From Clostridiales bacterium (lineage in GTDB: Bacteria > Bacillota > Clostridia > Oscillospirales > Oscillospiraceae), in contig JAJPXB010000029.1 in assembly GCA_021205695.1 (NCBI GenBank), positions 5,582-69,581 of the forward strand: a stretch of DNA of 64,000 bases. The letters run 5' to 3'. The notes beneath the pieces are model-generated. The model was not told where the DNA came from. It did not search any database and worked only from the letters and a program-made list of their open reading frames with translations. Positions 1-64,000 of this stretch are shown piece by piece (positions within the stretch are counted from its first letter, which is position 1; the number at the start of each line of letters is the position of its first letter). The translations under genes were made by a program, and so were the position numbers.

Positions 1-297
1 GCCAGGGCCGTTGCCCGAAAGCCGGAGATCCTGATTTTTGACGACTCCTTCTCGGCGCTGGATTACAAGACGGACAGCGTTCTGCGGCAGAGGCTCAAAA
101 CGGATTTGAAGGGGACGACCTGTCTGATCGTGGCGCAGCGCATCGGGACCATCCGCAATGCGGACAGGATCGTGGTGCTGGACAACGGCACAGTCGCCGG
201 GATCGGCACCCATGAGGAACTGATGAAGAGCTGTCCTGTTTACCAGCAGATCGCCCTGTCGCAGCTCTCGGCAGAAGAGCTTGCGGCGAATGCGTGA
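1..297 (+). CDS. ABC transporter ATP-binding/permease protein, C-terminal fragment (5' end outside window)
   Basis: Frame 1 is open from nt 1 (ARAVARKPEILIFDDSFSALD...). It shows a Walker B-like ILIFDD and the downstream switch region of an ABC ATPase, with the stop at 295-297. The next ABC gene starts 16 nt later. Confidence 0.85.
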   Translation, partial: ARAVARKPEILIFDDSFSALDYKTDSVLRQRLKTDLKGTTCLIVAQRIGTIRNADRIVVLDNGTVAGIGTHEELMKSCPVYQQIALSQLSAEELAANA

Positions 298-312
298 GGA
301 GGTGCGTCTATT

Positions 313-2382
313 ATGGCAGAGACCAATCGAACCAGACCGACTGCACGCGCCAACGCCCCGATGCGGAGAGGCCCAATGGGCCGCGGCCCCATGGGACGGG
401 GCGGCGGCGGCGAAAAAGCGAAGGATATGCGGGGCGCGCTGACGAGCCTGCTCTCCTATTGCAGAAGCCAGACGGGCATCATTCTGCTGGCGCTGGTGCT
501 GGCCGCTGTTGGGGCGGTGTTCACCATCATCGGCCCCAACCAGATCAGCCGGCTGACCGACTATATCTATGACGGGCTGTCCGGCGGGGCTTCGTCGGAG
601 GAGATGGCAGAGGATATCCAGGCCCAGATCATGAGCGGGGAGATCAACATTTACGACTATCTGCCGGAGGGCACAGACCCGGAGGACATCGACCTCTCCA
701 GCCTCGACCTGACCGACACAGAAAACGAGCTGACCCAGGCGATCCTCTCCAACATCACGCTGAGCGAGGAATACCAGGCGGCGCACGCAGACGACGGTAT
801 CGACATGGATGGCGTGCTGAGCGTCGCGCTACTGCTGCTGGGCATTTACCTTGCCAGCGCCATATGCAGCTTTGTCCAGCACTTTATCATGCAGACCGTG
901 ACCCAGCGGACGGCCAAACGGCTGCGCGGGGACATTGACACCAAAATCAACCGGCTGCCGCTGAAATACTTTTCCGGCAACGCCGCAGGCGATGTGCTCT
1001 CCCGCATGACCAACGATGTGGATATGATCGGACAGGCCATGTCCAACAGCCTGTCCAACCTGGTCACAGCGGTCGCGCAGTTTGTGGGCTGCCTGATTAT
1101 GATGTACTACACCAACTGGGTCATGGCGTCCACCACCGTCCTCGCAACGATCATCGGCCTGGTGCTGATGGTGGTCATCATGAGCCGCTCCCAGAAGTAC
1201 TTCACCGCCCGCCAGGAGAGCCTCGGTGTGCTGAACGGCTATATCGAGGAGATGTACAGCGGCCACGATGTGATCCGCATCCTGAATGCGGAGGATGAAG
1301 TGAAGGAGAAGTTCTCCTCCATGAACCAGGCGGTCAAAACGGCAAACTTCCGCTCTCAGTTCCTGTCCGGTCTGATGCAGCCCCTGATGACCTTCATCGG
1401 CAATCTGGGCTATGTGGCGGTCTGCGTGGTGGGCGCCTGGCAGATCATCAACGGCAATATCACCTTTGGCGTGATTACCGCCTTCCTGATTTACACCCGT
1501 CTGTTCGAGTCGCCGCTGCGGCAGATCTCCCAGGCCATGACCCAGGTGCAGTCCTGCGCGGCGGCCTCCGAGCGTGTCTTTGAGTTCCTGGCCGAGGAGG
1601 AGATGGAGGACGAGTCCGCCAAGACGAAGCGCATCGAAAACGTCCACGGCGAGGTGGAGTTCCGCCATGTGAAGTTCTCCTATCCCAACGCCCCGGAAAA
1701 GGAGATCATCCACGATTTCAGCACCAAGGTGCAGCCGGGGCAGAAGGTGGCCATCGTCGGCCCCACCGGCGCAGGCAAGACCACCATGGTCAACCTGTTG
1801 ATGCGTTTCTTTGAGCCCACGGGCGGCAGCATCCTGATCGACGGCGTCCCGACCACCGACATCCCCAGGAGCAACGTACACAGCCAGTTCGGCATGGTCT
1901 TGCAGGACACCTGGCTGTTCGAGGGTACCGTCCGGGAGAACCTGCTTTATAACACGAAGGACGTCACAGAGGAGCAGATGATAGAGGCCTGCAAGGCCTG
2001 CGGCATCCACAACTTTATCCGGGCGCTGCCCAAGGGCTATGACTCCGTCTTGAGCGACAACACCGCCATCTCCGCCGGGCAGAAGCAGCTGATGACCATC
2101 GCCAGAGCCATGATCCAGAACAGCCCCATGCTGATCCTGGATGAAGCCACCTCCAGCGTGGACACCAAGACTGAGATGCTGACCCAGCAGGCCATGGACA
2201 AGCTGACGGATAAGCGCACCAGCTTCGTCATCGCCCACCGGCTGTCCACCATCAAAAACGCCGACATCATCCTGGTCATGCGGGACGGCGACATTGTGGA
2301 GCAGGGCAACCATGAGGAGCTGCTGAAGCAGAACGGCTTCTATGCGGAGCTGTATAACAGCCAGTTCGAGCAGGCGTCCTGA
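313..2382 (+). CDS. ABC transporter ATP-binding/permease protein (fused exporter half-transporter)
   Basis: 689-aa ORF with an N-terminal multi-helix membrane domain. It then shows Walker A GPTGAGKTT, signature SAGQKQ, Walker B LILDEATS and IAHRLST. GC3 is strong. Confidence 0.93.
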   Translation: MAETNRTRPTARANAPMRRGPMGRGPMGRGGGGEKAKDMRGALTSLLSYCRSQTGIILLALVLAAVGAVFTIIGPNQISRLTDYIYDGLSGGASSEEMAEDIQAQIMSGEINIYDYLPEGTDPEDIDLSSLDLTDTENELTQAILSNITLSEEYQAAHADDGIDMDGVLSVALLLLGIYLASAICSFVQHFIMQTVTQRTAKRLRGDIDTKINRLPLKYFSGNAAGDVLSRMTNDVDMIGQAMSNSLSNLVTAVAQFVGCLIMMYYTNWVMASTTVLATIIGLVLMVVIMSRSQKYFTARQESLGVLNGYIEEMYSGHDVIRILNAEDEVKEKFSSMNQAVKTANFRSQFLSGLMQPLMTFIGNLGYVAVCVVGAWQIINGNITFGVITAFLIYTRLFESPLRQISQAMTQVQSCAAASERVFEFLAEEEMEDESAKTKRIENVHGEVEFRHVKFSYPNAPEKEIIHDFSTKVQPGQKVAIVGPTGAGKTTMVNLLMRFFEPTGGSILIDGVPTTDIPRSNVHSQFGMVLQDTWLFEGTVRENLLYNTKDVTEEQMIEACKACGIHNFIRALPKGYDSVLSDNTAISAGQKQLMTIARAMIQNSPMLILDEATSSVDTKTEMLTQQAMDKLTDKRTSFVIAHRLSTIKNADIILVMRDGDIVEQGNHEELLKQNGFYAELYNSQFEQAS

Positions 2383-2438
2383 TCGGAAACGCCGGAGGAA
2401 TACTGTAATCGGCTGATTGCCGTTCAATAGGGAAAATA

Positions 2439-2472
2439 CTACCGGCTCTGGATGCATATTCAGAGCCGGTAG
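2439..2472 (+). terminator. Hairpin downstream of the ABC operon (possible terminator)
   Basis: 12-bp perfect stem CTACCGGCTCTG/CAGAGCCGGTAG with a 10-nt loop, 57 nt after the stop. There is no clean T-run, so its function is uncertain. Confidence 0.35.
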
Positions 2473-2597
2473 TCAGCGGAAGAGCAAAATTGTTATGTAC
2501 ATCCCCTCAAAACGAGAGCGAAAGCGGGGATGTGAGACGGAATGCAAATCGGGCGGTTGCACCGATTGCAGATTGGGGGTAAGGAGGAATGAATGAT

Positions 2598-3923
2598 ATG
2601 GTTTCCATTTTGCTGTCACTCTCCGTCGCAGTCCTGGCAGGACTGCTGATGACCCGGGTTTTTAAGCCCCTGAAATTGCCCTCTGTCACCGCGTACCTGA
2701 TCGCCGGCGTCCTGATCGGCCCCTACTGCCTGGGTCGGCTGGGCATTCCGGGACTCGGTTTTACCACCATGGACAGCGTGGATGAGCTGAGCCTGATCTC
2801 CGACGTGGCCCTGGGCTTTATCGCCTTCTCCATCGGCAACGAGTTTCGCCTGTCACAGCTGAAAAAGACCGGAAAGCAGGCCTTTGTCATCGGCATCGTC
2901 CAGGCGCTGACGGCGGCGCTGTTCGTGGACGTGGCGCTGCTGATCGTCAGCGTGGCGACCGACGGCAGCCTGACCCCGGCCCAGGCCATCACCCTGGGGG
3001 CCATCGCAACCGCCACCGCACCGGCGGCGACGCTGATGGTGGTGCGGCAGTACAAGGCGAAGGGCCCGCTGGTGGATCTGCTGCTGCCCATCGTGGCGCT
3101 GGACGACGCCGTGGGCCTGGTGGTGTTTGCGGTGAGCTTCGGCGCTGCCCGCGCCATGGTGACCGGAGCTGTTGACTTCGTCTCGATCATCATCAACCCG
3201 CTGCTTGAAATCGTCCTTTCCCTGGCGCTGGGGGCCGTGATGGGCTGGCTGCTCACCCAGATCGAAAAGCTGTTCAACTCCAACACGAACCGGCTGAATA
3301 TGTCCATCGCGTTCGTGCTTCTGACCACGGCGCTCTCCATGCTGGAGTTCGATATCGGCCCGGTGACCATCGGCTTCTCTTCTCTGCTGGTGTGCATGAT
3401 GCTGGGAACCGTCTTTTGCAATCTCTGCCCTTTGTCCAGAGAGATCATGGACAAGACGGACAGCTGGACGAACCCCCTCTTTGCAGCCTTCTTTGTCATT
3501 TCGGGGGCGCAGCTGGAGCTGAGCGTGTTCACCGACGTCACCATCGTGCTGATCGGCGTGGTGTACATCATCACCCGCTCCGCGGGGAAATATCTGGGGG
3601 CCTCCCTCTCTGCCCGGGGGACCCACTGCAGCGACGCCATCTGCAAATATCTGGGTATTACGCTGCTGCCCCAGGCGGGGGTGGCCCTGGGAATGTGCGT
3701 GACGGCCCAGCAGCTGGGGGAGCAGGGCGATCTGATCCGGAACATCACCCTCTTTGCCATCCTGATCTACGAGCTTGTTGGCCCGCTGCTGACCAAGGAG
3801 GCGCTGACGAGAGCGGGCGAGATCCAGCCCATGAGCGAAGAGGTGAAAAACCGCCGCACGGCGAATTTGGAGGCTGCAAAGGCGACGCCGTATGAAAGGC
3901 ACAATCATAAGCGCTGGAAGTAA
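2598..3923 (+). CDS. Cation:proton antiporter (CPA2 / Na+/H+ exchanger family)
   Basis: The ORF track starts at 2589, but GGAGG at 2583-2587 fits the in-frame ATG at 2598 better. The protein is polytopic and hydrophobic, with the N-terminal LIAGVLIGPYCLGRLG motif typical of this family. Confidence 0.85.
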   Translation: MVSILLSLSVAVLAGLLMTRVFKPLKLPSVTAYLIAGVLIGPYCLGRLGIPGLGFTTMDSVDELSLISDVALGFIAFSIGNEFRLSQLKKTGKQAFVIGIVQALTAALFVDVALLIVSVATDGSLTPAQAITLGAIATATAPAATLMVVRQYKAKGPLVDLLLPIVALDDAVGLVVFAVSFGAARAMVTGAVDFVSIIINPLLEIVLSLALGAVMGWLLTQIEKLFNSNTNRLNMSIAFVLLTTALSMLEFDIGPVTIGFSSLLVCMMLGTVFCNLCPLSREIMDKTDSWTNPLFAAFFVISGAQLELSVFTDVTIVLIGVVYIITRSAGKYLGASLSARGTHCSDAICKYLGITLLPQAGVALGMCVTAQQLGEQGDLIRNITLFAILIYELVGPLLTKEALTRAGEIQPMSEEVKNRRTANLEAAKATPYERHNHKRWK

Positions 3924-3985
3924 AACAGCCGACGACCCCTTGACGCGGCGCCAGCGGCGCGGAGAGATATGCGATCGGCTGACGC

Positions 3986-5194
3986 TCAGGATTTCTTTTT
4001 CCGCACGAACAGCGGCATCACGGCCTTTGCGCCTTTGAACAGCGGCCCCTCAAATTCCTTTGCCACTGCCTCCAGGTCCTCCCGTATCGGCAGGCCCTGG
4101 GGGCAGTGCTGTTCGCATTTCCCGCATTTCCTGCACAGGCTCGCATAGCCGGGCTTGTCGCTCATCAGGGTCCCCATGTAATATTGGATCATTCCCTGGC
4201 TTTTGCTGATGGAATATCGGGTGTTATAGGCGGTGAAACACGCCGGGATGTCGACTCCCGCCGGGCAGGGCGTACAGTAATGACATCCCGTACAGTGGAC
4301 CTTATAGGACGCCTTGAAAATATCCCGTACATCCCGTATGACCGCCTGGTCAGCCTCGGTCAACATCCCGCGGGCGGCGGTATCTGCGATCCTGACGTTG
4401 TCGTCCAGCTGCGCCTGTTCGTTCATCCCGCTTAAAACCACCGTGACCTCCGGCTGGTTGTACAGCCACTGGAATCCCCACGCCGCCGGAGAGCGCTTCG
4501 GGTCGGCGTCCTTGAAACGCTCCACAGCAGCCTTCGGCAGATGCTTCGCCAGCTTGCCGCCCAGAAGGGGCTCCATAATCATGACTGGAATCCCCTTGGC
4601 CGCAGCCGCCTTCAGTCCGGTGACGCCGGCCTGATAGTTTTCGTCCGAGTAATTGTACTGGATCTGGCAGAAATCCCAGTCATAGGCGTCGAGCAGAGCG
4701 AGGAATTCCTCCTGTGCGCCGTGGAAGGAGAATCCAAAGTTCTGAATCTGCCCGGATTTTTTCTTCTCCTCCGCCCATTCGCGGATTCCCCAGTCGCACA
4801 GCGTGTTCCAGGTCTTCATATCGGTCAGCATATGCAGCAGATAATAGTCGATGTGGTCGGTCTGCAAATGCTCCAGCTGCTTGTCAAAGAATTTGTCCAG
4901 GTCCTCCGCTCTGCGACACATGATCAGCGGCATCTTGGTGGCGAGGTAGACCCGGTCCCGCAGGCCGTGCTTTTTCAAAACGCTGCCCAAAATCTCCTCG
5001 CTGCCGGTATAGACATAGGCTGTGTCAAAGTAGTTGACGCCCTGCTCCACAGCGGAGACGATGAGCTGCTCCACCTTTTTGGCGTCGAACCGGCCGGAGA
5101 AGGAGGTCACGATACTGTCTCCGGCGAAGCGCATACAGCCGAAGCCCAGAACGGAGAGCCTGTCCCCGTTCCTGGGGTTGATATTATACTTCAC
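3986..5194 (-). CDS. Aldo/keto reductase with C-terminal 4Fe-4S ferredoxin-type domain
   Basis: 402 aa. AKR motifs GFGCMRF and YFDTAYVY are present. The C-terminus has the Cys clusters CTGCHYCTPCP and CRKCGKCEQHCP. Confidence 0.88.
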   Translation of the reverse strand: MKYNINPRNGDRLSVLGFGCMRFAGDSIVTSFSGRFDAKKVEQLIVSAVEQGVNYFDTAYVYTGSEEILGSVLKKHGLRDRVYLATKMPLIMCRRAEDLDKFFDKQLEHLQTDHIDYYLLHMLTDMKTWNTLCDWGIREWAEEKKKSGQIQNFGFSFHGAQEEFLALLDAYDWDFCQIQYNYSDENYQAGVTGLKAAAAKGIPVMIMEPLLGGKLAKHLPKAAVERFKDADPKRSPAAWGFQWLYNQPEVTVVLSGMNEQAQLDDNVRIADTAARGMLTEADQAVIRDVRDIFKASYKVHCTGCHYCTPCPAGVDIPACFTAYNTRYSISKSQGMIQYYMGTLMSDKPGYASLCRKCGKCEQHCPQGLPIREDLEAVAKEFEGPLFKGAKAVMPLFVRKKKS

Positions 5195-6011
5195 TGTCGT
5201 CCCCTCCCACGTGGAATTCCGACTGCATCATGTCCTGCAGGGTGACGTTTGGGTTCCGGTAGCGCCGGCGCTTTTCCGGCACGTTGGGGTGGCGGATGGC
5301 CTGATTCGGGCACCACATGATGCAGGCCATGCACTGCTGACAGTCGTGCCCCCAGACGACGCCTTCCTCCGTCAGATGGATGTTCCCGTTTTTGCAGAGC
5401 TTCTCACAGACGCCGCACTTCGTACAGGCGTCCGAGGTATAAAAGCCTCCCTCCACGCTGTCCCGGTCCACGCCCAGCCAGCTGTTGAAGGATCTCGACG
5501 CGCCGGTGAGGAGCCTGCGGTTGATGCCCTTCCGGTTTCTGGTCGGTGCGTCCGATCGGATCTTCTCCGCGATTTTGCCGGTGGCCTTCGCCTCATGCCT
5601 CAGGTAGATCTGATTCACCCAGTCCGGCATGGGGGAGAAGCCCACGATGTGGTTGGGCGGCATGGGGAGCATAAACGTCTGAACCGGGAAGTCCGTCTTT
5701 GGCTGCAAAATGGCCTTCAGGTCGATGCAGACATAGCCGTCGTAGCCGCCGCAGGTGGCGACGATAAAGACCTTTTGCGCCCTTGAAATGCGCAGTCCTT
5801 CACACACTTCCCTCACGATCCGCGGCGGACGGACAAACCAGGTGGCGGTCACGATGCCGACCCTTGCATAGTCCTGCGGGACATCAGGTCTCTCCCGCAG
5901 GGTGTAGACAGACAGAAGGTCGGTATTTCCCAGCTTCCCGCCAATGTGCTTCGCCACAGACAGGCTGTTTCCGGAGCCGGAATAGTAATAGATGACAGTT
6001 TTTTCAGCCAT
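5184..6011 (-). CDS. EFR1-family ferredoxin (flavodoxin-like domain + 2x[4Fe-4S] motifs)
   Basis: 275 aa. The N-terminus has flavodoxin-like YYYSGSGNS. The C-terminus has CTKCGVCEKLC and CQQCMACIMWCP. It overlaps the downstream AKR gene by 11 nt. Confidence 0.8.
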   Translation of the reverse strand: MAEKTVIYYYSGSGNSLSVAKHIGGKLGNTDLLSVYTLRERPDVPQDYARVGIVTATWFVRPPRIVREVCEGLRISRAQKVFIVATCGGYDGYVCIDLKAILQPKTDFPVQTFMLPMPPNHIVGFSPMPDWVNQIYLRHEAKATGKIAEKIRSDAPTRNRKGINRRLLTGASRSFNSWLGVDRDSVEGGFYTSDACTKCGVCEKLCKNGNIHLTEEGVVWGHDCQQCMACIMWCPNQAIRHPNVPEKRRRYRNPNVTLQDMMQSEFHVGGDDSEV

Positions 6012-6106
6012 TTTGCCCCTCCATCTTGCGCCTCTGCTTCAGGCCGATCTGTTCCCCTTCTGTCCCGTATATCTCCTCCCCAGCGAAGGGGCAGGGACGG
6101 AGCCGG

Positions 6107-6811
6107 TCACTTCTTCCAGAAAGAGGGATACTTTTCGTAGTATTTGGCGTCGGCAAAGGCGAACACGCCCTTGTCCTGCTTATATACCCACTTTTTCAGG
6201 GGCGTTTCTGTCAGGACAATGCAGATCAGCATCATGACGACAAACAGGATGATTGCCCAGAGCCAGTCGCTGCCGGTGATGTTCTCCAGGTGCGCCGTGA
6301 TATAGACGCCTGCGGGCAGGAACATCATCCAGGAGGTGGCGAAGCCGGGATGGTAGATGGTCTTTTTCCCGTCCTTCCGCAGCCAGAGGTAGGTGAGAAT
6401 TCCGCCGCCGGTGTGGGCGAGTACCTCGATGAAGCACAGCAGCATCATGCACAGGGCGGTGGCGTTGGACAGGCCGGTGAAAATGCTGAGCACCAGATAG
6501 CACAGGGGAATCCACTGTAAGCCCACGTTGGTGATCATGTCCGTCAGGCGGCTCATGGGGAACCGGTCCAGCTGCTGCTTTTCCCTCTCCTTCGGCCCCA
6601 GCAGGACGTTATAGAAGATGTGGAGACCGCCGGGAAACTTCCACTCCTCCAGCACATGGAAGGGCATGATCATTGCCACAAACACCGCGCCCTGGGCCCC
6701 CAGGGGCATTTCGTCCCAAAAGACGGCGGCCAGAACGCCGGTGACGGCGCCCGTCACGCAAATGAAAATGATCCAGTTGATGTCGCACCATTTATCCAGC
6801 TTCTTTACCAT
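6107..6811 (-). CDS. HXXEE domain-containing membrane protein
   Basis: 234 aa, multi-TM, with motif HVLEEWKFPGG. It is a tandem paralog of the next gene. Confidence 0.8.
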   Translation of the reverse strand: MVKKLDKWCDINWIIFICVTGAVTGVLAAVFWDEMPLGAQGAVFVAMIMPFHVLEEWKFPGGLHIFYNVLLGPKEREKQQLDRFPMSRLTDMITNVGLQWIPLCYLVLSIFTGLSNATALCMMLLCFIEVLAHTGGGILTYLWLRKDGKKTIYHPGFATSWMMFLPAGVYITAHLENITGSDWLWAIILFVVMMLICIVLTETPLKKWVYKQDKGVFAFADAKYYEKYPSFWKK

Positions 6812-6813
6812 GG

Positions 6814-7512
6814 TTATCTGTCCTCCTTTGCAGTCTTTGCGGCCTTTGCCGCCCTGCGCTCCTCCCAGAGCGCCGCGACGTGCTCCTTGTTGTAGCCGTA
6901 CAGCTCCCGCTCCTCAAAGGGATAGGGGGAGTTCCTGTCCTTCATCACCAGGATCGGGACGATAAAGGTCAGGAGCAGTATGAGAATGGAGCCGGGGATA
7001 CCCCACCAGAGCTGCCCCGCCTTTTCCGGCAGATAGGTGCAGACGTACCAGATGTAGTAAATCGCCACCGGCGTCTGCAGAACCGCCGTAGATGCCAGAC
7101 CGGGGTTGTACTTGCTTTTCAGACGCACGTTCATGGCGATGCCGTGCCCCGGAAGCTGCCACACGCCGGCCAGCACCTGACTGGCGCCCATCCAAATCAG
7201 ATCGGGGAAGCAGATGGGGATGATATAGCTCAGGTAGCAGAAGATGACGTTGCTCAAAAAGCTCTGTCTTGCGTTCAGCGGGTAGCGCTCCGGGTGCTCC
7301 GTCTCTCCCAGTCCCGCCATATTGGAGATCAGCGGGAACCCGCCCGGAAAAGCGTATTCCTCAAACTGATGCATCAGCATCCCCATCCAGCTGAACACCA
7401 GGATGACCCGGAGCCTGTCCATGTGGTAGCAGCCCCACAGCCCCATCCCAAAGGCCAGCAGCACAAAGAGGATGCCGCCGATGTAGTACCAGTTTCGTCT
7501 CCAGAATTTCAT
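6814..7512 (-). CDS. HXXEE domain-containing membrane protein
   Basis: 232 aa, multi-TM, with motif HQFEEYAFPGG. There is a 2-nt gap to the downstream paralog. Confidence 0.8.
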   Translation of the reverse strand: MKFWRRNWYYIGGILFVLLAFGMGLWGCYHMDRLRVILVFSWMGMLMHQFEEYAFPGGFPLISNMAGLGETEHPERYPLNARQSFLSNVIFCYLSYIIPICFPDLIWMGASQVLAGVWQLPGHGIAMNVRLKSKYNPGLASTAVLQTPVAIYYIWYVCTYLPEKAGQLWWGIPGSILILLLTFIVPILVMKDRNSPYPFEERELYGYNKEHVAALWEERRAAKAAKTAKEDR

Positions 7513-7560
7513 CTGATAAACCTCCTGATGAGCAAAGCGTTAAAAAGTATTTGCAGCTTT

Positions 7561-7590
7561 ATTATAAAAGACGGGGACAATTGAAGTCAA
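7561..7590 (-). promoter_or_regulatory. Sigma-70-type promoter for the HXXEE gene pair
   Basis: On the minus strand, TTGACT (7590-7585) is followed by an 18-nt spacer and TATAAT (7566-7561). This lies about 50 nt upstream of the ATG at 7512. Confidence 0.5.
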
Positions 7591-7882
7591 CAGACTGTTG
7601 TTTTCAAAATGCCTTGTGGTCAACAACTCTACCATTATTTGCGTTAAAACCGACAATATCCATAAATTTGTTGAGGAAAGGCAGAGAAGAGAGACGGGGG
7701 ACAGGAGAATGCGGACCGGCGGGGCAAGCTGAGATCCGGGCCGCCAGGGCCGCATGATGTCGAACGACGATATGCCCCGTATCCGTCCGTGTTACAAAGT
7801 AGCAGCAGGACGGCAGATATCCTGCCGCCCTGCTGCTTGCAGCGCCTGACTCCCTCGAAAACGGGATCCGGCGATTTTCCGC

Positions 7883-8764
7883 TTATCCGTAATCTGCGTA
7901 ATAGGTGCCCTCCAGACTGGCCTGTCCCTCGCCGTCCCAGCTGAAAGCCACCGCCTCCACCTGTTCCAGCTCGCACAGGGAGTTCACCAGGGCCTGTCGG
8001 CTCAGCTCCTGTGCGGAGAGCACCGCCGCCCAGCTCTCCGTCAGGGTGAGGATACACACATCGCCCATCATTTGGCTGTCCAGATGGGCCTCCAGATCGG
8101 TAAATGCGGGCTCCATCCCGTCTGTGCCGGGGCCTGCGGCCAGCATTTCGATCACCGTATCGATCTGGTCGGTCAGGGACGTGTCGTATAGCTCCGTCTC
8201 CCGGTACTCTGTCCCCAGGCCGGACCAGTCCGACAGGGGGAAATAGAGCTGGAAACCCACGGTCGCCGGGTCCTGGATCTCGCCGGTGAGCAGGACGTCC
8301 TCCCGTGTGAGAGGGACCTGGCTGCCCTCCGGGAGGGGCTGACCGTCCACGGTGATGTCCAGGGCCTCTACTCCGTCCAGCTGGGTCATGGTCAGCACCA
8401 GGCAGGCACTGGTCACCGTCAGGGAGATGCCGGACAGGCCGTTGTACTCCTCACTGAGGTTCAGGGTCAGCACTCCGTCCTCCAGCGTCCAGCTCCACAG
8501 CCGAACGCCGTCGGGCAGCGTCTGGGACAGGCCGTCCTCTCCCGGCTCCTCCTGCATTCGGGCAAACACCTCGTCTACGGTGGATGCCGCCGAACCGCCC
8601 GCCCAGTTCTCTGCGCCCACAGCCGACTGGCCATAGGTCTCCTGATCTCCGGCGGCGTAGTAAATGGAGAGCCCCTCCGCCTCCGTCTCCTCTGCCGCAC
8701 AGCCGGCAAGGAGCGCGGACACTGCCAGCAGAGCCGCCAGCAGGATGCAAAGCCGTCGCTTCAT
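7883..8764 (-). CDS. GerMN domain-containing lipoprotein
   Basis: 293 aa. It has a lipoprotein signal MKRRLCILLAALLAVSALLAGC and GerM-like repeats (LNLSEEYNGLSGISLTV..., VDGQPL). Its ATG overlaps the kinase stop by 4 nt. Confidence 0.6.
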   Translation of the reverse strand: MKRRLCILLAALLAVSALLAGCAAEETEAEGLSIYYAAGDQETYGQSAVGAENWAGGSAASTVDEVFARMQEEPGEDGLSQTLPDGVRLWSWTLEDGVLTLNLSEEYNGLSGISLTVTSACLVLTMTQLDGVEALDITVDGQPLPEGSQVPLTREDVLLTGEIQDPATVGFQLYFPLSDWSGLGTEYRETELYDTSLTDQIDTVIEMLAAGPGTDGMEPAFTDLEAHLDSQMMGDVCILTLTESWAAVLSAQELSRQALVNSLCELEQVEAVAFSWDGEGQASLEGTYYADYG

Positions 8765-10230
8765 GGCGTCCCCTCCTCCGGCTCCGCCGAACCGATTTCC
8801 GGGAAGGTGGCCTGGAACCAGGTGCCGCCTCCCGCCCGGGGGCCGACGCTGAGCCAGCCGCCGTAGAGGTGGACGGTGTCCCGGACGATGGAGAGGCCCA
8901 ATCCGGTGCCTCCCGCCTCCCGGGAGCGGGCCTTGTCCACCCGGTAGAACCGGTCAAAGACCTTCTCCCGCTCCTCCTCCGGGATGCCGATGCCTGTGTC
9001 CTCCACCCGGAGAAACACCCTTCCGTCCTCATGGCCCAGGAGTACCCGGACCAGTCCCTCCGGGCAGTTGTATTTGATGGCGTTTTCCACCAGATTGTAG
9101 ATGACCTGATACAGATCGTCCTCTCCGGCCAGGATGACGCAGCCCGGCTGAAAGTCGGTCTCAAAGGTGATGCCCCGACTCTCCGCCAGGGGGGTGAGCA
9201 TATGGAGCACGTCCTCCGCCGTCTGGTCCAGCGCTACCCGCTGCCGCTTGGGGGCCCGCCCGCTGTCCATCCGGGTCAGGGCCAGCAGATCCTCCGTGAT
9301 GCGATTCAGCCGTCCCGCCTCTGCGCCGATGTCTGCCACGAAGTCCCGCATAGTCTCCGTGTCCATGTCCTCGCTCTGGAGGATGGAGTCGGAGAGGAGC
9401 TGGATGGAGGCCAGGGGCGTTTTCAGCTCATGGGAGGCGTCGGCCACGAACCGCCGCCGCACCTCGTCGGTGGTCTGGAGCCGCTGGGTCAGCTCATTAT
9501 ACTCCTCCGCCAGCTGGGCCAGCTCGTCCTTCCCCTGGATCTCCACCCGGTGGGAGTACTCGCCCTCCCGCAGGATCTGGATGGCGGAGAGCAATCCGCT
9601 GATCCGTCGGGTCATGGTGCGGGCCAGCACCATGCTCACCAGAAGGGCGACGGCGCAGATCACCAGAGACAGTCTGCGGATATTGCTCCCCAGCCCCTGA
9701 AGCAGCACCCCCTGTTGGCTGTCGTACTCATAGAGATAGACCGCCCCGATGGTGCTGTTCCGGTAGACCACCGGGGTGGCGGCCTCGGAGCGGAATGCGC
9801 CGTCCTGATAGGCGGATTGGAACACGTCCTGTCCCTGGAGCGCCAGGACGACCTCCTGGAGCAGAGCGTACCGCCCATAGGCATCCTCCTCGGCCCCCTG
9901 CGCGCTGTCGTACAGCACCAGGCCGGTGCTGTCCGTCACCAGCACCCGGGTCAGGCTGGAGTCCTCGATCATCTCCATCACCCGGGCCACCCCGTCCTCC
10001 GTCAGCGTCTCCAGCCCTGCCAGGTTGGAGGCGATGACCGACGCCTCGCTCTGGAGGGCGGTCTGCTTGGTCTGAAAGACCATCTCCTGGGAGGCGATCA
10101 GAGGATAGGTGTTCACCACCGCCAGAATGGCGGCGATGATGAGGATATAGCTGACGGCGAACTTAAATTGCAGGCTGTGAAACGGAGGCACCCGCCCCCG
10201 GTCCGCAGCTTTCTTCTGTTCCGGCTCCAC
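8761..10230 (-). CDS. Sensor histidine kinase (HAMP-HisKA-HATPase_c)
   Basis: 489 aa. An N-terminal TM helix, extracytoplasmic segment and second TM helix precede the H-box ASHELKTPLASI. The N box ENAIKYN, G1 DTGIGIP and G2 GGTGLGLSIV are all present. Confidence 0.92.
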   Translation of the reverse strand: MEPEQKKAADRGRVPPFHSLQFKFAVSYILIIAAILAVVNTYPLIASQEMVFQTKQTALQSEASVIASNLAGLETLTEDGVARVMEMIEDSSLTRVLVTDSTGLVLYDSAQGAEEDAYGRYALLQEVVLALQGQDVFQSAYQDGAFRSEAATPVVYRNSTIGAVYLYEYDSQQGVLLQGLGSNIRRLSLVICAVALLVSMVLARTMTRRISGLLSAIQILREGEYSHRVEIQGKDELAQLAEEYNELTQRLQTTDEVRRRFVADASHELKTPLASIQLLSDSILQSEDMDTETMRDFVADIGAEAGRLNRITEDLLALTRMDSGRAPKRQRVALDQTAEDVLHMLTPLAESRGITFETDFQPGCVILAGEDDLYQVIYNLVENAIKYNCPEGLVRVLLGHEDGRVFLRVEDTGIGIPEEEREKVFDRFYRVDKARSREAGGTGLGLSIVRDTVHLYGGWLSVGPRAGGGTWFQATFPEIGSAEPEEGTP

Positions 10231-10269
10231 AGCGAGCGCCCCCTTTCCTGTCCAGACTGCCCCGGCGGG

Positions 10270-10968
10270 TCATTTGTTCGCCGCAAAATAGTATCCCACG
10301 CCCCACTTGGTGAGGATATACTGGGGAGAGGCGGGCACCAGCTCCACCTTTTCCCGCAGCCGCCGGATGTGAACGTCCACCGTCCGATAGTCCCCCTGGT
10401 ACTCATAGCCCCAGACCTGATCCAGCAGCTTCTCCCGGCTGAACACCCGGCCGGGATGGCTCATCAGCAGCTCCAGCAGGTCGAACTCCTTGGCGGTCAG
10501 CTCCACCGAGAGGCCCTCCCGCTGCACGTCCCGGGAGACTCTGTCCAGGACGATGTGCCCGGCGGTGATGGTATCCTCCGGGTCATGGTAGCGGCCTCCC
10601 GTCCCGTTTCCGGAGGAGCGGCGAAGGAGGGCCTTGACCCGGGCCTTCAGCTCCAGCACATTAAAGGGCTTGGTCACATAGTCGTCCGCGCCGCACTCGA
10701 AGCCCATGATCTTATCCATGTCCTCTCCCTTGGCGGTGAGCATGATGACCGGCACGTCGGAGAACTCCCGTATCTGTATGCAGGCGTCCATCCCGCTCAT
10801 CCCCGGCATCATCACGTCCATCAGGATCAGGTCGGGCCGCTCCTGCCGGGCCAGCTCCACCGCCTGCTGTCCGTTGTATCCGGCCACCACCTGGTAGCCC
10901 TCGTTTTCCAGATTGAACCGCAGGCCCTTCACCAGCACCCGCTCATCGTCTACGATCAGTATTTTCAT
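10270..10968 (-). CDS. OmpR/PhoB-family response regulator
   Basis: The real start is the internal ATG (MKILIVDDE...) at 10968; the 301-aa ORF-track form is over-extended. The receiver shows DLILMDVMMPGMSG. The winged helix shows LTAKEFDLLELL...RTVDVHIRRLREK. Confidence 0.92.
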   Translation of the reverse strand: MKILIVDDERVLVKGLRFNLENEGYQVVAGYNGQQAVELARQERPDLILMDVMMPGMSGMDACIQIREFSDVPVIMLTAKGEDMDKIMGFECGADDYVTKPFNVLELKARVKALLRRSSGNGTGGRYHDPEDTITAGHIVLDRVSRDVQREGLSVELTAKEFDLLELLMSHPGRVFSREKLLDQVWGYEYQGDYRTVDVHIRRLREKVELVPASPQYILTKWGVGYYFAANK

Positions 10969-11924
10969 CCGTTTTCCGTTCCCCGCTCTCTGGCCTCCAG
11001 ATAGGCCTGTGCTTCCTCCCGCGACATCACCCGCTCCGACACCGGAAGATTTTCGTCCCGCTCCACCCCGGCAGAGCGGCCCTCCCGGCCCAGCTGCGCC
11101 CGGTACTCCCGGGCGGAGCAGCCGAACCGCTGGAGGAACATCTTGTTCAGATACCTGCTGTCGGAAAAGCCGCACTCCATGCAGATGTCCAGCAGGCTCA
11201 GCCCCGGATCGCCGATGAGCTGGAGCGCCTTTTCAAATCGGGTGATGTTCAGATAGTCCTGGAAGGTAATATTCAGATTGTCCCGCAAGAAATGAGACAG
11301 GTAGGCGGTGGTGACGCCCTCGGCCCGGGCCAGGTCGGACAGCCGGAGCTGCTCATAGTAGTGCTCCTCGATATAGCCGGTGATCCGATCCAGCCGATCC
11401 GCCTTTTTCTTTCGGGAGGAGTACTCCGAGTCGCTGATGGTGTGATAGGGCAGCCGGAGCAGCAGATCCCGGAACAGCAGACACACCTGGGCCACGCAGT
11501 ACAGGGGGCTGTACGGCTCCCCGCTCCAGAAGGAGCGGGCGGTGTCCGCCATCCGCCGGGCCAGCACCGCCAGCACCGGGGCGCTGACCGCCTCGCTGAC
11601 CCGCACCTGTTCAAATTCCACCCGGCGCAGAGTGGGCATATAGTCCCCGCAGAAGTGAACGGCGGCCTGGACGATCAGGATCTTTACCGGCTGAGAGGTC
11701 AGGCTGGTGATCTCGTGGGACTGATTGGGGTTAAACAGCAGCAGATCCCCCGGCCCCACCTGAAAGGCGTCCTCCTTCAGGCGGATGCGCGCGCTGCCCT
11801 CCAGCACCAGCCCCAGCTCCCAGGCCCGGTGGATGTGGGCGTTCCGGAAGCTGATGCAGTTAATGAAGCACTGCAAATGCCGCATGGTCTCATAGTGGAT
11901 CAGCTCATACTCGCTCTGTCCCAT
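10965..11924 (-). CDS. AraC-family transcriptional regulator (cupin + HTH_18)
   Basis: 319 aa. An N-terminal cupin-like domain is followed by the AraC HTH (LSDLARAEGVTTAYLSHFLRDNLNITFQDY). The stop overlaps the response-regulator ATG by 4 nt. Confidence 0.88.
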   Translation of the reverse strand: MGQSEYELIHYETMRHLQCFINCISFRNAHIHRAWELGLVLEGSARIRLKEDAFQVGPGDLLLFNPNQSHEITSLTSQPVKILIVQAAVHFCGDYMPTLRRVEFEQVRVSEAVSAPVLAVLARRMADTARSFWSGEPYSPLYCVAQVCLLFRDLLLRLPYHTISDSEYSSRKKKADRLDRITGYIEEHYYEQLRLSDLARAEGVTTAYLSHFLRDNLNITFQDYLNITRFEKALQLIGDPGLSLLDICMECGFSDSRYLNKMFLQRFGCSAREYRAQLGREGRSAGVERDENLPVSERVMSREEAQAYLEARERGTENG

Positions 11925-12047
11925 AAGCCCGGCCTCCTGTCATCTTTTCCCCATCATACCATAAGTAGCACGGAAAGACAAGGAACCGGCAAAGGGAAAA
12001 TCGCAAAATTGTCGGTTTTGGCCTGTCCGGGGCATACGGGAAACCGA

Positions 12048-12076
12048 TTGCCATTTTCTCCGGAACATGGTATGAT
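12048..12076 (+). promoter_or_regulatory. Sigma-70-type promoter (extended -10)
   Basis: TTGCCA (12048-12053), a 17-nt spacer, then TATGAT (12071-12076) preceded by TGG. It lies about 35 nt upstream of the 12112 ORF. Confidence 0.45.
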
Positions 12077-12111
12077 AGCGACAGAAAAGCTGTTCCGACC
12101 CGGACCGGCAT

Positions 12112-12855
12112 ATGGAGGTGAGCGCCGTGGAGCTGATCGGGCTGATAAAAAGCAATGCCCGCCTGGCCTTTGGCGTCGCCTGCCTGGCTCTGGCGCTGAT
12201 TCTGCTCCTGGCATGGGGGCTGATCCGGCTGCGTCAGACGCTCCGGAAGCGGAAACGGCCCGACCTCCGGCAGCAGGGCGGCGGGGATGCCTACCATGGC
12301 GAGCACTCCAACCTCCGCCGCACCGCCCCCCTCACGGAGCGGGAGAGCCACTATACCGGCGGACGGCACAGGAGACAGGGTCGAACGCCCCTCCCCTACT
12401 CCGACATCCCCAGCTACAGACACGGCAGGGTCGGCGGGCGCGCCGCCCGCCCCATCTCCTTCTGGAACCCTGCCTACACCGGCAGAAGGGGCGACGTGTG
12501 GAACCATCCCCAGGTGCGGGCCGTGACCCTGGCGCTGCTGGCGGTCATCCTCGCCGCTGTCTACGCGGTCACCCGATACCTCCTCCCCGACCTCGCCACC
12601 CCGGCCTGGGCAGCGGGGGGCCTGTTCTGGCTGGCGGCAGCGGTCATCCTACTACCGGTGCTGTGGGGAAAGGCGGTATTCTCCCTCATCGCCCTGGCGG
12701 GCTATCTGGCGGGGCTGGCCCTGGGGGAGCTTCTCGGGGACGGGCTCTCCCCGGCAACGGGGGCGCCCGGCGGCGGGATCGTCCTGACCGCCGTATTCCT
12801 CCTGGCCTGCGCTCTGGGGGCAGTGGTGCAGCGGCGCCTGTCGTCAGAGCGCTGA
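12112..12855 (+). CDS. Hypothetical membrane protein
   Basis: 247 aa with strong GC3 bias. An N-terminal TM helix and an Arg/Gly-rich linker are followed by 3-4 C-terminal TM helices. I recognise no family. A GTG at 12127 is an alternative start. Confidence 0.6.
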   Translation: MEVSAVELIGLIKSNARLAFGVACLALALILLLAWGLIRLRQTLRKRKRPDLRQQGGGDAYHGEHSNLRRTAPLTERESHYTGGRHRRQGRTPLPYSDIPSYRHGRVGGRAARPISFWNPAYTGRRGDVWNHPQVRAVTLALLAVILAAVYAVTRYLLPDLATPAWAAGGLFWLAAAVILLPVLWGKAVFSLIALAGYLAGLALGELLGDGLSPATGAPGGGIVLTAVFLLACALGAVVQRRLSSER

Positions 12856-12923
12856 GCGGAGAAAAAGGCACCTGCGGGGCAGCCCTGTGTACGACTACCG
12901 ACCACAGCAAAAGGAGACTGACC

Positions 12924-13679
12924 ATGCATCTCATATCCTGGAACGTCAACGGCCTGCGGGCCTGTATCAAAAAGGGCTTCGAGGAGAGCTTTGCCGCCCT
13001 GGACGGGGACATCTTCTGCCTCCAGGAGACCAAGCTCCAGCCGGGCCAGGTGGAGTTAAATCTCCCCGGGTACCGGCAGTACTGGAACAGCGCAGAGAAA
13101 AAGGGCTACTCCGGCACGGCGGTCTTTTCCCGTCTGGAGCCCCTGCGCGTGACCTATGGCATGGGTATCGGGGCCCACGACCACGAGGGACGGCTCATCA
13201 CCCTGGAGTTCCCCCGGTTCTACCTCGTCTGCTGCTACACCCCCAACGCCCAGGACGGCCTGCGGCGCATCGATTACCGGATGCAATGGGAGGACGACCT
13301 CCAGGCCTATCTGATGGAGCTGGACGGGAAAAAGCCGGTGGTGTACACCGGCGACCTGAATGTGGCCCATGAGGAGATCGACCTGAAAAACCCGGGCCCC
13401 AACCGGGGCAACGCCGGCTTCTCCGACCAGGAGCGGGGGAAGATGACCGCGCTCCTGTCCTCCGGCTTTACCGACACCTTCCGCTATCTCTACCCTGACC
13501 GGACGGGGGCCTATTCCTGGTGGAGCTACCGGTTCCACGCCCGGGAGAACAACGCGGGATGGCGTATCGACTACTTCATCGTCTCCGACCGCCTTCGGGC
13601 GCAGATACAGGCGGCGGAGATCTACAGCGAGATCTATGGGAGCGACCACTGCCCGGTGGGTCTGGAGCTGACGCTGTGA
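12924..13679 (+). CDS. xth: Exodeoxyribonuclease III
   Basis: The true start is ATG 12924 (MHLISWNVNGLRA) after AAGGAG; the 795-aa track ORF is over-extended. Motifs CLQETK and SDHCPV are present. Confidence 0.93.
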   Translation: MHLISWNVNGLRACIKKGFEESFAALDGDIFCLQETKLQPGQVELNLPGYRQYWNSAEKKGYSGTAVFSRLEPLRVTYGMGIGAHDHEGRLITLEFPRFYLVCCYTPNAQDGLRRIDYRMQWEDDLQAYLMELDGKKPVVYTGDLNVAHEEIDLKNPGPNRGNAGFSDQERGKMTALLSSGFTDTFRYLYPDRTGAYSWWSYRFHARENNAGWRIDYFIVSDRLRAQIQAAEIYSEIYGSDHCPVGLELTL

Positions 13680-14506
13680 GGGGCGGAAAGCGGGTACTGT
13701 CCCTCCAGGACCTCTCCTGTGTGGGACAGTGCTCCCTGACGGCGGCCCTCCCGGTGCTCTCCGCCTGTGGGGTGGAGTGCTGCGTGCTGCCCACGGCCGT
13801 CCTCTCCACCCACACCGGGCCGGAATTTGCCCCGCCGGTGGTTCACAGCCTGGCGGATGTCCTCCCGGCAGTCTGGGAGAGCTGGATGGACCAGGGCTTC
13901 ACCTTTGACGCCCTGGCATTGGGTTATCTGGGGACGGGGGCAACGGACTTCGCCGCCTGTGCGGTGGACGATCTCCGGGGCAGCGCCCTTATCCTCGTCG
14001 ACCCGGCCATGGGGGACACCGGGCGGTTCTACTCCGGCTTCGGCCCGGATCATGCCGCCCGGATGGCGGCCCTCTGCGCCCGTGCGGACGTTATCCTCCC
14101 CAATCTGACCGAGGGCTGTCTCCTGCTGGGAGAGCCTGTGCCGGAGCGATATGAGGAGGACTTCTGCCTGCGACTGGCCCGGCGGCTGGGGGACCTGGGC
14201 CCCAAAGCGGTGGTGCTCACCGGGCTGGACTGCGTCCCCGGCCAGGTGACCAACCTGATCTATCGGACCGGAGAGGGGAGCGCGGCCTTTCAGAGCCGGC
14301 CCCGTCTGCCGGGACGGTTCCACGGGACGGGGGATCTGTTTGCCGCCGCCCTTCTGGGGCGGCTGATGGGGGGAGCCTCTCTGGAGCAGGCGGCGGAGAC
14401 CGCCGGGGATTTCGTCGCCGCCGCCATCCACCGCACCGGCCCGGAGCACCCCTACGGGGTGCGGTTCGAGGGATGCTTGGGAATGCTGACAGATCGTGAG
14501 CGGTGA
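13676..14506 (+). CDS. pdxK: Pyridoxamine/pyridoxal kinase
   Basis: The GTG start at 13676 overlaps the xth stop. The N-terminus VLSLQDLSCVGQCSLTAALPVLSACG is typical of PdxK/PdxY-type ribokinase-fold kinases. About 276 aa. Confidence 0.75.
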   Translation: MRGGKRVLSLQDLSCVGQCSLTAALPVLSACGVECCVLPTAVLSTHTGPEFAPPVVHSLADVLPAVWESWMDQGFTFDALALGYLGTGATDFAACAVDDLRGSALILVDPAMGDTGRFYSGFGPDHAARMAALCARADVILPNLTEGCLLLGEPVPERYEEDFCLRLARRLGDLGPKAVVLTGLDCVPGQVTNLIYRTGEGSAAFQSRPRLPGRFHGTGDLFAAALLGRLMGGASLEQAAETAGDFVAAAIHRTGPEHPYGVRFEGCLGMLTDRER

Positions 14507-14533
14507 GACGCGGCTGGCGCGTGACGGGAACGC

Positions 14534-14562
14534 TTGCCAAGAATGACAGAATCAGGTATACT
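14534..14562 (+). promoter_or_regulatory. Sigma-70-type promoter upstream of gltX
   Basis: TTGCCA (14534-14539), a 17-nt spacer, then TATACT (14557-14562). It lies about 60 nt upstream of the gltX ATG. Confidence 0.5.
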
Positions 14563-14621
14563 GAGAAAAATGCCGTCTGCCCCGAAGACGGGGATAAGAT
14601 GCACTTGAGGAGGCCGTTGCT

Positions 14622-16121
14622 ATGGCACTTGACTATGAATGGTTCCGGCAAATGGAGGATCGCATCCCCAAGGGGGAGGTGCGCACCCGGTTCGCCCCGT
14701 CCCCGACGGGGTATATGCATGTGGGCAACCTCCGCACCGCCCTGTACACCTGGCTGATCGCCCGGCACGCCGGGGGGAAATTCCTCCTGCGCATCGAGGA
14801 CACCGATCAGACCCGGAAGGTGGAGGGGGCCGTGGAGGTCATCAACCGCACCCTGGCCCAGTGCGGCCTGAACCACGACGAGGGCCCGGACGTGGGCGGC
14901 CCGGTGGGGCCATATATCCAGACTGGGCGCCAGGAGCTGTACGGGAAATACGCCGAGCTGCTGCTGGAGCGGGGCGGGGCGTACCGCTGCTTCTGCGAAA
15001 AGACGGACGAGGCGGAGGTCCACGGCGCGGCCCTGGGCAAGAACGCCCTGAAACACGAGTGCCCCTATCGGGACATCTCCCGGGAGGCCTCCGACGCCCT
15101 GGCCGCCCAGGGAAAGCCCTATGTCATCCGGCAGAAGATCGAACCGGGGATCACCAGCTTCGACGATGTGATCTTCGGGAAGATCACGGTGGACAACAGC
15201 GACCTGGACGAAGGGGTCATGGTCAAGAGCGACGGCCTGCCCACCTATAACTTCGCCAACGTCATCGACGACCACCTCATGGGCATTACCCATGTGGTGC
15301 GGGGCAACGAGTATCTGGCCTCCGCCCCCAAGTACAACCTGCTCTATCAGGCCTTCGGCTGGGAGGTGCCCACCTATATCCACTGCGCTCCGGTGATGCG
15401 GGACGAGCAGCACAAGATGTCCAAACGCCACGGAGACCCCTCCTACGAGGATCTGCTGGCGGAGGGATATCTGTCCCAGGCGATTGTGAACTATGTGGCG
15501 CTGCTGGGCTGGGCTCCGGAGGGGGAGGAGGAGATCTTCTCCCTGGAGGAGCTGGTGAAGGTGTTCGACATCAGCCGCATCTCCAAGTCCCCGGCCATCT
15601 TTGACAAGGACAAGCTGACCCACTTCAACGAGGTCTATCTCCGGGCCATGTCCCCGGAGGACTTCGCCGCCGTGGCGGAGCCCTATATCCGCCAGAGCGT
15701 CCGGGACAGGGACATCGACCCGGCGAAGATCGCCACCACCCTCCAGGCCCGGTGCAAGGTGCTCACCGACATCCCGGCCCAGGTGGACTTTTACGACACC
15801 CTGCCCCCCTATGACCTGGAGCTGTTTGTGAACAAGAAGTCCAAAAGCACCATGGAGAGCGCTCTGGAGCTGCTCCAGGCCGTGCTGCCCCGCCTTCGGG
15901 AGATCAAGTCCTGGGAGCCGGAGAGCATCAAGCAGGCCATGACCGCTCTGGCGGAGGAGCGGGAGGTGAAAAACGCCAAGGTCATGTGGCCGGTGCGCAT
16001 CGCGCTGGCGGGCAAGACGGTCACGCCCGGCGGCGCGCCGGAGATCGCCTGGATCTTGGGCCAGAACCGCTCCCTGGCCCGGCTGGAAAAGGCAGTCCAG
16101 CGGCTCAAGGCAGTGGAATAG
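14622..16121 (+). CDS. gltX: Glutamate--tRNA ligase
   Basis: 499 aa. The class I signatures HVGNLRTALY (HIGH) and KMSKR (KMSKS) are present. Confidence 0.95.
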   Translation: MALDYEWFRQMEDRIPKGEVRTRFAPSPTGYMHVGNLRTALYTWLIARHAGGKFLLRIEDTDQTRKVEGAVEVINRTLAQCGLNHDEGPDVGGPVGPYIQTGRQELYGKYAELLLERGGAYRCFCEKTDEAEVHGAALGKNALKHECPYRDISREASDALAAQGKPYVIRQKIEPGITSFDDVIFGKITVDNSDLDEGVMVKSDGLPTYNFANVIDDHLMGITHVVRGNEYLASAPKYNLLYQAFGWEVPTYIHCAPVMRDEQHKMSKRHGDPSYEDLLAEGYLSQAIVNYVALLGWAPEGEEEIFSLEELVKVFDISRISKSPAIFDKDKLTHFNEVYLRAMSPEDFAAVAEPYIRQSVRDRDIDPAKIATTLQARCKVLTDIPAQVDFYDTLPPYDLELFVNKKSKSTMESALELLQAVLPRLREIKSWEPESIKQAMTALAEEREVKNAKVMWPVRIALAGKTVTPGGAPEIAWILGQNRSLARLEKAVQRLKAVE

Positions 16122-16180
16122 AGCCAAAACGCGCATACGCCTCCCCAACCGGCCATAGGCTGAGATGGGGAGGCGATGCC

Positions 16181-16588
16181 ATGTCGTCACGGGTGAGAGA
16201 GGAAAACCGGAGCGGCCGTCGGGTCAGGCCCTCCGGTAGCAGCCGGTCAGAGAAAGTACGAAAGAGGGACCGGACAGCGGGGCGATTTCTCCGGCAGCTG
16301 GGGGCTGCGCTGCTGATCTTCGCCCTGTGGATGGGCGTGCGCCAGGCGTTGCCGGAGCAGGCGACGGTCTGGGCGGATACGCTGGACCGTCTGCTCACCG
16401 GGACTGCCGACTTGCGGGAGGCCTTTGCCCAGCTGGGAGAGGATCTGAGCCGGGGCGAGGGCGTGGCCGTGGCAGTGGGCAACTGGTGCGAGACGGTGTT
16501 TCTGCCGAAGGACGCCGGGGAGACAGAGGAGATGGATGAGGCGGACGTGCTGCCGGAGGCGCAGCTTGAGGACGGCGGCACGGCCTAG
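16181..16588 (+). CDS. Hypothetical single-pass membrane protein (upstream partner of the M50 protease)
   Basis: An in-frame ATG at 16181 (MSSRVREENRSG...) opens a basic N-terminus. One TM helix (LGAALLIFALWMGV) and an acidic tail follow. GC3 is strong. The track ORF 15986.. overlaps gltX and is over-extended. Confidence 0.55.
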   Translation: MSSRVREENRSGRRVRPSGSSRSEKVRKRDRTAGRFLRQLGAALLIFALWMGVRQALPEQATVWADTLDRLLTGTADLREAFAQLGEDLSRGEGVAVAVGNWCETVFLPKDAGETEEMDEADVLPEAQLEDGGTA

Positions 16589-17156
16589 GACAGGACAGCG
16601 GCTCGCTGTTCGGGCCACTCCCGGCTTTTGGGTGGTGCTGGCGCTGCTGGTGATGACGGAGGAGGGATACGGGCTGTCCCTCCTGTTTTTTGCCGCCGCA
16701 TTGTGCCACGAGCTGGGACACCTGCTGGCAGCCCGGGCCATGAGGCTTCCGGTGGAGGCACTGACCCTCAGCGCCATGGGCGCGGAGCTGCGCATTGGCC
16801 GGGGCTGCTCCTGGCCGGGGGAGCTGGCACTGACCCTGGCGGGGCCGGGGGTGAATCTGCTGCTGGCCCTGGGGTGCAGCCGGCTCCCCGGGGAGATGTG
16901 GCAGCTCTTTGTCGGGGTGAACGTCATTTTGGCCTGCTTTAACCTGCTGCCGATCCCGCCCCTGGACGGGGGACAGGCGATCCGGCTGGCCCTGGGGCGG
17001 TTGCTCCCGGGCCGGACGGGCTGGCTGGCGGCCCGGATAGTGGCGGATCTGGCCTGTGGGGGAGCCGTTGGGGCGGGGCTGTGGCTGGCCTGGCTGGGCA
17101 ATCCCGCCCTGCTGCTTTTAGGGCTATGGCTGACGATAGGACGGCAGGGGGAGTAA
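16536..17156 (+). CDS. M50-family site-2 metalloprotease (SpoIVFB-like, short form)
   Basis: HELGH is embedded in a TM helix, and the second motif NLLPIPPLDGG is present. About 200 aa with no CBS domain. The start is uncertain; in-frame GTGs near 16620 are alternatives. Confidence 0.8.
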   Translation: MRRTCCRRRSLRTAARPRTGQRLAVRATPGFWVVLALLVMTEEGYGLSLLFFAAALCHELGHLLAARAMRLPVEALTLSAMGAELRIGRGCSWPGELALTLAGPGVNLLLALGCSRLPGEMWQLFVGVNVILACFNLLPIPPLDGGQAIRLALGRLLPGRTGWLAARIVADLACGGAVGAGLWLAWLGNPALLLLGLWLTIGRQGE

Positions 17157-17242
17157 AATCCCCCTTGCAGGGGAACCAAAACGGGGCTAAAATAGGTCAC
17201 ACCACCCTCAGCGGGGAAAACGAAGCGGAAAGAAAGCGAACC

Positions 17243-18673
17243 ATGAACAGAACAGGCAAAGGGACAGGAAGCAACACGGAGAGAGATTTCTCCCAGGGCA
17301 GCATCGGCCGCCACATCCTCCACATCGCCGCGCCCATGACCCTGGCGCAACTCATCAACGTCCTGTATAACATTGTCGACCGGATTTATATCGGCCTGCT
17401 GCCGGAGGATGCCACCAACGCACTGACCGGCCTGGGGGTGGCCTTTCCCATCTGCACCATCGTCATCGCCTTTGCCAATCTGGTGGGCAGCGGCGGGGCG
17501 CCTCTGTTCTCCATCCAGCGGGGCGCCGGAGACGAGGCGGAGGCGGGGCGTATTCTGGACACCTCCTTCGCACTTCTGGCAGGGCTGGGACTGCTGCTGA
17601 GCGGCGTGGGCCTGGCGGTCCGGGAGCCGCTGCTCTACCTCCTGGGGGCCAGCGAGGCCACCTTCGGCTATGCGGACGCGTACATTTCCGTCTATCTCCT
17701 GGGGACGGTGTTCGACATGCTCAGCCTGGGACTGAACTCCTTTATCAACGCCCAGGGCTTCTCCGGCGTCGGAATGCTCACCGTCACCATCGGGGCGGTG
17801 TGCAACCTGATTTTAGACCCCGTTTTTATCTTTCGGCTGGAGATGGGGGTGCAGGGGGCGGCCCTGGCCACCGTGATCTCCCAGGGCCTCTCCGCCCTGT
17901 GGACATTCTCCTTCCTGACGGGAAAGCGAACCCTGGTCAGGCTCCATCCGGATGTCCGCCGGCTCTGGCGGGAGCGGGGCGGCGGGCTCATCCCGCGGGT
18001 GGGGCGGATTTTGTCCCTGGGCCTCTCCGGGTTCATCATGTCCATCACCAACAGCGCCGTGCAGATCGTCTGCAACGTGAATCTGTCCTGGTACGGCGGG
18101 GACCTGTATATCGCCGCCATGACCATCATCAACTCTGTCCGTGAGGTCGTCCAGATGGTGACCTTCGGCATCAGCAACGGCGCACAGCCCATCATCAGCT
18201 ACAATTACGGGGCGCGGAAGTATGACCGGGTGCGGACGGCCATCCGCATCACCGGCGTGGCGCTGCTGGCTTATACCGCCGCGGCCTGGCTGCTGGTCAT
18301 GGCCTTCGCCCCCCAGATGGTTCAGGTGTTCAACCGGGATGAAACGCTGCTGCCTGTGGCGGTTCACTCCATGCACCTCTATTTCTTCGGCTATTTTATG
18401 ATGGCCTTCCAGTTCACCGGACAGTGCGTGTTCCAGGCCCTGGGCCGCTCCCGGCAGGCGGTGTTCTTCTCCCTCCTTCGGAAAGTGTTCATTGTCATCC
18501 CGCTGACCTTCCTGCTGCCGCTGATCGCCGGACTGGGGGCGGACGGCGTGTTCCTGGCGGAGCCTGTCTCCAACTTCATCGGCGGCCTGGCGTGCTTTTT
18601 GACCATGTACTTCACCGTTTACCGCCGCCTGAGCCGGGAGGGAAGTGCGTCCGCCTTGAGAAAAGGGTCTTGA
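17243..18673 (+). CDS. MATE-family efflux transporter
   Basis: The start is ATG 17243 (MNRTGKG...); the track ORF is over-extended. It has 12-TM hydrophobicity and the MATE N-terminus ILHIAAPMTLAQLINVLYNIVDRIYIG. Confidence 0.9.
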   Translation: MNRTGKGTGSNTERDFSQGSIGRHILHIAAPMTLAQLINVLYNIVDRIYIGLLPEDATNALTGLGVAFPICTIVIAFANLVGSGGAPLFSIQRGAGDEAEAGRILDTSFALLAGLGLLLSGVGLAVREPLLYLLGASEATFGYADAYISVYLLGTVFDMLSLGLNSFINAQGFSGVGMLTVTIGAVCNLILDPVFIFRLEMGVQGAALATVISQGLSALWTFSFLTGKRTLVRLHPDVRRLWRERGGGLIPRVGRILSLGLSGFIMSITNSAVQIVCNVNLSWYGGDLYIAAMTIINSVREVVQMVTFGISNGAQPIISYNYGARKYDRVRTAIRITGVALLAYTAAAWLLVMAFAPQMVQVFNRDETLLPVAVHSMHLYFFGYFMMAFQFTGQCVFQALGRSRQAVFFSLLRKVFIVIPLTFLLPLIAGLGADGVFLAEPVSNFIGGLACFLTMYFTVYRRLSREGSASALRKGS

Positions 18674-18698
18674 CAAACGGGGAAAAGCCCGGTAGAAT
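18670..18698 (+). promoter_or_regulatory. Sigma-70-type promoter of the leuA leader
   Basis: TTGACA (18670-18675, overlapping the MATE stop), a 17-nt spacer, then TAGAAT (18693-18698). Confidence 0.55.
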
Positions 18699-18704
18699 AG
18701 CTTC

Positions 18705-18981
18705 AATGCGAACAACGCTGAAGGGAAGAAAGATCGGAATCCCCCATTTCAGAGAGCCGGTGGCTGCTGCGAACCGGTATGCGGCTTCCGATGGATGACT
18801 GTTCCCGGAGTTGGCGGCCTGAACCCCCGGTTGGGGCAGTAGGGGCGTCCGGCTGGCCCCGTTACCGGCCCAGACCTTGTCAGAGGTCCCAGAGGGCGGT
18901 CGTGTGAGCGGCCGCTGAAGCAGGGTGGTACCGTGTATTTTTACACCCCTGACCAATTCGCCTGGTCAGGGGTGTTTTTAT
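18705..18981 (+). promoter_or_regulatory. T-box riboswitch leader (Leu class inferred from leuA context) with intrinsic terminator
   Basis: AGAGAG lies at 18751-18756, followed by GGTGG. The T-box core AGGGTGGTACCGTG is at 18922-18935. The terminator stem ACACCCCTGACCA/TGGTCAGGGGTGT spans 18943-18975 and is followed by a T-run. Confidence 0.85.
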
Positions 18982-19015
18982 TGCCCCTGTCCGGAGCAGC
19001 AGGAGGAATTTCCAT

Positions 19016-20737
19016 ATGAAAGGCTACGAAAAGTACATTCCCTTCGTCCCCCAGCCCATCGAAAATCGCACCTGGCCGGACAACACCATCACCAAAGCGC
19101 CCATCTGGTGCTCGGTGGATCTGCGCGACGGCAACCAGGCCCTCATCGACCCCATGAATATGGACGAGAAGCTGGAGATGTTCCATATGCTGGTGGACGA
19201 GATCGGCGTGAAAGAGGTGGAGATCGGCTTCCCCTCCGCCTCCGACACCGACTACGACATCTGCCGGGAGCTGATCGAGGGGGGCCACATCCCCGACGAC
19301 GTGACCATACAGGTCCTGGTACAGGCCCGGCCCCACCTCATCAAAAAGACCTTTGAGGCCATTCAGGGGGCGAAGCACGTCATTTTCCACTTCTACAACT
19401 CCACCTCCACCCTCCAGCGCGAGGTGGTGTTCCGCACCGACGTGGCGGGGGTGAAGCAGATCGCCACCGACGCTGCCGATTTGATTTACGAAATGGCCCA
19501 GCCCGTCATCGCCTCCGGCATGGATCTGCGGTACGAGTACTCCCCGGAGTCCTTCATGGGCACAGAGATGGATGCGGCAGTGGAGATCTGCGCCGCCGTG
19601 CTGGATCACCTCCACGCCGACGCCGACCATAAGGTGATCCTGAACCTGCCCACCACGGTGGAAAACTGTATGCCCAACCAGTTTGCCGACGAGCTGGAAT
19701 ACTTCATCCGCAACCTCCCCGGGCGGGAGCGGGCGATCATCTCCCTGCACCCCCACAACGACCGGGGCTGCGGCGTGGCCACCACCGAGGCCGGACTGCT
19801 GGCCGGGGCCGAGCGGGTGGAGGCCTGTCTCTTTGGCAACGGCGAGCGCACGGGCAACGTGGACATGATCACCGTGGCCATGAATATGTATGTCCAGGGG
19901 GTCGACCCGGAGCTGGAGCTGGGTCAGATGGAGCGCATCATCGAGATGTATGAGCGCTGCACCAGGATGAAGGTGCCTGAGCGGCAGCCCTACGCCGGCG
20001 ATCTGGTGTTCACCGCCTTTTCCGGCAGCCACCAGGACGCCATCAACAAGGGCTTCAACTATATGGCGGAGACGGGGACGGACAAGTGGATGGTGCCCTA
20101 TCTCCCCATCGACCCGGAGGATCTGGGGCGCTCCTACGAGCCGGTGCGCATCAACTCCCAGTCCGGCAAGGGCGGCGCGGCCTTTATCATGAACCACAAG
20201 TTCGGCTTCGATATGCCCAAGGCCATGCACCCGGAGTTCGGCGCCATCGTTCAGCGGGAGTCCGACCGGGAGGGCGTGGAACTGAAGCCGGAGGTCATCT
20301 ACCGCCTGTTCGAGGACGAGTATCTCAAGGTCAACGGCCCCTATCGCCTCATCAGCAACCGCCTGGGGGCGGACGTGCAGGACGGGGTGGCCCACTCCCA
20401 CTTCTACGGCAAGCTCCAGCACAAGGACACCATCTTTGAAGTCACCGGCGAGGGCAACGGCCCCATCGACGCCTTCTTCAACGCCATCCACGGGGAGCGG
20501 ATGGACCGCTACCAGTTCATCGACTACAAGGAGCACGCCATCAGCCAGGGCTCCGACTCTATGGCCGTGGCCTATATCCAGCTGCGCACCAAGGACGGAC
20601 ACGACGTGTTCGGGGTGGGCCTGGACCACAACATCTCCATGGCATCCATCAAGGGCATCCTCTGCGCCATCAACCGGGGCAAGCGGCTGGAAAAGCAGAT
20701 CGAGATCGCCCAGCAGCAACAGCAACAGCAGCAGTAA
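19016..20737 (+). CDS. leuA: 2-isopropylmalate synthase (long form)
   Basis: 573 aa. Motifs DLRDGNQA and HPHNDRGCG are present, plus a C-terminal regulatory domain. The protein ends in eight Gln residues. Confidence 0.95.
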   Translation: MKGYEKYIPFVPQPIENRTWPDNTITKAPIWCSVDLRDGNQALIDPMNMDEKLEMFHMLVDEIGVKEVEIGFPSASDTDYDICRELIEGGHIPDDVTIQVLVQARPHLIKKTFEAIQGAKHVIFHFYNSTSTLQREVVFRTDVAGVKQIATDAADLIYEMAQPVIASGMDLRYEYSPESFMGTEMDAAVEICAAVLDHLHADADHKVILNLPTTVENCMPNQFADELEYFIRNLPGRERAIISLHPHNDRGCGVATTEAGLLAGAERVEACLFGNGERTGNVDMITVAMNMYVQGVDPELELGQMERIIEMYERCTRMKVPERQPYAGDLVFTAFSGSHQDAINKGFNYMAETGTDKWMVPYLPIDPEDLGRSYEPVRINSQSGKGGAAFIMNHKFGFDMPKAMHPEFGAIVQRESDREGVELKPEVIYRLFEDEYLKVNGPYRLISNRLGADVQDGVAHSHFYGKLQHKDTIFEVTGEGNGPIDAFFNAIHGERMDRYQFIDYKEHAISQGSDSMAVAYIQLRTKDGHDVFGVGLDHNISMASIKGILCAINRGKRLEKQIEIAQQQQQQQQ

Positions 20738-20760
20738 GGCACATCTGTCTGAAACGGCAG

Positions 20761-20788
20761 CCGCCGCAGAGCAAACGCTCTGCGGCGG
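20761..20788 (+). terminator. Hairpin terminator after leuA
   Basis: 12-bp stem CCGCCGCAGAGC/GCTCTGCGGCGG with loop AAAC, 24 nt after the stop. Only TT follows it. Confidence 0.5.
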
Positions 20789-20915
20789 TTCCGCATAATA
20801 TAATCAGGCAAAAATAGAGTACATCAATAACAGAGAACAGAATTTTGGGCTAGCTACGGGCATAATAACATATGACCGTTTCTGTTTCATATAAAGCGGA
20901 AAAACAATTTTTGTT

Positions 20916-21182
20916 GTGGCTCTGGTTTTATATTTTTTCATCTACTCCATGTTGTCTCCTGTTTTACAGGGCGTTCTGTTCATCGTCATGTGTGCAGGAA
21001 GCATTGTCGCCAGCATCGCCATTCTTCGCTATCTTGACCGCCTCAGCCTAGAGAGGCGAGACGCAGCGTTGAGAAGGGATTTGGTCAAACTTGCAGGTGC
21101 GGATGGAGAAAAGATATTCCGTGAAATTAAACGGAAAGAGGCAGAAGAGAAGGGCATGCGCAAGAAAACAAAAGAGAAATGA
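20916..21182 (+). CDS. Small hypothetical membrane protein (first ORF of the low-GC island)
   Basis: 88 aa with a GTG start (an ATG 11 codons in is an alternative). Two hydrophobic helices are followed by a Lys/Glu/Arg-rich tail. It is co-oriented with and 41 nt upstream of the next gene. Confidence 0.45.
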   Translation: MALVLYFFIYSMLSPVLQGVLFIVMCAGSIVASIAILRYLDRLSLERRDAALRRDLVKLAGADGEKIFREIKRKEAEEKGMRKKTKEK

Positions 21183-21223
21183 AATCATTCAACCAGGCTA
21201 TCTATCTATGAGGAGGAAGAAAA

Positions 21224-23446
21224 ATGTATTGTCCTAAATGTGGTCATCAGATTCCTGACGGCAGCCGGTTCTGCCCTGTTTGTGGATGTGATCTCTCTGC
21301 GTACCAGTCTAATGTGCGCCGGCCCAATGACAAACCGGTCCCGCCTAAGCATACCCATAACCCGCTTCCTGTCAGGCAGATCGGCATAGCGGTGGCGGCA
21401 GTGGCAGCGGTGGCAGTTATTGTCGCTGTTGTTTTCGGGGTGCGGGCGCTTTTTTCCGTGATCGGAAATAGCAGCAACGCCTATGTGTACCTGTCAGACG
21501 GAGACTACGAGCTGATTACCGATCTGAGCAAAGGAGATATTATTGAGATCGCTTCCAGCAGGTCTGAATATACATATTCGAGCCTGTTGTCATTCAGCCC
21601 GGACGGAAAATATGTATACTACTACACGAAGTATGACTCTTCGAACAGGACCGGAACGCTGTGCAGAGCCGAGTACGGGAAACTGAAATCGGACTCCAGC
21701 AAGAATGATGACTATATCGTGACCATTGCGTCGAATGTGGCTCTTGGGTTCCAGTGCATCGATGACGAAACCGTGATTTACAAAAATGGCGACGATACGC
21801 TGTATTATTACGATGGCAGCGACGTGACACAGCTGGCGAAATCGGTCAACGAGTTTTATACGGAAGGTACAGAACGCGTCGTGTATACGACCGGGACTTA
21901 TGACGAAGGATACACGTTATATGGCGTGGATGTTACCGATCCGGACAGTAAGGTGAAGCTGGCATCCAACTATGCGGGCCTTTACATCGCAGAGGACTTT
22001 GACAATATTTATTATACAAAAACGGATAGCGACTACAACGCAATGCTGTATGTGGTCGGCTTTGACAAGGACTCTGAGCAGATTGGGAAGAATGTCAACA
22101 TACTGGAACTCGACGACGGGACAGTATATTTCACAGCCGAAAGCGGAGAGACGCTTTCCCTCTACGATTACGTTGATGATACATATGCGTCCCATGACGA
22201 AGGCGTTACAGAACCGGATAAGGATGATTACCTGATTCCTACCTATTCTTATAACCAACTTTCCGTTTCAGATAATGAGGACGACTATGATGAAATCTAC
22301 ACGTCCTGCAGCAAAACAGTGTATTTTTTCCATACGGCAATAAAAAACAAGACTTCTTCCAGCTATACTCTCGCGCAGGAGTTTACTGAAAAGTATCTGG
22401 ACAGTGAAAATTCTGATGGGTATTTTGTTGTCACAGAAACAATCAAGAAAGAACTTCAGGAAATGTGTGATGAATACGGTCAGGGTTATGATAATGAGTG
22501 GCTTGAATTTTGTTTTTCCAAGGAAGAGGATGGAACGGAGGTTGACGAGGATGCTTATTACGCTGCATACAGTGCATACGAAGAGGCGGCAGACCGGATT
22601 TACATCCGGGAAACGCTCCAGAACAGCGAAAACGATTATGCGCTTAAAACGCTCTACTGTTATGCAGACGGCAAACTGACTGCTGTCGCTGAAAATGTGC
22701 TCTCGACAAAGTACTGCAATGGCGCCGTTTTGTACAACACAGCAGATATGGTCACGGAAACAGTCAGCATGACAAGCGTTTACTCAATAAGCGATGTGAC
22801 GGCCCTGTTCGCTATTGATTACTCGGCGGAGAACTATCTGCTGTGTTATGGAACCACAACACCGGCTCAGGTGTCGGCAAGTGCCGCAGAGGACATGGAT
22901 GACGCCTATTATGATTCCGGATATATCTCTCTGCTTGTGATTGGCTCGGGTGTATATATGACCAGCGATGAAGACATTTATTTTGCTGAAATCAGCAACA
23001 ACACGTTGGGCGAGTTTACTTTCGTCAGCGATGACGCATATGTGCTGATGTATGACGATTCCGGAATTTATTATGAGTGCGGCGGCTATTCGAGCAACTC
23101 TGGATATTACATCGATCTCTATAAATGCGTTGGCGGGGAAGACGAACTGGTGGCCCGGGACATTCTTGAGAATGAAATTTGTATTTACGAGGATGAGACC
23201 GTTTTGGCCTATACCGACTACACCAGCTATGGTTATGAGCTGACCATATTTGATGCAAAAGGCGAGAAGGCGATTATAGCGGACGATGTGAGTTTTTACC
23301 TTCGCTGTGCAGATGGCACCGTCCTGTATATAAGCGATGGGGATCTGTATTCCTATGATGACGGAGAGCGAACGCTGGTTGGCCGTGATGCTGATTGGTG
23401 CTGGGTGCTGAACACCATGGAGCCCAGCGTTACTTACAGCTACTAA
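21224..23446 (+). CDS. Zinc-ribbon/TM-anchored protein with large Tyr/Asp-rich propeller-like ectodomain
   Basis: 740 aa with an AGGAGG RBS. The N-terminus has one ribbon, MYCPKCGHQIPDGSRFCPVCG. A TM helix lies at about aa 53-77. Repeats of the SPDGKYVYYY / LYYYDG / IYYTKTD type follow. Confidence 0.85.
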   Translation: MYCPKCGHQIPDGSRFCPVCGCDLSAYQSNVRRPNDKPVPPKHTHNPLPVRQIGIAVAAVAAVAVIVAVVFGVRALFSVIGNSSNAYVYLSDGDYELITDLSKGDIIEIASSRSEYTYSSLLSFSPDGKYVYYYTKYDSSNRTGTLCRAEYGKLKSDSSKNDDYIVTIASNVALGFQCIDDETVIYKNGDDTLYYYDGSDVTQLAKSVNEFYTEGTERVVYTTGTYDEGYTLYGVDVTDPDSKVKLASNYAGLYIAEDFDNIYYTKTDSDYNAMLYVVGFDKDSEQIGKNVNILELDDGTVYFTAESGETLSLYDYVDDTYASHDEGVTEPDKDDYLIPTYSYNQLSVSDNEDDYDEIYTSCSKTVYFFHTAIKNKTSSSYTLAQEFTEKYLDSENSDGYFVVTETIKKELQEMCDEYGQGYDNEWLEFCFSKEEDGTEVDEDAYYAAYSAYEEAADRIYIRETLQNSENDYALKTLYCYADGKLTAVAENVLSTKYCNGAVLYNTADMVTETVSMTSVYSISDVTALFAIDYSAENYLLCYGTTTPAQVSASAAEDMDDAYYDSGYISLLVIGSGVYMTSDEDIYFAEISNNTLGEFTFVSDDAYVLMYDDSGIYYECGGYSSNSGYYIDLYKCVGGEDELVARDILENEICIYEDETVLAYTDYTSYGYELTIFDAKGEKAIIADDVSFYLRCADGTVLYISDGDLYSYDDGERTLVGRDADWCWVLNTMEPSVTYSY

Positions 23447-23543
23447 AGACCATTCCCCCAAAAAAGACGCCCAAAAGCAAGGCTCCCGAAAGCAGGCAAG
23501 GGCGAGATTAGAGGAACACTATAGAGCCCTTTTATCGGGGGCA

Positions 23544-23781
23544 GGAGGAAGCATATGAAGTGCCCCAACTGTGGAACAGAGAATCCGAAGACCGCTCAAT
23601 TTTGCAGGAAATGCGGATTCAATCTTGAGGGCAGGGTCTGCCCCAAATGCGGAACGCTTGTGCCAAAGGGCGCTCAATACTGTGGGGTGTGTGGAAGAAA
23701 ACTGAAGAAATCGTCGGGGAGAGGTCATAGGATCTGGAAAGTCGCCCTGGTTACTGTATTGTGCCTGGTGCTTGTGGTGGG
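23544..23781 (+). repeat. Copy 1 of duplicated RBS + double-ribbon + TM module
   Basis: Hand alignment to 27508-27745 gives 238 nt with no indels and 16 mismatches (~93% identity). The shared stretch starts at GGAGGAAGCATATG. Confidence 0.9.
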
Positions 23782-26700
23782 TGGCTTCAGCGTAGCGTGG
23801 AAATTCGTCTGGAGCGATGATGCACAGCTTGTGCAGGCTGCCGAAAATTATGCGGAGGTGAACGAGGCGCTGCTCGCCGTCACCACTGCGGACGGCTACG
23901 ACGACCTGACCACGGCGGAAAAGGCGGGGCAGGTACTCGCCGCCCTGGACGACCTGGCGGACGAGGGCAAGGTGCTGGCCGACTCCGTGGGGTACGACGA
24001 GGCCTACCCGCTCGTCTATTATTCCTATGCGGACGGCGCCTATGGCGGCGTGATGCTGGAGGAATTTGCGGAGGGAACCAGCGGCGTGGGCGAAAGCACC
24101 TACAATACCTCCATAAGCTACGTCGAAGGCGGCACAGCGGACATTGACCCCTGGCCGTCTGTTCCGACCTTTGCGATGGAGGGCTCTCCCTATGCGGACG
24201 ACCTCTCAGCGCTGATTGTATGTGATTTGGGGGAAGGATTCGATGACTATCTGGGGTTGATGCAATCGTTGCAATCCAGTTGGAATGAAGCATATCTGGA
24301 AACGACCCTGGTGGAGGAGGGAACCGTTGCCTTTTATCGGACTGGGCTTTCCGGCTACGATCTGGTGGTGATACAGGAGCACGGCATCATTTATAACAAT
24401 AATCCGGCTGTTGTACTCCAGGAAACGTCTGACACCTTACAAAAAATCCGTTACAGCATTGGCGCTACCGTCACAGAAGAGGAACGTGCGATATTGGAAG
24501 ATATTCAGAGCAATCGCACTGTGCTTTTACTGCTCGAGGACGACCAGTTTCATTTTCTTCTGCTGCCGGAATTCTTTTCCGATTATTACGCAGATGACGG
24601 GCTGGAGGACGCAATCGTTTGGATCGGCTGCTGCGATGGCTATCTCAACGACACATTGGTATCCGCCTTTGCAGACTGCGGTGCAAAGGCCGTCCTTGCC
24701 CCCACGGAAACGGTCAGCACAACGTACAATTTCCTGATGCAGGACGCTTTTGTGGATATGCTGTTGTACGGAAACACAGTGGAGGAGTCCCTTACCTTTG
24801 CCCAATCCCAATGGGGTTCGAACGACAGAGAGTTTAAGGAGGCCATCCTTGGCGTAGAGGACGATGACCCAGCGGAGGTTCGCATCTATTGCGGCGGCGA
24901 TGAAACCCTGGTCACGCTGACGGTGGAGGGGCAGGATGCGCTGAAGGGCATCTGCTCCGGCACGGTGATCGACGCAGCAGACAGCAGCGTGCCCATCGTC
25001 GGCGCGACGATAACCGTGACCGACGCAGACGGGACGGTCGCAGAGGCGACCACGGACGAGACCGGCGCATTTGAGATAAAGCTCTACTTGGGGACCTATA
25101 CCGTCCAGATCGAGATGGAGGGCTACCGGACCGTATCAGACGAGGTGACAATTGAGGCGGGCGAGGAAAACGCCATTCTGATCAGCCTGTCTGCGCTGCT
25201 CTCAGACGAGAGCGCCAGGGCAGCCTATCAGCAGTTCCTGGACAACGGGGAATACGCAGATAGAGTCGGCGAGGTGAGCGGCATTCAATATGCCATCTAC
25301 GATGTGACCGGAGACGGGATCAGCGAGCTTCTGCTGCACTGCTATTCCTCAGACGTAGGTGTTGATGGGACATATTATGTCTACAGCTACAATGGCGATG
25401 TATTTTTCATCGGAAGCTGTGAAAACGTTTACTGGGAGGGAGCGTATTATTCTGCCGAAAAAAATAACCTGGTCATCGTTGCAAACGGCGATTCTGACTG
25501 GATCTCCTATGAGTTCTATGATGTGACCGACGATGTGACCGACCAGTTGACGCTGACGTACGAAATGGGGCGCATATTTTACGAATCTGGCTCGGAGCCA
25601 GACACGGACGATGTCCTGGACGGCCACTTTTATATTGCGGACGCCGGAGTGATGTCCAGAGATGTCACAGAATCGGAATGGAACAGTCATATCAATGAAC
25701 TGACGGAGATCGTGTTTTCCGACCTGTCCGCCACGAACGATGATTTGCTTTATCAATATATCCCTGACGATGCATTGATATACAACGGGCATTCCTACTA
25801 TTATTTTGCTGATTATAGCCTGGAATGGGAAGACGCCAATGCGTATTGCGAGTCTCTTGGTGGGCATCTTGTGACGATTACTTCTGAAGAAGAGCAGAAT
25901 GCGGTTTACAATTATATCTCTGCACTGGCAGGAAATGTTGACATTTGGATTGGAATATCAGATTCTGATGAAGAAGGGAACTGGTCTACCTGGATAACCG
26001 GAGAAACAGTCACCTATACAAATTGGGGAAGCGGAGAGCCAGATGACTACTCCACAGGTCAAGATTACGGTGTAATTTGTTGCGGGACAAGGAATGGAAG
26101 TACCTATAACGTATTACCGGGTCAATGGGATGATGTGAATTCTATTAGCGATGAGGTAAACGGTAGTTTTATCTGTGAATGGGAATATTGTGCGGAGCAG
26201 AACAGCAACACCGACGATCTAACTGAAATTGAAGAGACCGACCTGTCGGACGTTGCCCATGGTACTTGCGGCGATGACCTGACATGGACCTATAGCTCCA
26301 GCGGCGTGCTGACCATTTCCGGCACAGGAGAGATGTGGGGGTGGAATCCTTCCAGGGAAACGAATTCGGCGTACACAATGACGGCGATCACCTATGAGGA
26401 GATTCCATGGTACGATTATAAAGACCAGATCACCTCAGTCGTTGTGGAGGATGGCGTCACTTCCATTGGAATCTGTGCCTTTTATGAGTGTACTAGCCTA
26501 GCCAGCATCTCCATTCCGACCAGTGTGACTATCCTTCACAGTCAGGCGTTTTTTGGCTGCACAAGTCTGGTCGAAGTGATTATTCCCGACAGTGTGACCA
26601 GTATAGACGACCAGGTATTCTACAATTGCATCAGTCTGACAAGCGTTGTGATCGGAAGCGGCGTGACAACAATCAGCTATGCCGCTTTCTATGGATGTAG

Positions 26701-27070
26701 CAGTTTGACAGATGTCTATTATGCGGGCAGCGAGTCGGAGTGGGCTTCTATTGATATCGCATCCAACAATGAATGCTTGACCGCCGCTGCAAGCGCCGAA
26801 CAGCAGCCGTTTTATGGAGTCTGGTGCGCGGCCACAAAGAAGAGCGCCGATGCGCAGAGCGTAGCCGAGCAACTGCGCGAGCAGGGCTTCGATGCGCAGG
26901 TTTGCCTGACCACCAACTGGGAGGGGCTGAACAGCGAGGCATACTATGTCGTCACAGCCGGGCGGTATGATACCGAAGCAGAGGCCAAGGCTGCTTTGGC
27001 GGAGGTGCAGGCCGTCGGCTATTCGTCTGCGTATGTGAAATATACAGGAGATTGGAGTGGGAACGGATGA
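23555..27070 (+). CDS. Double-zinc-ribbon/TM-anchored multidomain surface protein (CarboxypepD_reg-like, C-type lectin-like, BspA-type LRR, SPOR)
   Basis: 1171 aa. Ribbons are at aa 3-47 and the TM helix at aa ~59-80. GTVIDAADSS...YTVQIEMEGY spans aa ~466-545. A CTLD (WIGISD...EGNW, GEPDD, WDD, ICEWEY) spans aa ~741-878. LRRs (SIGICAFYECTSL...) span aa ~905-1070 and a SPOR-like domain spans aa ~1085-1163. Confidence 0.85.
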   Translation: MKCPNCGTENPKTAQFCRKCGFNLEGRVCPKCGTLVPKGAQYCGVCGRKLKKSSGRGHRIWKVALVTVLCLVLVVGGFSVAWKFVWSDDAQLVQAAENYAEVNEALLAVTTADGYDDLTTAEKAGQVLAALDDLADEGKVLADSVGYDEAYPLVYYSYADGAYGGVMLEEFAEGTSGVGESTYNTSISYVEGGTADIDPWPSVPTFAMEGSPYADDLSALIVCDLGEGFDDYLGLMQSLQSSWNEAYLETTLVEEGTVAFYRTGLSGYDLVVIQEHGIIYNNNPAVVLQETSDTLQKIRYSIGATVTEEERAILEDIQSNRTVLLLLEDDQFHFLLLPEFFSDYYADDGLEDAIVWIGCCDGYLNDTLVSAFADCGAKAVLAPTETVSTTYNFLMQDAFVDMLLYGNTVEESLTFAQSQWGSNDREFKEAILGVEDDDPAEVRIYCGGDETLVTLTVEGQDALKGICSGTVIDAADSSVPIVGATITVTDADGTVAEATTDETGAFEIKLYLGTYTVQIEMEGYRTVSDEVTIEAGEENAILISLSALLSDESARAAYQQFLDNGEYADRVGEVSGIQYAIYDVTGDGISELLLHCYSSDVGVDGTYYVYSYNGDVFFIGSCENVYWEGAYYSAEKNNLVIVANGDSDWISYEFYDVTDDVTDQLTLTYEMGRIFYESGSEPDTDDVLDGHFYIADAGVMSRDVTESEWNSHINELTEIVFSDLSATNDDLLYQYIPDDALIYNGHSYYYFADYSLEWEDANAYCESLGGHLVTITSEEEQNAVYNYISALAGNVDIWIGISDSDEEGNWSTWITGETVTYTNWGSGEPDDYSTGQDYGVICCGTRNGSTYNVLPGQWDDVNSISDEVNGSFICEWEYCAEQNSNTDDLTEIEETDLSDVAHGTCGDDLTWTYSSSGVLTISGTGEMWGWNPSRETNSAYTMTAITYEEIPWYDYKDQITSVVVEDGVTSIGICAFYECTSLASISIPTSVTILHSQAFFGCTSLVEVIIPDSVTSIDDQVFYNCISLTSVVIGSGVTTISYAAFYGCSSLTDVYYAGSESEWASIDIASNNECLTAAASAEQQPFYGVWCAATKKSADAQSVAEQLREQGFDAQVCLTTNWEGLNSEAYYVVTAGRYDTEAEAKAALAEVQAVGYSSAYVKYTGDWSGNG

Positions 27071-27306
27071 GTGAAAGACCAAATCAGGATGGGCGCCACA
27101 TAATGAAATGCCCAAATTGCAAAAATGAAATAAAGGACCACTGCAGGTTTTGCTATATATGTGGCTCCAGATTGTTCCGCGTTTGTACGTGGTGCGGTAC
27201 GCCGGCTGAGCCAGAAGCAATGTTTTGTAATAATTGTGGCCCCGGCTTACGGGATGATGGCAGAAACCCATGGATGTATGTTTTGAATGGTAAGGAGTTC
27301 CGATGA
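27067..27306 (+). CDS. Small soluble double-zinc-ribbon protein
   Basis: ATG 27067 overlaps the preceding stop (ATGA at 27067-27070). The two ribbons are CPNCKNEIKDHCRFCYICG and CTWCGTPAEPEAMFCNNCG. No TM helix. The track's TTG start at 27052 is an alternative. Confidence 0.65.
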   Translation: MSERPNQDGRHIMKCPNCKNEIKDHCRFCYICGSRLFRVCTWCGTPAEPEAMFCNNCGPGLRDDGRNPWMYVLNGKEFR

Positions 27307-27507
27307 CTTGCTTGCCAGCAGCCAGTTGAACTGTCTCACTGTTTTTCCACAATAGCCAGTCAGTATACGATGGGTCTGCACGCAAACGGTGCATAGATCT
27401 CGTTGCTTTTTAGCAGAGAGGGCAGGTTTGGTCAAATAGCAGAAGGCAATGGATGCGTGCAGGGAAAAGCGCGTGGACGGCTTTGTGTATATGCTTACAT
27501 GAGGGAT

Positions 27508-27745
27508 GGAGGAAGCATATGAAGTGCCCCAACTGTAGAACAGAGCAGCCGGAGACTGCGAAATTTTGCGGCAAATGCGGATTCAAGCTTGAGGGCAGGG
27601 TCTGCCCCAAATGTGGAACGCTTGCGCCGAAGGGCGCTCAATACTGTGGGGTGTGTGGAAGAAAACTGAAGAAATCGTCGGGGGGAGGTCATAGGATCTG
27701 GAAAGTCGCCCTGGCTATTGTATTGTGCCTGGTGCTTGTGGTGGG
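27508..27745 (+). repeat. Copy 2 of duplicated RBS + double-ribbon + TM module
   Basis: See 23544-23781. The offset is exactly 3964 nt. Confidence 0.9.
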
Positions 27746-30700
27746 AACCGGATTTATCGTTTGGGAACATTGGCAGTCGAACGCTGGAGAGGAATCCGCC
27801 TACGACAATCTGCTGATTTTGACCGACAAGTTTACCGACAGGGCGGTGACGGATGAGGACTCAGCGATTCTGGCGGCTCAGGACGCTGCGGAATCGCTAG
27901 GGTTGCAAAATGCCATGGAGGAGCTGGAACCGCTGAGTACCGCAGAGGCATACGGAGACTCCTATTACCGTCTACAGCAGTATTACCGGGGATACCCTGT
28001 GTATGGCAGAGCGGTCGTCGTGCTGGCCGATGAAAACGGTGAAGCGTTCACTCTGGTCGGGAATGTGGCGGACGTGGATGCAGATTTGAACTTTACGCCC
28101 TCTGTCACACAGACGGAGCTGGAGAAAAGCCTTTCGGCCTATGCGGAGGAGGAGCTGGAATTGAGCGGCGAGGTCTCTCTGGAGGAGGCCTCCGATGATG
28201 CGCTGGTCATCTATGACCTGTATGACGAGGAGACGCACCTGGCATACGAACTGTCCGCCTCGCTCGACGAGGAGTTGTACACGGTCGTCTTGGATGCCAA
28301 CGACGGGGAGGTGCTGGTGGCTTGCGAAACTCTGTCTAGTGCATCTATTACAGGGACAAATTCGTCTGGAACAGTCACAGTGAATGCCTCCGTGAGTGAT
28401 GAAAATGAAGGTACATATTTTCTTTATGACTCGGAACGTAAAATTAGCATTCTTGATTTAGATGGAACAACAAGTCAGAAAACCGTTGGTTGGAGCGGAA
28501 ATGGAAGAGGCGGTGATTCTTCGGACGCAGAAGATTCTACAAAAGCTATACTTGGAGAGCAGGTTTCTTCGACCGAGACAAATAGCGAGGGAGCTGCCAT
28601 TTTTTCGGATGATGCTATAAATTACCTAGATACTCTGTCAAAGATTTATGATACGTATGAAAACTGGGGAATTAATAGCTTGTACACCATTTATGCGAAT
28701 TACAGGGATGGCTTCGACAGTGGAATGAACGCTGTAGGTGGTGTGGTCACAGTAGATGGAACTACATTTGGTTATATCAGCGCTGGGTTAGTTACTGGGA
28801 CTTCGGATATTGATGCGTACGCTCATGAGTATGCCCATTATATTATGTATTCGCATATTACTTTGACATCCAACTACAGGAGTGCAATTGCAGAAGGCTT
28901 CGCTGATATATATGGCTGTTTGGTTGAGTGCGAAATAGAAGGGTGGGACGAACCAGATTGGAGTATTACAGGAGATAATATTAACGTGTATCGTGATATG
29001 GCGGAACCTACTGCTTCGGGAAATGCAGAATATTGGGATGGTGAAGAAGATTCCGAACATGAATACAACGAATCCACAATTATTTCTCATGCTGCTTACC
29101 TTATGTGGCGAGGAAAAGACAGTAAAATTGGCATAGGCCAAACATATGGTTCCTTATCAGTGGATGAGTTGGCAGAACTGTGGTATCGAGCTATGCTCAT
29201 GTTTCCCACTGACTGCGATTATAATCATGTGTGCCAGCTGGTAGAACTGGCAGCTGAGCATATGTCCCTTTCTGATCAACAGAAAGAATGTATTTCGTGG
29301 GCGTTTTATCAGGTTGGAATTGCAGAAACCTATACTCTTGATGCAGATTTCAATCTAACTTTGTATGATACAAATGGAGACAGTTATGCGGAGTATTATG
29401 CTTCTGTCGAGGTAATCCTTTCGGAGGAAACACTCTCAGAAAATACTGCCATTGTCTACGAACCTGGTGTGGATGGAATACTTTCTTTTCATCTTGACAG
29501 TGGAAAAGCATATAAAGTTACATTAATTGACAATCAGGATGATACAAAAAAGTTTTTATTCTATGCATATATCACTGATAAAAACGGATACGATACGCTG
29601 ACACTTTACACAGACTTTGGCACCGTAAAGACCGGAACCCTATCCGGCACCATCGTGTCCGCATCCGACAGCTCGACAGCCATCGGCGGTGCGTCCGTCA
29701 CGGTTCTGGATGGGGATACCGTAGTAGAAGAACTGACCACAGATGAAGACGGCGCATTTGAGGCAGAGGTTTCCCCAGGAACCTATACCGTCCAAATCGA
29801 AATGGACGGCTATGATGCAGTGGAGCTGACGGTTTCTGTGGATCTGCGGGAGGATGTGGACGTGGGAGAGATCACCATGACCTCATCCTCGAACGAAAAG
29901 GTGCTGCGGGCAAAATTGAATGAGCTGATTGAAACCTATGGAATCTTTGCGTCCGGACAGAGCGGAACGGTATCGAACTATGTGGTTCCCAGTTGGCTCA
30001 ACCCGACAGGTATCCTCTCCGCAACCATCCTGGATCTGGACGCGGACGGAAGCCTGGAGCTGCAAGTCTGTCGCACGGAAAAATGGGAATATGGCGGATA
30101 TACATATTATAAGGTGCTGATGGAGGTTTACGAAGCGGATACGCAGGCTGCGTATCTGGCGACCTATATGTGGTTTGATCCATACGGCACCAGCGCCGAT
30201 GTATATGACGACACTTATGTCTATCCACTTACATATGTGTCGCTGACGGAGACAGAGAACAATCAGATTCTGGCAACAGTTAATGCGGCGCAGACAGAGA
30301 ACGGGTATTACCTTGTATGCGAGTACTATATGCAGGGGGTTCTCGGGGACGGCGGATACGGAGCGACCTGGGTGCTGGAATACCAGAACGAAACCCTACA
30401 GTATGTGTGCAGTTTGGAAAACGGTGACGTGGGCAGCAGCGTGGATACCGGTTTTGCCTACGAAGAATTTGACAACGAGGATCCTGCCCCGTTCCCCACC
30501 AAGATAACCATGTATTATGAACCGGAGGTGACCGACCTCAAACAATATTATTATTATACAGACTTGGAGGAGTGGGACTGGACTCCAGGAGCAATTAAAA
30601 GAGAGTTTTTTGCGAAATATGGCCTCAAATTTGCCTCGACAGAGACGGAGTTCGTATTTAGCTATGACAACTTCGGCGGCTATGGAGACTACTATGGATT

Positions 30701-31382
30701 CAGCGGAACGACCTCCGGTGACGCCGACACGGAGTTGGAATTCAGACTTGTCATCAACACAACAGCCAGCGATTATGAATCCGGCACATTCACGTTTGAA
30801 GAGAAACTGACGCGCGGGAATAGCCTGCTGGACAGCCACGGCGATGGCGAGGCTGAAGGCGACAGCGAGGCTGAAACATCGGGCAATGCGGATGTCAGCG
30901 AGATCGTGCTCGACACGTCGTACGCAAACGACTATGAATTCGGCAATATCTGCGCCTATGATTCCGACGGAAACCTGGTCTGGTCCTATGAGACCGGCTC
31001 CTATCCCGCAACGGAGCTCGGCGCAATCAGTGAGATCGGGCTGAGAGACGGATGCTACTACTTTGTGGAGAGCGGCACCGTTGTCGCCATGGATGCGGCA
31101 ACGGGTGAGATCCTGTGGAGGAACAGCGATTTTGGGGGCTCTGGAGCGTCGGCGTTTGCGGAGGACTGCATCTGTCTGGCAGGGTATTACGGTCCGGACT
31201 TTTACGCCGTGTCCTATGACGGGACGACGCTCTGCACGATAAACAGCTTTGGCACCGAATACTATTGGGCGTCCAATGTCACGATATCGGGCAATACGGC
31301 GCTCGTGTCCCTGAACGATGGCTATTATGAAGCCCGGATAAACCTGGAAACATGGGAGTATACCATTTCCGACGTGGGCTGA
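27519..31382 (+). CDS. Double-zinc-ribbon/TM-anchored thermolysin-like (M4) metalloprotease with CarboxypepD_reg-like and PQQ-like repeat domains
   Basis: The start is ATG 27519 after GGAGG; the track start 27453 is over-extended. 1287 aa with ribbons + TM as in 23555. FTP/PepSY-like propeptide segments are present. HEYAH is at 28824-28838 and AIAEGFADIYG has its Glu at 28893-28895. A CarboxypepD_reg-like domain spans aa ~707-787. C-terminal repeats resemble GNLVWSYETG...ATGEILWRN. Confidence 0.85.
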   Translation: MKCPNCRTEQPETAKFCGKCGFKLEGRVCPKCGTLAPKGAQYCGVCGRKLKKSSGGGHRIWKVALAIVLCLVLVVGTGFIVWEHWQSNAGEESAYDNLLILTDKFTDRAVTDEDSAILAAQDAAESLGLQNAMEELEPLSTAEAYGDSYYRLQQYYRGYPVYGRAVVVLADENGEAFTLVGNVADVDADLNFTPSVTQTELEKSLSAYAEEELELSGEVSLEEASDDALVIYDLYDEETHLAYELSASLDEELYTVVLDANDGEVLVACETLSSASITGTNSSGTVTVNASVSDENEGTYFLYDSERKISILDLDGTTSQKTVGWSGNGRGGDSSDAEDSTKAILGEQVSSTETNSEGAAIFSDDAINYLDTLSKIYDTYENWGINSLYTIYANYRDGFDSGMNAVGGVVTVDGTTFGYISAGLVTGTSDIDAYAHEYAHYIMYSHITLTSNYRSAIAEGFADIYGCLVECEIEGWDEPDWSITGDNINVYRDMAEPTASGNAEYWDGEEDSEHEYNESTIISHAAYLMWRGKDSKIGIGQTYGSLSVDELAELWYRAMLMFPTDCDYNHVCQLVELAAEHMSLSDQQKECISWAFYQVGIAETYTLDADFNLTLYDTNGDSYAEYYASVEVILSEETLSENTAIVYEPGVDGILSFHLDSGKAYKVTLIDNQDDTKKFLFYAYITDKNGYDTLTLYTDFGTVKTGTLSGTIVSASDSSTAIGGASVTVLDGDTVVEELTTDEDGAFEAEVSPGTYTVQIEMDGYDAVELTVSVDLREDVDVGEITMTSSSNEKVLRAKLNELIETYGIFASGQSGTVSNYVVPSWLNPTGILSATILDLDADGSLELQVCRTEKWEYGGYTYYKVLMEVYEADTQAAYLATYMWFDPYGTSADVYDDTYVYPLTYVSLTETENNQILATVNAAQTENGYYLVCEYYMQGVLGDGGYGATWVLEYQNETLQYVCSLENGDVGSSVDTGFAYEEFDNEDPAPFPTKITMYYEPEVTDLKQYYYYTDLEEWDWTPGAIKREFFAKYGLKFASTETEFVFSYDNFGGYGDYYGFSGTTSGDADTELEFRLVINTTASDYESGTFTFEEKLTRGNSLLDSHGDGEAEGDSEAETSGNADVSEIVLDTSYANDYEFGNICAYDSDGNLVWSYETGSYPATELGAISEIGLRDGCYYFVESGTVVAMDAATGEILWRNSDFGGSGASAFAEDCICLAGYYGPDFYAVSYDGTTLCTINSFGTEYYWASNVTISGNTALVSLNDGYYEARINLETWEYTISDVG

Positions 31383-31609
31383 CACCGACTGCGCGCGGCT
31401 GTGGGACTGCTGCCTCACCATTTACATTTTGCGGGATTAAGCGGAAGCAGAAGGGGGGAGTTTTCCCATGCCATGTTTACAATCATAGCAGAACGACCTG
31501 CGCTGCCTGAAGGACACCGTTCCGGAGACGGACGCAGGTGGGATCGAATATCTCGGGGCAGAATTCTGAGATGGCTGCCGACAATTTTTAGAACAGGAGA
31601 GAAAGACAA

Positions 31610-32500
31610 ATGGGTATTTTCGACAGATTTGGAAAGAAAATTTCCGACACAGGACGGGATGCGATTGAAACGGGAAAGGGGTATGCCAATATATCCAAAT
31701 ACAACGGGATGATCTCGGAGAACAACGAGAAAATAAGACATCTCATGCAGGAAATTGGCGAGAAGTACTGTCAATTGCATATGGAAGACGCAGAACCGAC
31801 ATTAAGAACACTGGTCAGCGCAGTGGCTGATATGCAGGCGCAAAACCGGGAGCTGGAGAATGAAATCCTGGATTTGCGAGGGCTGAAAAAGTGCCCATTT
31901 TGCGGGGAAATTATATCAAAAAGTATCGCCTATTGCGATAAATGCGGTAATCGGGTTTTGTCGGAAGATGTAGTGGTTTGCCCGAACCCGAAGTGCAGGG
32001 AGCTTTTGCCTGCAGGAACCCTGTTCTGCTTAAAATGCGGTAAACGCGTGGTCAGCGATACACCGGCCAAAACGCCGCAGCTGCAAAAGTGTGCGAGATG
32101 CGGCGCTTCGTTGGTGGACGGAGCCAGGTTTTGCTCTGTCTGCAGCGAACCTGTCCTTGGGCAGAAGGCGGAGGAACAGCCGCCTGCCCTGCCGCGCAAG
32201 TGCCCCAAGTGCGAGAGCCCCGTGTCTGAGGGGGACGTGTTTTGCCCCGTTTGTGGCACGAAAGTGATCGGCGGGGAATCTACGCAGGTACAGCCCCTTA
32301 CGGGGGCAGCGGATGCAGGCGAGGAGACTGCTCAGAAACAGGAGACGTCTTCCGGGAAACAGGCCAACGTGCCTGATTACGCACAGGTAAACGACATTGT
32401 GAATCAGATTGCGTCAGAGACAGTGGCTGTCTGCCCCCGGTGCGGAAGCAAGCTGGAGCCGGACAGCGCATTCTGCTCCGAGTGCGGCCTTAAGCTGTAG
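31610..32500 (+). CDS. Soluble protein with N-terminal coiled-coil-like segment and five zinc ribbons
   Basis: 296 aa with no TM helix. The ribbons are CPFC..CDKC, CPNPKC..CLKC, CARC..CSVC, CPKC..CPVC and CPRC..CSEC. Confidence 0.85.
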   Translation: MGIFDRFGKKISDTGRDAIETGKGYANISKYNGMISENNEKIRHLMQEIGEKYCQLHMEDAEPTLRTLVSAVADMQAQNRELENEILDLRGLKKCPFCGEIISKSIAYCDKCGNRVLSEDVVVCPNPKCRELLPAGTLFCLKCGKRVVSDTPAKTPQLQKCARCGASLVDGARFCSVCSEPVLGQKAEEQPPALPRKCPKCESPVSEGDVFCPVCGTKVIGGESTQVQPLTGAADAGEETAQKQETSSGKQANVPDYAQVNDIVNQIASETVAVCPRCGSKLEPDSAFCSECGLKL

Positions 32501-32616
32501 ACGGCGGCTGAACAGAAGCCGGATACGGCAGAGCAGGCCGCAGAAGTGAAAGAGAAAGAAGCTCAAGCGGCTTGCCTGCCTGTTTGCATCCGTGGCGCGG
32601 GAAAGGAAAAAATACT

Positions 32617-34257
32617 ATGATCTGCCCAAACTGTAAAAGAGAAGTGTCGGATTCTGCCAAATTTTGTCCGAAATGCGGCGAAAAAATAGAAAAAGAAGTG
32701 CTGTGCCCTTCGTGCGGAAAACCAGTGTCCAAGCAGATGACATACTGCCCATGGTGTAGCAACCTATTGCAGGAGAGCCAGCAGAAAACGGCCTTCTGTA
32801 TGACGTGCGGGAAACCGGTGCCTCCTGGGGAGACATGTTGCTCCGACTGCCAGAAAAAGAAGAGGCGGAAAAAACATTTGCGTACAGCGATAATCGTGGT
32901 ATGCATTATCCTGCTGCTGGTTGTCGGAATTGTAGGCGGCTTCTATCTGTATGGACAACCGCTGCCGTTTGAAATAGGAGCGCAACAGACCGAGGATGAG
33001 ATGGACGAGGAAGCCGCATCAGAGGAAGCCGCGACGGACAGTGAAGACGGGGACGCGGCATCTGCCACTGACGCAGCTGATGCCGACAGCGAGGAGCAGA
33101 TGGCGGAGGCGACGGTTGAGGAGGCACCTGAGGAGACGCAGCTGACCACGGAGCAGTGCGTGCAAATCTACGGTGACTACTATAGTGATGCCGGGTTACA
33201 GTCACAGCTACAATACATAGCGTATGACAGCAATGGGAATATCACGAACACAGAGGAAATGGGCGTGGTGTCCGTCAGCGTGGCTGACCTGAATGATGAC
33301 GGGACATTAGAGATGCTTTTGGTTCAGGTCAGTGGGGAGAACCAGGCAGGGCTCTGCATGGAAATCTACGGGATAGAAGATGGAGCAGCCGCCCTGCAGG
33401 CGTCGCTGGAGGATTTGTATCCGGAGGCTCTGGAGGCCTCTAGTGGCAGGAGAACGGACGTTGTCCAGGTCGGAGAGTCGATCCTGGTCGCCATATATGG
33501 AGACGGCGTGGCTGTGGCGTATCTCTATCAGCTCGATGAAAACGCACTGGAGCTGGTGTGGAGTGCGCAGACTGGGGACGAATGGGCAGAGAGTGAACTG
33601 GAGGAACTGACAAACAGCTGGTGCGCAGATGTACTTGCGGACTATCTGTCCACGGCGGGATCCAAATATGATGATGTAGACTATGGGAACGGGGAGCTGC
33701 TGTGCTCGTTTATTGGGAGCGGAGTCGGCAGCCAGAGTAAAACGGAGCAGGGGATCACAAATGTGTATGATTACACAGGCACCTTGGATAATGCAGAGGT
33801 GAACGAGTTTGATTTTCCGGCCGGCACAGTGGAATATAACGGACACCATTATATGGTCTGTCTGGAGACGACCGACTGGGAGAGCGCTGAACTTGCATGC
33901 GAGGAGATGGGCGGGCATTTGGTGACAATTGCCAACGCCGAAGAAAATGACTACGTGTATACATTGGCTTGCGCCTACAGTACAGAGCTGGCCTTCCTGA
34001 CCGGCGGGACTGACCATCGACAGGAAGGCACATTTGAGTGGATTACAGGGGAGCCATTTGAGTACACCTGCTGGGGCTATCTAAATGAACCGGACAACTA
34101 TCGCGGCTATAAGGAGCAGGATTATATTACCCTGTTGACATTTGACCAATCTGGCGAATATAAGGACGACAGCGGGGAATCCTGGGGGATTCACGCATCA
34201 GAATGGGACGATAAGGACGGAGGAGATAACCCCTATATCTGCGAGTGGGATTTCTGA
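32617..34257 (+). CDS. Triple-zinc-ribbon/TM-anchored protein with C-terminal C-type lectin-like domain
   Basis: The start is ATG 32617 (MICPNC...). Three ribbons, KKKRRKKHLR and a TM helix are followed by an acidic linker. A CTLD spans aa ~404-546 (HLVTIANAEEN, EGTFEWITGE, NEPDN, WDD, ICEWDF). Confidence 0.85.
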   Translation: MICPNCKREVSDSAKFCPKCGEKIEKEVLCPSCGKPVSKQMTYCPWCSNLLQESQQKTAFCMTCGKPVPPGETCCSDCQKKKRRKKHLRTAIIVVCIILLLVVGIVGGFYLYGQPLPFEIGAQQTEDEMDEEAASEEAATDSEDGDAASATDAADADSEEQMAEATVEEAPEETQLTTEQCVQIYGDYYSDAGLQSQLQYIAYDSNGNITNTEEMGVVSVSVADLNDDGTLEMLLVQVSGENQAGLCMEIYGIEDGAAALQASLEDLYPEALEASSGRRTDVVQVGESILVAIYGDGVAVAYLYQLDENALELVWSAQTGDEWAESELEELTNSWCADVLADYLSTAGSKYDDVDYGNGELLCSFIGSGVGSQSKTEQGITNVYDYTGTLDNAEVNEFDFPAGTVEYNGHHYMVCLETTDWESAELACEEMGGHLVTIANAEENDYVYTLACAYSTELAFLTGGTDHRQEGTFEWITGEPFEYTCWGYLNEPDNYRGYKEQDYITLLTFDQSGEYKDDSGESWGIHASEWDDKDGGDNPYICEWDF

Positions 34258-34279
34258 TTCGAGACAGAGGTGTTGAGAG

Positions 34280-36007
34280 ATGGGAGAACAAGGGAGAGAG
34301 GAGCGATCGAAGGTTGACCAGGAACAGCGGCAGAGAAAGACAAGGTGGTATGCTATCCCCTGCGCCGTAGTCGCAGTTTGTCTCTGCTTGATTGCAATCG
34401 TCCTGGTTCTCGGCCCTGCCGACACGGAAGCGGAGGATATCGGAACCGCAGATGAGCAGACAGAGGAGGATGCTGCGGACGGGAGACAGACCGACAGCGA
34501 TGTGGAGGCGGAGGCCTCGACGTTTGCCATCTCCATCGGAGAGGAAGATCTTACCCTGATGGTGACGGCGCAGAAGCAGCTCACAGCTGTTGTTTCCGAT
34601 AAGAACGGGGACGAGGTGCCAGACAGCGTGCCCGTCACATGGGCCAGCTCTAATCCGGAGGTGGTCTCCGTCTCGGATGACGGAACGATTACCGCTCTGG
34701 CGGAGGGGACGGCACAGATAACAGCGAGCATTTCCGACGGGGAGACTGCATCGCTGTCAGTGACGGTGCTCCCGCTGAATGTGACGGAGAAGACCGTGTT
34801 TGTCCAGCCGGGGGATGTGCTGACCATCAGCGAACTGGGGCTTCTTCCGGAGGAAACGGAGTGGACAGATTTTCAGTGGTCTTGCTCTGACGAGGAGGTG
34901 GCCGCTGTCTCAGCGGGTGAAATCACCATTTTGAGCGACGGAGAGGCGGAGATTTGTGGCAGGGGAGATATTGCGCGCATCTCCTGCACCGTGACGACCT
35001 GCTTTGGCGGCAAACTCATCGCCCATCGGGGACTGAACACCGAGGCGCCGGAGAACACTGTGCCTGCCTTCGAGCTGGCGGGACAGGCGGGCGCCTGGGG
35101 AATAGAGACGGATATCGCCTCGACCGCTGATGGAGTATTGGTCTGTCTTCATGACAGCACCATAGACGCCATGACAGACGGAAGCGGCGAGGTGAGCGAC
35201 TTTACCTATGAGGAATTGATGCAGTACCATATCGATGCAGGAAGCAACGTTGACCAATATCAGGATCTGACCATCCCGACCTTCCAGGAGTATCTGGAGA
35301 TTTGCAGGGAATACGGCGCAGTTGCCGTGATCGAGCTGAAAACCCTGGCCTCTACAGCGGAGGTGCGGACGGTCTATGAGACGATCTGTGCCTGTGGAAT
35401 GGAGGAGCAATGTATTGTCATCAGCTTCCAGTATTCCTATCTCCAGGCGCTGCGCAGCTATACCCGCGACATACCGGTTCAGCTGGTGGTCAATGCTGCC
35501 AGCAAGACGAACATTTCAGAGGCGGCCACACTTGAAAACAGCGGGATCGATTTCAAAACAGGGAGTGAAGAGCTCATTGCCTATGCCCACTCCCTCCATT
35601 GCACGACGAATGTGTGGACAGTAGACACCGCCTCGGCCCAGGAGACCTGGCGAGCGGCGGGGATCGACTTCATCACGGCGAATACGGCGGAGTGGTCCGA
35701 TGAGGCAGCGTCTGACGATGGAGATGAAAACGGTTTAAATGCGGAAACAAAGGACAGGGAGTCGGTCACGCTGTTGCTTGCCTCTGATTATCAGGCAGAG
35801 GACGGTTGGCCTGCGCCCCCGGAGACGCGGACCTCCCTGCTGGACGCTGTCTATGGAGACGGCTATGTGCTGGACAACGCCATCCTGTGTGGCGATTACA
35901 CAAATCTGGAAAAAAGTACAATTATGAGACAAGCCCGGACGATTCGATTGCCGAGATTAAGTCTATCTTTTCGGAATTTGACCCGGGACTGGACACGGAA
36001 ATCATGA
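34280..36007 (+). CDS. Membrane-anchored Big_2 + glycerophosphodiester phosphodiesterase (GDPD) protein; 3' end probably frameshifted
   Basis: The TM helix is at aa ~24-45. A Big_2-like segment (VTWASSNPEVVSVSDDGTITALAEGTAQITA) follows. GDPD motifs are IAHRGLNTEAPENTVPAF...GIETDI...DGVLVCLHD. The reading frame appears to switch at the A6 run at 35910-35915. Confidence 0.8.
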   Translation: MGEQGREERSKVDQEQRQRKTRWYAIPCAVVAVCLCLIAIVLVLGPADTEAEDIGTADEQTEEDAADGRQTDSDVEAEASTFAISIGEEDLTLMVTAQKQLTAVVSDKNGDEVPDSVPVTWASSNPEVVSVSDDGTITALAEGTAQITASISDGETASLSVTVLPLNVTEKTVFVQPGDVLTISELGLLPEETEWTDFQWSCSDEEVAAVSAGEITILSDGEAEICGRGDIARISCTVTTCFGGKLIAHRGLNTEAPENTVPAFELAGQAGAWGIETDIASTADGVLVCLHDSTIDAMTDGSGEVSDFTYEELMQYHIDAGSNVDQYQDLTIPTFQEYLEICREYGAVAVIELKTLASTAEVRTVYETICACGMEEQCIVISFQYSYLQALRSYTRDIPVQLVVNAASKTNISEAATLENSGIDFKTGSEELIAYAHSLHCTTNVWTVDTASAQETWRAAGIDFITANTAEWSDEAASDDGDENGLNAETKDRESVTLLLASDYQAEDGWPAPPETRTSLLDAVYGDGYVLDNAILCGDYTNLEKSTIMRQARTIRLPRLSLSFRNLTRDWTRKS

Positions 36008-36139
36008 TTTGGCACTGGCCCCGTGGGCACAGAACGGGAAAAAGAAAAAGCTGTGTCGGAAGAAAAGACGCTAAAACGGACAAGCAACAGAGTCAGACCT
36101 CTGCGAATGACAGTATATGAACGAATCTGTAGATGAAAT

Positions 36140-36910
36140 ATGGAGGGGAATGGGCCAATGCACGGGAGAGAAATCAAAGTAGAAATTGAACAGACGATGC
36201 AAAGTGCATTTTTCAGCAGAGGTCATCTACGCCCTGTATACAGCAAAAAAGAGTCGAAAAGGATGAAACTGAAAGAGGCGTATGCTCTGGCGTTTGGTGC
36301 CTGTTTACGAATAGATGATATGTTCGCAAACGGATGCACCTATGAGGAATATGCTTGTGAGATGGACCGGCATCAGTTCGGACCTCCTGCGCAGGATCTG
36401 CCCCGAACGATGGGCTTTGCCAGGTGGAACGAAAAGGTCAGTATCCGCGTTCCATATCCTCCGCTTGATGTCACCTGTTGCCTATATGTGACGTTCAGAA
36501 TATCTGAATCGGAGAAAAAGTCGCTGCCGAAAATGAAACCGTCACGGCCTGAAGAGAGGCCGCTTCCCAAAAAAGATAAAGAGTGGATATGCCCTGCCTG
36601 TGGAGCCACTTCTTCTATTTCGACGTTCTGCTCTAATTGTGGGAGAAAAAGGGAAAGCAAAGTCGTTGCAAAGTCAAATATCTGTTATTTTGATGCGAAG
36701 GGTGAAATGTGCGAGAAAGAAAACGCCACAACATTCCTTATCACAGAATATGATAAAGACGGCAACCTCATAAATTCTGTTCATGGCTTATACAGGGAAT
36801 GGGTTTGCTGCTGTTGTGGACACAGGAATTCTGCTGATGTGCGTTTCTGTGTTTATTGTGGGAAAAGAAGGGATCATAGGGAAGGGTTTTATGATGAATC
36901 GAAACGATGA
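36140..36910 (+). CDS. Soluble hypothetical protein with two C-terminal zinc ribbons
   Basis: 256 aa. The ribbons are CPACGATSSISTFCSNCG and CCCCGHRNSADVRFCVYCG. No TM helix. The start codon is uncertain because several in-frame ATGs are available. Confidence 0.7.
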   Translation: MEGNGPMHGREIKVEIEQTMQSAFFSRGHLRPVYSKKESKRMKLKEAYALAFGACLRIDDMFANGCTYEEYACEMDRHQFGPPAQDLPRTMGFARWNEKVSIRVPYPPLDVTCCLYVTFRISESEKKSLPKMKPSRPEERPLPKKDKEWICPACGATSSISTFCSNCGRKRESKVVAKSNICYFDAKGEMCEKENATTFLITEYDKDGNLINSVHGLYREWVCCCCGHRNSADVRFCVYCGKRRDHREGFYDESKR

Positions 36911-37271
36911 AGAGCCACTATAGTTATGCCCTTTCTGTGGCGTTTCCATCGATTTAAAAATAAACCGTTGCCTGAGCTGTGACCAGCCAGGATAAATTCC
37001 AGCTTATCGGTTTGTGGTATTGTCGCTGCTGGGATTTCAACATAAAAGCTAATATAAAGTGATCCGCATCCCCTTACAAGCAGAACGCTGTTTCAGGAGT
37101 TGGCAAAACAAATGTTGGAGCAGTCTGAAGCTGGGACAAATGAGACAGACCCCTGATATTTATATCGGCTCTGTCTCATTTTGCCATATCCCATCTGACG
37201 ACCGATGCTCCAAGAGGGCGACGACGTTTTCTCGGATGTGCAATATGTCAAACTAAAATACTTGAACACAG

Positions 37272-37298
37272 AAAAGCAGCTCAGAGCGAGCTGTTTTT
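37272..37298. terminator. Bidirectional intrinsic terminator
   Basis: The stem CAGCTC/GAGCTG has an A-run on the 5' side and a T-run on the 3' side (AAAAGCAGCTCAGAGCGAGCTGTTTTTG). It lies 50 nt downstream of the minus-strand YcxB-like stop. Confidence 0.55.
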
Positions 37299-37348
37299 GT
37301 TTATGAGATGATTCCTGACTGAGGCAGTTAGCCTGCCCGGATCCACTC

Positions 37349-37744
37349 TCATCTGGTCAGCTGGCAGACCTCCGCCGGGGAGCCTGTGGAGAAGCCCGCC
37401 CTGTCCAACAGTACCTCGGAGCCGTTGGTACAGGTCAAAATCAGCAGATGAGGTGTCTCCCGCAGGGAGACGATGTCGTTGTATGGAATTTCCGTCTCCT
37501 CCCCTGTGCCGGTGCGCACGACAAGGTGATCTTCGCAGAAGAAGCTCTCCCGTCGGGGAAGACCGTCCCGGGCCAGGGCGCGATAGGCCCGTTTTTCCTC
37601 TGTGCGGGGCAGCATGACCCGGAGCCAGATGAGAACGGCGGCGTAGAGAATCACCTCGCCTCCCAGAATGGCGGTGTTCCCATCGGTCATGCGGACGACC
37701 AGATACAGAACGACCAGCACGGCCAGCAGCACCCCGGCGACCAT
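37349..37744 (-). CDS. YcxB-like membrane protein (annotated from first ATG; the frame is open 36 codons further upstream)
   Basis: 131 aa from ATG 37744, with a TM helix and a C-terminal domain (HLVVRTGTGEETEIPYNDIVSLRETPHLLIL). The upstream in-frame sequence IAIKEPLAVNIVEITEACFREGAKSVLSRKYNRLTA reads as coding. That stretch begins at ATA 37852, directly after AAGGAGG. Confidence 0.7.
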   Translation of the reverse strand: MVAGVLLAVLVVLYLVVRMTDGNTAILGGEVILYAAVLIWLRVMLPRTEEKRAYRALARDGLPRRESFFCEDHLVVRTGTGEETEIPYNDIVSLRETPHLLILTCTNGSEVLLDRAGFSTGSPAEVCQLTR

Positions 37745-37893
37745 GGCGGTGAGCCGGTTGTACTTTCGGCTCAGAACAGACTTTGCACCCTCCCGGAAAC
37801 AGGCCTCGGTGATCTCGACGATGTTGACCGCGAGGGGCTCCTTTATTGCTATGACTCCTCCTTTGTCTCATAGACGGGTACCTGCTCCGGAAA

Positions 37894-38701
37894 GTGGGCC
37901 TGGATCTCCTCCTCAGAAGAAGGCAAGCGGTAATTAAATACGCCGAGCGCTATGGCGTCTTGGCTGCGTCAAGGCGTTACAATGTATCCAGGCCGACAAC
38001 CTATTCCTGGAAAAAACGTTATGACGGCACCCTCGGATCGCTGAAGAACTTCTCCCGCCGCCCGCATCATCATCCCAATGAGCACACAGAGGCGGAGCTG
38101 AAGCTCATTTGTGATATACGCCGCAGAAATCCCAACGCCGGTCTTGTCGTGTTATGGGTTAAGCTGCGTCAACGGGGCTATTCCCGATCGATCAGCGGCC
38201 TTTTGAAAGTGCTCAAGCGCACAGAGCAGCCCAGAGTAAAATTGATGGCGGTACACTTTTATTGACAAATACAGCCAGTTTCGCCCCTTGGAAGCGTTCC
38301 AGAAGCACAGCTCCTTTTCTCCTCCTGAATTTGCGAAGCATGTAGTGAAGAAATTTCCTTATGTGATCGAGTGCATTCAGACGGGCAATGGAGCGGAGTT
38401 TACCAACCAGCTCAATTCCAAAAGCACAAAGCGGCAGACGTTGTTTGAGCACACGTTGGCCGAGCTGGGAATCTGCCACAGGCTGATTTGCCCCTACACG
38501 CCCAGGCACAACGGCAAAGTAGAGCGCAGCCACCGGAAGGATAATGAATATTTCTATGCTTCACATAAATTCTATTCCTTTGAAGATTTCAAAAAGCAAC
38601 TTGCCGTCTGGGAACGCAAATACAACAATTTCCCCATGCGTCCTCTGTTTTGGCGTTCTCCTAAAGACGTCCTTTCTGCCTTCCCTCAGTGTAAAGTATG
38701 A
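37894..38701 (+). mobile_element. IS481-family transposase remnant (pseudogene: internal deletion + frameshift, degenerate DDE)
   Basis: The HTH part (SRPTTYSWKKRYDG...RRPHHHPNEHTEAELKLICDIRRRNPNAGLVVLWVKLRQRGY) stops at 38265. The rve core resumes in another frame (IDKYSQFRPLEAFQKHS...IQTGNGAEF...YTPRHNGKVERSHR). The segment normally between them is missing, and the usual TDNG reads TGNG. Confidence 0.75.
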
Positions 38702-38875
38702 TTGTCGAACCTACAAATGTAACTTTATAATGATGGCGGCGTGCCATTCTGCCAGAAAATGGTTGACGCTTCGTCTCATGCGCCGCCAGGCGACCAAAGG
38801 CGGTCGAGGCCGCTGCCCTAATTTTCACCTAGCCTGTGTTCAAGAATAAGACGGTCAAATTGCCATTCGGAACCG

Positions 38876-39311
38876 TCAAACAGCAATTTCAGTAACGTCG
38901 GTCTTTTTCATCTTTTGCACATACTGGCAAACTTTGTCGGAAAGCCCCTCTGCCTGTGCTTCCTGCTCCTCCTGGTAAGCTGTCGCTTCCGCATAAAATG
39001 CTTCGGCCTCTTGGGGGAACACTGTGAAATACACAGACACCATGTGCTTACACACGATCCGCTTGCCGTTTGCGTGAGGATAACTGCATTTTGACTTGCG
39101 GAGGTGATCAATGTGAAGTTCTACAGCATAGGGATTGCCGACATTTCCCGAAACGGCTGCCGAAAAACATCCTCGTCTATTTTTTGATGTTTATCACGAT
39201 TCCGCTTTAGAGCAGTCGTAACCGCGCCAGACAGAGGCCCCGCTTGCACATTTAAGAAGTCCCATTTGCCCACCTCACATCGTACTACCCACAATAGGAG
39301 AAGCGCTCCAT
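38876..39311 (-). pseudogene. SWIM zinc-finger family gene remnant (multiple frameshifts)
   Basis: Minus-strand fragments lie in three frames. They read MERFSYCG*, ...KWDFLNVQAGPLSGAVTTALKRN..., and ...NPYAVELHIDHLRKSKCSYPHANGKRIVCKHMVSVYF... The last resembles a CxCxnCxH SWIM finger with the second Cys replaced by Tyr. No intact start codon is present. Confidence 0.35.
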
Positions 39312-39420
39312 ACGATCCCGTTTGCTTTTTGGTTTGGTCGGTTCCTTTTTGCGCGAACCTCCCACCGACTCAGATTGTTTGACAGCGCTGCTACAGAAGC
39401 AAGTGTCCCCAAACAACATT

Positions 39421-39477
39421 AAAATACACAAATAATCCGAACCAGATTTTCCCTAAGGGAAGATCTGGTTCGGATTA
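39421..39477 (-). terminator. Intrinsic terminator of tRNA-Leu
   Basis: 15-bp stem TAATCCGAACCAGAT/ATCTGGTTCGGATTA (39433-39447 / 39463-39477). On the minus strand it is followed by TTTGTGTATTTT. Confidence 0.7.
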
Positions 39478-39480
39478 CAT

Positions 39481-39567
39481 TGGTGCGGATGACGGGACTC
39501 GAACCCGTACGCCCATTCGAGCACAAGCACCTCAAGCTTGCCAGTCTACCAATTCCAGCACATCCGC
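39481..39567 (-). tRNA. tRNA-Leu (anticodon GAG), CCA encoded
   Basis: The minus-strand sequence is GCGGATGTGCTGGAATTGGTAGAC...CAAGC-TTGAGGT-GCTTG...GGGTTCGAGTCCCGTCATCCGCACCA. It has a 7-bp acceptor stem, an anticodon loop with GAG, a long variable arm and a T-loop GGTTCGAGTCC. Confidence 0.93.
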
Positions 39568-39590
39568 ATATCGCATTTTCAACAGATAGT

Positions 39591-39619
39591 ATTATAGTCA
39601 GACTGGGCCGGTTTGTCAA
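39591..39619 (-). promoter_or_regulatory. Consensus sigma-70 promoter of tRNA-Leu
   Basis: On the minus strand, TTGACA (39619-39614), a 17-nt spacer, then TATAAT (39596-39591). This lies about 23 nt upstream of the mature 5' end. Confidence 0.7.
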
Positions 39620-40053
39620 CCGCTTTTTTGCGGCAGACAGGGTGACGTTGTGTAGGTGTTACAATGATGCTTAACAGGTAAGAGGAGAAAAGAGTAGCGA
39701 ATAGGAGAAACCTGTGGTACGGTTCAGTTGCTCAGATCAAACCGGAAAGGCAGGGACCCTATTCGCCATGAATACTTTAACACAAACACTTAGGGGCCTG
39801 GGGGCAGCAGGCCGCCAACAAGCAGCGGAGTATATACCGAGGCACTGCCTGCCCGCTATCATGCGAGGACCGAAGTTTGCCGTTTATCCTTTAAATCGTG
39901 TCGTTTGTCTTTTGCAAACTGCTGTTTGTATGATTAAAAATGCTTTGTGGCATGGTCATATTGTACAAAAGGGTGGCCTGAAATAAAATGTTCACAGATG
40001 GAGACCGGTCCACCAGCACAATCAATTATTCATCATGCAAGGAGGAAATGACC

Positions 40054-41286
40054 ATGAAAAAACACCACCATTGGGGCAAGCGGATGGCTGCGTGCATGAT
40101 CGCCGGACTGCTGCTGCTCAGCGGATGCAGCGGGAGCGATGAGGATGCAGACACGACCGGAGATACCGGTGATACCGAAGCGAGCGCTTCCGACACCGCT
40201 GCCGAGGAGACGGAGGACTATGTTCTCTCCTTCGTAGCGGCGGACAAGACCAACTGGGATATGGAAGTCACGTTTGGCAGCTACGTCTACACGATCGCCG
40301 TCAATCTCTCTGACGACAACACCTTCGCTCTGGTTGGCACCTGCGTGAGCGGCGCGGAGATCGCCAACGAGGACGGCACCACGGAGGAGGTCTCTCTGAC
40401 TGAGGATGAGATGGCCGCCGCGGGATTTGAGATCGACGGCACCTGGTCCTACGAGGAGGGCTGGGGCTACACCCTGACCTTTGACGACGGCAATGACACC
40501 ACGATCACTGCCGACTTTGACACCGCCAGCAGCCGACACTATTTCTATTATAACCTGACGCCCACCGTAAATGGGGAGACGCAGGAGACGACACAGGTCG
40601 AGTTCCAGGTGCAGGACACCGACTTCCGGCAGAGCATTGCTGACGACTATGTGATCGCCGAGGAGCGGAATGCGGTTTACATCTTCTCTGCGAAGGGAAC
40701 TTCCGGAAACGGCAACGCCACCAGCTTGAATATTTATCTGCAGGATAGCGGCAACGTGGCGGTAATCAGTGAGAGCGGTACCTCCACAACCTACAGCACC
40801 GGCACATGGACAGAGGATGAGGCAAATCATGTGTTGAGCGTCACGGTGGGCGGCTCCACCAGTGTGGCCGACTACTGCGACACCGAGGGCAAGGAGGGCT
40901 ATCGCCTGAATTATGTCACCACCAGTATGTGGGGCACCGATACGCAGACCTGTTACTACCCCCTGGTTGACGGTGTCAGCGCAGATGATTACACCGACGA
41001 GGACTTCGAAGGCGCTACCCTCTATACCATGACCTGTGAGGAGGGAGATTACACCATCGACCTGACCGAAAAGGGATTTGCCGTCCTGTACAGCAGCGGC
41101 TCCCGTTCTGAGACGGCCAGCTATACCTACGACGAATCCAGCGACACCTACACCATCACCCTCAGCGACCAGACCCTGACCACCACCAACAATGAAGGAA
41201 CCTATTCTGTGGAGGCCTCCTTTGTACAGACCAGTATGTGGGGCGACGGCGAGACCCTGGTGCGCACCCTGAGCTTCACCAAGTAA
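40054..41286 (+). CDS. Hypothetical lipoprotein (Thr/Asp/Glu-rich)
   Basis: ATG 40054 sits 8 nt after GGAGG (40048 is an alternative). The signal MKKHHHWGKRMAACMIAGLLLLSGC carries a lipobox. It is the first gene of the GH3 operon. Confidence 0.8.
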   Translation: MKKHHHWGKRMAACMIAGLLLLSGCSGSDEDADTTGDTGDTEASASDTAAEETEDYVLSFVAADKTNWDMEVTFGSYVYTIAVNLSDDNTFALVGTCVSGAEIANEDGTTEEVSLTEDEMAAAGFEIDGTWSYEEGWGYTLTFDDGNDTTITADFDTASSRHYFYYNLTPTVNGETQETTQVEFQVQDTDFRQSIADDYVIAEERNAVYIFSAKGTSGNGNATSLNIYLQDSGNVAVISESGTSTTYSTGTWTEDEANHVLSVTVGGSTSVADYCDTEGKEGYRLNYVTTSMWGTDTQTCYYPLVDGVSADDYTDEDFEGATLYTMTCEEGDYTIDLTEKGFAVLYSSGSRSETASYTYDESSDTYTITLSDQTLTTTNNEGTYSVEASFVQTSMWGDGETLVRTLSFTK

Positions 41287-41304
41287 AGGAGGGGAAACAC
41301 GGCC

Positions 41305-42000
41305 ATGAAAGACACCTTGACGGTTGCAAAGGGCAAGCTGGATCAGATGAAAAAGACCCGGAAGCTCCTGTTCGCGGCCTCCCTGATCGCAGCTATCGCC
41401 AGCCTGGTGGTGTTGATTATGTTCAACTTCATGCCGGCCGTCAACCTGACGGTGGCGGGGACAGACAAGTTCGGCAACGGCTTTGACTATCCCGGCTGGC
41501 AGCTCATCTACTATGGCATTGGCATCCAGTACATCCCCGGCTACTACGAATTCGGCTTCGACATCTGGACCTGTCTGGGTATGTTCGTGCCGATCCTGGC
41601 AATCCTGATCTGCACGATCCGGTACGGCGCTGGCAAGAACAAAGAAAAGGCCAGACGGGAATTTATCATGGCGGCTGCCCTGATTTTCGGCGCCCTGATC
41701 CTGGTGAACTGCCGGTTCTTTGCCGAGATGGTGGCTTCCAACGAGGGCCTGAACAGCTTTAAGGACAGCTACCTGACGCCTGCCATCGAGTCCGGCACCT
41801 TTACCCTGCTGACCTTCCCCAAGATCATGTGTGCTGTCTGCCTGATCTCTGCGGCGATCAAAATCGGAAACGGCTGCTTCCTGCTGCATCAGAAGGCGTA
41901 TGCAAAGCAGTATTCCCCCATGATCAAGGCTGCGGAGGCGGCTCCGGCGGCGGGCACGGATATAACGGAAGCACCCACCAAAACAAACGCGACGACATGA
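41305..42000 (+). CDS. Hypothetical 4-TM membrane protein
   Basis: 231 aa with four hydrophobic helices and strong GC3. The gaps to both neighbours are 18 and 16 nt. Confidence 0.75.
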   Translation: MKDTLTVAKGKLDQMKKTRKLLFAASLIAAIASLVVLIMFNFMPAVNLTVAGTDKFGNGFDYPGWQLIYYGIGIQYIPGYYEFGFDIWTCLGMFVPILAILICTIRYGAGKNKEKARREFIMAAALIFGALILVNCRFFAEMVASNEGLNSFKDSYLTPAIESGTFTLLTFPKIMCAVCLISAAIKIGNGCFLLHQKAYAKQYSPMIKAAEAAPAAGTDITEAPTKTNATT

Positions 42001-42016
42001 AAGGAGACAAATCAGA

Positions 42017-45000
42017 ATGAACCGAGCGAAGAAAAGAACGATCTCCATCACTGCGGTGATTGCCGTGGTGCTGGTACTTATGATCGTGCTGACCACCGCC
42101 GCCAACTACTATTCAGAGTATCTGGATCAGTTCCTGGGCTCCGGCGAGCAGATCGTGTCCTCCTCCAGTGAGGACCTGGATGCGGAGTACATCGAATATG
42201 AAGCGACCTCCGATTCCGAATCCAGAGAGATCGCAGCGGAGGTGACCCTGCAGACAGCAGAGGAGGGTATCGTCCTTCTCCGCAACGACGAGAAAGAGGA
42301 CGGCGTCAACGGGAAAGCGCTCCCCCTGGTGAGCAGCGCTGATGAGGCGTCCTCCAAGAAGGTCACGATCCTGGGCTATTACTCCTGGCACAACAACATG
42401 GCCGGCGGCGAGGACCCTGCTACCACCGACGGAGCTGTCTCCATCGGCGTAGGATTGGCGGAGTACTTTGACACCAACGAGGCAGTCACAGAGATTTATG
42501 CCAACGCGACCGGCGACTTTGACGATCCCGCCGCCGCACTGGACGGTGTCAGCGATACCTTCGCTGAGTATGACGTCGCCGTTATCACCATCACCCGTAA
42601 CTCCGGCGAGGGCAACGACCAGGAGCGGGATCTGGGCGAGGCGGAGTATAACCGCACCGGCCTGTCCCTGAAGAACGCCGAGCTGGCGCTGATCGACTAC
42701 GCCTGCAAGAACTTCAACGAGGTCATCATTGTGATCAACTCCGCCAACACCATGGAGCTGGGCTTCCTGGATGTGGACGACGAGAATTACAGCGAGGACG
42801 GGATGTACACCGACCCCTATAGTGGTAATACCTATGATTTCAGCAAGATCGTAGGCGCCTACTGGGCGGGCAGCTGCGGCTCTCAGGGTGGCATTGCCCT
42901 GGCCGAGATCCTCTGCGGCGAGGTGAATCCCTCCGGCCACCTGTCTGACACCCACGCCCGGTATCTCCGGGACGACCCCACCTACTACAACTTCGGCAAC
43001 TTTGAGTACACCAATACCGAGGACCTGGACACCTATCAGGACGCCTCCGTCTACTTCGTAGAGTACGAGGAAGGCATCTATGTCGGTTACCGCTACTATG
43101 AGACTGCCGCCTATGAGGCATCTCAGGGCAACTATGACGGCTACGACTACGACACCGCCGTTGTCTACCCCTTCGGCTATGGCCTGAGCTACACCACCTT
43201 TGACATGGAGTATGACGACGAGCCCACCTACGATGAGGAGACGCAGGAGTACACCTTCAACGTCAAGATCACCAATACCGGCGCTGTGTCCGGTAAGGGC
43301 GTGGCGCAGATCTACGTCAGCACTCCCTGGGAGGAGGGCCAGGTAGAGAAGTCCCATGTGGTCCTGGTGGGCTTTGCCAAGACCCAGGAGCTGGAGCCCG
43401 GCGAGAGCGAGGTCGTGACCATCACGGTCAGCAGAGACTACTTCACCTCCTATGATTACATCACCGAAAAGGCGTATATCCTGGACGCCGGCGACTACAC
43501 CTTCTATCTCTCCGAGAACAGCCACAGCTGGGCGGAGATCGACGAGAACGACAGCACAAAGGTCTGGACGCAGACCATCGAGAAGAAGCTGGTCTACAAT
43601 GAGGACGGCGAGGGCGCCCGCTCCACCGACGAGATCGTGGCCACCAATGTCATGGACGATGAGACCAACTACAAGTTCGTCTCCTATGACGAGGGCTATA
43701 CCGGCGACGGCTATATCCACAGCTTCACCCGTGCCGACTTTGCCGGCTCCTTCCCCACCGCACCTGAGGGCGATGACTACCTGCTGACCGACGAGCGGGC
43801 CATCGAGCAGATCGAGGTCTACGATGTGTGGGATGAGTCCCAGAACGAGATCACGGAGATGCCGGAGACGGACACCGACGAGACCAGCTACACCCTGGCG
43901 GATATGCGAGGCGTAGACTTCGACGATCCCAAGTGGGACGACTATATCAACCAGTTCACCGTAGAGTCCATGGCCTATATGTTCATGAACGGCGGCTGGA
44001 ACGAGATGGCGGACACGGACAACGGCGTTCCCATCAGCTATGACGCAGACTCCCCCTACGGTTTCTACGCTGGACAGCTCCAGATCAGCATCTATGAGCG
44101 CAACGTCTGGTACTGCGGCGCGCCTATGGTGGCAGCCACCTTCAACACCGAGCTGTGCTATGAGCTGGGCCAGGCCTTCGGCGAGGAAGCCTATCAGTTC
44201 AAGCAGGAGGATGGACAGCCCATCACCGGCCTGTACGGCTACGGCATGAATACTCACCGCTCCGCTTTCGGCGGCCGGAACTACGAGTACTATTCCGAGG
44301 ACCCGCTCCTCTCCGGCAAGATGGGCGCGGCCGAGGCCTCCGGCGCCTCTGAAAAGGGCCTGATCGTGTTCATGAAGCACTACGCCCTGAATGAGCAGGA
44401 GCTCAACCGCCAGAACAACGGCTACTGCTCCTGGTGCGACGAGCAGACCTTCCGTGAGATCTACAACAAGTCCTTTGAGATTTACATGAAGGAAGCCACC
44501 ATGACCGTCAACTACTATGAGGTCAACGAGGACACCGGCGAGTATGAGATGGTGAGTAAGGAGATGTCTGCGGCCACCGGCCTGATGACATCGTATAACC
44601 GAATAGGCGCCACCTACTCCAGTGCGTCGCCGGTCATCAACACCATTCTCCGTCAGGAGTGCGGATTCACCGGGACCATCATTACCGATGCCGGCGGCGA
44701 GCCCAACAGCTACATGACGACCGACTACGCGCTCCGGCGGGGCACCAACCTGACCCTGACCAACAACGGCACCAACGGACTGTATGACACCTCCAGTGCC
44801 ACGGCGGTCTACTGGCTCAAACAGTCCACCAAGTATTTGCTGTACAACAAGGCGAACTCCAACGCAGTTCAGGGCATGGCGCCCGGCGACATCATCACCT
44901 ACACCACTTCCCCCTGGCGCATCGGCCTGTACATCGCATGGGCGGTGGTTGCGGCGGCCTGCGCAGCCGGCATCGTCTACTGCATCATGCTGAACACCGG

Positions 45001-45067
45001 AAAGATCCAGCTTAAGGAAAAAGCGGTCAAGGCAAAGAAAAAGCCTGAGGATGACGACGAGTACTAA
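42017..45067 (+). CDS. Glycoside hydrolase family 3 protein (domain-permuted; N- and C-terminal TM segments)
   Basis: 1016 aa. GH3 C-terminal-domain motifs (GEVNPSGHL, GYGLSYTTF) and an Fn3-like segment lie in the first half. Barrel-domain motifs (KHYALNEQE, GFTGTIITDAGG) lie in the second half. Hydrophobic helices are at aa ~10-30 and ~965-990. Confidence 0.88.
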   Translation: MNRAKKRTISITAVIAVVLVLMIVLTTAANYYSEYLDQFLGSGEQIVSSSSEDLDAEYIEYEATSDSESREIAAEVTLQTAEEGIVLLRNDEKEDGVNGKALPLVSSADEASSKKVTILGYYSWHNNMAGGEDPATTDGAVSIGVGLAEYFDTNEAVTEIYANATGDFDDPAAALDGVSDTFAEYDVAVITITRNSGEGNDQERDLGEAEYNRTGLSLKNAELALIDYACKNFNEVIIVINSANTMELGFLDVDDENYSEDGMYTDPYSGNTYDFSKIVGAYWAGSCGSQGGIALAEILCGEVNPSGHLSDTHARYLRDDPTYYNFGNFEYTNTEDLDTYQDASVYFVEYEEGIYVGYRYYETAAYEASQGNYDGYDYDTAVVYPFGYGLSYTTFDMEYDDEPTYDEETQEYTFNVKITNTGAVSGKGVAQIYVSTPWEEGQVEKSHVVLVGFAKTQELEPGESEVVTITVSRDYFTSYDYITEKAYILDAGDYTFYLSENSHSWAEIDENDSTKVWTQTIEKKLVYNEDGEGARSTDEIVATNVMDDETNYKFVSYDEGYTGDGYIHSFTRADFAGSFPTAPEGDDYLLTDERAIEQIEVYDVWDESQNEITEMPETDTDETSYTLADMRGVDFDDPKWDDYINQFTVESMAYMFMNGGWNEMADTDNGVPISYDADSPYGFYAGQLQISIYERNVWYCGAPMVAATFNTELCYELGQAFGEEAYQFKQEDGQPITGLYGYGMNTHRSAFGGRNYEYYSEDPLLSGKMGAAEASGASEKGLIVFMKHYALNEQELNRQNNGYCSWCDEQTFREIYNKSFEIYMKEATMTVNYYEVNEDTGEYEMVSKEMSAATGLMTSYNRIGATYSSASPVINTILRQECGFTGTIITDAGGEPNSYMTTDYALRRGTNLTLTNNGTNGLYDTSSATAVYWLKQSTKYLLYNKANSNAVQGMAPGDIITYTTSPWRIGLYIAWAVVAAACAAGIVYCIMLNTGKIQLKEKAVKAKKKPEDDDEY

Positions 45068-45418
45068 TTGGACATGGCCCCCAGCCGGGCGGCCTGACCT
45101 ATAAACCTCCTTCCCAAGCATCCCTAAGCAGGCGACAGCCCCGGGCAGAAATGTCCGGGGCTGCCCGCACTTCCACTGATACCGTTGGTAAAATGTGACT
45201 TTTGCCTGCATTCTCTCTTCCCTTTTTGCAAAAGGTCATGTAAAATACCATTATCAGAATCAGAGAGAGCGAGGTTCGGATATATGATGGGGTTTTTAGA
45301 TATTATTGTAGAATATTTTCAGATCAAGGCGGATGCCGCCCTCTGATTTGAATTCCTGTGCGCTGCTGTGTTCACAGTCGTGGCCTTGGGGCCGGGGCTG
45401 AGCAGCCGGAGAGAGGTA

Positions 45419-46714
45419 ATGAAGCGGACGGGAGAGGGCCTTGCCCTGATAGTGCTGTTTCTGGCAATCAACCTGGGAATGACGATCCTCTCCCGGTACT
45501 ACTCATATTTAGCCGGAGTCGGCACATGGATCGCTTATTTGGCAGGAATCATCTCCTATGCAGTCTTTCGGTGCCCCTATCAGACCAACGAAAAAATCGT
45601 CACGGCGTCGGCGGTATCCTCTCTGACGCTCCTGGTGGTGGAGCTGGGGGGTACGGTGGGCTCTGGGCTGGAGTACTGCTATGGTGTGGACAGCCTGTTT
45701 ATCAAGATGGCGGGCTCTCTGCTCCTCCTGGTGAGTGCGGTCATTTTACAGATGAATCCGGTCTCCGACTACTATGTCAGCGTCCACAATGTCCGCATGA
45801 ATCTGACCTGTACGGCGCTGTCCGCAGTTGCGGCGGCATTTTTCGACACCTATTCCGTCTATGCCCGCCCTCGGAATGACCTGGCAACCTGGCTGCTGCT
45901 GGCATCGGTATTCCTTGCCATCCTATACGTCCTGGATCTGGTCTGCTATCTGCAAACCTGGTCTCTGAGCCGGGAGCAGACCAATGTGCTGGAACTGACC
46001 GCCACCGCACAGATGAATAAGAGCGCTGCCCAGATGCTGACGGTGTCGGAGCACAATCTGAACGAGCTGCGCAAGATACGCCACGACCTGGACAATCAGT
46101 ACCTGTATATGCAGGTCCTGCTGCGGAACAGGGATTACGACGGACTGAACGACTACTTCGCGGAGCTGCTGGGGAGCTTCTCTGTCCCCCTGGTGTCCTA
46201 TCTGGACTGCGGGAACTGGGTGCTCAACGCCATCCTCAATATGGAAAACGCCAAGGCCCAGGAGATGGGGGTCGTACTGGACCCGGTGGTGGCTGTCCCG
46301 GAGACGCTGCCCTTCCGGGAGGTGGATCTTTGCAACCTGCTGTCTAATGTGATCGACAATGCGATGGAGGCCTGCGTTGCGGAGCATACGGAAAAACCCG
46401 TGGTTTCTATTGTCCTTCGGCTTGAACAGGACTACCTCTATGGGAAGATCGTCAATCCAACAAAAAAGTCACAGGCATTCCTGGAGCACCCGGTGACGAC
46501 CACCAAGGAGGATCAACTGCATCATGGTAAAGGTATGTCTATCGTTCGGAGCATCGTCCAGAAGTATAATGGACATATGTCTAATCAGATTGAGGACAAT
46601 ATGTTCCGCGTGGAATTCCTGTTGGACATGAGTGCAGGGGAAGCGCAAAACACGATGACAGACCAGGCTGAGGAGACGAAGGCCAATGCAAGGCCAGGAG
46701 GTGACTCACAATGA
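45419..46714 (+). CDS. AgrC-like GHKL sensor histidine kinase (N-terminus possibly truncated by an in-frame stop at 45344)
   Basis: ATG 45419 follows GAGAGAGG (the track uses GTG 45368). A multi-TM N-terminus is followed by the H-box RKIRHDLDNQ, the N box LLSNVIDNAMEA and the G box HHGKGMSIV. Confidence 0.85.
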   Translation: MKRTGEGLALIVLFLAINLGMTILSRYYSYLAGVGTWIAYLAGIISYAVFRCPYQTNEKIVTASAVSSLTLLVVELGGTVGSGLEYCYGVDSLFIKMAGSLLLLVSAVILQMNPVSDYYVSVHNVRMNLTCTALSAVAAAFFDTYSVYARPRNDLATWLLLASVFLAILYVLDLVCYLQTWSLSREQTNVLELTATAQMNKSAAQMLTVSEHNLNELRKIRHDLDNQYLYMQVLLRNRDYDGLNDYFAELLGSFSVPLVSYLDCGNWVLNAILNMENAKAQEMGVVLDPVVAVPETLPFREVDLCNLLSNVIDNAMEACVAEHTEKPVVSIVLRLEQDYLYGKIVNPTKKSQAFLEHPVTTTKEDQLHHGKGMSIVRSIVQKYNGHMSNQIEDNMFRVEFLLDMSAGEAQNTMTDQAEETKANARPGGDSQ

Positions 46715-47460
46715 GAAGCAAGGTTCGAGTTGCAGTCTGCGACGATGAGAGCAGGGCAGTCTCTATTATTTCGGCTTCGGTAGAGTCTTTATTTCGGGAA
46801 ATGGGAATAGAGCCGTGGACGGAATCGTTCCGCAGTGCAGGAGATCTGATGGAGCGGTCAAAAACGGGACGTTTTGACCTGATTTTCCTGGACATCAGTA
46901 TGCCAGGAATGGACGGCATTCAGGCCGGACAGGCACTGACTGAGTTAGGAGTTACAGCAAAGGTTGTCTTTGTATCCAGCCGCCTGGACAGGGTTTATGA
47001 TACCTTCGCTGTCCAGCCTTTCGGATTTGTCCGAAAGAATCATTTCCTGGACGACATTACCGAGGTTGTCACCCGTTTTGCAGCCATGCTACAGGAGGAT
47101 GAGCTCCAGGATCGGGTCCATTTTAAGACGCAACAGGGCACGGTGACGCTGGACGCATCCAAGGTGCGGTATATTGAAAGCAATAAAAATGTACAGGTTT
47201 TTCATATGGACGGGAAGCCGGAGGAGTATCGGATCTATTCCCGGATGGAGACGCTGGAAGAGGAATTGGAGCCCTTCGGCTTTCTTCGCATCCATAAGGG
47301 CTATCTGGCCAACTGCCGCTATATCCGCCGGTTCAACAGCCAGACGGTCGTTCTGACCACCGGCGAGGAGCTTCCAGTAGGCCGGAGCCACCGTCAGACG
47401 GCGATGGGTGCCTACCTCTCCTTTATCGGAAGCCATGGCTCGACAATAATCGGAAAGTAA
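46711..47460 (+). CDS. LytR/AlgR-family response regulator (receiver + LytTR)
   Basis: 249 aa. The receiver shows VAVCDDE...DLIFLDISMPGMDG. The LytTR domain shows VRYIESNKNVQVFHMDG...FLRIHKGYLAN. It overlaps the kinase stop by 4 nt. Confidence 0.9.
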   Translation: MRSKVRVAVCDDESRAVSIISASVESLFREMGIEPWTESFRSAGDLMERSKTGRFDLIFLDISMPGMDGIQAGQALTELGVTAKVVFVSSRLDRVYDTFAVQPFGFVRKNHFLDDITEVVTRFAAMLQEDELQDRVHFKTQQGTVTLDASKVRYIESNKNVQVFHMDGKPEEYRIYSRMETLEEELEPFGFLRIHKGYLANCRYIRRFNSQTVVLTTGEELPVGRSHRQTAMGAYLSFIGSHGSTIIGK

Positions 47461-47483
47461 CAGCATCGTCCCGCGGGACGGCA

Positions 47484-47518
47484 GGAGCGGCTGGCAGCAA
47501 TTTTGCGCCAGCCGCTCC
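47484..47518 (+). terminator. Hairpin terminator after the LytTR regulator
   Basis: 12-bp stem GGAGCGGCTGGC/GCCAGCCGCTCC with an 11-nt loop, 24 nt after the stop. Only TT follows. Confidence 0.5.
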
Positions 47519-48101
47519 TTGACTGATATGGGGTGTCTTCTTTATCATCGTATATCAATGGCAAACAAGAACTGCTTTAATTCTACGGCAGTGGAGAAAT
47601 GCCCTTGGCCGAGCCCGCCGGGATTGCTGATTTCAGGTGGATTATCTTAATGACTGAAGTTACCCTTGACAAATTTCATCGTCCAACACCGATAATGTGT
47701 TCTTTTTTGCAGAGGCTTTGAATTTGTCTTATGGGTAACGCCACATCTTTCAGCAGCTTTCTTTGTTGTTATAAAGCCTATTAATTAGGATCATCCATTT
47801 TCCTTTGAATATCATGTCGTCCGATTAGCATACCTAAAACTTTATACATCACCATATGCGAAGAGCCAATTCGTCTCGGCGAAATTTACCTTTTTTGAAG
47901 GAATTACCATTAAACCGGAATGCTCTCTGTTCCGTTTTTTACCTCGTGAAGGCCCCATAAAAATTTTTAATTTCCATATATATGGGTCTATTGGTTGAAC
48001 TGTATGCTGGTAAGTGTAAAGGAAAAGAACAAAGAATAGGTGTACTCCTAAAGAAGTCCTTTCCTCCTTCTCAGAGTGTAAAGAAAGTATGGTTGACAAG
48101 C

Positions 48102-49151
48102 CTACATTTTCGCCAGCAAAAAGCCTACGCCCAGCCACAGGACAGCCCCTGTCCCCACGGACAGGGGGAGAAGGGTGAGCAGATCGACCTCTTGTCCGGC
48201 CAGAGCTGTGGGGAGCAGCCCCGGCATCAGCCACGCGCCCGCCAGGGCCAGCCCGGCGGAAACTGTCCCCTGGAGCAGCTTGGCGCCCAGATAGGGAACC
48301 ATTTGGAGCCCGGAGCCCTCCAGCAGGGCGGCGGTCTGGCAGTGGACTGACAGCCCGCCCCAGCCCAGCAGAAAAGCGCAGACGGCCAGGCCCAGAGGCG
48401 ACTGGGACCAGTTCTCCAGCGCACAGACCCCGTTGGAAAGCTCCAGCACGCCTGACAAAAGAGGGGAGAGGAGGGAGCCGGATATGGCAGAGGGCCAGGG
48501 AAGCGCCTGGAGCAGACCGATAACAATGTTGAACAGCACCACATAGGCGGAGACCTGGAGAGAGGCGGTCAGGGCCTGCTTCACCGCTTGGGGCAGCAGA
48601 GCGGCGGAAGGCGTGGGGGCCGCCTCCTTCAGACGGCGCCTGCCTGCGGAGGGCGGCGGCGCACCCCGCAGAAGCAGCCCCACAACCAGAGCAGACAGGA
48701 TGTGAACGGTCAGCAGGAAAACGCCGGCGGCGATGCTGCTAAAGACGGCGCTCCCCGCCACGGCCAGGATGAAGGCGGGGCCGGAGTTGTTGCAGAAGCA
48801 GAGCAGCCGCTGGGCCTCCTCCCGGGAGAGAAGCCCCTCGTCCAACAGTGTCCGGGCGGTCTCCGCTCCCACCGGGTAGCCGCCAAGAGCACCCAGTGCC
48901 AGGGCGGCGCTCCCTGCGCCGCTCACATGAAAGAGCGGCTCCATTACCGGGTCAAGCAGCCTTGCCAGCCGTTGCCCCAGACCCAGACGGACGGCCAGGC
49001 CGGACAGGACAAAATAGGGAAACAGGGCGGGGAGGATCACCTCTCCGCACAGAGCCAGTCCCGCCCGGGCGGCGTCGCCGCCCGCCTGGGGAAACAGCAG
49101 CAGCGCCAGGGCAAATACGACGACTGCCCCGGCTATCAGCCTTCGAGCCAT
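48102..49151 (-). CDS. ylbJ: Sporulation integral membrane protein YlbJ (nucleoside-recognition-domain family)
   Basis: The real start is ATG 49151 (MARRLIAGAVV...) after GGGAGGTGA; the 686-aa track ORF is over-extended. The protein is polytopic, with LPALFPYFVLSGL and FCNNSGPAFI segments. Confidence 0.7.
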   Translation of the reverse strand: MARRLIAGAVVVFALALLLFPQAGGDAARAGLALCGEVILPALFPYFVLSGLAVRLGLGQRLARLLDPVMEPLFHVSGAGSAALALGALGGYPVGAETARTLLDEGLLSREEAQRLLCFCNNSGPAFILAVAGSAVFSSIAAGVFLLTVHILSALVVGLLLRGAPPPSAGRRRLKEAAPTPSAALLPQAVKQALTASLQVSAYVVLFNIVIGLLQALPWPSAISGSLLSPLLSGVLELSNGVCALENWSQSPLGLAVCAFLLGWGGLSVHCQTAALLEGSGLQMVPYLGAKLLQGTVSAGLALAGAWLMPGLLPTALAGQEVDLLTLLPLSVGTGAVLWLGVGFLLAKM

Positions 49152-49262
49152 GGCCTCACCTCCCTTGTCCCACAGCCTATGTCGGGAAAGGCTGGGATAG
49201 ACCAAACGGGAAAAGAGTGATATAATGAGACAACCTGCAAAACGGGAAAGGAGGGGGAGTCT

Positions 49263-49997
49263 GTGGACAGAAGATACCACCTGCTCGACGGCATCCGGGG
49301 ACTGGCAGTGGTCAATATGGTGGCCTACCACTTTCTCTTTGACGTTTTCATCATTCAGGGTTTCCAGCCCGGCTGGCGGAGCATCCCCGCCGTACACATC
49401 TGGCAGCAGTGTATCTGCTGGACGTTCATCCTCGTCTCCGGAATCTCCTGGAATCTGGGCAGTCACCGGCTGAGAAACGGTCTGCTCATCAACGGCTGCG
49501 GCATTCTGGTGACAGTCGTGACCCTGATCGCCGAGCCGGATCAGGCGATCTGGTACGGGGTGCTGACGCTGTTGGGCTGTGCTCTGTTGCTGGCGACGGC
49601 ATTGCGGCCACTGCTGGAAAGGATACCGGCCATTCCAGGAGCGGCGGTGAGCTTTTTCCTGTTTCTCATCACCCGGACGGTGCAGAACGGCTATCTCTCC
49701 CTGGGCGGACAGGTGCTGCTCCAGCTGCCGGAGTCGCTCTATACCTCTGGCTGGCTGACGGTGCTTGGCTTCCCCGCCTCCGGCTTTTACTCCAGCGACT
49801 ATTTTCCCCTGCTTCCCTGGTTTTTCCTCTACCTCACCGGCCTGTTTCTGGGGCGGCTGCTGCTGAGACGGCCGCCGAAGTGGCTGAAAATGAGGGTGCC
49901 CGGGCTGAGCTGGATAGGGCGGCACAGCCTGATCGTGTATATGCTCCACCAGCCGGTGGCACTGGCATTGTCTATGGCGGTGGCGGCGGTGATGTAG
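49263..49997 (+). CDS. DUF1624 / heparan-alpha-glucosaminide N-acetyltransferase-like membrane protein
   Basis: 244 aa with a GTG start. The N-terminus RYHLLDGIRGLAVVNMVAYHFLFD is typical of the family. Multi-TM. Confidence 0.7.
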   Translation: MDRRYHLLDGIRGLAVVNMVAYHFLFDVFIIQGFQPGWRSIPAVHIWQQCICWTFILVSGISWNLGSHRLRNGLLINGCGILVTVVTLIAEPDQAIWYGVLTLLGCALLLATALRPLLERIPAIPGAAVSFFLFLITRTVQNGYLSLGGQVLLQLPESLYTSGWLTVLGFPASGFYSSDYFPLLPWFFLYLTGLFLGRLLLRRPPKWLKMRVPGLSWIGRHSLIVYMLHQPVALALSMAVAAVM

Positions 49998-50187
49998 GAG
50001 AGCAAAGCGGCAGAGGCGCGGCCTGATCACGCCGACGGTGCGGGTCGGGGACCTGCCGAGCGGGAATACACACCGCGTTGCAGACGATCGCCTGTTTGCC
50101 TGCTGCCGAGAAGACCGGATAATTGCACACCAGACAGAGGGATACACCGACAGACCACCCACATAACTACGGCGTCAGGAGGCACTC

Positions 50188-53100
50188 ATGCTCCACCTCA
50201 TTCTCGGCCGGGCAAAGACCGGCAAAACCGAACAGATCATGCGCACCATCCGCCAGGAGGGAAAATACCGTCCCCAGGTGCTGCTGGTGCCGGAGCAGCT
50301 CTCCCACGATATGGAGCGGCTGCTCTGCGCCCGATGCGGGGCGGAGGCGTCCCGGTATGCGGAGGTGCTGTCCTTTACCCGGCTGGCCCATCGGGTGTTC
50401 ACCCAGGCGGGAGGACTGGCCGCTCCCCAGCTGGACGGGGGCGGCCGGCTGCTGCTCATGAGCCAGGCGGTGGCTGCCGTCAGCGGGAGCCTGCGAGTCT
50501 ATGCCCGCCCCTCCCGGAAGGCCGCCTTTCTGGAGCAGCTGTTGGCCACGGGGGACGAGCTGAAAAGCTACAGTGTCCGCCCCCAGGAGCTGATCCGGGC
50601 AGGAGAGGAGCAGGAAGGGGAGACGGGCGATCGCCTTCGTGACCTGGGCCTGATTCTGGAGACCTATGACGCCATGGTCGCCCAACGGGCGGCGGATCCC
50701 AGAGACCGGCTGACCCGACTGGCGGAGGCCCTGGAGGGCTGCCCCTGGTTCCGGGGGAAGGACGTATATCTGGACGGCTTCACCGACTTCACCCCCCAGC
50801 AGCGGCTGGTGCTCCGGCAGATGCTGGGGCAGGCCAACCGCGTGACGGCCGCCCTGACCTGTGACCGGCTGGAAGAGGGCGAGTCCGTCTTTGCCCCCCA
50901 GCGGCGAACGGCTCTGGAGCTGGCGGCCGTGTGCCGGGAGCTGCACGTCTCCATGGACTACGAGACGCTGACGGAACGAAAGGACGGCGCGGGAGAGGGC
51001 CTGATCGAGCTGGAGCGGCAGCTTTTCTCTGACGAGGCGGTGATGCCCACAGAGGGAGAGGGCGTGTGCCTGTTCACCGGGGAGAACCCCTATGACGAGG
51101 TGGAGTGGACCGCCGGGGAGATTTTGCGCCTGGTGAAAGAACGGGGCTGGCACTTTCGGGACATCGCCGTGGCCGCCCGCACATTGGACCGATACGAGGG
51201 CCCGCTGGAGACAGTGTTTCGCCGGTATCGCATCCCCCTGTTCCTGGGCCGGGTGGAGCCGATACTGGAAAAGCCGGTGTTGACTCTGCTCACCGCCGCC
51301 CTGGACAGCATCCGCAGTCATTATGAGTATGAAGATATATTCCGTTATCTCAAGACCGGGCTCACCGGCCTTGAATGGGAGGAGACAGATCTGCTGGAAA
51401 ACTACGTCCTCCAGTGGGATATCCGGGGCAGCCGATGGAGCCGGGAGGCGGACTGGAGCTGGCACCCCAGAGGCTTCGGCCTGGACTGGGAGGATGCCGA
51501 CCGGGCGCTGCTGGCGCGGCTCAACGAGCTGCGGCGGCGGGTCATCCGCCCGCTGGAGACGTTGGCACAGCACCGGCAGGGCACCGGTGCGGAGCTGGCG
51601 GATGCCCTCTACCAGTTTTTGGAGGAGATCGACCTGCCCCGCCGCCTGACTGAGCGGGCCAACGCCCTCCGGGAGGAGGGAGAGCTGCAGCAGGCGGAGG
51701 AGTACCGGCAGCTGTGGAGCATCCTGCTCCAGGCGCTGGAGCAGTGCTACGATCTGCTGGACGAGCAGGTGATGGAGCTGGACTATTTCTCCGACCTGTT
51801 TCGGCTGGTGCTCAGCCAGTCGTCCGTGAGCGCGATTCCCGTCTCTCTCGACCGGGTGAACGGGGGAGAGATGGCGCGTCTGGCCCACTGCCAGTGCAGG
51901 GCGCTGTTCCTCCTGGGGGTGGACGACGAGCTGTTCCCCCTGATCTCTCAGTCCCCCGGCCTGCTCACCGACGAGGACCGGACGCTGCTCACCGTCCGGG
52001 GGCTGGAGCTGGCCCCCACTGCCGAGCGCCGTCTGGATCGGGAGCAGACCATGGCCTACGACGCCATGACCCGGCCCTCGGAGCTGCTGGTGCTGACCTG
52101 TCCCCGACAGGCGGGGGGCGGGGAGAAACGCCCCGCTGTCCTGTGGCGGCGGGCAGAGGCCCTGTTCCCTGAAGCAGAGCGGGGACAGCGCGACCCCGGC
52201 CTCCGGCTGCTGGCCCCTCTCCCCGCATTGGAGCTGGGGGCGGAGCGCCGGGATAAGGCGGTCATCGATCGCCTGGCGCAGCAGCCCGGCTGGGAGAGTG
52301 TGTCCCGGCGGCTGGAGCAGGCGGCCCGCGCCGATCGGGGCCGACTCAGCCCCCAGGGGGTGCGAGATGTGTACGGCTCCCGGGCCGCGCTTTCCGCCTC
52401 CCGGATGGACAAGCTCAAATCCTGCCACTTCTCCTATTTCTGTCAGTACGGGCTGAAGGCGCAGGCCCGGCGGCGGGCGGGCTTTGACGCGCCTGCCACC
52501 GGCACCTTTGTCCACGCCGTTCTGGAGCAGGTCCTCCAATCGGCCCATGGGGAGGGCGGCGTGGCCCGGCTCACCCAGGAGCGGCGGCGGGCGCTGACCG
52601 CGCAGGCGGTACAGGATTATGTAAACAACCAGCTGGGGGGACTGGAGGATCAGAGCCCACGGCTCCAATACCTCTTCCATCGGATGCTCGCCTCGGTGGA
52701 GCTGATCGTCCAGAACGTGGTGGAGGAGCTCCAGGGCAGCCAGTTCCAGCCCATCGCCTTCGAGTTGGGCTTTGGCCGGGGGAAAGAGCTGCCTCCGGTA
52801 CAGGTGGAGGTGGAGGGCATTACCCTGTCTATCTCCGGCTTTGTAGACCGGGTGGACGGCTGGGAAAAGGACGGACGGCTCTACCTTCGGGTGGTGGACT
52901 ACAAGACGGGGCGCAAGTCCTTCAGCCTCACCGATGTGTGGCACGGGCTGTCCCTGCAAATGCTGCTTTACCTGTTCACCCTCCGGGAGCAGGGAGAGGA
53001 CTACTTCGGACGCCCGGTGGAGTCTGCGGGGGTGCTGTACCTCCCCGCCAGAGACCTGCTCATCCCCGGCAGCCGGGAGATGGACGGAGATGCGAGAAAG

Positions 53101-53499
53101 CGGAAGACGGACAGAGCGCTCCGCCGCTCCGGGCTGCTCCTCCGGGATGAGGAGGTGCTCTGGGCCATGGAGCAGTGGGGGGCGGACGGCCCCCGGTTCC
53201 TCCCCTTCCAGGTCAGCCGGAACGGGGCCATCTCCGGGGACTGCCTGGCCACTGCCGAGCAATGGGGCCGCCTGGAGCGGCGACTGGGCCAGCTCCTCCA
53301 GGAGATGGGCCGGGAGATCGCCCACGGGGACATCGACGCAGACCCCTATCTCAAGGGCGGCGGGGATACCGCCTGCCAGTTCTGCGATTACGCCCAGGCC
53401 TGTCACTTTGAGGAGGGCCGGGGGACGGATCGACGGCGCTGGCTCTATTCGGTACGGGGCAAGGAATTCTGGGAACGGACAGGAGGGGAACAGCAGTGA
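50188..53499 (+). CDS. addB: Helicase-exonuclease AddAB, subunit AddB
   Basis: 1103 aa. The N-terminus shows GRAKTGKT. The C-terminus has a PD-(D/E)XK nuclease with Fe-S cysteines (CQFCDYAQAC). It overlaps the addA start. Confidence 0.92.
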   Translation: MLHLILGRAKTGKTEQIMRTIRQEGKYRPQVLLVPEQLSHDMERLLCARCGAEASRYAEVLSFTRLAHRVFTQAGGLAAPQLDGGGRLLLMSQAVAAVSGSLRVYARPSRKAAFLEQLLATGDELKSYSVRPQELIRAGEEQEGETGDRLRDLGLILETYDAMVAQRAADPRDRLTRLAEALEGCPWFRGKDVYLDGFTDFTPQQRLVLRQMLGQANRVTAALTCDRLEEGESVFAPQRRTALELAAVCRELHVSMDYETLTERKDGAGEGLIELERQLFSDEAVMPTEGEGVCLFTGENPYDEVEWTAGEILRLVKERGWHFRDIAVAARTLDRYEGPLETVFRRYRIPLFLGRVEPILEKPVLTLLTAALDSIRSHYEYEDIFRYLKTGLTGLEWEETDLLENYVLQWDIRGSRWSREADWSWHPRGFGLDWEDADRALLARLNELRRRVIRPLETLAQHRQGTGAELADALYQFLEEIDLPRRLTERANALREEGELQQAEEYRQLWSILLQALEQCYDLLDEQVMELDYFSDLFRLVLSQSSVSAIPVSLDRVNGGEMARLAHCQCRALFLLGVDDELFPLISQSPGLLTDEDRTLLTVRGLELAPTAERRLDREQTMAYDAMTRPSELLVLTCPRQAGGGEKRPAVLWRRAEALFPEAERGQRDPGLRLLAPLPALELGAERRDKAVIDRLAQQPGWESVSRRLEQAARADRGRLSPQGVRDVYGSRAALSASRMDKLKSCHFSYFCQYGLKAQARRRAGFDAPATGTFVHAVLEQVLQSAHGEGGVARLTQERRRALTAQAVQDYVNNQLGGLEDQSPRLQYLFHRMLASVELIVQNVVEELQGSQFQPIAFELGFGRGKELPPVQVEVEGITLSISGFVDRVDGWEKDGRLYLRVVDYKTGRKSFSLTDVWHGLSLQMLLYLFTLREQGEDYFGRPVESAGVLYLPARDLLIPGSREMDGDARKRKTDRALRRSGLLLRDEEVLWAMEQWGADGPRFLPFQVSRNGAISGDCLATAEQWGRLERRLGQLLQEMGREIAHGDIDADPYLKGGGDTACQFCDYAQACHFEEGRGTDRRRWLYSVRGKEFWERTGGEQQ

Positions 53500-56400
53500 G
53501 TATTCAGCTGACAGCCCAGCAGCAGGCGGCGGTGGACCATCGGGGCAGCGAGCTGCTGGTCTCCGCCGCCGCCGGTTCCGGCAAGACCAGGGTGCTGGTG
53601 GAGCGGCTGCTGGACCGGGTGGAGCAGGAGGGACTGGATGTAGACCGCTTCCTCATCATCACCTTCACCAAGGCGGCGGCCTCCGAGCTGCGGGGTAAAA
53701 TTTTGCAGGGCCTGAATGAGCGCCTGGCGGAGCATCCGGGAGACCGGCACCTCCGGCGGCAGCTCACCCTGGTCTATCAGGCCCAGATCTCTACCATCCA
53801 CGCCTACTGCACAGCCCTTCTGCGGGAGTTCGGCTATCTCCTGGATCTGGACCCGGACTTCCGGGTGGCCGAGGAGGGAGAGGCGGAAATCCTGCGCCGG
53901 GAGACGCTGGACCGTGTCATGGAGGCCCGATACGAGACGATACAGGAAGGGGACCGGTTTTCCCATCTGGTGGACACCATGTCCGCAGGCCGGGACGACC
54001 GACGGCTCAGGGAGATCGTCCTGGATATCCATGCCCGCGTCCAGGCCCACCCCCACCCGGAGCAATGGCTGAGAGAGCAGAGCGCCGCCTTCGATCTCTC
54101 CGGCGTCCGGGATGTGGGACAGACGGTGTGGGGCAGGCAGATCATGGAGCGGGCCGGTTCCATGGCCCGGTACTGGGACGGACGGATGCTCCAGGCACTG
54201 AACGCCATGATGGCTGACCCGGCGCTGGAGGCGGCCTATGCTCCCAGCTTCTGCGACACCATGGACAGCATCGAGGACTTTCTGAACGGTCTGGAGCGGG
54301 GCTGGGACAGCGCGTGCGCCCTGTGCGAGATACAGTTTCCCCCCTTGGGGAGAAGCCGAAAGATCCAGGACAAGCGGCTCCAGGAGGAGGTCAAGGGCGT
54401 TCGGGAGATCTGCAAGCGGCGGATGAAGGGGCTGAAAGACCTGTTTTTCGCCTCCAGCGACACCCTGTTGGAGGACATGGAGTCTGTCCGCCCGGCGGTG
54501 GAGGCGCTGTTTGACCTGGTGCTGGAGCTGGACGAGGCGTATACAAGGGCAAAGCGGAGCCGCCGGACGGTGGATTTTAATGACCTGGAGCATCTGACTC
54601 TGAAGCTGCTGCTGGACGAAAGGGAACAGCTCACCTCTCTGGCCGTACAGCTCCGGGGCCGATATGCCGAGGTGATGGTGGACGAGTATCAGGACACCAA
54701 CGCCGTCCAGAATGCCATCTTTGACGCCATCACCCGGGACGGGAGCAATCTGTTCCAGGTGGGAGACGTGAAGCAGTCCATCTACCGTTTCCGGCTGGCA
54801 GACCCCACCATCTTTCTGCACAAGTATCGCACCTTTCCCCAGACCGACCGGCCGGAGGAGGGAAAGCCACGGACAGTGGTGTTGAGCCAGAACTTCCGCT
54901 CCCGGGCCAGCGTGCTTGCTGGTGTGAACTTTGTCTTTGAAAACATTATGTCAACTGAATTTGGGGAGATGGACTACTCTCAGGACCAGCGGCTCAACCC
55001 CGGCTTTGCCTATCCGGAGCACCCGGACGACCGGGTGGAGCTGGACTGTGTAGACATCTCCGCCCTGGAGCGGGAGGCGGACAGCGCTGCCATCCCCAAG
55101 GACCAGGTGGAAGCGGACTTTGTGGCCCGGCGGGTGGAGGAGCTTTTGCACTCCGGATTCCCGGTGACGGGAGAGGACGGAGTGCTGCACCCCGTCCAGC
55201 CGGGGGACATTGCCGTGCTGTACCGCTCTCCCGGGGCGGTGATGGGCTATCTGACGCAGGCCATGGACCTGCGGAATATCCCCTGGCAGACTGAGGGGGC
55301 GGAGGATTATTTCCACACCACCGAGGTGAGCTGCGCAGTCTCCTTCCTGGAGATCATCGATAACCCCCGGCAGGATGTGCCTCTGTTGTCTGTACTTCGG
55401 TCGCCCATGTATGCCTTTTCCCCGGATCAGCTGGCGGCGCTGCGCCACGGCTGCCCCGACGGGGATCTGTACGCCTGTCTGGAGCAGGGGGCGGAGCGCG
55501 GGGACGAGCCCGCCAGAGCCTTTCTGGAGGAGCTGGACACCCTGCGCCTCCGGGCGGGAGACGTGACCTGTGCCCAGCTGCTGTGGCAGCTCTATGATGA
55601 GACAGGGATGCTGGCCCTCTTTGCGGCCATGGACGGCGGCCCCCGGCGGCGGGCGCACCTGCTGGCACTGTACGACTGCGCCCGCACCTTTGGTCAGCCG
55701 GGACGGCAGGGGCTGTTCGACTTTGTCACCTGGCTCCGGCGGCTGGAGGAGCAGGGGGGACGGTTCCCTGCCCTGGGCAAGACCGCCGGGAACGGCGTGC
55801 GTATCATGTCCATCCACCGCTCCAAGGGCCTGGAGTTCCCTGTGGTGATCCTGGCGGGGCTGAACCGGACGATCAACCGGACGGACGAGCGCGCCCCTGT
55901 CCTGTTTCACCCCAAGCTGGGGGTAGGGCCGAAGGGGGTGGACGCAGACCTTCGGGTGGAGTACCCCACTTTGGCCCGAAAGGCGGTGCAGCTCAAGCTG
56001 GAGGAGGAGACGAAGGCGGAGGAGCTGCGGCTGCTCTACGTCGCCATGACCCGGGCGAGGGAAAAGCTCATCATGACCTGCTCCATGGCAAACGCCTGGA
56101 AGGAGCTGGGCAACCTGCTCCCGGAGGCAGGGCCGCACCCCGACCCCCAGGCGCTGCAGGAGAAGGACAGCGTGGCCAAGTGGCTGCTGCTGCCGGTGCT
56201 GGCCCGGACGGACGCCCAGGCCCTCCGGCTGGGGGGCAGCGTGTCAAATCCCATCTCCGCCTCCGACTGGGACATCCGGCTGGTGCCGGGGGAGACGCCC
56301 CTGGCTCTGGGGGGACGGCAGACCGCCTCCCACCGGGCGGAGGATACGGCGGCGGCGGGGGAGCTCGACCTCTCCCTGCTGGACTGGCGGTATCCCTGGG

Positions 56401-57056
56401 CGGCCCTCTCCGACCTGCCCAGCAAGGTGACGGCCACCCAGCTCAAGGGCCGACCGCTGGACGAGGAGGTGGCCCAGGAGACCCGGCAGCCCCCTGCCAT
56501 TCCCGACTTTCCCCGTCCCCGGTTCCGGCAGGAGACGGCGGGCCTGACTCCCGCGCAGCGGGGGACGGTACTCCACACTGTCATGGAGCTGATCCGCCTG
56601 GATCGAGCGGACAGCACAGAGGGCGTCCGGGAGGAGCTGGAACGGCTGGTGGCCGGGAAATGGCTGACCCGGGCTGAGGCGGATAGCGTGGAGCCGTCCA
56701 TGGTGGCGGGCTTCTTCGCCTCCGACCTGGGCCGGGCGGCGGCCGCCGCCCCAGACCTCCGGCGGGAGTTCAAATTCTCCCTCTTTGCTCCGGCGGAACG
56801 GTTCTTCCCCCAGGCCCCGGCGGGAGAGCAGGTGATGCTCCAGGGGGTGGTGGACTGCTGCTTCACCGGGCCGGAGGGCCTGACGGTGGTAGACTTCAAG
56901 ACCGACCATGTGCGCCCCTCGGAGCTGCAGACCCACAGCGAGGGCTATCGGGGCCAGCTGGAGGGCTATGCCTGGGCTCTGGAGCGGATCCTGGGCCGCC
57001 CGGTGGTACGGCGGGTGCTGTGGTATTTCCGCCTGGGTCGGGGCTGGGAGCTGTGA
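53496..57056 (+). CDS. addA: Helicase-exonuclease AddAB, subunit AddA
   Basis: 1186 aa with a GTG start. UvrD-type motifs AAAGSGKT and VDEYQDTN are present. The C-terminus has a RecB-type nuclease (GVVDCCF...VVDFKTD). Confidence 0.93.
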   Translation: MSIQLTAQQQAAVDHRGSELLVSAAAGSGKTRVLVERLLDRVEQEGLDVDRFLIITFTKAAASELRGKILQGLNERLAEHPGDRHLRRQLTLVYQAQISTIHAYCTALLREFGYLLDLDPDFRVAEEGEAEILRRETLDRVMEARYETIQEGDRFSHLVDTMSAGRDDRRLREIVLDIHARVQAHPHPEQWLREQSAAFDLSGVRDVGQTVWGRQIMERAGSMARYWDGRMLQALNAMMADPALEAAYAPSFCDTMDSIEDFLNGLERGWDSACALCEIQFPPLGRSRKIQDKRLQEEVKGVREICKRRMKGLKDLFFASSDTLLEDMESVRPAVEALFDLVLELDEAYTRAKRSRRTVDFNDLEHLTLKLLLDEREQLTSLAVQLRGRYAEVMVDEYQDTNAVQNAIFDAITRDGSNLFQVGDVKQSIYRFRLADPTIFLHKYRTFPQTDRPEEGKPRTVVLSQNFRSRASVLAGVNFVFENIMSTEFGEMDYSQDQRLNPGFAYPEHPDDRVELDCVDISALEREADSAAIPKDQVEADFVARRVEELLHSGFPVTGEDGVLHPVQPGDIAVLYRSPGAVMGYLTQAMDLRNIPWQTEGAEDYFHTTEVSCAVSFLEIIDNPRQDVPLLSVLRSPMYAFSPDQLAALRHGCPDGDLYACLEQGAERGDEPARAFLEELDTLRLRAGDVTCAQLLWQLYDETGMLALFAAMDGGPRRRAHLLALYDCARTFGQPGRQGLFDFVTWLRRLEEQGGRFPALGKTAGNGVRIMSIHRSKGLEFPVVILAGLNRTINRTDERAPVLFHPKLGVGPKGVDADLRVEYPTLARKAVQLKLEEETKAEELRLLYVAMTRAREKLIMTCSMANAWKELGNLLPEAGPHPDPQALQEKDSVAKWLLLPVLARTDAQALRLGGSVSNPISASDWDIRLVPGETPLALGGRQTASHRAEDTAAAGELDLSLLDWRYPWAALSDLPSKVTATQLKGRPLDEEVAQETRQPPAIPDFPRPRFRQETAGLTPAQRGTVLHTVMELIRLDRADSTEGVREELERLVAGKWLTRAEADSVEPSMVAGFFASDLGRAAAAAPDLRREFKFSLFAPAERFFPQAPAGEQVMLQGVVDCCFTGPEGLTVVDFKTDHVRPSELQTHSEGYRGQLEGYAWALERILGRPVVRRVLWYFRLGRGWEL

Positions 57057-57194
57057 CCGGCGGCAGAAAATTTTGAAAAAAGCGGGAAAAAGAGTTGCAA
57101 TTTCCGGGGGAGTGTGGTATCATAATTTCCGCTCTGTGAGAAAAAAGCAATTCTCATGTATGTATAATGTCGAACATCGAAAGAGGTGAACATC

Positions 57195-57395
57195 ATGAAG
57201 GCAGGAATTCATCCTGATTATCAGCAGACCACCATCCGTTGCGCTTGTGGTGCGGTCTATCCTACCGGCTCCACCAAGAAGGACATCCGTGTGGAAGTTT
57301 GCGCCAAGTGTCACCCCTTTTTCACTGGCAAGCAGAAAATGGTGGATACTGGCGGTCGTGTGAGCCGCTTCAACAAGAAGTATGGGCTCAAGTAA
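57195..57395 (+). CDS. rpmE: 50S ribosomal protein L31 (Zn-binding type)
   Basis: [19 protein letters not shown]...[13 protein letters not shown]. The RBS is AAGAGGTG. 66 aa. Confidence 0.95.
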
Positions 57396-57405
57396 GCTGG
57401 ACGAT

Positions 57406-57439
57406 AACCCGCATCGGATTCCGGTGCGGGTTTTTGTTT
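57406..57439 (+). terminator. Intrinsic terminator of rpmE
   Basis: The stem AACCCGCATCGG/CCGGTGCGGGTT is followed by TTTTTGTTTG, starting 11 nt after the stop. Confidence 0.8.
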
Positions 57440-57531
57440 GGCGTTTTTGGAGGTGCTGCTGCCCCTCACAGGTTACATCCAGGCCCATCTGTGCTATAAT
57501 ATAACAGACCAAAATTCAGGAGGTTATCGCC

Positions 57532-58038
57532 ATGTTACGGAAAATCGACGTAGAGCAGCTGAATCAGAATGTGTTCCGGGCCATCGGCAGACAGTGGATG
57601 CTGGTCACTGCCGGAAATCGGGAAAAGTGCAACACCATGACCGCCAGCTGGGGCGGACTGGGCGTGCTGTGGGGCAATCCGGCGGCCACCGCCTATATCC
57701 GGCCCCAGCGGTACACCCACGAATTTCTCGACCGGGAGGGGTTCTTCACCCTCTCCTTCCTGCCGGAGGACTACCGGAAGGCCCTGGGCTACTGCGGCAG
57801 CCACTCCGGGCGGGATGAGGACAAATGGGCGGCCAGCGGTCTGACTCCCGCCTTCACCGAGGGCGGCGTCCCCTATGTGGCCCAGGCGGAGCTGGTGCTG
57901 GTGGTGAAAAAGCAGTTCTGCCAGCCCATGGACCCGGACTGCATCCTGGACGGGACGGTCCTGGAGCGGTGCTATCCGGAGCGGGATTTTCACGACATCT
58001 ATATCGGCCAGATCGTAGAGGCCTACGGGGCAGAGTGA
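57532..58038 (+). CDS. Flavin reductase family protein
   Basis: 168 aa. WMLVTAGNREKCNTMTASWGGLG is typical of the flavin-reductase-like FMN-binding fold. Confidence 0.8.
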   Translation: MLRKIDVEQLNQNVFRAIGRQWMLVTAGNREKCNTMTASWGGLGVLWGNPAATAYIRPQRYTHEFLDREGFFTLSFLPEDYRKALGYCGSHSGRDEDKWAASGLTPAFTEGGVPYVAQAELVLVVKKQFCQPMDPDCILDGTVLERCYPERDFHDIYIGQIVEAYGAE

Positions 58039-58092
58039 TGCCCTTGAACGGTCGGCCCTGACCGGGGAGAAACACGACACACGGAGGAACGC

Positions 58093-59406
58093 ATGACGGA
58101 ATTTGACAGCATCAAAGAGGGCGAGATCAACCGAGCCATTCTGGTGGGCCTGAACGCCACCCGGCAGAGCGTGGGAGAGACGGTCACCGAGGAGAGCATG
58201 GCGGAGCTGGAGGCCCTGCTGGAGACGGCAGGAGGCACCTGTGTGGGCACCATGCTTCAAAACCGGGAGACGCCCGACCCCGGGAGCTTTCTGGGAGAGG
58301 GCAAGGCCCTGGAGCTGAAGGAGCTGGTTCAGACCCTGGAGGCCGACCTGGTCATCTTCGACAACGCCCTCTCTCCCACCCAGGTTCGGGTGCTCACCGA
58401 GCTGGTGGGCGTGCAGGTCATGGATCGGGCGGGGCTGATCCTGGACATATTCGCCAAGCGGGCCAGGACAAAGGAGGGCCGGCTCCAGGTGGAGCTGGCC
58501 CAGTACAAGTATATCCTCCCCCGGCTGACGGGCATGTGGGGCCACCTGGTTCGGCAGACCGCCTCCGGCGGCAAGTCCCCCATCGGCACCCGCGGCCCCG
58601 GCGAGACGCAGCTGGAGACTGACCGGCGGCACATCCGGCGGAAGATCACCCGTCTGGAGGAGGATTTGAAGGAAGTCCGTCGGGTGCGGGCCGTCCAGCG
58701 GGAGCGGCGGGAGAAAAACGAGGTGCCGGTGGTGGCCATTGTGGGCTACACCAATGCGGGAAAATCCACCCTGCTGAACGCCCTGACTGACGCAGGCATC
58801 CCCGCCAACGACCGGCTGTTCGACACCCTGGACACCACCACCCGGACGCTGGAGATCTCCGACACCCTGACGGTGCTGCTCTCGGACACGGTGGGCTTTA
58901 TCCACAAGCTGCCCCACACTCTGGTGGAGGCGTTCCAGGCCACCCTGGAGGAGCTGACCTACGCCGACCTGCTGCTCCACGTCATCGACGCCTCCCGGGA
59001 GGACTGGCGTGACCAGGCTGAGGTGGTGGAGGCTCTGGTGCGAGAGCTGGGGGCAGAGCAGACGCCCCGGCTGGACGTGTTCAACAAGTGCGACCTGTGC
59101 CCGGAGGAGATCCTGCCCCATGGGGAGAATATCGTCTGCATCTCCGCCAAGACCGGGGAGGGCCTGGATGAACTGCTCGCCGCCATCGGCAAACGGCTGG
59201 ACAGCGGCGTGCGGCGAGTGGAGCTCCGGCTGCCCTATGACAGAGGAAACGTGCTCGATCTGCTCTACCGGGAGGCGGCTGTGGACAGCGTGGAGTACGC
59301 CGAGACCATCCAGGTCACAGCCCGGTGCAACCCCAGGGTGCTGGGACAGGTGCGGGAATATGTCTGGCCGCCCCTCCCCCAAAAGACCGGGGACCGGGAG
59401 GCGTGA
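58093..59406 (+). CDS. hflX: GTPase HflX
   Basis: 437 aa. An HflX N-domain is followed by G1 GYTNAGKSTL, G3 DTVGF and G4 NKCD. Confidence 0.93.
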   Translation: MTEFDSIKEGEINRAILVGLNATRQSVGETVTEESMAELEALLETAGGTCVGTMLQNRETPDPGSFLGEGKALELKELVQTLEADLVIFDNALSPTQVRVLTELVGVQVMDRAGLILDIFAKRARTKEGRLQVELAQYKYILPRLTGMWGHLVRQTASGGKSPIGTRGPGETQLETDRRHIRRKITRLEEDLKEVRRVRAVQRERREKNEVPVVAIVGYTNAGKSTLLNALTDAGIPANDRLFDTLDTTTRTLEISDTLTVLLSDTVGFIHKLPHTLVEAFQATLEELTYADLLLHVIDASREDWRDQAEVVEALVRELGAEQTPRLDVFNKCDLCPEEILPHGENIVCISAKTGEGLDELLAAIGKRLDSGVRRVELRLPYDRGNVLDLLYREAAVDSVEYAETIQVTARCNPRVLGQVREYVWPPLPQKTGDREA

Positions 59407-59408
59407 CC

Positions 59409-60053
59409 ATGGAGGAATACTATATCCCCACCGGGCGGGGGGAGACGGAATTCACCGAAAAGCGCTCCCGGTTCCTGGGGCACCTGGCCCATGTGACCAG
59501 CGAGGAGGAGGCCCGGGCCTTTGTCCAGCAGATGAGGAAGCAGTACCATGACGCGCGACATAATTGCTGGTGTTATGTCATCCAAAGGGGCGGCGTCGTC
59601 CGCTACTCCGACGACGGGGAGCCCCAGGGCACAGCGGGACAGCCCATGCTGGGGGTGCTGCAAAAGGAGGGCGTCACCGACGCGGTCTGCGTGGTGACCC
59701 GGTACTTCGGCGGGGTGCTGCTGGGAGCCGGAGGGCTGCTTCGGGCCTATACCCGATCGGCGAAGGACGCGCTGGATGCAGCCGGGATCTCCGCCGTGCG
59801 CCGGTGGGTGGAGTTCTCCATTCCCTGCGGCTACCGGTGGCTGAGCCGGGTGCAGCTGGAGGTGGAGAGCCGCCAGGGCGTGGTGCTGAATACGGAGTAC
59901 GGCGCAGAGGTGACGGTGAGGGCGCTGCTCCCGGAGGAGCGGGCGGAGACGTTTTCCGCTCAGCTGCTCGATCTGACGGCGGGCGGCGTCCGGGCACAGG
60001 TCACTGGCGAGGCGTTGAAAGCCGTGCCGGTGGGGAGAGCGGGGAGAAGGTAG
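59409..60053 (+). CDS. yigZ: YigZ / IMPACT-family protein
   Basis: The start is ATG 59409 (MEEYYIPTGRGETEFTEKRSRFLGHL); the track ORF is over-extended. Motifs HNCWCY and DDGEPQGTAG are present. Confidence 0.85.
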   Translation: MEEYYIPTGRGETEFTEKRSRFLGHLAHVTSEEEARAFVQQMRKQYHDARHNCWCYVIQRGGVVRYSDDGEPQGTAGQPMLGVLQKEGVTDAVCVVTRYFGGVLLGAGGLLRAYTRSAKDALDAAGISAVRRWVEFSIPCGYRWLSRVQLEVESRQGVVLNTEYGAEVTVRALLPEERAETFSAQLLDLTAGGVRAQVTGEALKAVPVGRAGRR

Positions 60054-60095
60054 GCCGGACCGCCGCAACGACGGACAGAAGAAACGAGGTATCTC

Positions 60096-60527
60096 ATGGA
60101 GATCAGACCCTATTTTCACGATGCAAAATATTATGAGACAGATCAGATGGCCGTGGTTCACCACTCCAACTATATCCGCTGGTTCGAGGAGGCCCGGATC
60201 GACTGGCTGGAGCAGCTGGGTATCCCGTACGACGCCATGGAGGCACGGGGAATCATTATCCCGGTGATCGGAGTGACGGCGGAGTACAAGACCATGACCC
60301 GGTTCAAGGAACGGGTGCGCATCGAGTCCCGGCTGGAGGCCTACAACAGCGTCCGCTTCACCGTCAGCTATCGGGTGTACAGCGACGCCACCGATGAGCT
60401 GCGCTGCACTGGCACCAGCAGCCACTGCTTCGTGAACCGGGATTATACGCCCGTTATCCTGCGGAAAGCGGCCCCGGATTACGACGCCATCTTCCGCGAG
60501 GCGCTGGCTGCCCGGGAGAGCGAGTGA
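60096..60527 (+). CDS. Acyl-CoA thioesterase (4HBT/YbgC-like hotdog fold)
   Basis: 143 aa with motif YYETDQMAVVHHSNYIRWFEEAR. Confidence 0.85.
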   Translation: MEIRPYFHDAKYYETDQMAVVHHSNYIRWFEEARIDWLEQLGIPYDAMEARGIIIPVIGVTAEYKTMTRFKERVRIESRLEAYNSVRFTVSYRVYSDATDELRCTGTSSHCFVNRDYTPVILRKAAPDYDAIFREALAARESE

Positions 60528-60539
60528 GCGAAACGAACC

Positions 60540-60577
60540 GCGGCCCCTGTGGAGCTTGTACGCTCTACAGGGGCCGC
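60540..60577. terminator. Hairpin between convergent genes
   Basis: 11-bp stem GCGGCCCCTGT/ACAGGGGCCGC with a 16-nt loop, followed by TTTCTG on the plus strand. It lies between the thioesterase stop (60527) and the permease stop (60605). Confidence 0.6.
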
Positions 60578-60604
60578 TTTCTGTCTGGTTGGAGAGGTAA
60601 GGAT

Positions 60605-62053
60605 TTACGGCTCGATCTGATCCACATCCTTGGGCAGCGCCAGGTTCAGGATGACAGCCACCAGGAAGGCGGGGACAATGCCGCTCTCGCCGAACAGGTT
60701 GGTGATGAAGTCAGGCATGAACTGGAGGGCGGTGCTGTGAGAGCCGAGACCGTAGCCCAGGCCCAGGGCGATGGCCACGATGGTGGTGTTCCGGCCGGTG
60801 AGCGGCTCCTTGGTGATCAGGTTGATGCCGGAGATGACGATAGTGGCGAACATCATGACGGCGGCGCCGCCCAGAACGCTCTGGGGCATGATGGAGATGA
60901 TAGCGCCCACCTTGGGGAACAGGCCGCAAATCACCAGGAAGATGGCTCCACAGGCGACGGCGAACCGGTTGACTACCTTGGTGATGCCCACCAGACCCAC
61001 GTTCTGAGAGAAGGAGGTGTTGGGCAGGACGCCGAACAGGGAGGCAAAGGAGGAGCCGATGCCGTCGCAGAGGACGGAGCCGGTCAGCTCTTTGTCGCTG
61101 GGCTCCCGGCCCAGACCGCCCTCGGTGACGCCGGCAGTGTCGCCTACCGTCTCCACGGCGGTGACGATGAACATGACCAGCATGGGCAGGATGGCGGACA
61201 GGTTAAACTGATAGGCCACAGGCATGAGGCTGGGGAGAGAGAACCAGGCGGCATCCGCTACCTCGCTCCACTGGACCACCCAGGAGTAGGTGTACTCCAC
61301 GCCGTCCACCACATAGGTGGTGGGAAGGATGAAGCCCATCACGGTGGCCACGACATATCCGGCGATGATGCCGATGAGGATAGCCATCTGGGAGAGGAAA
61401 CCCTTGCCAAAGTGCTTCACGCAGATGATGACGGCCAGGACGAAAAGCCCCAGCAGCAGGTTGGTGGTGGAGCCGAAGTCCTCATTGGAGTTGCCGCCGC
61501 CGAAGAAGTTGATGCCCACGCTCAGCAGGCTCAGGCCAATGGCCATGACCACCGTTCCGGTGACGACCGGGGGAAGGAATTTGCGCAGAGGCTTAATGCA
61601 CAGGCCCAGAGCGCCCTCCCAGAAACCGCCGATGAGGCAGGCGCCCATAATGGCGCCGTAGGCGTAGATGCCCGCCTCCACGCTGGTGGAAATGGTCCCG
61701 GCGGCCACGCCGGCCATCATGCTGGCGGCGATGCTGTTATTCATGCCGATAAAGCCGGAGCTGGTGCCCATGACGATGGGGAGCCGGGAGCCCACAGGCC
61801 CGATGGGGAACAGCTGTACCAGGGTGACCAGACCGGCTACCAGCATGGCGTTCTGGAGCAGGGAGATACGGAGGGCCGCATAGTCCTGAAGGGTGATGCC
61901 GCAGATGGCCATGACAGACAGCAGGGGGGTCAGGTTGCCCACGAACATTGCCAGGACGTGCTGCAGACCCAGAGGAATCGCCTGCCGCAGAGGCAGACGG
62001 CCGTCAAGGTCATATGGGGTGGAATAGACAGTGGTTTTCTTCTCTTTTGCCAT
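60605..62053 (-). CDS. Nucleobase:cation symporter-2 (NCS2) family permease (uracil/xanthine type)
   Basis: The start is ATG 62053 (MAKEKKTTVY...) after GAAGGAG; the track ORF is over-extended. 482 aa, polytopic, with QHVLAMFVGNLTP. The substrate cannot be assigned from the sequence. Confidence 0.88.
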   Translation of the reverse strand: MAKEKKTTVYSTPYDLDGRLPLRQAIPLGLQHVLAMFVGNLTPLLSVMAICGITLQDYAALRISLLQNAMLVAGLVTLVQLFPIGPVGSRLPIVMGTSSGFIGMNNSIAASMMAGVAAGTISTSVEAGIYAYGAIMGACLIGGFWEGALGLCIKPLRKFLPPVVTGTVVMAIGLSLLSVGINFFGGGNSNEDFGSTTNLLLGLFVLAVIICVKHFGKGFLSQMAILIGIIAGYVVATVMGFILPTTYVVDGVEYTYSWVVQWSEVADAAWFSLPSLMPVAYQFNLSAILPMLVMFIVTAVETVGDTAGVTEGGLGREPSDKELTGSVLCDGIGSSFASLFGVLPNTSFSQNVGLVGITKVVNRFAVACGAIFLVICGLFPKVGAIISIMPQSVLGGAAVMMFATIVISGINLITKEPLTGRNTTIVAIALGLGYGLGSHSTALQFMPDFITNLFGESGIVPAFLVAVILNLALPKDVDQIEP

Positions 62054-62120
62054 GATCGCTCCTTCTTTCTCAGTGGGGGTACAATGTACACAGTGGAAGC
62101 GTCCCGGTGAGACGTACAGA

Positions 62121-62164
62121 AACAAAAAGGAGGCATGATCGGGAATTTTTCCTTTTCATGCCTC
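62121..62164 (-). promoter_or_regulatory. Terminator-like hairpin inside the NCS2 permease leader (possible attenuator)
   Basis: The minus-strand 9-bp stem GAGGCATGA/TCATGCCTC has a 17-nt loop and is followed by CTTTTTGTTT. It lies between the promoter and the ATG. Confidence 0.45.
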
Positions 62165-62199
62165 GCTGCATCGTCTGTGTTTTTTCTCTCACCGCTGTC

Positions 62200-62228
62200 A
62201 TTATAGCAGTCTGAAAAAGGAAAGTCAA
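62200..62228 (-). promoter_or_regulatory. Consensus-like sigma-70 promoter of the NCS2 permease
   Basis: On the minus strand, TTGACT (62228-62223), a 17-nt spacer, then TATAAT (62205-62200). This predicts a leader of about 140 nt. Confidence 0.6.
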
Positions 62229-62401
62229 TCGGGGAGAGAAGAAAAGGAACAGTAACCAGGCAGGCCCCTTGCCGCCGCCCTTTATATGAGCTCTGCCGGG
62301 CGTATGCTCCGGAACCCCTTCGTCAGCGCCGACGGGAGCCGCACGGCCATGACGCTGCCATAATGGGAAAAAGCTGCTGTCCTGTCTGCTTGGAGGAGAT
62401 C

Positions 62402-63298
62402 TCAGGGAAAGGAAACCCCCGCGTACTGGGCTTGGATATACCGCAAAAACTGCTCCGCTGCGTGAGAGAGCTTGCGGCCCTTCTCCCAGATGAGAACATA
62501 AGAGGCGGTCACAGACGGATTGACCAATCGCTTGATGCACACGGAGGCGTCCGTCCCGATGTTGGCGGAGGCGGGATAGAGGGTAATGCCCACGTTCTGC
62601 CGGGTCAGCTCATAGGCGTTGAGCATATGGGACATCCGGCACCGGATCTTCAGCTCCTTTTCCGGAGAGGAGGACCAGCCTGCGATCTCCTGCAGCCGGG
62701 ATTCCCGGGACGGGATGATCAGGTCGTACTCCGTGACCCGCTGGAAGTCCACCGTGTCCCCGGGCTCCCTGGCCAGAGGACAGGCGTCCGGAATCATGGC
62801 GATCCACGGCTCTGCGTAGACGGGAACGGAGTAGACTCCCTCTGCGTTGTGCGGCTCCATGATGATGGCCAGCTCGCAAAGCCCCTTCATCAGCCGGTTG
62901 AGCACGTCGTCTGAGTTGCCGTTCCACAGGTTATAGGTGACATGGGGGTTTTCCCTTTGAAAGCCCGCGATCCACTGGGAGAACAGCTTGGGGGCGTGGC
63001 CCTCCACCGAGGCCAGGTAGATAACGCCGTGAAGACCGGTCTGCATCTCCCTGACGTCCTCCTCGGACCGCCGCACCAGATCCAGCACCCGGACGGCGTA
63101 TTGCCGGAACACCTGCCCCTCGTCGGTCAGCTGGAGAGCGTGGGGCTTGCGGAGAAACAGCTGCACCCCCAGCTCCTCCTCCAGATCCCTGATTTGACGG
63201 CTCAGCGGCGGCTGAGCGATGCACAGCTTTTCTGCAGCCCTGGTAAAGCTCATCTCCTCCGCTACGGCCAGAAAATAGCGAATGTGTCGAAGCTCCAT
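62402..63298 (-). CDS. LysR-family transcriptional regulator
   Basis: 298 aa. The N-terminal HTH reads MELRHIRYFLAVAEEMSFTRAAEKLCIAQPPLSRQIRDLEEELG. A LysR substrate-binding domain follows. Confidence 0.92.
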   Translation of the reverse strand: MELRHIRYFLAVAEEMSFTRAAEKLCIAQPPLSRQIRDLEEELGVQLFLRKPHALQLTDEGQVFRQYAVRVLDLVRRSEEDVREMQTGLHGVIYLASVEGHAPKLFSQWIAGFQRENPHVTYNLWNGNSDDVLNRLMKGLCELAIIMEPHNAEGVYSVPVYAEPWIAMIPDACPLAREPGDTVDFQRVTEYDLIIPSRESRLQEIAGWSSSPEKELKIRCRMSHMLNAYELTRQNVGITLYPASANIGTDASVCIKRLVNPSVTASYVLIWEKGRKLSHAAEQFLRYIQAQYAGVSFP

Positions 63299-63353
63299 GA
63301 TATCCCTCCTGTGCTATACTCAAAAGGTATGAAGACACGCTTATTATATGTAT

Positions 63354-63382
63354 TTTACAAGTCTGTGTCAAGGCATTATAAT
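63354..63382 (+). promoter_or_regulatory. Sigma-70-type promoter divergent from the LysR gene
   Basis: TTTACA (63354-63359), a 17-nt spacer, then TATAAT (63377-63382). Confidence 0.5.
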
Positions 63383-63433
63383 ACAATCATCAAAAGAAAC
63401 AAACCCCGACCTGCATCAAAGGAGGCAATTATC

Positions 63434-63511
63434 ATGAAGAAGATCCTTACAGCCATAAGAGAGTTCCTGGAACAGTATTATGCCAGCTTCGCCGTCATCG
63501 GCACAAGGTGA
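63434..63511 (+). CDS. Candidate 25-aa small ORF (MKKILTAIREFLEQYYASFAVIGTR)
   Basis: AAAGGAGG lies 8 nt upstream of the ATG, a promoter lies about 50 nt upstream, and a hairpin lies about 70 nt downstream. I recognise no family. It may be a leader peptide or non-coding. Confidence 0.35.
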   Translation: MKKILTAIREFLEQYYASFAVIGTR

Positions 63512-63581
63512 GGCGGCACAAAGCGCCTGCCGGCTGCACAGAAGAGACTGTGAACGCTGAGACGACACCGGCGAACGGGCA

Positions 63582-63622
63582 ACACCCCTCCCACGGCACA
63601 GAGAAATGCCGTCGGAGGGGTG
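63582..63622 (+). terminator. Long hairpin downstream of the small ORF
   Basis: ACACCCCTC(C)CACGGCA / TGCCGT(C)GGAGGGGTGT gives about 15 bp with one mismatch. Only TT follows. Confidence 0.35.
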
Positions 63623-64000
63623 TTTGCATGATTGCAGGGAAAGCGTCCGTCCGAAGAAGGAATTTATTCGGAATCGGCGTCGGGGCGTGAGAATGTATAC
63701 CGTTTTCTCAACCTGGAAGGTGCCAGGGATATCTCCCGTAATTGCAGGTACAAGGAAGGGGAAAGAGGCGCAGATTTCAGCAGAAACGGGAGGCGGCCTC
63801 TTTCATGGGGCGGCCTCTTTATGCTGTACGCATACACGGGTGTTTTTATCGGCGGTCACCGACGTCCTCTGCATGTGGATGATACCACGAAATCCCTGGG
63901 ATACGGTCATAAGCGCAAAAACAACGTGGTCAGATACAAATTCGGGTGCCGGTCCGGCCCAGAATGCCCTCCCGGGCGCATTCCAGACTGGTGATGAGCG

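Follow-up and report, generated by a model that had tools for sequence, protein, structure and literature searches.

A probable horizontally acquired gene cluster for zinc-ribbon-anchored surface proteins downstream of leuA in a Clostridiales genome

In a 64,000-nt stretch of DNA from a Clostridiales bacterium (the window), the base composition drops abruptly behind leuA. Is this block native to the genome or did it arrive from elsewhere, and what might its genes do? We put the probability at roughly 60% that the region from about 20.8 to 37.2 kb is a horizontally acquired accessory cluster, probably delivered by conjugation or recombination, which encodes a surface toolkit for binding and degradation.

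The original prediction of a composition change after leuA is borne out by the GC, GC3 and tetranucleotide profiles, none of which is flat, and its spot counts of 27/60 at position 21541 and 38/60 at 13561 were reproduced exactly. The GC content is 0.622 for positions 1-20788, 0.509 for 20789-37300 and 0.634 for 47901-64000. Both borders are sharp in the GC profile, with a fall at ~20.75-20.8 kb and a return at ~37.2-37.3 kb. GC3 separates the genes without overlap, with 0.826 ± 0.038 in the backbone (n = 25 genes, minimum 0.75) and 0.560 ± 0.071 in the island (n = 9 genes, maximum 0.66, minimum 0.45 for ORF8; Welch t = 10.6, p = 1e-6; Mann-Whitney p = 1e-5), and between 20 and 40 kb the tetranucleotide distance from the backbone is about twofold higher. 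The overall GC is also low at 39.9-45 kb, yet the genes there have a GC3 of 0.75-0.82; the low GC of this segment is thus due to amino-acid composition and is not island-like. Ten ORFs had been counted between 20916 and 36910, a number which we revise to nine genes and two decayed fragments (Table 1). Every real ORF does lie on the plus strand with short gaps, and Pfam and NCBIfam identify no housekeeping gene among them, as had been stated.

Table 1. Coordinates of the island parts and of the right flank within the window
Feature	Position	Strand	Basis or remark
leuA terminator-like hairpin (GCCGCCGCAGAGC...GCTCTGCGGCGG)	20755..20793	+	read from sequence; last backbone sequence before GC drop
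AT-rich spacer, 32% GC, specific to left junction of this genome	20795..20908	.	GC count
ORF1, 88-aa small membrane protein, basic tail	20916..21182	+	GC3 0.52
ORF2, 740 aa, N-terminal zinc ribbon, one membrane helix, two beta-propellers with helical insert	21224..23446	+	Pfam Zn_Ribbon_1, topology
Direct repeat copy 1, 243 nt: ribosome-binding site and zinc-ribbon/membrane-helix module of ORF3	23539..23781	+	
ORF3, 1171 aa, double zinc ribbon, membrane helix, multidomain ectodomain	23555..27070	+	Pfam
ORF3b, 68 aa, double zinc ribbon alone, without membrane helix	27100..27306	+	Pfam, topology
Direct repeat copy 2, 243 nt, ORF4 5' end	27503..27745	+	
ORF4, 1287 aa, double zinc ribbon, membrane helix, M4 ectodomain	27519..31382	+	Pfam
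ORF5, 296 aa, cytosolic, N-terminal helical (coiled-coil-like) region, at least 4 zinc ribbons	31610..32500	+	Pfam; no membrane helix
ORF6, 547 aa, three zinc ribbons, membrane helix, unassigned region, C-type lectin (EPD/WDD)	32614..34257	+	
ORF7, 575 aa, membrane anchor without zinc ribbon, Big_2, GDPD (glycerophosphodiester phosphodiesterase)	34280..36007	+	Pfam, NCBIfam
ORF8, 256 aa, cytosolic, two zinc ribbons	36140..36910	+	
Zinc-ribbon remnant (CPFCG...CLSCD), out of frame, directly past ORF8 stop codon	36927..36995	+	read from sequence
Hairpin (AATGAGACAGA...TCTGTCTCATTTT), then right compositional border	37130..37190	+	read from sequence
YcxB-like gene	37349..37744	-	Pfam YcxB, GC3 0.77
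IS481-family transposase pseudogene, two fragments, internal deletion	37894..38701	+	
Degenerate SWIM-like remnant with stop codons	~38876-39120	-	sequence alone
tRNA-Leu(GAG)	39481..39567	-	perfect terminator hairpin at 39433-39477; context, not attachment site

A comparison with close relatives anchored at leuA finds DNA of backbone GC with unrelated genes downstream and no conserved synteny of the block. The 10 kb past leuA have a GC content of 0.56-0.67 in the three nearest species, whose LeuA is 97-98% identical, and at locus L001 leuA is followed by 112 bp and then by a homologue of window positions 7879-12856. Across 80 leuA loci, no island homologue lies beside leuA. Synteny around leuA is, however, poor in every relative, and the absence of the block from this site therefore proves an insertion less firmly. 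For ORF2 we found 184 homologues. None exceeds 65% identity in a database of 5.8 billion proteins, in which ORF2 was the sole island gene tested; the best homologue is 65% identical, the best one from NCBI 49% (Fusicatenibacter). Since no donor was identified and the best identity is 65%, the transfer is not demonstrably recent. Nevertheless, the foreign GC and GC3, the unrelated genes past leuA in the closest species and the limited identity of ORF2 together make horizontal acquisition of the block well supported by comparison among species. In its composition the block is foreign, and it is accessory DNA that the nearest sequenced relatives do not share.

The island genes follow one paralogous design, which the original prediction had missed. 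Five products combine, according to Pfam and topology prediction, cytoplasmic zinc ribbons with a single membrane helix and a highly acidic ectodomain; the predicted orientation is type II (N-in, C-out), with one to three ribbons at the N-terminus. A sixth anchored product without zinc ribbon is the GDPD phosphodiesterase ORF7 (Pfam match 5.8e-33), and three soluble multi-zinc-ribbon proteins accompany the anchored ones. The ectodomains have a pI of about 4 and contain 2-6% Lys+Arg. They carry binding modules (tandem beta-propellers, two C-type lectins, BspA-type LRR and SPOR) as well as hydrolases predicted from their domains, namely a CHAT-like caspase-fold protease, an M4 metalloprotease and the GDPD phosphodiesterase. 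At the Ca/sugar motif positions the C-type lectins read EPD and WDD. Searches with the C-terminal tail of ORF7 (~100 aa) gave no matches, and this tail may be decayed. ORF3b is an orphan or decayed N-terminal module, and the zinc-ribbon remnant behind ORF8 likewise seems to be a mark of local decay; the hairpin that follows probably terminates island transcription. For ORF1 the sole relative found is 71% identical and comes from one NCBI genome; no family was assigned.

From domains and predicted folds we infer what the larger proteins may do. The AlphaFold2 model of ORF2 (pLDDT 84.8) is matched by Foldseek to LRP6 E1E2, sortilin, tricorn and the sensor ectodomains of BT4663 and BT4673. In ORF3 a CHAT-like domain (aa 85-465) is followed by CarboxypepD_reg, a C-type lectin (EPD/WDD), BspA-type LRR and SPOR. 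The CHAT-like domain contains His276-Gly277 and Cys360, and the H-G and C are invariant across the domain family; with the ORF3 model (pLDDT 87.3) Foldseek places the CHAT domain of DdvA on top, along with SAVED-CHAT, Csx29, separase and caspases. The ORF3 lectin has sequence matches in the PDB to animal C-type lectins. ORF4 combines an FTP propeptide motif, a thermolysin-like M4 domain, CarboxypepD_reg and a PQQ-like beta-propeller, and the M4 motifs are intact (HEYAH at 436-440 and, 20 residues later, Glu460).

Other Clostridia have similar clusters that contain relatives of ORF2, mostly accompanied by a cytosolic multi-zinc-ribbon partner. The propeller gene ORF2 is the core gene of this cluster type, which is recurrent and undescribed; the gene family is uncharacterised. 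In nine of ten loci inspected, an ORF5-like gene lies no more than 10 kb from the ORF2 homologue; in five it is directly adjacent, and in L086 it is fused to the S8-VWA protein. ORF5 homologues stand beside ORF2 homologues in L085, L090, L094, L096, L097 and L099. In the complete genome of Solibaculum mannosilyticum the cluster consists of lectin, zinc-ribbon, ORF2-like, multi-zinc-ribbon and S8-VWA genes. It occupies the cargo slot of a Tn916-like conjugative element: VirB4/TraG-like and CHAP genes flank it on one side, while the other side holds a sigma-like gene, PemK and a large serine recombinase. The clusters are AT-shifted against their flanks in six of nine host contexts. Both observations favour acquisition of the block, as does a difference in neighbouring cassettes between strains that have an identical ORF2 homologue (e.g. 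L087 against L090). This shift of the homologous family in many hosts could be explained by an intrinsic gene bias instead of repeated transfer.

Could the cluster, beyond displaying enzymes, be a transmembrane signalling system? Propellers and lectins would sense a ligand, a protease, either built in or encoded alongside (CHAT or M4; S8 in relatives), would clip the ectodomain, and the freed cytoplasmic zinc-ribbon stub would relay the signal together with an ORF5-family multi-zinc-ribbon coiled-coil partner. For the anti-sigma factor DdvA, clipping of the ectodomain by a protease has been proposed, and ORF3 resembles it in layout, with a Zn-binding domain in the cytoplasm, a single membrane helix and a CHAT domain on the outside (PMC11506125). 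That DdvA is the top fold match of ORF3, that the double propeller of ORF2 resembles the Bacteroides sensor ectodomains, that an ORF5-like gene is so regularly close to the ORF2 homologue and that protease genes are constant in the clusters would all fit. However, the N-terminal domain of ORF3 is a zinc ribbon and not the helical CHCC anti-sigma domain of DdvA, and neither Pfam nor NCBIfam reveals an island gene for a sigma factor, a DNA-binding regulator, a kinase or a nucleotide cyclase. GDPD, SPOR and LRR are more effector- or adhesion-like than sensor-like. Moreover, Firmicutes membrane proteins very commonly have a zinc ribbon of 25-50 aa as their N-terminal anchor. A signalling role is therefore, in our view, conceivable but unlikely.

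The block could also be vertically inherited. Its low GC3 would then be intrinsic to the genes, which might be weakly expressed, be under relaxed codon selection or, as genes for surface proteins, under diversifying selection, or undergo less GC-biased gene conversion. The AT shift in many unrelated hosts, the lack of mobility genes and att sites in the island and the occurrence of the ORF2/ORF5 pair among housekeeping genes in some genomes (e.g. L099) could fit this reading. But the GC3 gap of 0.27, without overlap, far exceeds the expression-linked variation of the backbone (SD 0.04), no ORF2 orthologue was found in the relatives with 97-98% identical LeuA, and in Solibaculum the family resides on a conjugative element. 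Furthermore, the family is not AT-shifted in the low-GC hosts L086 and L094, which fits a low-GC origin and not a universal bias. We therefore regard native DNA as improbable.

The right flank had suggested a classic tRNA-linked island, that is, a decayed integrative (conjugative) element which entered at tRNA-Leu(GAG), lost its integrase and transfer genes and includes the IS481 and SWIM scars. The tRNA 3' end indeed points to the island with IS and pseudogene debris in between, the homologous Solibaculum cluster is conjugative-element cargo, and decayed fragments (ORF3b, the zinc-ribbon remnant) lie within the island. The YcxB-like gene, the IS481 pseudogene (fragments covering model positions 2-110 and 174-268 of 284), the SWIM remnant and the tRNA are all where they had been described, the SWIM remnant from the sequence alone since Pfam and NCBIfam scans gave no match. 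The linkage itself is not supported: the island ends at ~37.2 kb, the tRNA lies 2.2 kb beyond, and YcxB, with backbone composition and its own terminator, stands between as the first native gene to the right and outside the island. The 25-mer of the tRNA 3' end is unique in the window even with 3 mismatches, which agrees with the direct repeat not having been seen, and the two borders share 10-mers at chance level (4 seen against ~1.5 expected). An intact integrase or recombinase is, as had been stated, missing from the island in Pfam, NCBIfam and PADLOC scans. A former mobilisation machinery may have decayed, but the named ORFs at 20.9-47.5 kb contain no fragments of integrase, relaxase, VirB4 or coupling protein (Pfam/NCBIfam, not six-frame). 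Serine-recombinase elements of the Solibaculum type do not require tRNA sites. Entry at the tRNA is thus very improbable. The IS481 and SWIM scars are debris of their own that cannot be shown to belong to the island.

The right junction is real because two independent Logan assemblies reproduce the DNA from the island to YcxB identically to the window; L083 joins both, and an independent 10,377-nt contig matches the window base for base from the island through YcxB into the IS481 fragment. On the left, L082 is an exact substring starting precisely at 20909, and L081 is identical rightward from 20909 while its first 27 nt are unrelated; in an independent sample the island is therefore present with a different sequence left of 20909. 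No independent contig spans the junction between leuA and ORF1, the Logan contigs breaking at 20909. This break and the apparent origin of the contig from a metagenome would suit a chimera of two organisms created by assembly or binning, which is nevertheless hardly credible given the same backbone composition on both flanks, the reproduced right junction and the two precise joins that it requires. Although the low GC, the variable, accessory location and the CHAT proteases known within defence systems may recall an anti-phage defence island or a prophage remnant, this is just as implausible, as PADLOC gave no significant matches, Pfam and NCBIfam no phage structural, lysis or integration genes, searches of IMG/VR viral contigs and of plasmids found no relatives, a single weak match (29% identity) fell on an unannotated 6.9-kb record labelled 'Bacteriophage sp.', and the island CHAT domain is predicted to be extracellular.

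For the acquired surface toolkit we suggest the following course. The host is an uncultured, gut-type Clostridium of Oscillospiraceae type with ~63% GC. As conjugative-element cargo or by recombination, the cluster probably came from a lower-GC Clostridia gene pool and may have been inserted, or left behind, at a rearrangement-prone spot downstream of the T-box-regulated leuA, without mobility genes and not tied to tRNA-Leu. The zinc ribbon and a positively charged flank might hold the N-terminus in the cytoplasm, with the ectodomains displayed through the Gram-positive wall. There they could attach to glycans or cell-wall material and cleave proteins and phosphodiesters; most likely the cluster would serve surface adhesion and foraging.

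The cassettes may be reshuffled via recombination at the conserved anchor module. The two copies of the 243-nt direct repeat are 93% identical (23539-23781 against 27503-27745) and their sharp edges enclose precisely the stretch from the RBS through the zinc ribbons to the end of the membrane helix in ORF3 and ORF4. ORF4 itself is a domain chimera of two unrelated relatives: the N-terminal 54% and the C-terminal 38% have different proteins as matches, at 57% identity in both cases. We also found ORF4 relatives with M4, VWA and Lectin_C domains.

The stretch to the right of leuA stands out from its surroundings by its base composition. In windows of 1 kb, GC ranges over 0.57-0.69 as far as 21 kb, over 0.44-0.57 at 21-37 kb and over 0.61-0.71 past 48 kb; the regional values are 0.622 (1-20788), 0.509 (20789-37300) and 0.634 (47901-64000). 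With 200-nt windows the drop is seen at 20.7-20.8 kb, directly after the leuA hairpin, and the renewed rise at 37.2-37.3 kb. The nine island genes have a GC3 of 0.560 ± 0.071 (maximum 0.66) as compared with 0.826 ± 0.038 (minimum 0.75) for 25 backbone genes (Welch p ~1e-6), and the compositional shift is thus located in synonymous sites. The tetranucleotide distance to the backbone is doubled across the island. All three measures proposed with the original prediction (GC, GC3 and tetranucleotides) therefore deviate here, its two spot GC counts proved exact on recounting, and its description of a low-GC accessory block read from a single strand holds, as every plausible gene between 20916 and 36910 lies on the plus strand. 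We did not extend the island to 48 kb on account of the low GC, because the genes at 39988-45067 have a backbone-type GC3 of 0.75-0.82 despite the moderately low GC at 39.9-45 kb. In composition and codon usage the block deviates as a genomic island does (GC 0.51 against 0.62-0.63; GC3 0.56 against 0.83).

Features of the island and its flanks (window positions)
Feature	Position	Strand	Remarks
T-box leader	18709-18953	+	Rfam RF00230 (96 bits); immediately 5' of leuA
ORF1	20916-21182	+	
ORF2	21224-23446	+	
Direct repeat, 243 nt	23539-23781 and 27503-27745		93% identical; RBS, both zinc ribbons and membrane helix of ORF3/ORF4
ORF3	23555-27070	+	
ORF3b	27100-27306	+	
ORF4	27519-31382	+	
ORF5	31610-32500	+	
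ORF6	32614-34257	+	
ORF7	34280-36007	+	
ORF8	36140-36910	+	
Zinc-ribbon remnant, out of frame	36927-36995	+	directly 3' of the ORF8 stop codon
IS481 fragments	37894-38701	+	82%-identical DNA in L043 4959-5171, a locus of another Oscillospiraceae MAG
tRNA-Leu(GAG)	39481-39567	-	perfect terminator hairpin
Acidic lipoprotein gene	39988-41286		backbone GC3
Multi-pass membrane protein gene	41305-42000		backbone GC3
Family-3 glycoside hydrolase	42017-45067	+	backbone GC3; hydrophobic segments near both termini
AgrC-like GHKL histidine kinase and LytTR response regulator	45368-47460	+	GC3 0.71 and 0.61

The LeuA sequence places the host in an uncultured Clostridiales/Oscillospiraceae lineage, and its best relatives are four MAGs (L001, L002, L003 and L012) with 97-98% identical LeuA proteins. 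In L001 the DNA is 90% identical over MatE, T-box and leuA, and 112 bp after leuA a homologue of window 7879-12856 begins, a block which in the window sits 8-13 kb upstream of leuA. This difference is a translocation-type rearrangement with its breakpoint at the left border of the island. L002 and L012 carry yet other genes downstream of leuA, and in L001, L002 and L012 the GC content stays at 0.56-0.67 throughout the 10 kb after leuA. None of the 80 species-level leuA loci, including those with 97-98% identical LeuA, has island homologues beside leuA; all are from other species, and local synteny is poor everywhere. Such a comparison with relatives anchored at leuA had been put forward as a check. 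The leuA site is thus prone to rearrangement, and at species resolution the island is specific to its lineage. We also observe that positions 1-8750 of L001 correspond to window 7879-12856 plus 17046-20738, and that the window has 12857-17045 between the block and MatE-leuA.

Look-ups of the exact LeuA protein and its MatE neighbour gave no match. The exact island proteins and the YcxB-like protein are on record only in the Logan assemblies SRR15221348 and SRR15221353. One Logan contig (L083, 10,377 nt) is identical over its whole length to window 27654-38030 and therefore confirms independently the right junction into the YcxB gene and the IS fragment. A second contig (L082) is likewise an exact substring of the window, and its first base is exactly 20909. 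The contig L081 from the other sample is identical rightwards of 20909 and is preceded by 27 unrelated nt. These 27 nt, a thin basis, suggest a branch in the assembly graph and hence an alternative left flank at 20908/20909, such that sample SRR15221348 may contain the island with a second left flank. This branch point, which lies 115 nt to the right of the leuA hairpin and 7 nt upstream of the start codon of ORF1, bears directly on mobility or rearrangement at the left border. A 5' truncation of ORF1 relative to a 134-aa homologue (P0122) was not upheld, as both junction variants have the same GTG start; the annotated start of P0122 is probably over-extended.

To the right of the island we find the neighbourhood described in the original prediction: a YcxB-like gene with backbone-type GC3, an IS481-family transposase pseudogene in two fragments with an internal deletion, a degenerate SWIM-like remnant that is readable from the sequence only, and the tRNA-Leu gene. 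The match of the IS481 fragments in another MAG indicates that an IS of this type circulates in the lineage. The framing as a tRNA-linked island, however, is not borne out. Between the end of the island, at about 37.2 kb, and the 3' end of tRNA-Leu, at 39481, lie a YcxB gene with backbone GC3 and its own terminator as well as IS debris. The 3' 25-mer of the tRNA has no second copy in the window with up to 3 mismatches, in agreement with the earlier failure to see a repeat of it at the left border. Repeats shared by the two island borders are not above chance (only 10-nt matches, 4 seen versus about 1.5 expected); one 10-nt match, GGTGCGGATG, found at 21096 within ORF1 and at the tRNA 3' end at 39482, was rejected as an att site because it is explained by chance. 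Pfam and NCBIfam scans of the named ORFs detect no integrase, recombinase, relaxase, conjugation or phage domains, either within the island or among its neighbour ORFs as far as 47.5 kb, as had been claimed for integrases and recombinases, and no VirB4/TraG-like ATPase, coupling protein, CHAP/NlpC hydrolase or relaxase between 17 and 47.5 kb. Nor do the scanned ORFs include a tyrosine or serine recombinase at an island end; they include only a broken IS481 transposase, outside the island. Without an att repeat and an integrase or recombinase, and with YcxB in between, the tRNA-Leu gene is thus a neighbour and not the attachment site.

There is also little that points to a phage. The island ORFs have no phage structural, lysis or integration domains, and relatives of ORF2 were found neither in IMG/VR viral contigs nor on plasmids. 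A phage collection yielded one weak match (29% identity) to an unannotated fragment, and a metagenome scan for ORF2 relatives returned 4 loci only. A role in anti-phage defence, and likewise filing under a known defence system, was dropped because PADLOC-DB 2.0 gave no significant match, only partial hits to candidate models (E = 0.002-0.006). In sum of these tests, the island agrees with genomic islands in composition and, as far as other species show, in distribution, and disagrees with tRNA/att/integrase islands, with conjugative elements and with prophages. It is most similar to genomic islands devoid of mobility genes, with which it shares the sharp deviation in GC, GC3 and oligonucleotides, absence from the site in the nearest species compared, surface and accessory functions, adjacent IS debris and a tRNA gene nearby. 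It is unlike them in that integrase, flanking direct repeats and a direct tRNA junction are missing and that the cargo follows one paralogous design instead of being a mixed bag. We infer that the island was gained horizontally, perhaps as cargo of a conjugative element whose backbone was lost or never came along, or else through recombination.

The paralogous design is seen at the N-termini. According to domain scans and a simple topology analysis, ORF2, ORF3, ORF4 and ORF6 carry between one and three zinc ribbons (CxxC...CxxC) at the N-terminus, then a basic stretch and one hydrophobic helix, and continue as long ectodomains with a pI of about 4 and only 2-6% Lys+Arg. Such a composition is in keeping with a type-II membrane protein oriented N-in/C-out. 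ORF7 has this anchor too, but lacks the ribbon. ORF5, ORF8 and ORF3b are soluble and consist mostly of zinc ribbons; the helical N-terminal region of ORF5 may be read as coiled-coil-like. The ectodomain of ORF2 is modelled with good confidence and contains two beta-propellers and a helical insert (pLDDT 84.8), with LRP6 E1E2, sortilin, tricorn and the ectodomains of the Bacteroides sensors BT4663 and BT4673 as best predicted fold matches.

ORF3 is composed of a 380-aa domain unknown to Pfam (aa 85-465; window 23807-24949), CarboxypepD_reg, a C-type lectin domain, a BspA-type LRR and, at the C-terminus, a SPOR domain. The domain unknown to Pfam occurs widely (477 clusters at 50% identity), and a His-Gly and a Cys are invariant in 40 diverse homologues. 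Its model (pLDDT 87.3) best matches proteases of the CHAT/caspase fold, namely the periplasmic CHAT domain of DdvA (8RW5/8ROT), SAVED-CHAT (8TL0), Csx29 of Craspase, separase and caspases. A profile search against PDB sequences and Pfam searches with ten homologues gave no match, and thus the CHAT-like identity comes from the fold comparison only. We predict a CHAT/caspase fold which in this Gram-positive organism would be extracellular. The fold match and the invariant residues agree with an extracytoplasmic CHAT domain having a His-Cys dyad, for which they provide the candidate positions His276 and Cys360.

The lectin domain of ORF3 is a bona fide animal-type C-type lectin by Pfam and by PDB sequence matches, and the C-terminus of ORF6 forms the second such domain of the island (PF00059; 52.6 bits for ORF3 and 39.9 bits for ORF6, cut-off 22.6). 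The PDB matches are PLA2R, DEC-205, CD23 and DC-SIGN. At the putative Ca/sugar-site positions ORF3 and ORF6 have EPD and WDD versus the canonical EPN/QPD and WND. ORF4 has an FTP propeptide motif and a thermolysin-like domain, then CarboxypepD_reg and a PQQ-like propeller. Its motif HEYAH (436-440) with E460 exactly 20 residues on is that of peptidase family M4, and Peptidase_M4_C (48 bits, cut-off 24) and FTP (30.6, cut-off 21) score accordingly; the N-terminal M4 domain was not detected by Pfam. ORF7 combines Big_2 with a glycerophosphodiester phosphodiesterase (GDPD) domain that scores above the Pfam cut-off. At E <= 1 Pfam offers nothing usable for the ORF7 tail, an overlapping ORF at 35806-36120, the N-termini of ORF5 and ORF8 and the middle of ORF6.

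We suggest that the island provides proteins which are anchored in the membrane, span the wall and act by binding and hydrolysis, and we favour a surface adhesion and foraging toolkit as its function. The lectins, LRRs and propellers would bind glycans or surfaces and the SPOR domain peptidoglycan, and the M4, CHAT and GDPD domains would cleave proteins and also phosphodiesters, for instance polymers of the teichoic-acid type. A role as cytoplasmic topology lock or assembly handle is proposed for the zinc ribbon. Gram-positive wall-spanning exoproteases and adhesins (thermolysin M4, BspA/LrrG LRR, GlpQ GDPD) are comparable, as Peptidase_M4_C, FTP, LRR_5 and GDPD score above the Pfam cut-offs with intact motifs. 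Unlike these, which use a signal peptide together with LPXTG or lipobox, the island proteins are held by a zinc-ribbon signal-anchor at the N-terminus, and they show unusual combinations such as that of M4 and a PQQ-like propeller.

As to function, the chief rival of the toolkit is signalling through regulated proteolysis. The layout of ORF3 is similar to that of DdvA, a transmembrane anti-sigma factor of Myxococcus xanthus (PDB 8ROT/8RW5; PMC11506125). In DdvA, which is the best fold match of ORF3, a small Zn-binding domain in the cytoplasm is joined through one membrane helix to a large extracytoplasmic part with CHAT and a His-Cys dyad (H862/C907), and ORF3 is predicted to share this layout. 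The double propeller of ORF2 is sensor-like, and a cytosolic zinc-ribbon partner is conserved. Against signalling speaks the lack of a sigma factor or any other output domain. The N-terminus of ORF3 is a double zinc ribbon (Pfam DZR/Zn_Ribbon_1) and not the helical CHCC (HxxxCxxC) anti-sigma domain, and Pfam detects no sigma-70-family domain in the island, hence no adjacent ECF sigma gene; we do not file the island as DdvA-type. ORF3 further differs in having no clear TPR array, in its extra lectin, LRR and SPOR domains and in its Gram-positive host. Tandem beta-propeller sensors (the hybrid two-component proteins BT4663 and BT4673, LRP6 E1E2 and sortilin Vps10) share the predicted two propellers with ORF2 at only 7-11% identity, with TM-scores of 0.15-0.33 that are low because the domain orientations differ. 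In contrast to such sensors ORF2 has no kinase or regulator output domain, just the zinc ribbon. TcaA of Staphylococcus aureus (NF053815), a Firmicute envelope protein with an N-terminal zinc ribbon, a single membrane helix and an extracellular domain, was rejected as a relative: the ribbon/helix regions of ORF5 and ORF6 reach 15-17 bits versus a 550-bit NCBIfam cut-off, and the ectodomains are unrelated. A literature search on TcaA returned no useful paper.

Gene clusters of this type recur in other Clostridia. ORF2 belongs to a family of ~770-aa proteins across this class (184 hits), of which the best is 65% identical and none is closer in the protein database searched; the best named homologues are from Fusicatenibacter (49%) and Solibaculum (41%). 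In 9 of the 10 inspected loci an ORF5-like multi-zinc-ribbon gene is found within 10 kb of the ORF2 homologue, either directly adjacent (L085, L094, L096, L097, L099) or about 8 kb away (the window, L090, L093). In L086 the ORF5-like part is fused to an S8-VWA protein, and in L098 the gene is absent. Among the further frequent members of the cluster are large proteins of the S8-VWA or M4-VWA-lectin type, and C-type-lectin proteins. In the complete genome of Solibaculum mannosilyticum (L096) the cluster sits between a conjugation module (VirB4/TraG-like, DUF6674, CHAP) and a regulation/recombinase module (a sigma-like gene, PemK, a large serine recombinase), in a slot which is the accessory-cargo position of Tn916-family elements. 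This cargo resembles the island, as an ORF2-like propeller, a multi-zinc-ribbon partner, a C-type lectin and a large protease are encoded on one strand with an AT shift. The window differs in that the element backbone genes are missing and that M4 and CHAT replace the S8-VWA protein of Solibaculum, and the identity is only ~41%.

In 6 of 9 host contexts the ORF2 family and its partners have a GC3 that is 0.15-0.35 below that of the flanks: 0.54 versus 0.83 in the window, 0.54 versus 0.72 in L085, 0.25 versus 0.58 in L087/L092, 0.39 versus 0.55-0.62 in L096, 0.39-0.42 versus about 0.6 in L099 and 0.46 versus 0.77 in L098. The family is thus foreign by composition in most hosts with a GC3 above 0.5. 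The shift is missing in L086 and L094, two hosts of lower GC, and also in L093. Repeated transfer from a pool of lower-GC Clostridia is the simplest explanation. It is possible that the AT bias is instead intrinsic to the genes of the ORF2 family. In L099 the family forms a two-gene insertion among aromatic amino-acid biosynthesis genes.

The cluster also appears to be reshuffled. Two loci of another species (L087 and L090) have an identical ORF2 homologue (P0048, present on 181 contigs) and differing neighbour genes. Over positions 1-3900 one of them has S8-lectin-VWA and zinc-ribbon genes and the other Transposase_31, PDDEXK_2, HTH and a multi-zinc-ribbon gene; in L088 a small block is missing at the right edge of the cluster. 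In the island itself the likeness of the direct repeat shared by ORF3 and ORF4 ends sharply at the end of the helix, and the rest of the two genes is unrelated. Gene conversion has probably acted on this repeat or left it as a trace, and the repeat accounts for the breaks between short-read contigs. ORF4 is a chimera: the N-terminal 54% matches one protein at 57% identity, and the C-terminal 38% matches an unrelated propeller protein family, again at 57%. ORF3b, which is a ribbon only, the out-of-frame ribbon remnant and the 100-aa family-less tail of ORF7, which overlaps an ORF in an alternative frame within the region 35690-36120, are signs of local decay or turnover.

As a genomic island the block is routine, one more AT-rich accessory block in a high-GC gut anaerobe. 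Its content exposes a widespread, unannotated gene set of gut Clostridia, with a ~770-aa zinc-ribbon double-propeller protein, the multi-zinc-ribbon protein that partners it and a CHAT-like domain, extracellular by prediction, for which Pfam has no model. The set recurs together, varies between strains and can ride a conjugative element. We found no description of the cluster when we searched the literature for zinc-ribbon-anchored lectin or propeller proteins of Clostridia; the set appears to be undescribed in the searchable literature and a large part is without Pfam coverage. If the proteins adhere to or degrade host or microbial surface polymers they would be candidates for strain-specific niche traits in the gut; should they act in signalling, they would represent transmembrane transducers of a new type. 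A far-reaching and rather unlikely possibility is an undescribed mobile modular system of Clostridia, in which a core of zinc-ribbon/helix/double-propeller receptor and cytosolic multi-zinc-ribbon coiled-coil protein would be combined with exchangeable lectin cassettes and S8-VWA, M4 or extracellular CHAT proteases, and would travel as conjugative cargo and carry out ligand-triggered, proteolysis-driven signalling or surface remodelling. If true, this would be a counterpart, in a Gram-positive host and with no sigma factor, to the CHAT anti-sigma mechanism of the DdvA type, and travel on conjugative elements would account for the AT shift almost wherever the system occurs.

Some observations concern the flanks. 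The GHKL/LytTR pair has an intermediate GC3 and forms the right bound of the low-GC zone; it may be an older acquisition. The family-3 glycoside hydrolase has a permuted Pfam order of GH3_C, Fn3-like and GH3 N-terminal domain. On the left side leuA is a lone T-box-regulated gene and not within a leu operon. The C-terminus of LeuA (20715-20737) has seven Gln in a row, encoded by CAG/CAA repeats, and is variable in length, since the matches of the relatives stop at residues 556-573.

What the first reader, a model, noticed from the sequence alone, without database searches (positions are those of the whole stretch)
21224..36995. Seven neighbouring ORFs carry 17 short zinc ribbons: candidate ribbon-anchored surface-module system
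CxxC-(9-10 aa)-CxxC knuckle pairs of the zinc_ribbon_2/DZR type (e.g. CPNCGTENPKTAQFCRKCG) occur in seven ORFs. The counts are 21224-23446 (1), 23555-27070 (2), 27067-27306 (2), 27519-31382 (2), 31610-32500 (5), 32617-34257 (3) and 36140-36910 (2). That is 17 by my count, plus an orphan copy at 36924-36995. In four proteins the ribbons sit at the extreme N-terminus, followed by a Lys/Arg-rich stretch (RKLKKSSGRGHR, KKKRRKKHLR) and one hydrophobic helix. By the positive-inside rule the ribbons are cytoplasmic and the 430-1200-aa remainder is outside. The ectodomains form a toolkit: propeller-like Tyr/Asp-rich repeats, two C-type lectin-like domains, BspA-type LRRs and SPOR. They also include a thermolysin-like protease, two CarboxypepD_reg-like folds and PQQ-like repeats. 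An eighth gene adds Big_2 + GDPD on a plain anchor. Three proteins are ribbon-only and soluble. My inference is that the ribbon is a shared cytoplasmic docking or signalling handle, and the soluble multi-ribbon proteins could bridge or regulate the membrane ones. The layout of a cytoplasmic Zn domain, a TM helix and an extracellular binding module recalls ZAS and RsgI anti-sigma factors. However, no sigma factor, kinase, sortase or secretion gene lies in the island. I do not know a described system with this composition.
Basis: partly seen in the sequence, partly recalled or inferred. Interest (0 to 1): 0.85.

Follow-up and report, generated by a model that had tools for sequence, protein, structure and literature searches.

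The report
Zinc-ribbon-tailed surface protein gene island
A gut Clostridiales bacterium carries a low-GC island of membrane-anchored surface proteins. Each has small zinc-binding "ribbon" tails predicted to face the cytoplasm. The single-protein design is already described, but the repeated pairing with a soluble multi-ribbon partner protein appears undescribed and hints at an internal scaffold.

Summary
Seven same-strand ORFs between 21224 and 36910 carry 17 CxxC...CxxC ribbons, plus a start-less relic at 36924-36995. No other intact motif occurs in any frame of the 64 kb.

In A, B, D and F the ribbons come first. A basic stretch and one TM helix follow, which predicts ribbons inside and ectodomain outside.

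This single-protein architecture is already published: YARHG proteins (2012), NTF2-like DUFs (2013), S. aureus TcaA and B. subtilis YdjG/SamG.

Three things appear new:
- The propeller protein A (ribbon cysteines invariant in 17 orthologs) lies directly beside homologs of the soluble multi-ribbon protein E in 13 of 43 loci from other Clostridia.
- Ribbon genes are about 5-fold enriched around A (p=7e-6), and a second nine-gene ribbon island exists (L046).
- B and D share a 93%-identical 243-nt cassette covering RBS, ribbons and TM helix.

E's N-terminal helical hairpin has no Pfam model and defines at least 477 clusters.

H is probably a bystander. No sigma factor, ZAS motif or RsgI domain is present. 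Docking between ribbons is inferred, not shown.

Verdict: a new variant of a known kind, of moderate interest.

The parts
20916..21182 (+). 88-aa small hydrophobic/charged ORF at the left edge of the low-GC island; membership doubtful
   Evidence: ORF. No Pfam or NCBIfam hit. No homolog in related loci.
21224..23446 (+). A: one N-terminal Zn ribbon, disordered linker, TM helix, ~650-aa beta-propeller-rich ectodomain; conserved core gene
   Evidence: Zn_Ribbon_1 at 35.8 bits. TM helix and flank charges. 184 homologs found. C3, C6, C17 and C20 are invariant in 17 orthologs. AF2 model pLDDT 83 with propeller fold hits.
23539..23781 (+). Cassette copy 1: RBS + double ribbon + basic stretch + TM helix of B
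   Evidence: 243-nt direct repeat, 93% identical to 27503-27745, with sharp borders. Five synonymous and 11 nonsynonymous codon differences; all 8 Cys kept.
23555..27070 (+). B: 2 ribbons, TM helix, ~380 aa unassigned, CarboxypepD_reg, C-type lectin (EPD/WDD motifs), BspA-type LRR_5, SPOR
   Evidence: Pfam. Lectin motifs. No family for residues 85-465.
27067..27306 (+). C: small soluble protein made of 2 ribbons (alternative start ATG 27103)
   Evidence: DZR at 41.7 bits and Zn_Ribbon_1 at 42.4 bits. No TM helix. Start candidates.
27503..27745 (+). Cassette copy 2: RBS + double ribbon + basic stretch + TM helix of D
27519..31382 (+). D: 2 ribbons, TM helix, FTP propeptide motif, thermolysin-like M4 domain (HEYAH...E), CarboxypepD_reg, unassigned region, PQQ_2/BamB-like repeats
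   Evidence: Pfam. HExxH at residue 436.
31610..32500 (+). E: soluble protein with an amphipathic N-terminus, a helical hairpin (residues 7-89) and 5 ribbons on flexible linkers; conserved partner of A
   Evidence: Pfam. Cys of ribbons 1-2 are invariant in alignment A2. Adjacent to A orthologs. N-domain family of 477 clusters. AF2 model. Hydrophobic moment 0.65-0.73.
32617..34257 (+). F: 3 ribbons, KKKRRKKHLR, TM helix, acidic linker, unassigned domain, C-terminal C-type lectin (EPD/WDD)
   Evidence: Pfam. TM helix and flank charges. Motifs.
34280..36007 (+). G: basic N-terminus, TM anchor, Big_2, GDPD phosphodiesterase; no ribbon
   Evidence: Pfam; NCBIfam glycerophosphodiester phosphodiesterase.
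36158..36910 (+). H: soluble, ~145 aa unknown domain + 2 weak ribbons; probably a bystander
   Evidence: Ribbon HMMs below threshold. Only 2 homologs besides the window's own protein. The closest full-length one (57%) lies among murC-like, SSB and gatCAB genes with no ribbon neighbours.
36924..36995 (+). Relic ribbon fragment (LCPFCGVSIDLKINRCLSCDQPG*) without a start codon
   Evidence: Sequence. A stop lies immediately upstream and the frame differs from H's.
37894..38701 (+). Split IS-type transposase (HTH ORF + rve_3 ORF) marking the right side of the island
   Evidence: Pfam
39481..39567 (-). tRNA-Leu(GAG) near the right-hand end of the low-GC segment
   Evidence: ARAGORN; GC profile

Best explanation
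**What it is**
The segment is a variable chromosomal island with lower GC (0.46-0.56) than most of the flanking sequence (0.60-0.68). It encodes bitopic surface proteins of a gut Clostridiales bacterium.

**Shown or strongly supported**
- A, B, D and F are single-pass proteins. Their short tails consist of 1-3 Zn_Ribbon_1/DZR ribbons, followed by a basic stretch and a TM helix. This predicts ribbons in the cytoplasm and ectodomains outside.
- The ectodomains are a propeller, C-type lectins, LRRs, SPOR, an M4 protease and PQQ-like repeats. G, with Big_2 + GDPD, is anchored the same way but lacks a ribbon.

**Inferred**
- The ribbon tails are generic cytoplasmic contact modules. E is their soluble, membrane-proximal, multivalent partner.
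- E would bind the membrane through its amphipathic N-terminus and self-associate through its helical hairpin.
- Its 2-11 ribbons on flexible linkers would bridge or cluster the ribbon tails of A and other ribbon-tailed envelope proteins. This would co-localise or regulate a changeable set of glycan-binding, adhesive and hydrolytic surface modules.

**How the set evolves**
It appears to grow by duplicating or converting a portable RBS-ribbon-TM cassette in front of new ectodomains.
For: - **Architecture and topology:**
- **Cysteine conservation:** ribbon Cys are invariant across 17 A orthologs at 39-68% identity, while the linker is unconserved and disordered. E's ribbon Cys are invariant in 14 homologs at 21-65% identity.
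- **A-E linkage:** E homologs occur in 14 of 43 A-anchored loci from Lachnospiraceae, Oscillospiraceae and Ruminococcaceae. In 13 they are directly adjacent on the same strand, in both gene orders.
- **Enrichment:** 39 of 207 genes within 3 positions of A carry ribbons, against 8 of 186 at 6 or more positions (odds ratio 5.2, p=7e-6). E-bearing loci hold more other ribbon genes (1.7 vs 0.59, p=0.013).
- **A second island:** L046 has nine ribbon genes, including A-like, E, VWA+Lectin_C, YARHG and DUF3160 proteins.
- **Ribbons track the cytoplasmic end:** the S8-VWA protein in L020 has signal peptide, ectodomain, TM helix, then a C-terminal double ribbon.
- **E away from A:** E homologs elsewhere also neighbour ribbon-bearing membrane proteins (L052, L054).
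- **E family:** 128 of the top 149 N-domain relatives carry 1-11 ribbons and 125 of those have no TM helix. One variant is tail-anchored.
- **Cassette:** B and D share it at 93% nucleotide identity, while the rest of the genes has diverged.
- **Precedent:** in B. subtilis the ribbon-bearing membrane protein YdjG/SamG, together with YdjH/SamH, recruits the soluble zinc-finger SPFH protein YdjI/SamI (PMC8581546; 10.64898/2026.02.06.704340).
Against: - No direct evidence exists that ribbons contact each other or E. No multimer modelling or interaction assay could be run.
- Two thirds of A loci lack E within 10 kb. In the window, A and E are 8 kb apart.
- Gene content around A is highly variable.
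- Ribbon residues other than Cys follow the generic PF13240 consensus, so no partner-specific surface is evident.
- About 4% of background genes in these loci also carry ribbons, so the motif is common in Clostridia.
- My ORF calling was a crude longest-ORF heuristic.
- Zinc binding and topology are predicted, not measured.
Confidence: 0.45

Rival explanations
1. There is no system. Each ribbon is an independent N-terminal cap: a fast-folding, non-translocatable domain that fixes the N-in orientation or stabilises the tail. This design is very common in Clostridia. The clustering would reflect local tandem duplication and domain shuffling inside a variable surface-protein island.
For: - The B/D cassette and the shared CarboxypepD_reg segment show tandem duplication.
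- H is a bystander, and G, H and the 88-aa ORF do not recur.
- Locus content is very variable and 29 of 43 loci lack E.
- Ribbons follow a generic consensus.
- The architecture is widespread and long known.
Against: - It does not explain the direct A-E adjacency in both orders across three families at 32-58% A identity.
- It does not explain why a soluble protein family consisting of a helical domain plus ribbon arrays exists and sits next to ribbon-bearing membrane proteins.
- It does not explain C-terminal cytoplasmic ribbons on type I proteins, where a cap role in topogenesis is not needed.
Confidence: 0.3
2. The proteins are transmembrane signalling devices or membrane-tethered regulators. 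Ligand binding by the ectodomain would change what the cytoplasmic ribbons bind (nucleic acid or a regulator). This was proposed for ribbon-TM-YARHG proteins and is analogous to anti-sigma factors.
For: - The published hypothesis of Coggill & Bateman 2012 (PMC3355149) and Eberhardt et al. 2013 (PMC3924330).
- The ligand-binding nature of the lectin, LRR, SPOR and propeller domains.
- Zinc ribbons commonly bind nucleic acids (established knowledge).
Against: - The island has no sigma factor, transcription factor, kinase or site-1/site-2 protease.
- There is no ZAS motif or anti-sigma domain in the anchored proteins.
- Enzymatic ectodomains (M4 protease; S8 in relatives) fit effectors better than sensors.
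- The tails are only 20-80 aa of generic ribbons.
Confidence: 0.13
3. The genes form an envelope-stress or membrane-microdomain module of the PspA-YdjGHI/SamGHI type. E would act like a PspA- or SPFH-associated peripheral membrane factor recruited by ribbon-bearing membrane proteins.
For: - E starts MGIFDRF with a strongly amphipathic first ~18 residues, reminiscent of the PspA/Vipp1 helix alpha0 (my knowledge).
- An E homolog lies in the same gene cluster as a Band_7_1+DZR protein in L054.
- A Band_7_1+ribbon protein was retrieved with E (P0128).
- SamG/SamI precedent.
Against: - No PspA_IM30 or Band_7 hit for E, even at E<=10.
- No PspA or SPFH gene in the window.
- E's hairpin is much shorter than the PspA hairpin, with no significant fold match.
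- The large adhesive and hydrolytic ectodomains are not explained.
Confidence: 0.08

Closest known systems
Ribbon-TM-ectodomain architecture of Gram-positive proteins (e.g. zinc ribbon pair + TM + YARHG, Coggill & Bateman 2012; zinc ribbon + TM + NTF2-like DUFs, Eberhardt et al. 2013)
   Same: It uses the same Pfam ribbon families (PF13240, PF12773, PF13248) at the N-terminus, one TM helix and an extracellular binding domain. The same topological inference was made, and the distribution is Gram-positive. A YARHG version lies in the related island L046.
   Different: Those papers treat single proteins and propose membrane-tethered transcription factors. They do not describe clusters of such genes, a soluble multi-ribbon partner, or the lectin, LRR, protease and propeller ectodomains seen here.
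Staphylococcus aureus TcaA
   Same: TcaA has an intracellular zinc finger, a single membrane span and a large extracellular domain, and it affects the cell envelope (PMC10328498).
   Different: There is no sequence homology beyond the ribbon (15-17 bits against a 550-bit cut-off). TcaA is a single gene, its ectodomain is different, and the role of its zinc finger is unknown.
Bacillus subtilis PspA-YdjGHI (SamGHI) module
   Same: A membrane protein with an N-terminal CPNC ribbon (YdjG/SamG) and a soluble protein with a zinc-finger motif (YdjI/SamI) are encoded together. The soluble protein depends on the membrane proteins for membrane localisation. This is the same logic as proposed for A and E.
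   Different: The window has no PspA, SPFH or YdjH homolog. E has a novel helical N-domain instead of SPFH. The anchored proteins here carry large surface ectodomains. It has not been shown in Bacillus that the zinc motifs mediate the contact.
ZAS and RsgI anti-sigma factors
   Same: A cytoplasmic N-terminal domain, one TM helix and an extracellular sensing or binding module; RsgI also carries carbohydrate-binding modules.
   Different: There is no HxxxCxxC anti-sigma domain, no RsgI_N domain and no partner sigma factor. The resemblance is in layout only.
Archaeal ArnA and small CPxCG zinc-finger proteins; DZANK1-type double ribbons
   Same: These are the best sequence and structure matches for E's ribbons.
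   Different: The matches cover only the 25-45-aa ribbon units. The contexts are unrelated: an FHA domain, ribosomal proteins and eukaryotic cilia.

Membership tests
Zn_Ribbon_1 / DZR / Zn_ribbon_3 zinc ribbons (PF13240, PF12773, PF13248) | Two CxxC knuckles about 9-13 residues apart | tested here: met
   17 units in 7 ORFs. One unit in E uses Cx4C.
Zn_Ribbon_1 / DZR / Zn_ribbon_3 zinc ribbons (PF13240, PF12773, PF13248) | HMM score above the Pfam gathering threshold | tested here: met
   A 35.8, B 46.4, C 42.4, D 42.1 and E 92.6 bits for Zn_Ribbon_1; F 47.3 bits for DZR. H is below threshold at 23.2 and 20.7 bits.
Zn_Ribbon_1 / DZR / Zn_ribbon_3 zinc ribbons (PF13240, PF12773, PF13248) | The four cysteines are conserved in orthologs | tested here: met
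   A: C3, C6, C17 and C20 invariant in 17 sequences. E: C95, C98, C109, C112, C124, C129, C140 and C143 invariant in 14 sequences. Not tested for B, C, D or F orthologs.
Zn_Ribbon_1 / DZR / Zn_ribbon_3 zinc ribbons (PF13240, PF12773, PF13248) | Binds one Zn(II) per unit | not testable with these tools
   Needs metal analysis of purified tails.
ZAS anti-sigma factors | HxxxCxxC motif in an N-terminal anti-sigma domain (zf-HC2) | tested here: not met
   There is no zf-HC2 hit. The motif is absent from A, B, D, E, F, G and H. One chance overlap occurs inside C's ribbons.
ZAS anti-sigma factors | Co-encoded ECF sigma factor | tested here: not met
   No sigma-70 family hit in the island or its immediate flanks.
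RsgI anti-sigma factors | RsgI_N cytoplasmic domain and adjacent sigI | tested here: not met
   No such Pfam hits. The only related hit is a sub-threshold Sigma_reg_N match over F's TM region (16.8 vs 26.3 bits).
RsgI anti-sigma factors | Juxtamembrane autoproteolytic SEAL domain | not tested
   The juxtamembrane regions of B and F have no family hit. Their structures were not modelled.
TcaA family (NF053815) | Full-length homology above the NCBIfam cut-off of 550 bits | tested here: not met
   E scores 17.2 bits and F 15.3 bits, over the ribbon only.
PspA-YdjGHI/SamGHI module | PspA (ESCRT-III) and SPFH/Band_7_1 genes in the operon | tested here: not met
   None in the window. A Band_7_1+DZR gene lies near an E homolog in L054 only.
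PspA-YdjGHI/SamGHI module | Ribbon-bearing membrane protein co-encoded with a soluble zinc-finger protein | tested here: met
   A, B, D and F are co-encoded with E and C in the window. The A-E adjacency recurs.
Diversity-generating retroelement targets (C-type lectin fold variable proteins) | Nearby reverse transcriptase and a template/variable repeat pair | tested here: not met
   No RT domain. The only repeats are the B/D cassette and two short segments.
Thermolysin-like M4 metallopeptidase (protein D) | Peptidase_M4_C above threshold, with HExxH and a downstream Glu ligand | tested here: met
   48.3 bits against a 24.4-bit cut-off, and FTP at 30.6 bits. HEYAH at 436 and AIAEGFAD follow. The N-terminal M4 HMM did not hit.
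Canonical C-type lectin domain (proteins B, F) | Lectin_C HMM above threshold, plus EPx and WxD Ca2+/sugar-binding motifs | tested here: met
   52.6 and 39.9 bits. EPD at 828 with WDD at 858 in B; EPD at 491 with WDD at 530 in F. Sugar binding itself was not tested.

The most novel reading that the evidence does not exclude
E-family proteins would be cytoplasmic scaffolds widespread in Clostridia. They consist of an unnamed ~92-aa amphipathic helical-hairpin domain followed by a beads-on-a-string array of 1-11 zinc ribbons. By ribbon-to-ribbon or ribbon-to-tail contacts they would gather ribbon-tailed envelope proteins into defined surface assemblies. Those proteins include propeller, lectin, LRR, protease, S8-VWA and YARHG types. 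The result would be an inside-the-membrane analogue of cohesin-dockerin logic, with new surface modules plugged in simply by acquiring the portable RBS-ribbon-TM cassette.
Probability: 0.25. Interest if true: 0.75.

Novelty: new variant of a known kind. Interest (0 to 1): 0.45.

Why it matters
N-terminal zinc ribbons followed by a TM helix are, to my knowledge, among the commonest unexplained features of Firmicute membrane proteins, including the clinically relevant TcaA. Their function has never been established.

This locus gives a concrete, testable handle on that question through three findings:
- A conserved gene pair, the ribbon-tailed propeller protein A and the soluble multi-ribbon protein E.
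- Recurring islands of ribbon genes.
- A recently copied ribbon-TM cassette.

If the ribbons prove to be docking tails for a multivalent cytoplasmic scaffold, that would explain how abundant gut Clostridia such as Faecalibacterium, Gemmiger and Lachnospiraceae organise lectins, adhesins and proteases on their surface without sortase signals. It would also define a new protein domain, E's N-terminal hairpin.

If they are mere topogenic caps, the island is an ordinary variable surface-protein locus.

Tried and rejected
- **Anti-phage defence:** PADLOC gave only sub-threshold noise.
- **Phage or plasmid origin:** the A family is absent from IMG/VR viral contigs and PLSDB plasmids.
- **ICE cargo:** in Solibaculum (L008) the module abuts TraG, CHAP, DUF6674 and a serine recombinase. 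These genes do not recur in any other locus.
- **DGR-diversified lectins:** there is no reverse transcriptase and no template/variable repeats.
- **ZAS/RsgI membership:** it fails on motif, domain and sigma partner.
- **PspA or SPFH homology of E's N-domain:** no HMM hit at E<=10 and no fold match.
- **Identity of B residues 85-465, F 112-418, D 788-1144 and H 1-144:** no Pfam hits for any; B's region also gave no PDB sequence hit. A caspase-like His-Gly/Cys pattern in B is only an impression.
- **Operon structure:** promoter and terminator scans were no better than shuffled sequence.
- **H as a system member:** rejected because its ortholog sits in a housekeeping context.

Full report
**1. 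Observation**

The region 20.9-37 kb holds nine same-strand ORFs. Its GC content is 0.46-0.56, against 0.60-0.68 for most of the window outside it. The neighbouring genes are housekeeping ones: gltX, a MATE transporter and leuA upstream, and addAB and hflX further downstream. To the right lie a YcxB-like gene, a split IS transposase (37894-38701) and tRNA-Leu(GAG) at 39481-39567.

One E unit has a Cx4C knuckle.

A six-frame scan of all 64 kb returns 22 matches. Twenty-one lie at 21230-36980 in the ORF frames, some as overlapping knuckle pairings, and the 22nd contains a stop codon. The clustering is therefore not chance.

The "orphan" at 36924-36995 has no start codon, follows a TAG directly, and is in a different frame from H. 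It is a relic.

**2. Domain content and topology**

Pfam confirms Zn_Ribbon_1, DZR or Zn_ribbon_3 above threshold in A-F. H is below threshold.
- B: LRR_5, Lectin_C, SPOR and CarboxypepD_reg.
- D: FTP, Peptidase_M4_C, CarboxypepD_reg and PQQ_2.
- F: Lectin_C.
- G: Big_2 and GDPD.

D keeps HEYAH plus a downstream Glu. The lectins keep EPD and WDD motifs equivalent to the EPN/WND sugar and Ca2+ site.

A's ectodomain has no Pfam family. It models confidently (pLDDT 83) as beta-propeller-rich, with generic matches to LRP6, sortilin and tricorn.

A, B, D, F and G each have one strongly hydrophobic helix. Net charge is +2 to +7 before it and -2 to -6 after it. By the positive-inside rule the ribbons are cytoplasmic.

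Only C is ribbon-only. E has a 92-aa helical N-domain, and H has about 145 aa of unknown sequence.

**3. Comparative evidence**

*The A family.* A is large and full-length conserved, with 184 hits in gut and rumen Clostridia including Fusicatenibacter and Solibaculum mannosilyticum. Across 17 orthologs at 39-68% identity the four ribbon cysteines are invariant, while the linker to the TM helix is unconserved and disordered.

*Neighbours of A.* Contexts of three orthologs already showed small ribbon proteins, C-type-lectin giants and an S8+VWA giant nearby. A scan of one genome per GTDB species gave 41 loci from Lachnospiraceae, Oscillospiraceae and Ruminococcaceae. I called ORFs myself and clustered them, together with two earlier loci (L005 and L008), with BLASTP. 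Two recurrent neighbours emerged:
- The E family is present in 14 of 43 loci. It is directly adjacent to A on the same strand in 13 of them, with E upstream in four and downstream in nine.
- A small polytopic membrane protein followed by a ~1000-aa S8-VWA protein with ribbons occurs in 6 loci by clustering. L008 also has the pair.

*Enrichment.* Ribbon-bearing ORFs make up 19% of genes within three positions of A and 4% at six or more positions (odds ratio 5.2, Fisher p=7e-6). Loci with E carry more additional ribbon genes (1.7 vs 0.59, p=0.013).

*A second island.* L046, from a Lachnospiraceae MAG (hRUG856), is a second "ribbon island". It has nine same-strand ribbon genes, among them A-like, E, VWA+Lectin_C, YARHG and DUF3160 proteins.

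*Ribbons at the other terminus.* The S8-VWA protein of L020 has a signal peptide, an ectodomain, a TM helix and then a C-terminal double ribbon. The ribbons thus track the cytoplasmic end whichever terminus that is.

*Other recurring and non-recurring genes.* C-type lectin domains recur in L005, L008, L011, L044 and L046. By contrast G, H and the 88-aa ORF have no counterparts there. H's 57%-identical ortholog sits among murC-like, SSB, asnS and gatCAB genes. H is most likely a bystander.

**4. The E family**

- In 14 homologs at 21-65% identity, the cysteines of ribbons 1 and 2 are invariant and the ribbon number varies from 2 to 5.
- The N-domain alone (residues 1-93) finds 477 representative clusters at E<=1e-3 among 1.84 billion proteins. 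The match is almost always at the N-terminus.
- Of the top 149, 128 carry 1-11 ribbons and 125 of those lack a TM helix. Most ribbon-free hits are short, so some may be fragments. One variant is tail-anchored, and one has about 11 ribbons on Pro-rich linkers.
- No Pfam, NCBIfam or PDB family matches the N-domain.
- AF2 predicts a long helical hairpin (7-56 and 66-89) followed by well-formed ribbons on flexible linkers, with no significant fold match.
- The first ~18 residues (MGIFDRFGKKISD...) have a hydrophobic moment of 0.65-0.73. This suggests a membrane-binding amphipathic helix (inference).
- E homologs away from A also neighbour ribbon-bearing membrane proteins. In L054 one also lies near a Band_7_1+DZR protein.

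**5. Cassette**

B and D share a 243-nt block (23539-23781 and 27503-27745) that is 93% identical. It begins at the Shine-Dalgarno sequence and ends at the end of the TM helix, with sharp borders. The only other similarity between the two genes at the DNA level is a CarboxypepD_reg segment at 74%.

Within 77 codons there are 5 synonymous and 11 nonsynonymous differences. Six of the nonsynonymous ones fall at non-Cys positions of ribbon 1, and all eight cysteines are kept. This points to a recent duplication or gene conversion of a portable RBS-ribbon-TM module.

**6. Interpretation**

*Well supported.* This is a variable island of N-in/C-out surface proteins with cytoplasmic zinc-ribbon tails. 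The lower GC and the adjacent IS and tRNA suggest it may have been horizontally acquired.

*Inferred (confidence about 0.45).* The tails are generic contact modules, and E is a multivalent, membrane-proximal partner that bridges or regulates them. The basis is conserved A-E linkage, enrichment of ribbon genes, the beads-on-a-string architecture of E, and one experimental precedent. In B. subtilis the ribbon-bearing SamG/YdjG, together with SamH, recruits the soluble zinc-finger SPFH protein SamI/YdjI.

*Rivals.*
- Independent topogenic caps plus local duplication (0.30).
- Membrane-tethered regulators or sensors, as proposed by Coggill & Bateman (0.13).
- A Psp/SPFH-type stress module (0.08).

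**7. Comparison with known systems**

The single-protein architecture is published:
- A ribbon pair, TM helix and YARHG domain, with the same topology argument (PMC3355149).
- Ribbon, TM helix and NTF2-like DUFs (PMC3924330).
- TcaA, with an intracellular zinc finger (PMC10328498).

NCBIfam also recognises "4-Cys prefix" domains on kinases and an N-terminal DZR on a PP2C phosphatase.

ZAS and RsgI membership fails on motif, domain and sigma partner. Defence, phage, plasmid, ICE and DGR readings were tested and rejected.

I found no paper describing clusters of ribbon-tailed surface proteins, the A family, the E family, or their linkage. The literature tool covers only open-access text.

**8. 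Verdict**

I rate it a new variant of a known kind, with interest 0.45.

Noticed in passing
window 23539-23781 and 27503-27745: A 243-nt direct repeat, 93% identical, runs exactly from the RBS to the end of the TM helix of B and D. The rest of the two genes is diverged. Amino-acid changes concentrate in non-Cys positions of ribbon 1.
   Followed up: yes
window 36924-36995: This ribbon-coding fragment has no start codon. It lies immediately after a TAG and in a different frame from H, so it is probably the remnant of a lost or frameshifted ribbon gene at the island edge.
   Followed up: partly
window 37894-38701 and 39481-39567: An IS-type transposase is split into an HTH ORF and an rve_3 ORF and is probably inactive. 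tRNA-Leu(GAG) lies on the minus strand next to the low-GC segment. Together with the GC drop from ~0.65 to ~0.5, this suggests past horizontal acquisition.
   Followed up: partly
window 23807-24949 (B residues 85-465): This large juxtamembrane region has no Pfam or PDB sequence match. It contains a '...VVIQEHGI...' and '...WIGCCDGY...' pattern reminiscent of caspase/gingipain-type His-Gly/Cys dyads. That is unverified.
   Followed up: partly
window 26036-26137 (B) and 34087-34212 (F): Both bacterial C-type lectin domains keep EPD and WDD motifs at the positions of the animal EPN/WND Ca2+-sugar site. This suggests genuine calcium-dependent glycan binding.
   Followed up: partly
window 32617 vs 32878 (F start); L001 5225: The public (Logan) gene call for F starts at an internal TTG. 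It drops all three ribbons, although they are in frame behind an ATG and score above Pfam thresholds. Automatic annotation may therefore undercount such ribbons.
   Followed up: partly
L008 1-2873 and 16673-20243 (Solibaculum mannosilyticum): Here the A-E-S8/VWA module is flanked by TraG, DUF6674, a CHAP hydrolase, a sigma70_r4 protein, a PemK toxin and a large serine recombinase, which looks like an ICE. This was not seen in other loci.
   Followed up: yes
L020 13589-16864; also L014, L017, L018, L038: A recurrent ~1000-aa protein has a signal peptide, Peptidase_S8, VWA, a TM helix and, in most copies scanned, one or two cytoplasmic ribbons (a C-terminal double ribbon in L020). It is preceded by a ~200-aa polytopic membrane protein that sometimes has its own N-terminal ribbon.
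   Followed up: partly
L054 199-1593: A Band_7_1 (SPFH) protein fused to double zinc ribbons lies three genes upstream of an E-family gene. This echoes B. subtilis YdjI/SamI.
   Followed up: partly
window 42017-45067 and 45368-47460: Downstream of the island lie a 1016-aa GH3-like protein whose Pfam domains appear in permuted order (GH3_C, Fn3-like, then GH3 N-domain) and a GHKL histidine kinase + LytTR response regulator pair. The two preceding ORFs (39988-42000) have no family hits.
   Followed up: no
window 27100-27306 (C): C contains nine cysteines. An HxxxCxxC string overlaps its first ribbon, giving a chance resemblance to the ZAS motif in a protein with no TM helix or anti-sigma domain.
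   Followed up: yes

What the first reader, a model, noticed from the sequence alone, without database searches (positions are those of the whole stretch)
25775..34254. Two bacterial C-type lectin-like domains with EPD...WDD variants of the EPN...WND Ca2+/sugar-binding motif
The two domains are aa ~741-878 of the 23555 gene (nt 25775-26188) and aa ~404-546 of the 32617 gene (nt 33826-34254). Both show the animal-type CTLD signature. In the first: YNGHSYYYF / ..CESLGGHLVTITSEEE.. / WIGISDSDEEGNWSTWITGE / NWGSGEPDD / WDD / ICEWEY. In the second: YNGHHYMVC / ..CEEMGGHLVTIANAEEN.. / EGTFEWITGE / NEPDN / WDD / ICEWDF. In mannose-binding-protein-type lectins the EPN tripeptide and the later WND ligate Ca2+ and select the sugar. 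Here both copies carry EPD (26036-26044 and 34087-34095) and WDD (26126-26134 and 34204-34212). The two copies are not similar at the nucleotide level, so they are old paralogs or independent acquisitions. Canonical CTLDs are uncommon in bacteria. If this organism is host-associated (not shown by the sequence), outward-facing CTLDs would be candidates for host- or microbial-glycan binding.
Basis: partly seen in the sequence, partly recalled or inferred. Interest (0 to 1): 0.65.

Follow-up and report, generated by a model that had tools for sequence, protein, structure and literature searches.

The report
Bacterial surface C-type lectin domains

Summary
Both ORFs exist, and EPD and WDD lie at the stated coordinates. 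Both domains pass Pfam Lectin_C (9e-14 and 8e-10). Both give confident AlphaFold models (pLDDT 95 and 92) that match sugar-binding CRDs in the PDB: CD23, SRCL, mincle, DC-SIGN and MBP (TM about 0.75-0.85).

Alignment to rat MBP-A puts EPD on E185-P186-N187 and WDD on W204-N205-D206.

In 178 related bacterial domains, Q193 and D205 go together (E/N 73, Q/D 57, mixed 9). Both window domains belong to an EPD-Q-WDD subfamily. It has a 10-17 residue hairpin inserted next to the site, with a conserved aromatic residue, and it lacks the C2-C3 disulfide.

Canonical CTLDs are not rare in bacteria. A word-limited search found 3159 relatives, mostly from Clostridia, fused to SLH, dockerin, Big_2, LRR or zinc-ribbon/TM anchors.

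The most likely function is outward-facing, Ca2+-dependent glycan binding. The ligand is unknown and host binding is not shown. EPD and WDD are each known singly in invertebrate lectins. I rate this a new variant of a known kind, of moderate interest.

The parts
23555..27070 (+). Gene P1 (1171 aa). Modular type-II membrane surface protein: two zinc ribbons, TM helix, unknown ectodomain, CarboxypepD_reg, unknown region, CTLD, BspA-type LRR_5, SPOR.
   Evidence: ORF; Pfam; RBS AGGAGG before the ATG; singleton 90% cluster.
23558..23695 (+). P1 N-terminal double Cys4 zinc ribbon (aa 2-47), inferred cytoplasmic.
   Evidence: Pfam Zn_Ribbon_1 and DZR. The basic stretch RKLKKSSGRGHR precedes the TM helix.
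23732..23812 (+). P1 single TM helix (aa 60-86, IWKVALVTVLCLVLVVGGFSVAWKFVW).
   Evidence: Hydropathy scan; coordinates.
24956..25189 (+). P1 CarboxypepD_reg / prealbumin-like beta-sandwich spacer (aa 468-545).
   Evidence: Pfam 6e-16. 42% identical to the same module in the neighbouring gene at 27516.
25775..26188 (+). CTLD copy 1 (P1 aa 741-878).
   Evidence: Lectin_C 9e-14. AF2 pLDDT 95.1, pTM 0.89. Foldseek to CD23, SRCL, mincle, DC-SIGN: TM 0.73-0.85, rmsd about 2 A.
26036..26044 (+). EPD of copy 1 (E828-P829-D830), aligned to MBP-A E185-P186-N187. The next residue, D831, aligns to D188 (Ca site 1).
26060..26068 (+). Q836-D837-Y838 of copy 1, aligned to MBP-A E193-D194-C195. The Glu ligand is replaced by Gln, and the C2 cysteine is replaced by Tyr.
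   Evidence: hmmalign and MAFFT. PDB alignments to CEL-I (AEDYG) and CD23 (GEDC) are printed; MBP-A is also a hit there, over the same stretch, without a printed alignment. Coordinates.
26081..26122 (+). Extra hairpin between beta3 and beta4 of copy 1 (CGTRNGSTYNVLPG). It carries the subfamily motif S/N-G-x-x-[YWF]-x-[IV]-x-x-G.
   Evidence: Alignments; short strands in the AF2 model.
26126..26134 (+). WDD of copy 1 (W858-D859-D860), on strand beta4, aligned to MBP-A W204-N205-D206.
26417..26728 (+). P1 BspA-type leucine-rich repeats (LRR_5, aa 955-1058).
   Evidence: Pfam 5.9e-27; weak NCBIfam match to the HupY/LrrG adhesin.
26810..27037 (+). P1 C-terminal SPOR domain (aa 1086-1161), a peptidoglycan-binding module.
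   Evidence: Pfam 6.5e-9.
32617..34257 (+). Gene P2 (546 aa): three or more zinc ribbons, TM helix, acidic linker and unknown ectodomain, C-terminal CTLD.
   Evidence: ORF; Pfam; RBS; same gene in source-run contig L008.
32620..32853 (+). P2 N-terminal zinc ribbons (aa 2-79), inferred cytoplasmic. KKKRRKKH follows, before the TM helix.
   Evidence: Pfam DZR, Zn_ribbon_3, DZR_2, DUF2116; sequence.
32878..32952 (+). P2 single TM helix (aa 88-112).
   Evidence: Hydropathy scan; coordinates.
33826..34254 (+). CTLD copy 2 (P2 aa 404-546); it ends at the protein's C-terminus.
   Evidence: Lectin_C 8e-10. AF2 pLDDT 92.3. Foldseek to aggrecan, SRCL, mincle, CD23, DC-SIGNR, MBP-C CRDs.
34087..34095 (+). 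EPD of copy 2 (E491-P492-D493). The 79%-identical orthologue P0097 has QPD here.
34117..34125 (+). Q501-D502-Y503 of copy 2, aligned to MBP-A E193-D194-C195.
34138..34200 (+). Longer inserted beta-hairpin of copy 2 (TFDQSGEYKDDSGESWGIHAS). This insertion is why Pfam aligns only the first 75 model positions.
   Evidence: (extra strands at 108-113 and 119-122).
34204..34212 (+). WDD of copy 2 (W530-D531-D532), on strand beta4.

Best explanation
P1 and P2 are type-II (N-in, C-out) membrane-anchored surface proteins of an uncultured spore-forming Clostridia bacterium, probably Oscillospiraceae. Each displays a canonical long-form C-type lectin domain outside the cell.

The domains belong to a large bacterial CTLD family, and within it to a distinct subfamily. 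This subfamily keeps the C1-C4 disulfide and all five side-chain positions of the principal Ca2+ site (site 2), but with different chemistry: E-P-D, Q, and W-D-D instead of E-P-N, E, and W-N-D. It has lost the C2-C3 disulfide. It has also gained a 10-17 residue beta-hairpin between beta3 and beta4, beside the site, with a conserved aromatic residue.

All five side chains can still give an oxygen to Ca2+. The most likely mechanism is therefore the classical one: a bound Ca2+ ligates two vicinal sugar hydroxyls, and the flanking side chains hydrogen-bond them. What differs is the donor/acceptor pattern. Pair 193/205 is inverted (Q/D for E/N), and pair 185/187 is doubly acidic (E/D). The hairpin adds a wall to the site. 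The sugar preference should therefore differ from the mannose-type and galactose-type rules.

In P1 the CTLD works together with BspA-type LRRs (an adhesin module) and a C-terminal SPOR domain (peptidoglycan binding). In P2 it is the only recognisable head.

Shown: the fold, family membership, motif positions by sequence alignment, topology signals, subfamily conservation, and the coupling of Q193 with D205. Inferred: Ca2+ binding, sugar binding and specificity. The ligand and any host involvement are unknown.
For: Family and fold: Pfam Lectin_C above cut-off for both copies. PDB sequence hits reach 1e-19 for single CRDs. AF2 pLDDT is 95.1 and 92.3. Foldseek probability is 1.00 to sugar-binding CRDs, with TM 0.73-0.86.

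Site mapping: the MBP-A sequence was verified against PDB 1msb/2msb. Two alignment methods put E88/D90, Q96, D97 and W118-D119-D120 of copy 1 on E185/N187, E193, D194 and W204-N205-D206, and likewise for copy 2. HMMER alignments to PDB CEL-I and CD23 agree. WDD lies on predicted strand beta4, and Q-D-Y leads into beta3.

Site-1 ligands (D63, E67, D/N91, D97) are also present in both copies.

Subfamily: 40 sampled domains share [EQN]-P-D ... Q ... S-G-x-G-[YWF]-x-[IV]-x2-G-[QE]-W-D-D. The motif table gives EPD/Q/WDD 29 and EPN/E/WND 33, among others.

Coupling of 193 and 205: E/N 73, Q/D 57, E/D 6, Q/N 3 (Fisher 4e-28). In a broader multi-CTLD sample the counts are 388, 32, 21 and 25.

Outward display: zinc ribbons, basic residues and a single TM helix precede the ectodomain. 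Subfamily relatives are fused to SLH, dockerin, choline-binding repeats, Big_2, LRR_5 or zinc-ribbon/TM anchors.

Precedent: EPD-type invertebrate lectins still bind mannose or galactose in a Ca2+-dependent way.
Against: There are no experimental data for any member of this bacterial family; I found none in the searchable literature.

I could not read the model coordinates. The site geometry was therefore not measured, and the mapping rests on sequence alignment plus secondary-structure register.

The site would carry four acidic side chains instead of three. With E and D both as acceptors in pair 185/187, the textbook hydrogen-bond scheme cannot be satisfied, so weak or no sugar binding is possible.

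Many CTLDs with intact-looking sites bind proteins, lipids or crystals rather than sugars.

Site-1 ligands are kept in only about half of the subfamily.

Copy 2 lacks the WIGL tryptophan (it has FLTG).

The Q/D and E/N groups are at most 56% identical. The coupling could therefore reflect a few old events rather than repeated selection.
Confidence: 0.6

Rival explanations
1. The CTLDs are ligand-binding scaffolds for something other than a carbohydrate, such as a protein, a lipid or a mineral surface. This is the case for many animal CTLDs (snake-venom CTL-like proteins, NK receptors, type II antifreeze proteins, lithostathine). The acidic cluster would then be structural, or would bind a cation only.
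For: The literal sugar motifs EPN/QPD and WND are not met. Pair 185/187 has two acceptors, which does not fit the canonical hydrogen-bond scheme. Foldseek hits also include the non-lectin CTLDs lithostathine and aggrecan-tenascin. P1 carries LRRs, which are typical protein-binding modules.
Against: All five site-2 positions keep oxygen-donor side chains and are nearly invariant across the subfamily. This is the pattern of Ca2+-site retention, whereas non-lectin CTLDs usually lose these residues. The best sequence and fold matches are sugar-binding CRDs. EPD lectins in molluscs bind sugars.
Confidence: 0.2
2. The domains are lectins whose target is the bacterium's own envelope: cell-wall polysaccharide, capsule, or spore or septal glycan. 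They would hold or position the protein in the wall rather than bind host or foreign glycans.
For: P1 ends in a SPOR domain, a peptidoglycan binder. The organism encodes sporulation functions nearby, such as a GerM-type Germane domain. The gene array encodes wall-active enzymes on the same anchor type: an M4 peptidase and a GDPD phosphodiesterase, which could act on teichoic-acid-like polymers.
Against: In relatives the CTLD sits together with dedicated wall anchors (SLH, choline-binding repeats) or with dockerin. That argues it is the functional head, not the anchor. In P2 it is distal, at the C-terminus of a membrane-anchored chain. No direct evidence supports either view.
Confidence: 0.15
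3. The domains are recent acquisitions from an animal host by horizontal transfer, which would explain their 'animal-type' look.
For: The array lies in a lower-GC stretch next to a tRNA-Leu gene and transposase remnants. The best PDB matches are animal proteins, because no bacterial canonical CTLD appears among the solved structures returned.
Against: Identity to animal CRDs is only 20-31%. Identity to bacterial metagenome and MAG proteins is 40-79%. The bacterial family has its own signatures (GGHLVTITSxEEQ, WVTGE, ICEWD) and thousands of members. Island-like transfer between bacteria is possible, but direct transfer from animals is not indicated.
Confidence: 0.03

Closest known systems
Mannose-binding protein A / DC-SIGN / CD23 / SRCL type carbohydrate-recognition domains (Pfam Lectin_C, PF00059)
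   Same: Same fold (TM 0.73-0.86, rmsd about 2 A to several). Both have the long-loop region, the C1-C4 cysteines, Ca2+ site-2 ligand positions all occupied by oxygen-donor side chains, and site-1 ligands present.
   Different: The window domains have EPD for EPN, Gln for Glu193 and Asp for Asn205. They have no C2-C3 disulfide and a 10-17 residue hairpin inserted between beta3 and beta4. They sit on bacterial membrane proteins. Identity is only 20-31%.
Invertebrate C-type lectins with non-canonical motifs (AiCTL-7 EPD/WSD, AiLec EPD/WND, CfLec-2/3 EPD, MyCLF EPN/WDD, TgCTL-1 QPN/WDD)
   Same: EPD or WDD occurs singly at the same motif positions. EPD lectins there keep Ca2+-dependent mannose or galactose binding (PMC12842671).
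   Different: The review does not list the combination EPD plus WDD, and it does not discuss the Glu193 position. The animal proteins are secreted immune lectins with the usual disulfides. I did not check whether the WDD molluscan lectins also carry Gln at position 193.
Bacterial 'C-type lectin domain-containing' / 'lectin-like' proteins of Clostridia MAGs (NCBI automatic annotation)
   Same: Same family: 40-79% identity, shared signatures, and surface-anchoring partner domains.
   Different: These are annotation labels only; I found no functional or structural study. The window proteins add the zinc-ribbon/TM anchor plus the LRR_5 and SPOR combination. P1 is a singleton at 90% identity.
Galactose-type QPD switch of C-type lectins (e.g. 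CEL-I, ASGPR, MGL)
   Same: The logic is the same: an amide/carboxylate exchange within one pair of Ca2+ ligands. In QPD lectins it is E185Q with N187D. Here it is E193Q with N205D, in the other pair.
   Different: The exchange is in the second pair, and in the window copies it is combined with a doubly acidic first pair. Its effect on specificity is untested. That the EPN-to-QPD switch changes specificity is established knowledge (Drickamer 1992; Kolatkar and Weis 1996), cited here from memory.
Compact bacterial CTLDs of intimin / invasin
   Same: Members of the CTLD superfamily found on bacterial surface adhesins.
   Different: According to Zelensky and Gready 2005, recalled rather than tested here, those lack the long-loop region and the Ca2+ site and are not matched by Pfam Lectin_C. 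The window domains have the full long loop and do match Lectin_C.

Membership tests
C-type lectin-like domain, canonical long form (Pfam Lectin_C PF00059) | Significant match to the family HMM above the curated cut-off | tested here: met
   52.6 and 39.9 bits against a cut-off of 22.6. Copy 2 aligns to model positions 3-75 only, because of its insertion.
C-type lectin-like domain, canonical long form (Pfam Lectin_C PF00059) | Double-loop alpha/beta fold with two helices, antiparallel sheets and a long-loop region | tested here: met
   AF2 pLDDT 95.1 and 92.3, with the order beta-alpha-alpha-beta...beta3-beta4-beta5. Foldseek probability 1.00 to more than 500 CTLD chains.
C-type lectin-like domain, canonical long form (Pfam Lectin_C PF00059) | C1-C4 disulfide cysteines (helix alpha1 to strand beta5) | tested here: met
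   C765/C874 in P1 and C428/C542 in P2 align with the MBP-A cysteines. Actual bond formation is not testable here.
C-type lectin-like domain, canonical long form (Pfam Lectin_C PF00059) | C2-C3 disulfide (start of beta3 to the loop after beta4) | tested here: not met
   Tyr replaces C2 (Y838 and Y503), and there is no Cys after WDD. CEL-I also has Tyr at the C2 position.
C-type lectin-like domain, canonical long form (Pfam Lectin_C PF00059) | WIGL hydrophobic core motif | tested here: inconclusive
   Copy 1 has WIGI. Copy 2 has FLTG, and its orthologue P0097 has FLLG.
Ca2+-dependent carbohydrate-recognition domain (true C-type lectin, MBP type) | EPN or QPD tripeptide at positions 185-187 | tested here: not met
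   EPD in both copies. The orthologue P0097 has QPD.
Ca2+-dependent carbohydrate-recognition domain (true C-type lectin, MBP type) | Glu at position 193 and WND at positions 204-206 | tested here: not met
   Gln at 193 and WDD at 204-206 in both copies. All of these side chains are still possible oxygen donors.
Ca2+-dependent carbohydrate-recognition domain (true C-type lectin, MBP type) | The five site-2 ligands converge on one point in three dimensions | not testable with these tools
   Model coordinates are not exposed (one search shows no model files). Only sequence register and secondary structure are available.
Ca2+-dependent carbohydrate-recognition domain (true C-type lectin, MBP type) | Ca2+-dependent sugar binding | not testable with these tools
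   Needs the recombinant protein, ITC and glycan arrays.
BspA-type LRR surface adhesins (LRR_5) | LRR_5 repeats on an extracytoplasmic protein | tested here: met
   PF13306 5.9e-27 at P1 aa 955-1058. The weak HupY/LrrG match is far below its cut-off, so P1 is not a member of that equivalog.
SPOR peptidoglycan-binding domain proteins | SPOR domain HMM match | tested here: met
   PF05036 6.5e-9, 36.4 bits against a cut-off of 21.

The most novel reading that the evidence does not exclude
The coupled exchange Glu193-to-Gln with Asn205-to-Asp is a second amide/carboxylate specificity switch of the C-type lectin Ca2+ site, the mirror of the classical EPN/QPD switch. It would be used by a large, unstudied clade of bacterial surface lectins. 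Together with the EPD variant and an aromatic-bearing hairpin, it would define a new sugar-recognition mode, for example for diols of different stereochemistry or for acidic or amino sugars. Gut Clostridia would use this mode to bind host, dietary or microbial glycans.
Probability: 0.25. Interest if true: 0.7.

Novelty: new variant of a known kind. Interest (0 to 1): 0.45.

Why it matters
C-type lectins are textbook animal glycan receptors, and the EPN/QPD rule is the standard way to predict their sugar preference. This window shows that gut-type Clostridia carry many canonical CTLDs on their surfaces. It also shows that a coherent subfamily has rewired the second ligand pair (Q193/D205), often along with the first (EPD), and has added a hairpin wall beside the site.

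If these domains bind glycans, they are an uncharted class of microbial adhesins or carbohydrate-binding modules. They would also give a natural test of how the donor/acceptor pattern around the Ca2+ sets specificity. If they do not bind glycans, they show how far the site can drift while the fold is kept.

The practical lesson holds either way. Motif-based specificity calls (EPN means mannose, QPD means galactose) should not be transferred to these bacterial domains.

Tried and rejected
1. Finding the source organism. The GTDB genome scan found only one distant LRR match, in a Hadza-gut Clostridia MAG. The exact-protein look-up found P1 and leuA 'not on record'. The run index gave nothing for the CTLD region and only coded, uninformative labels for the gltX-leuA region. 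Taxonomy therefore rests on names in the 90% clusters: Clostridiales bacterium MAGs and Candidatus Onthomonas sp., Oscillospiraceae.

2. The exhaustive HMMER search was dominated by giant multi-CTLD proteins and carries no taxonomy. It was useful only for the family size (76,753 cluster representatives) and for a second motif table.

3. I looked for model coordinates to measure the Ca2+ site and found none available.

4. Eight literature searches (plus reading in 47, 48, 71, 72) found no study of canonical bacterial CTLDs. The phrase 'bacterial C-type lectin' in PMC8092209 refers to LecB, which has a different fold.

5. NCBIfam gave no specific family for P1 or P2.

6. The promoter and terminator scans were not enriched over shuffles, so I make no operon claim.

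7. I tested whether the Q/D swap arose many times. The NJ/Fitch analysis gives 16 changes against 42 for shuffled labels. However, the closest Q/D-E/N pair is only 56% identical, so the number of independent events stays uncertain.

8. Recent transfer from animals is rejected; see the rival explanations.

Full report
OBSERVATION. Both ORFs are real. The first runs 23555-27070 (+, 1171 aa) and the second 32617-34257 (+, 546 aa). A longer TTG start at 32572 is possible for the second, but less likely. ATG 23555 has AGGAGG 7 nt upstream, and ATG 32617 has AAGGA about 10 nt upstream. EPD and WDD lie exactly at 26036-26044 / 26126-26134 and 34087-34095 / 34204-34212. The copies are 35% identical as protein (E 3e-22) with no DNA similarity.

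ARE THEY C-TYPE LECTIN DOMAINS? Yes.
- Pfam Lectin_C scores 52.6 bits (9e-14, nearly the whole model) for copy 1. It scores 39.9 bits (8e-10, first 75 of 107 positions) for copy 2. The cut-off is 22.6.
- phmmer against PDB sequences finds 191 and 137 CTLD chains. They are led by PLA2R, DEC-205, the mannose receptors, SRCL/CL-P1, CD23 and DC-SIGN.
- AlphaFold2 with 56-sequence alignments gives pLDDT 95.1 / pTM 0.89 for copy 1 and pLDDT 92.3 / pTM 0.87 for copy 2.
- Foldseek matches both models to sugar-binding CRDs: CD23, SRCL 2ox9, mincle, MR-CRD4, MGL, ASGR, langerin, DC-SIGN(R), MBP-C and SP-D. Probability is 1.00, TM 0.73-0.86 and rmsd often about 2 A.

DO EPD AND WDD SIT IN Ca2+ SITE 2? 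It matches 1msb/2msb at 113 of 113 residues, which gives the numbering E185-P186-N187, E193-D194-C195 and W204-N205-D206.
- hmmalign to a family profile and MAFFT L-INS-i agree on the following for copy 1 (domain numbering): E88-P89-D90 = E185-P186-N187, D91 = D188, Q96-D97-Y98 = E193-D194-C195, and W118-D119-D120 = W204-N205-D206. Copy 2 gives the same mapping with Q98 and W127-D128-D129.
- Independent HMMER alignments of the C-terminal half to PDB chains of CEL-I (…QPDNWNNAEDYG…) and CD23 (…EPNNRSQGEDC…) place Q96 on the ligand Glu.
- In the models WDD is on strand beta4 and Q-D-Y leads into beta3, as in known CRDs.
The site has three changes: N187D, E193Q and N205D.
- The identity of the five MBP-A ligands (E185, N187, E193, N205, D206) is established knowledge (Weis, Drickamer and Hendrickson 1992), not something I tested.
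- I could not read model coordinates, so no distances were measured.

THE FAMILY AROUND THEM. A single-sequence search found 16 relatives. A profile search limited by shared words found 3159 proteins at E<1e-6.
- Many carry two CTLDs in tandem.
- Partner domains include Big_2, SLH, dockerin, LRR_5, choline-binding repeats, YARHG and N-terminal zinc ribbons.
- The exhaustive HMMER search counts 76,753 cluster representatives for the whole superfamily, animals included.

A COUPLED SWAP. I extracted 201 domains from the 128 retrieved proteins plus the two window proteins and tabulated the site columns.
- The commonest combinations are EPN/E/WND 33, EPD/Q/WDD 29, QPD/E/WND 21, EPN/Q/WDD 12, QPD/Q/WDD 8 and NPD/Q/WDD 6.
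- Among 178 near-complete domains the 193/205 pair is E/N in 73, Q/D in 57, E/D in 6 and Q/N in 3. The odds ratio is 231 and Fisher p is 4e-28, uncorrected for relatedness.
- In the broader sample of 1259 domains from giant multi-CTLD proteins the counts are 388, 32, 21 and 25.
- On a neighbour-joining tree built without the site columns, the Q/D versus E/N character needs 16 changes. Shuffled labels need 42.
- The closest Q/D-E/N pair is only 56% identical. The states are therefore old, and the number of independent events is uncertain.
- Chemically, this swap is the counterpart, in the second ligand pair, of the well-known EPN-to-QPD exchange in the first pair.

THE SUBFAMILY OF THE WINDOW COPIES. 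Forty sampled domains have Q/WDD together with a long beta3-beta4 segment (19-27 residues between the start of beta3 and the W of WDD; relatives without the insertion have about 9-17 by the same count).
- They share [GN]-[EQN]-P-D-x3-8-Q-x-[Y]-x-[V]-[IL]-…-S-G-x-G-[YWF]-x-[IV]-x2-G-[QE]-W-D-D. The hairpin position of the aromatic holds Tyr in 23 and Trp in 9 of the 40.
- Tyr replaces the C2 cysteine, and no C3 cysteine follows. The C1-C4 cysteines are kept.
- Both window copies also keep the site-1 ligands (D63, E67, D/N91, D97), which only about half of the subfamily does.
- Copy 2's nearest relative, P0097, is 79% identical and also has a zinc-ribbon architecture. It has QPD where the window has EPD, so position 185 toggles between close orthologues.

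PROTEIN CONTEXT.
- P1 consists of two Cys4 zinc ribbons (aa 2-47), a basic stretch, one TM helix (60-86), about 380 aa with no family match, CarboxypepD_reg (468-545), about 190 aa unknown, the CTLD (741-878), BspA-type LRR_5 (955-1058) and SPOR (1086-1161).
- P2 consists of three or more zinc ribbons (2-79), KKKRRKKH, a TM helix (88-112), an acidic linker and unknown region, and the CTLD at the very C-terminus.
- The positive-inside rule puts the ribbons in the cytoplasm and the CTLDs outside. This is inference from sequence.
- Relatives of the same subfamily are fused to SLH, dockerin, choline-binding or Big_2 modules, which fits surface display.

GENOMIC CONTEXT.
- The two genes lie in a same-strand array, 21224-36910. 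Five of its genes start with zinc ribbons plus a TM helix and then carry different ectodomains: an unknown one, CTLD/LRR/SPOR, an M4 thermolysin-like peptidase with a PQQ beta-propeller, the second CTLD, and, on a TM helix without ribbons, Big_2 plus GDPD. Two soluble multi-ribbon proteins complete the array.
- A similar array flanks the copy-1-like CTLD P0002 in another metagenome contig.
- GC in the array is 0.46-0.56, against 0.60-0.68 in the flanks.
- On the left are a T-box leader and leuA. On the right are a split transposase (37894-38701) and tRNA-Leu(GAG).
- The flanks carry gltX, a GerM-like gene, a two-component system, a MatE transporter and a GH3 enzyme, so this is chromosomal DNA of a spore-forming Firmicute.
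- Names in the 90% clusters point to 'Clostridiales bacterium' MAGs and Candidatus Onthomonas (Oscillospiraceae).
- Contigs from two public runs are identical to the window. They break at the repeat shared by the 5' ends of P1 and gene 27516, and in the IS remnant.

MECHANISM. The explanation I commit to is outward-facing, Ca2+-dependent glycan-binding heads.
- All five site-2 side chains can still ligate Ca2+ through oxygen.
- The sugar-facing hydrogen-bond pattern is altered. Pair 193/205 is inverted, and pair 185/187 is doubly acidic.
- An aromatic-bearing hairpin flanks the site.
- The EPN-means-mannose and QPD-means-galactose rules should therefore not be applied here.
- In molluscs, EPD lectins still bind mannose or galactose with Ca2+ (PMC12842671).
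- Shown: the fold, family membership, alignment of the site, topology signals, and subfamily conservation and coupling.
- Inferred: Ca2+ binding, sugar binding and altered specificity.
- Unknown: the ligand, and whether the target is host, dietary, foreign-microbial or the cell's own wall.
- The rival explanations (a non-carbohydrate ligand, the cell's own envelope as target, recent transfer from animals) are given with their tests in the Rival explanations section.

COMPARISON AND NOVELTY. These are members of Pfam Lectin_C. They fail the literal motif definition of a mannose-type or galactose-type CRD and lack one of the two conserved disulfides. EPD and WDD each have precedents in invertebrate lectins. 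I found no paper on canonical bacterial CTLDs, on the EPD-Q-WDD combination, or on the E193Q/N205D coupling. The searchable library is incomplete, so this is absence of evidence only. I rate it a new variant of a known kind. Interest is moderate (0.45): the domains are real and belong to a large uncharacterised clade, but the family is widespread and nothing about function is shown.

Noticed in passing
window 21224-36910 (+): An array of seven same-strand genes. Five start with Cys4 zinc ribbons plus one TM helix and then carry different ectodomains: an unknown 740-aa protein; CTLD/LRR_5/SPOR; an M4 peptidase with CarboxypepD_reg and PQQ_2; the second CTLD; and Big_2+GDPD, which has a TM helix but no ribbon. 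Two are soluble multi-ribbon proteins (31610-32500, 36140-36910). A comparable array flanks a related CTLD in locus L003 (1127-8321). The role of the cytoplasmic ribbons is unknown.
   Followed up: partly
window ~20800-39600: The array sits in a lower-GC stretch (0.46-0.56, against 0.60-0.68 in the flanks). It is bounded on the left by leuA. On the right are a transposase split into two ORFs (37894-38265 and 38288-38701, with an integrase-core motif HRLICPYTPRHNGKVERSH) and tRNA-Leu(GAG) at 39481-39567 (-). This looks like a genomic island. Source-run contigs end at 38030, inside the IS remnant, which suggests the element is repeated in the genome.
   Followed up: partly
window 23555-23781 vs 27516-27745: The 5' ends of P1 and the M4-peptidase gene (zinc ribbons and TM helix) are 91-97% identical in DNA over 92-152 nt. 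The proteins are 46% identical over the first ~210 aa and 42% identical over the CarboxypepD_reg module. Short-read contigs of the source runs break exactly there (23695 / 27654). This points to recent recombination or gene conversion between the array members.
   Followed up: partly
window 27052-27306 (+): A small ORF (84 aa, TTG start) overlaps the end of P1 and encodes further CxxC zinc-ribbon motifs (MKCPNCKNEIKDHCRFCYICG…CTWCG…FCNNCG). It may be a remnant of another array member or a short ribbon-only gene.
   Followed up: no
locus L002 134-1306 (protein P0097): This is the closest relative of copy 2: 79% identical in the CTLD, with the same zinc-ribbon plus CTLD architecture. It has QPD where the window has EPD, while Q and WDD are unchanged. 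Position 185 therefore flips between E and Q in close orthologues.
   Followed up: partly
CTLD copy 1 residue E817 (window 26003-26005) and copy 2 equivalent: The Glu of the motif W-[VI]-T-G-E is invariant in all 56 aligned bacterial domains (E77 in domain numbering). MBP-A has Y-V-T-G-G at the same place. Its role was not examined.
   Followed up: no
window 18709-18953 (+): A T-box leader (Rfam RF00230, 96 bits) lies directly upstream of leuA (19016-20737).
   Followed up: no
window 39988-41286 (+) and 41305-42000 (+): Two ORFs have no Pfam match. The first has a lipoprotein-like start (…LLLLSGCSG) and is very rich in T, D, E and S. They precede a GH3-family gene (42017-45067) in which the C-terminal GH3 domain comes before the N-terminal one in the sequence.
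   Followed up: no
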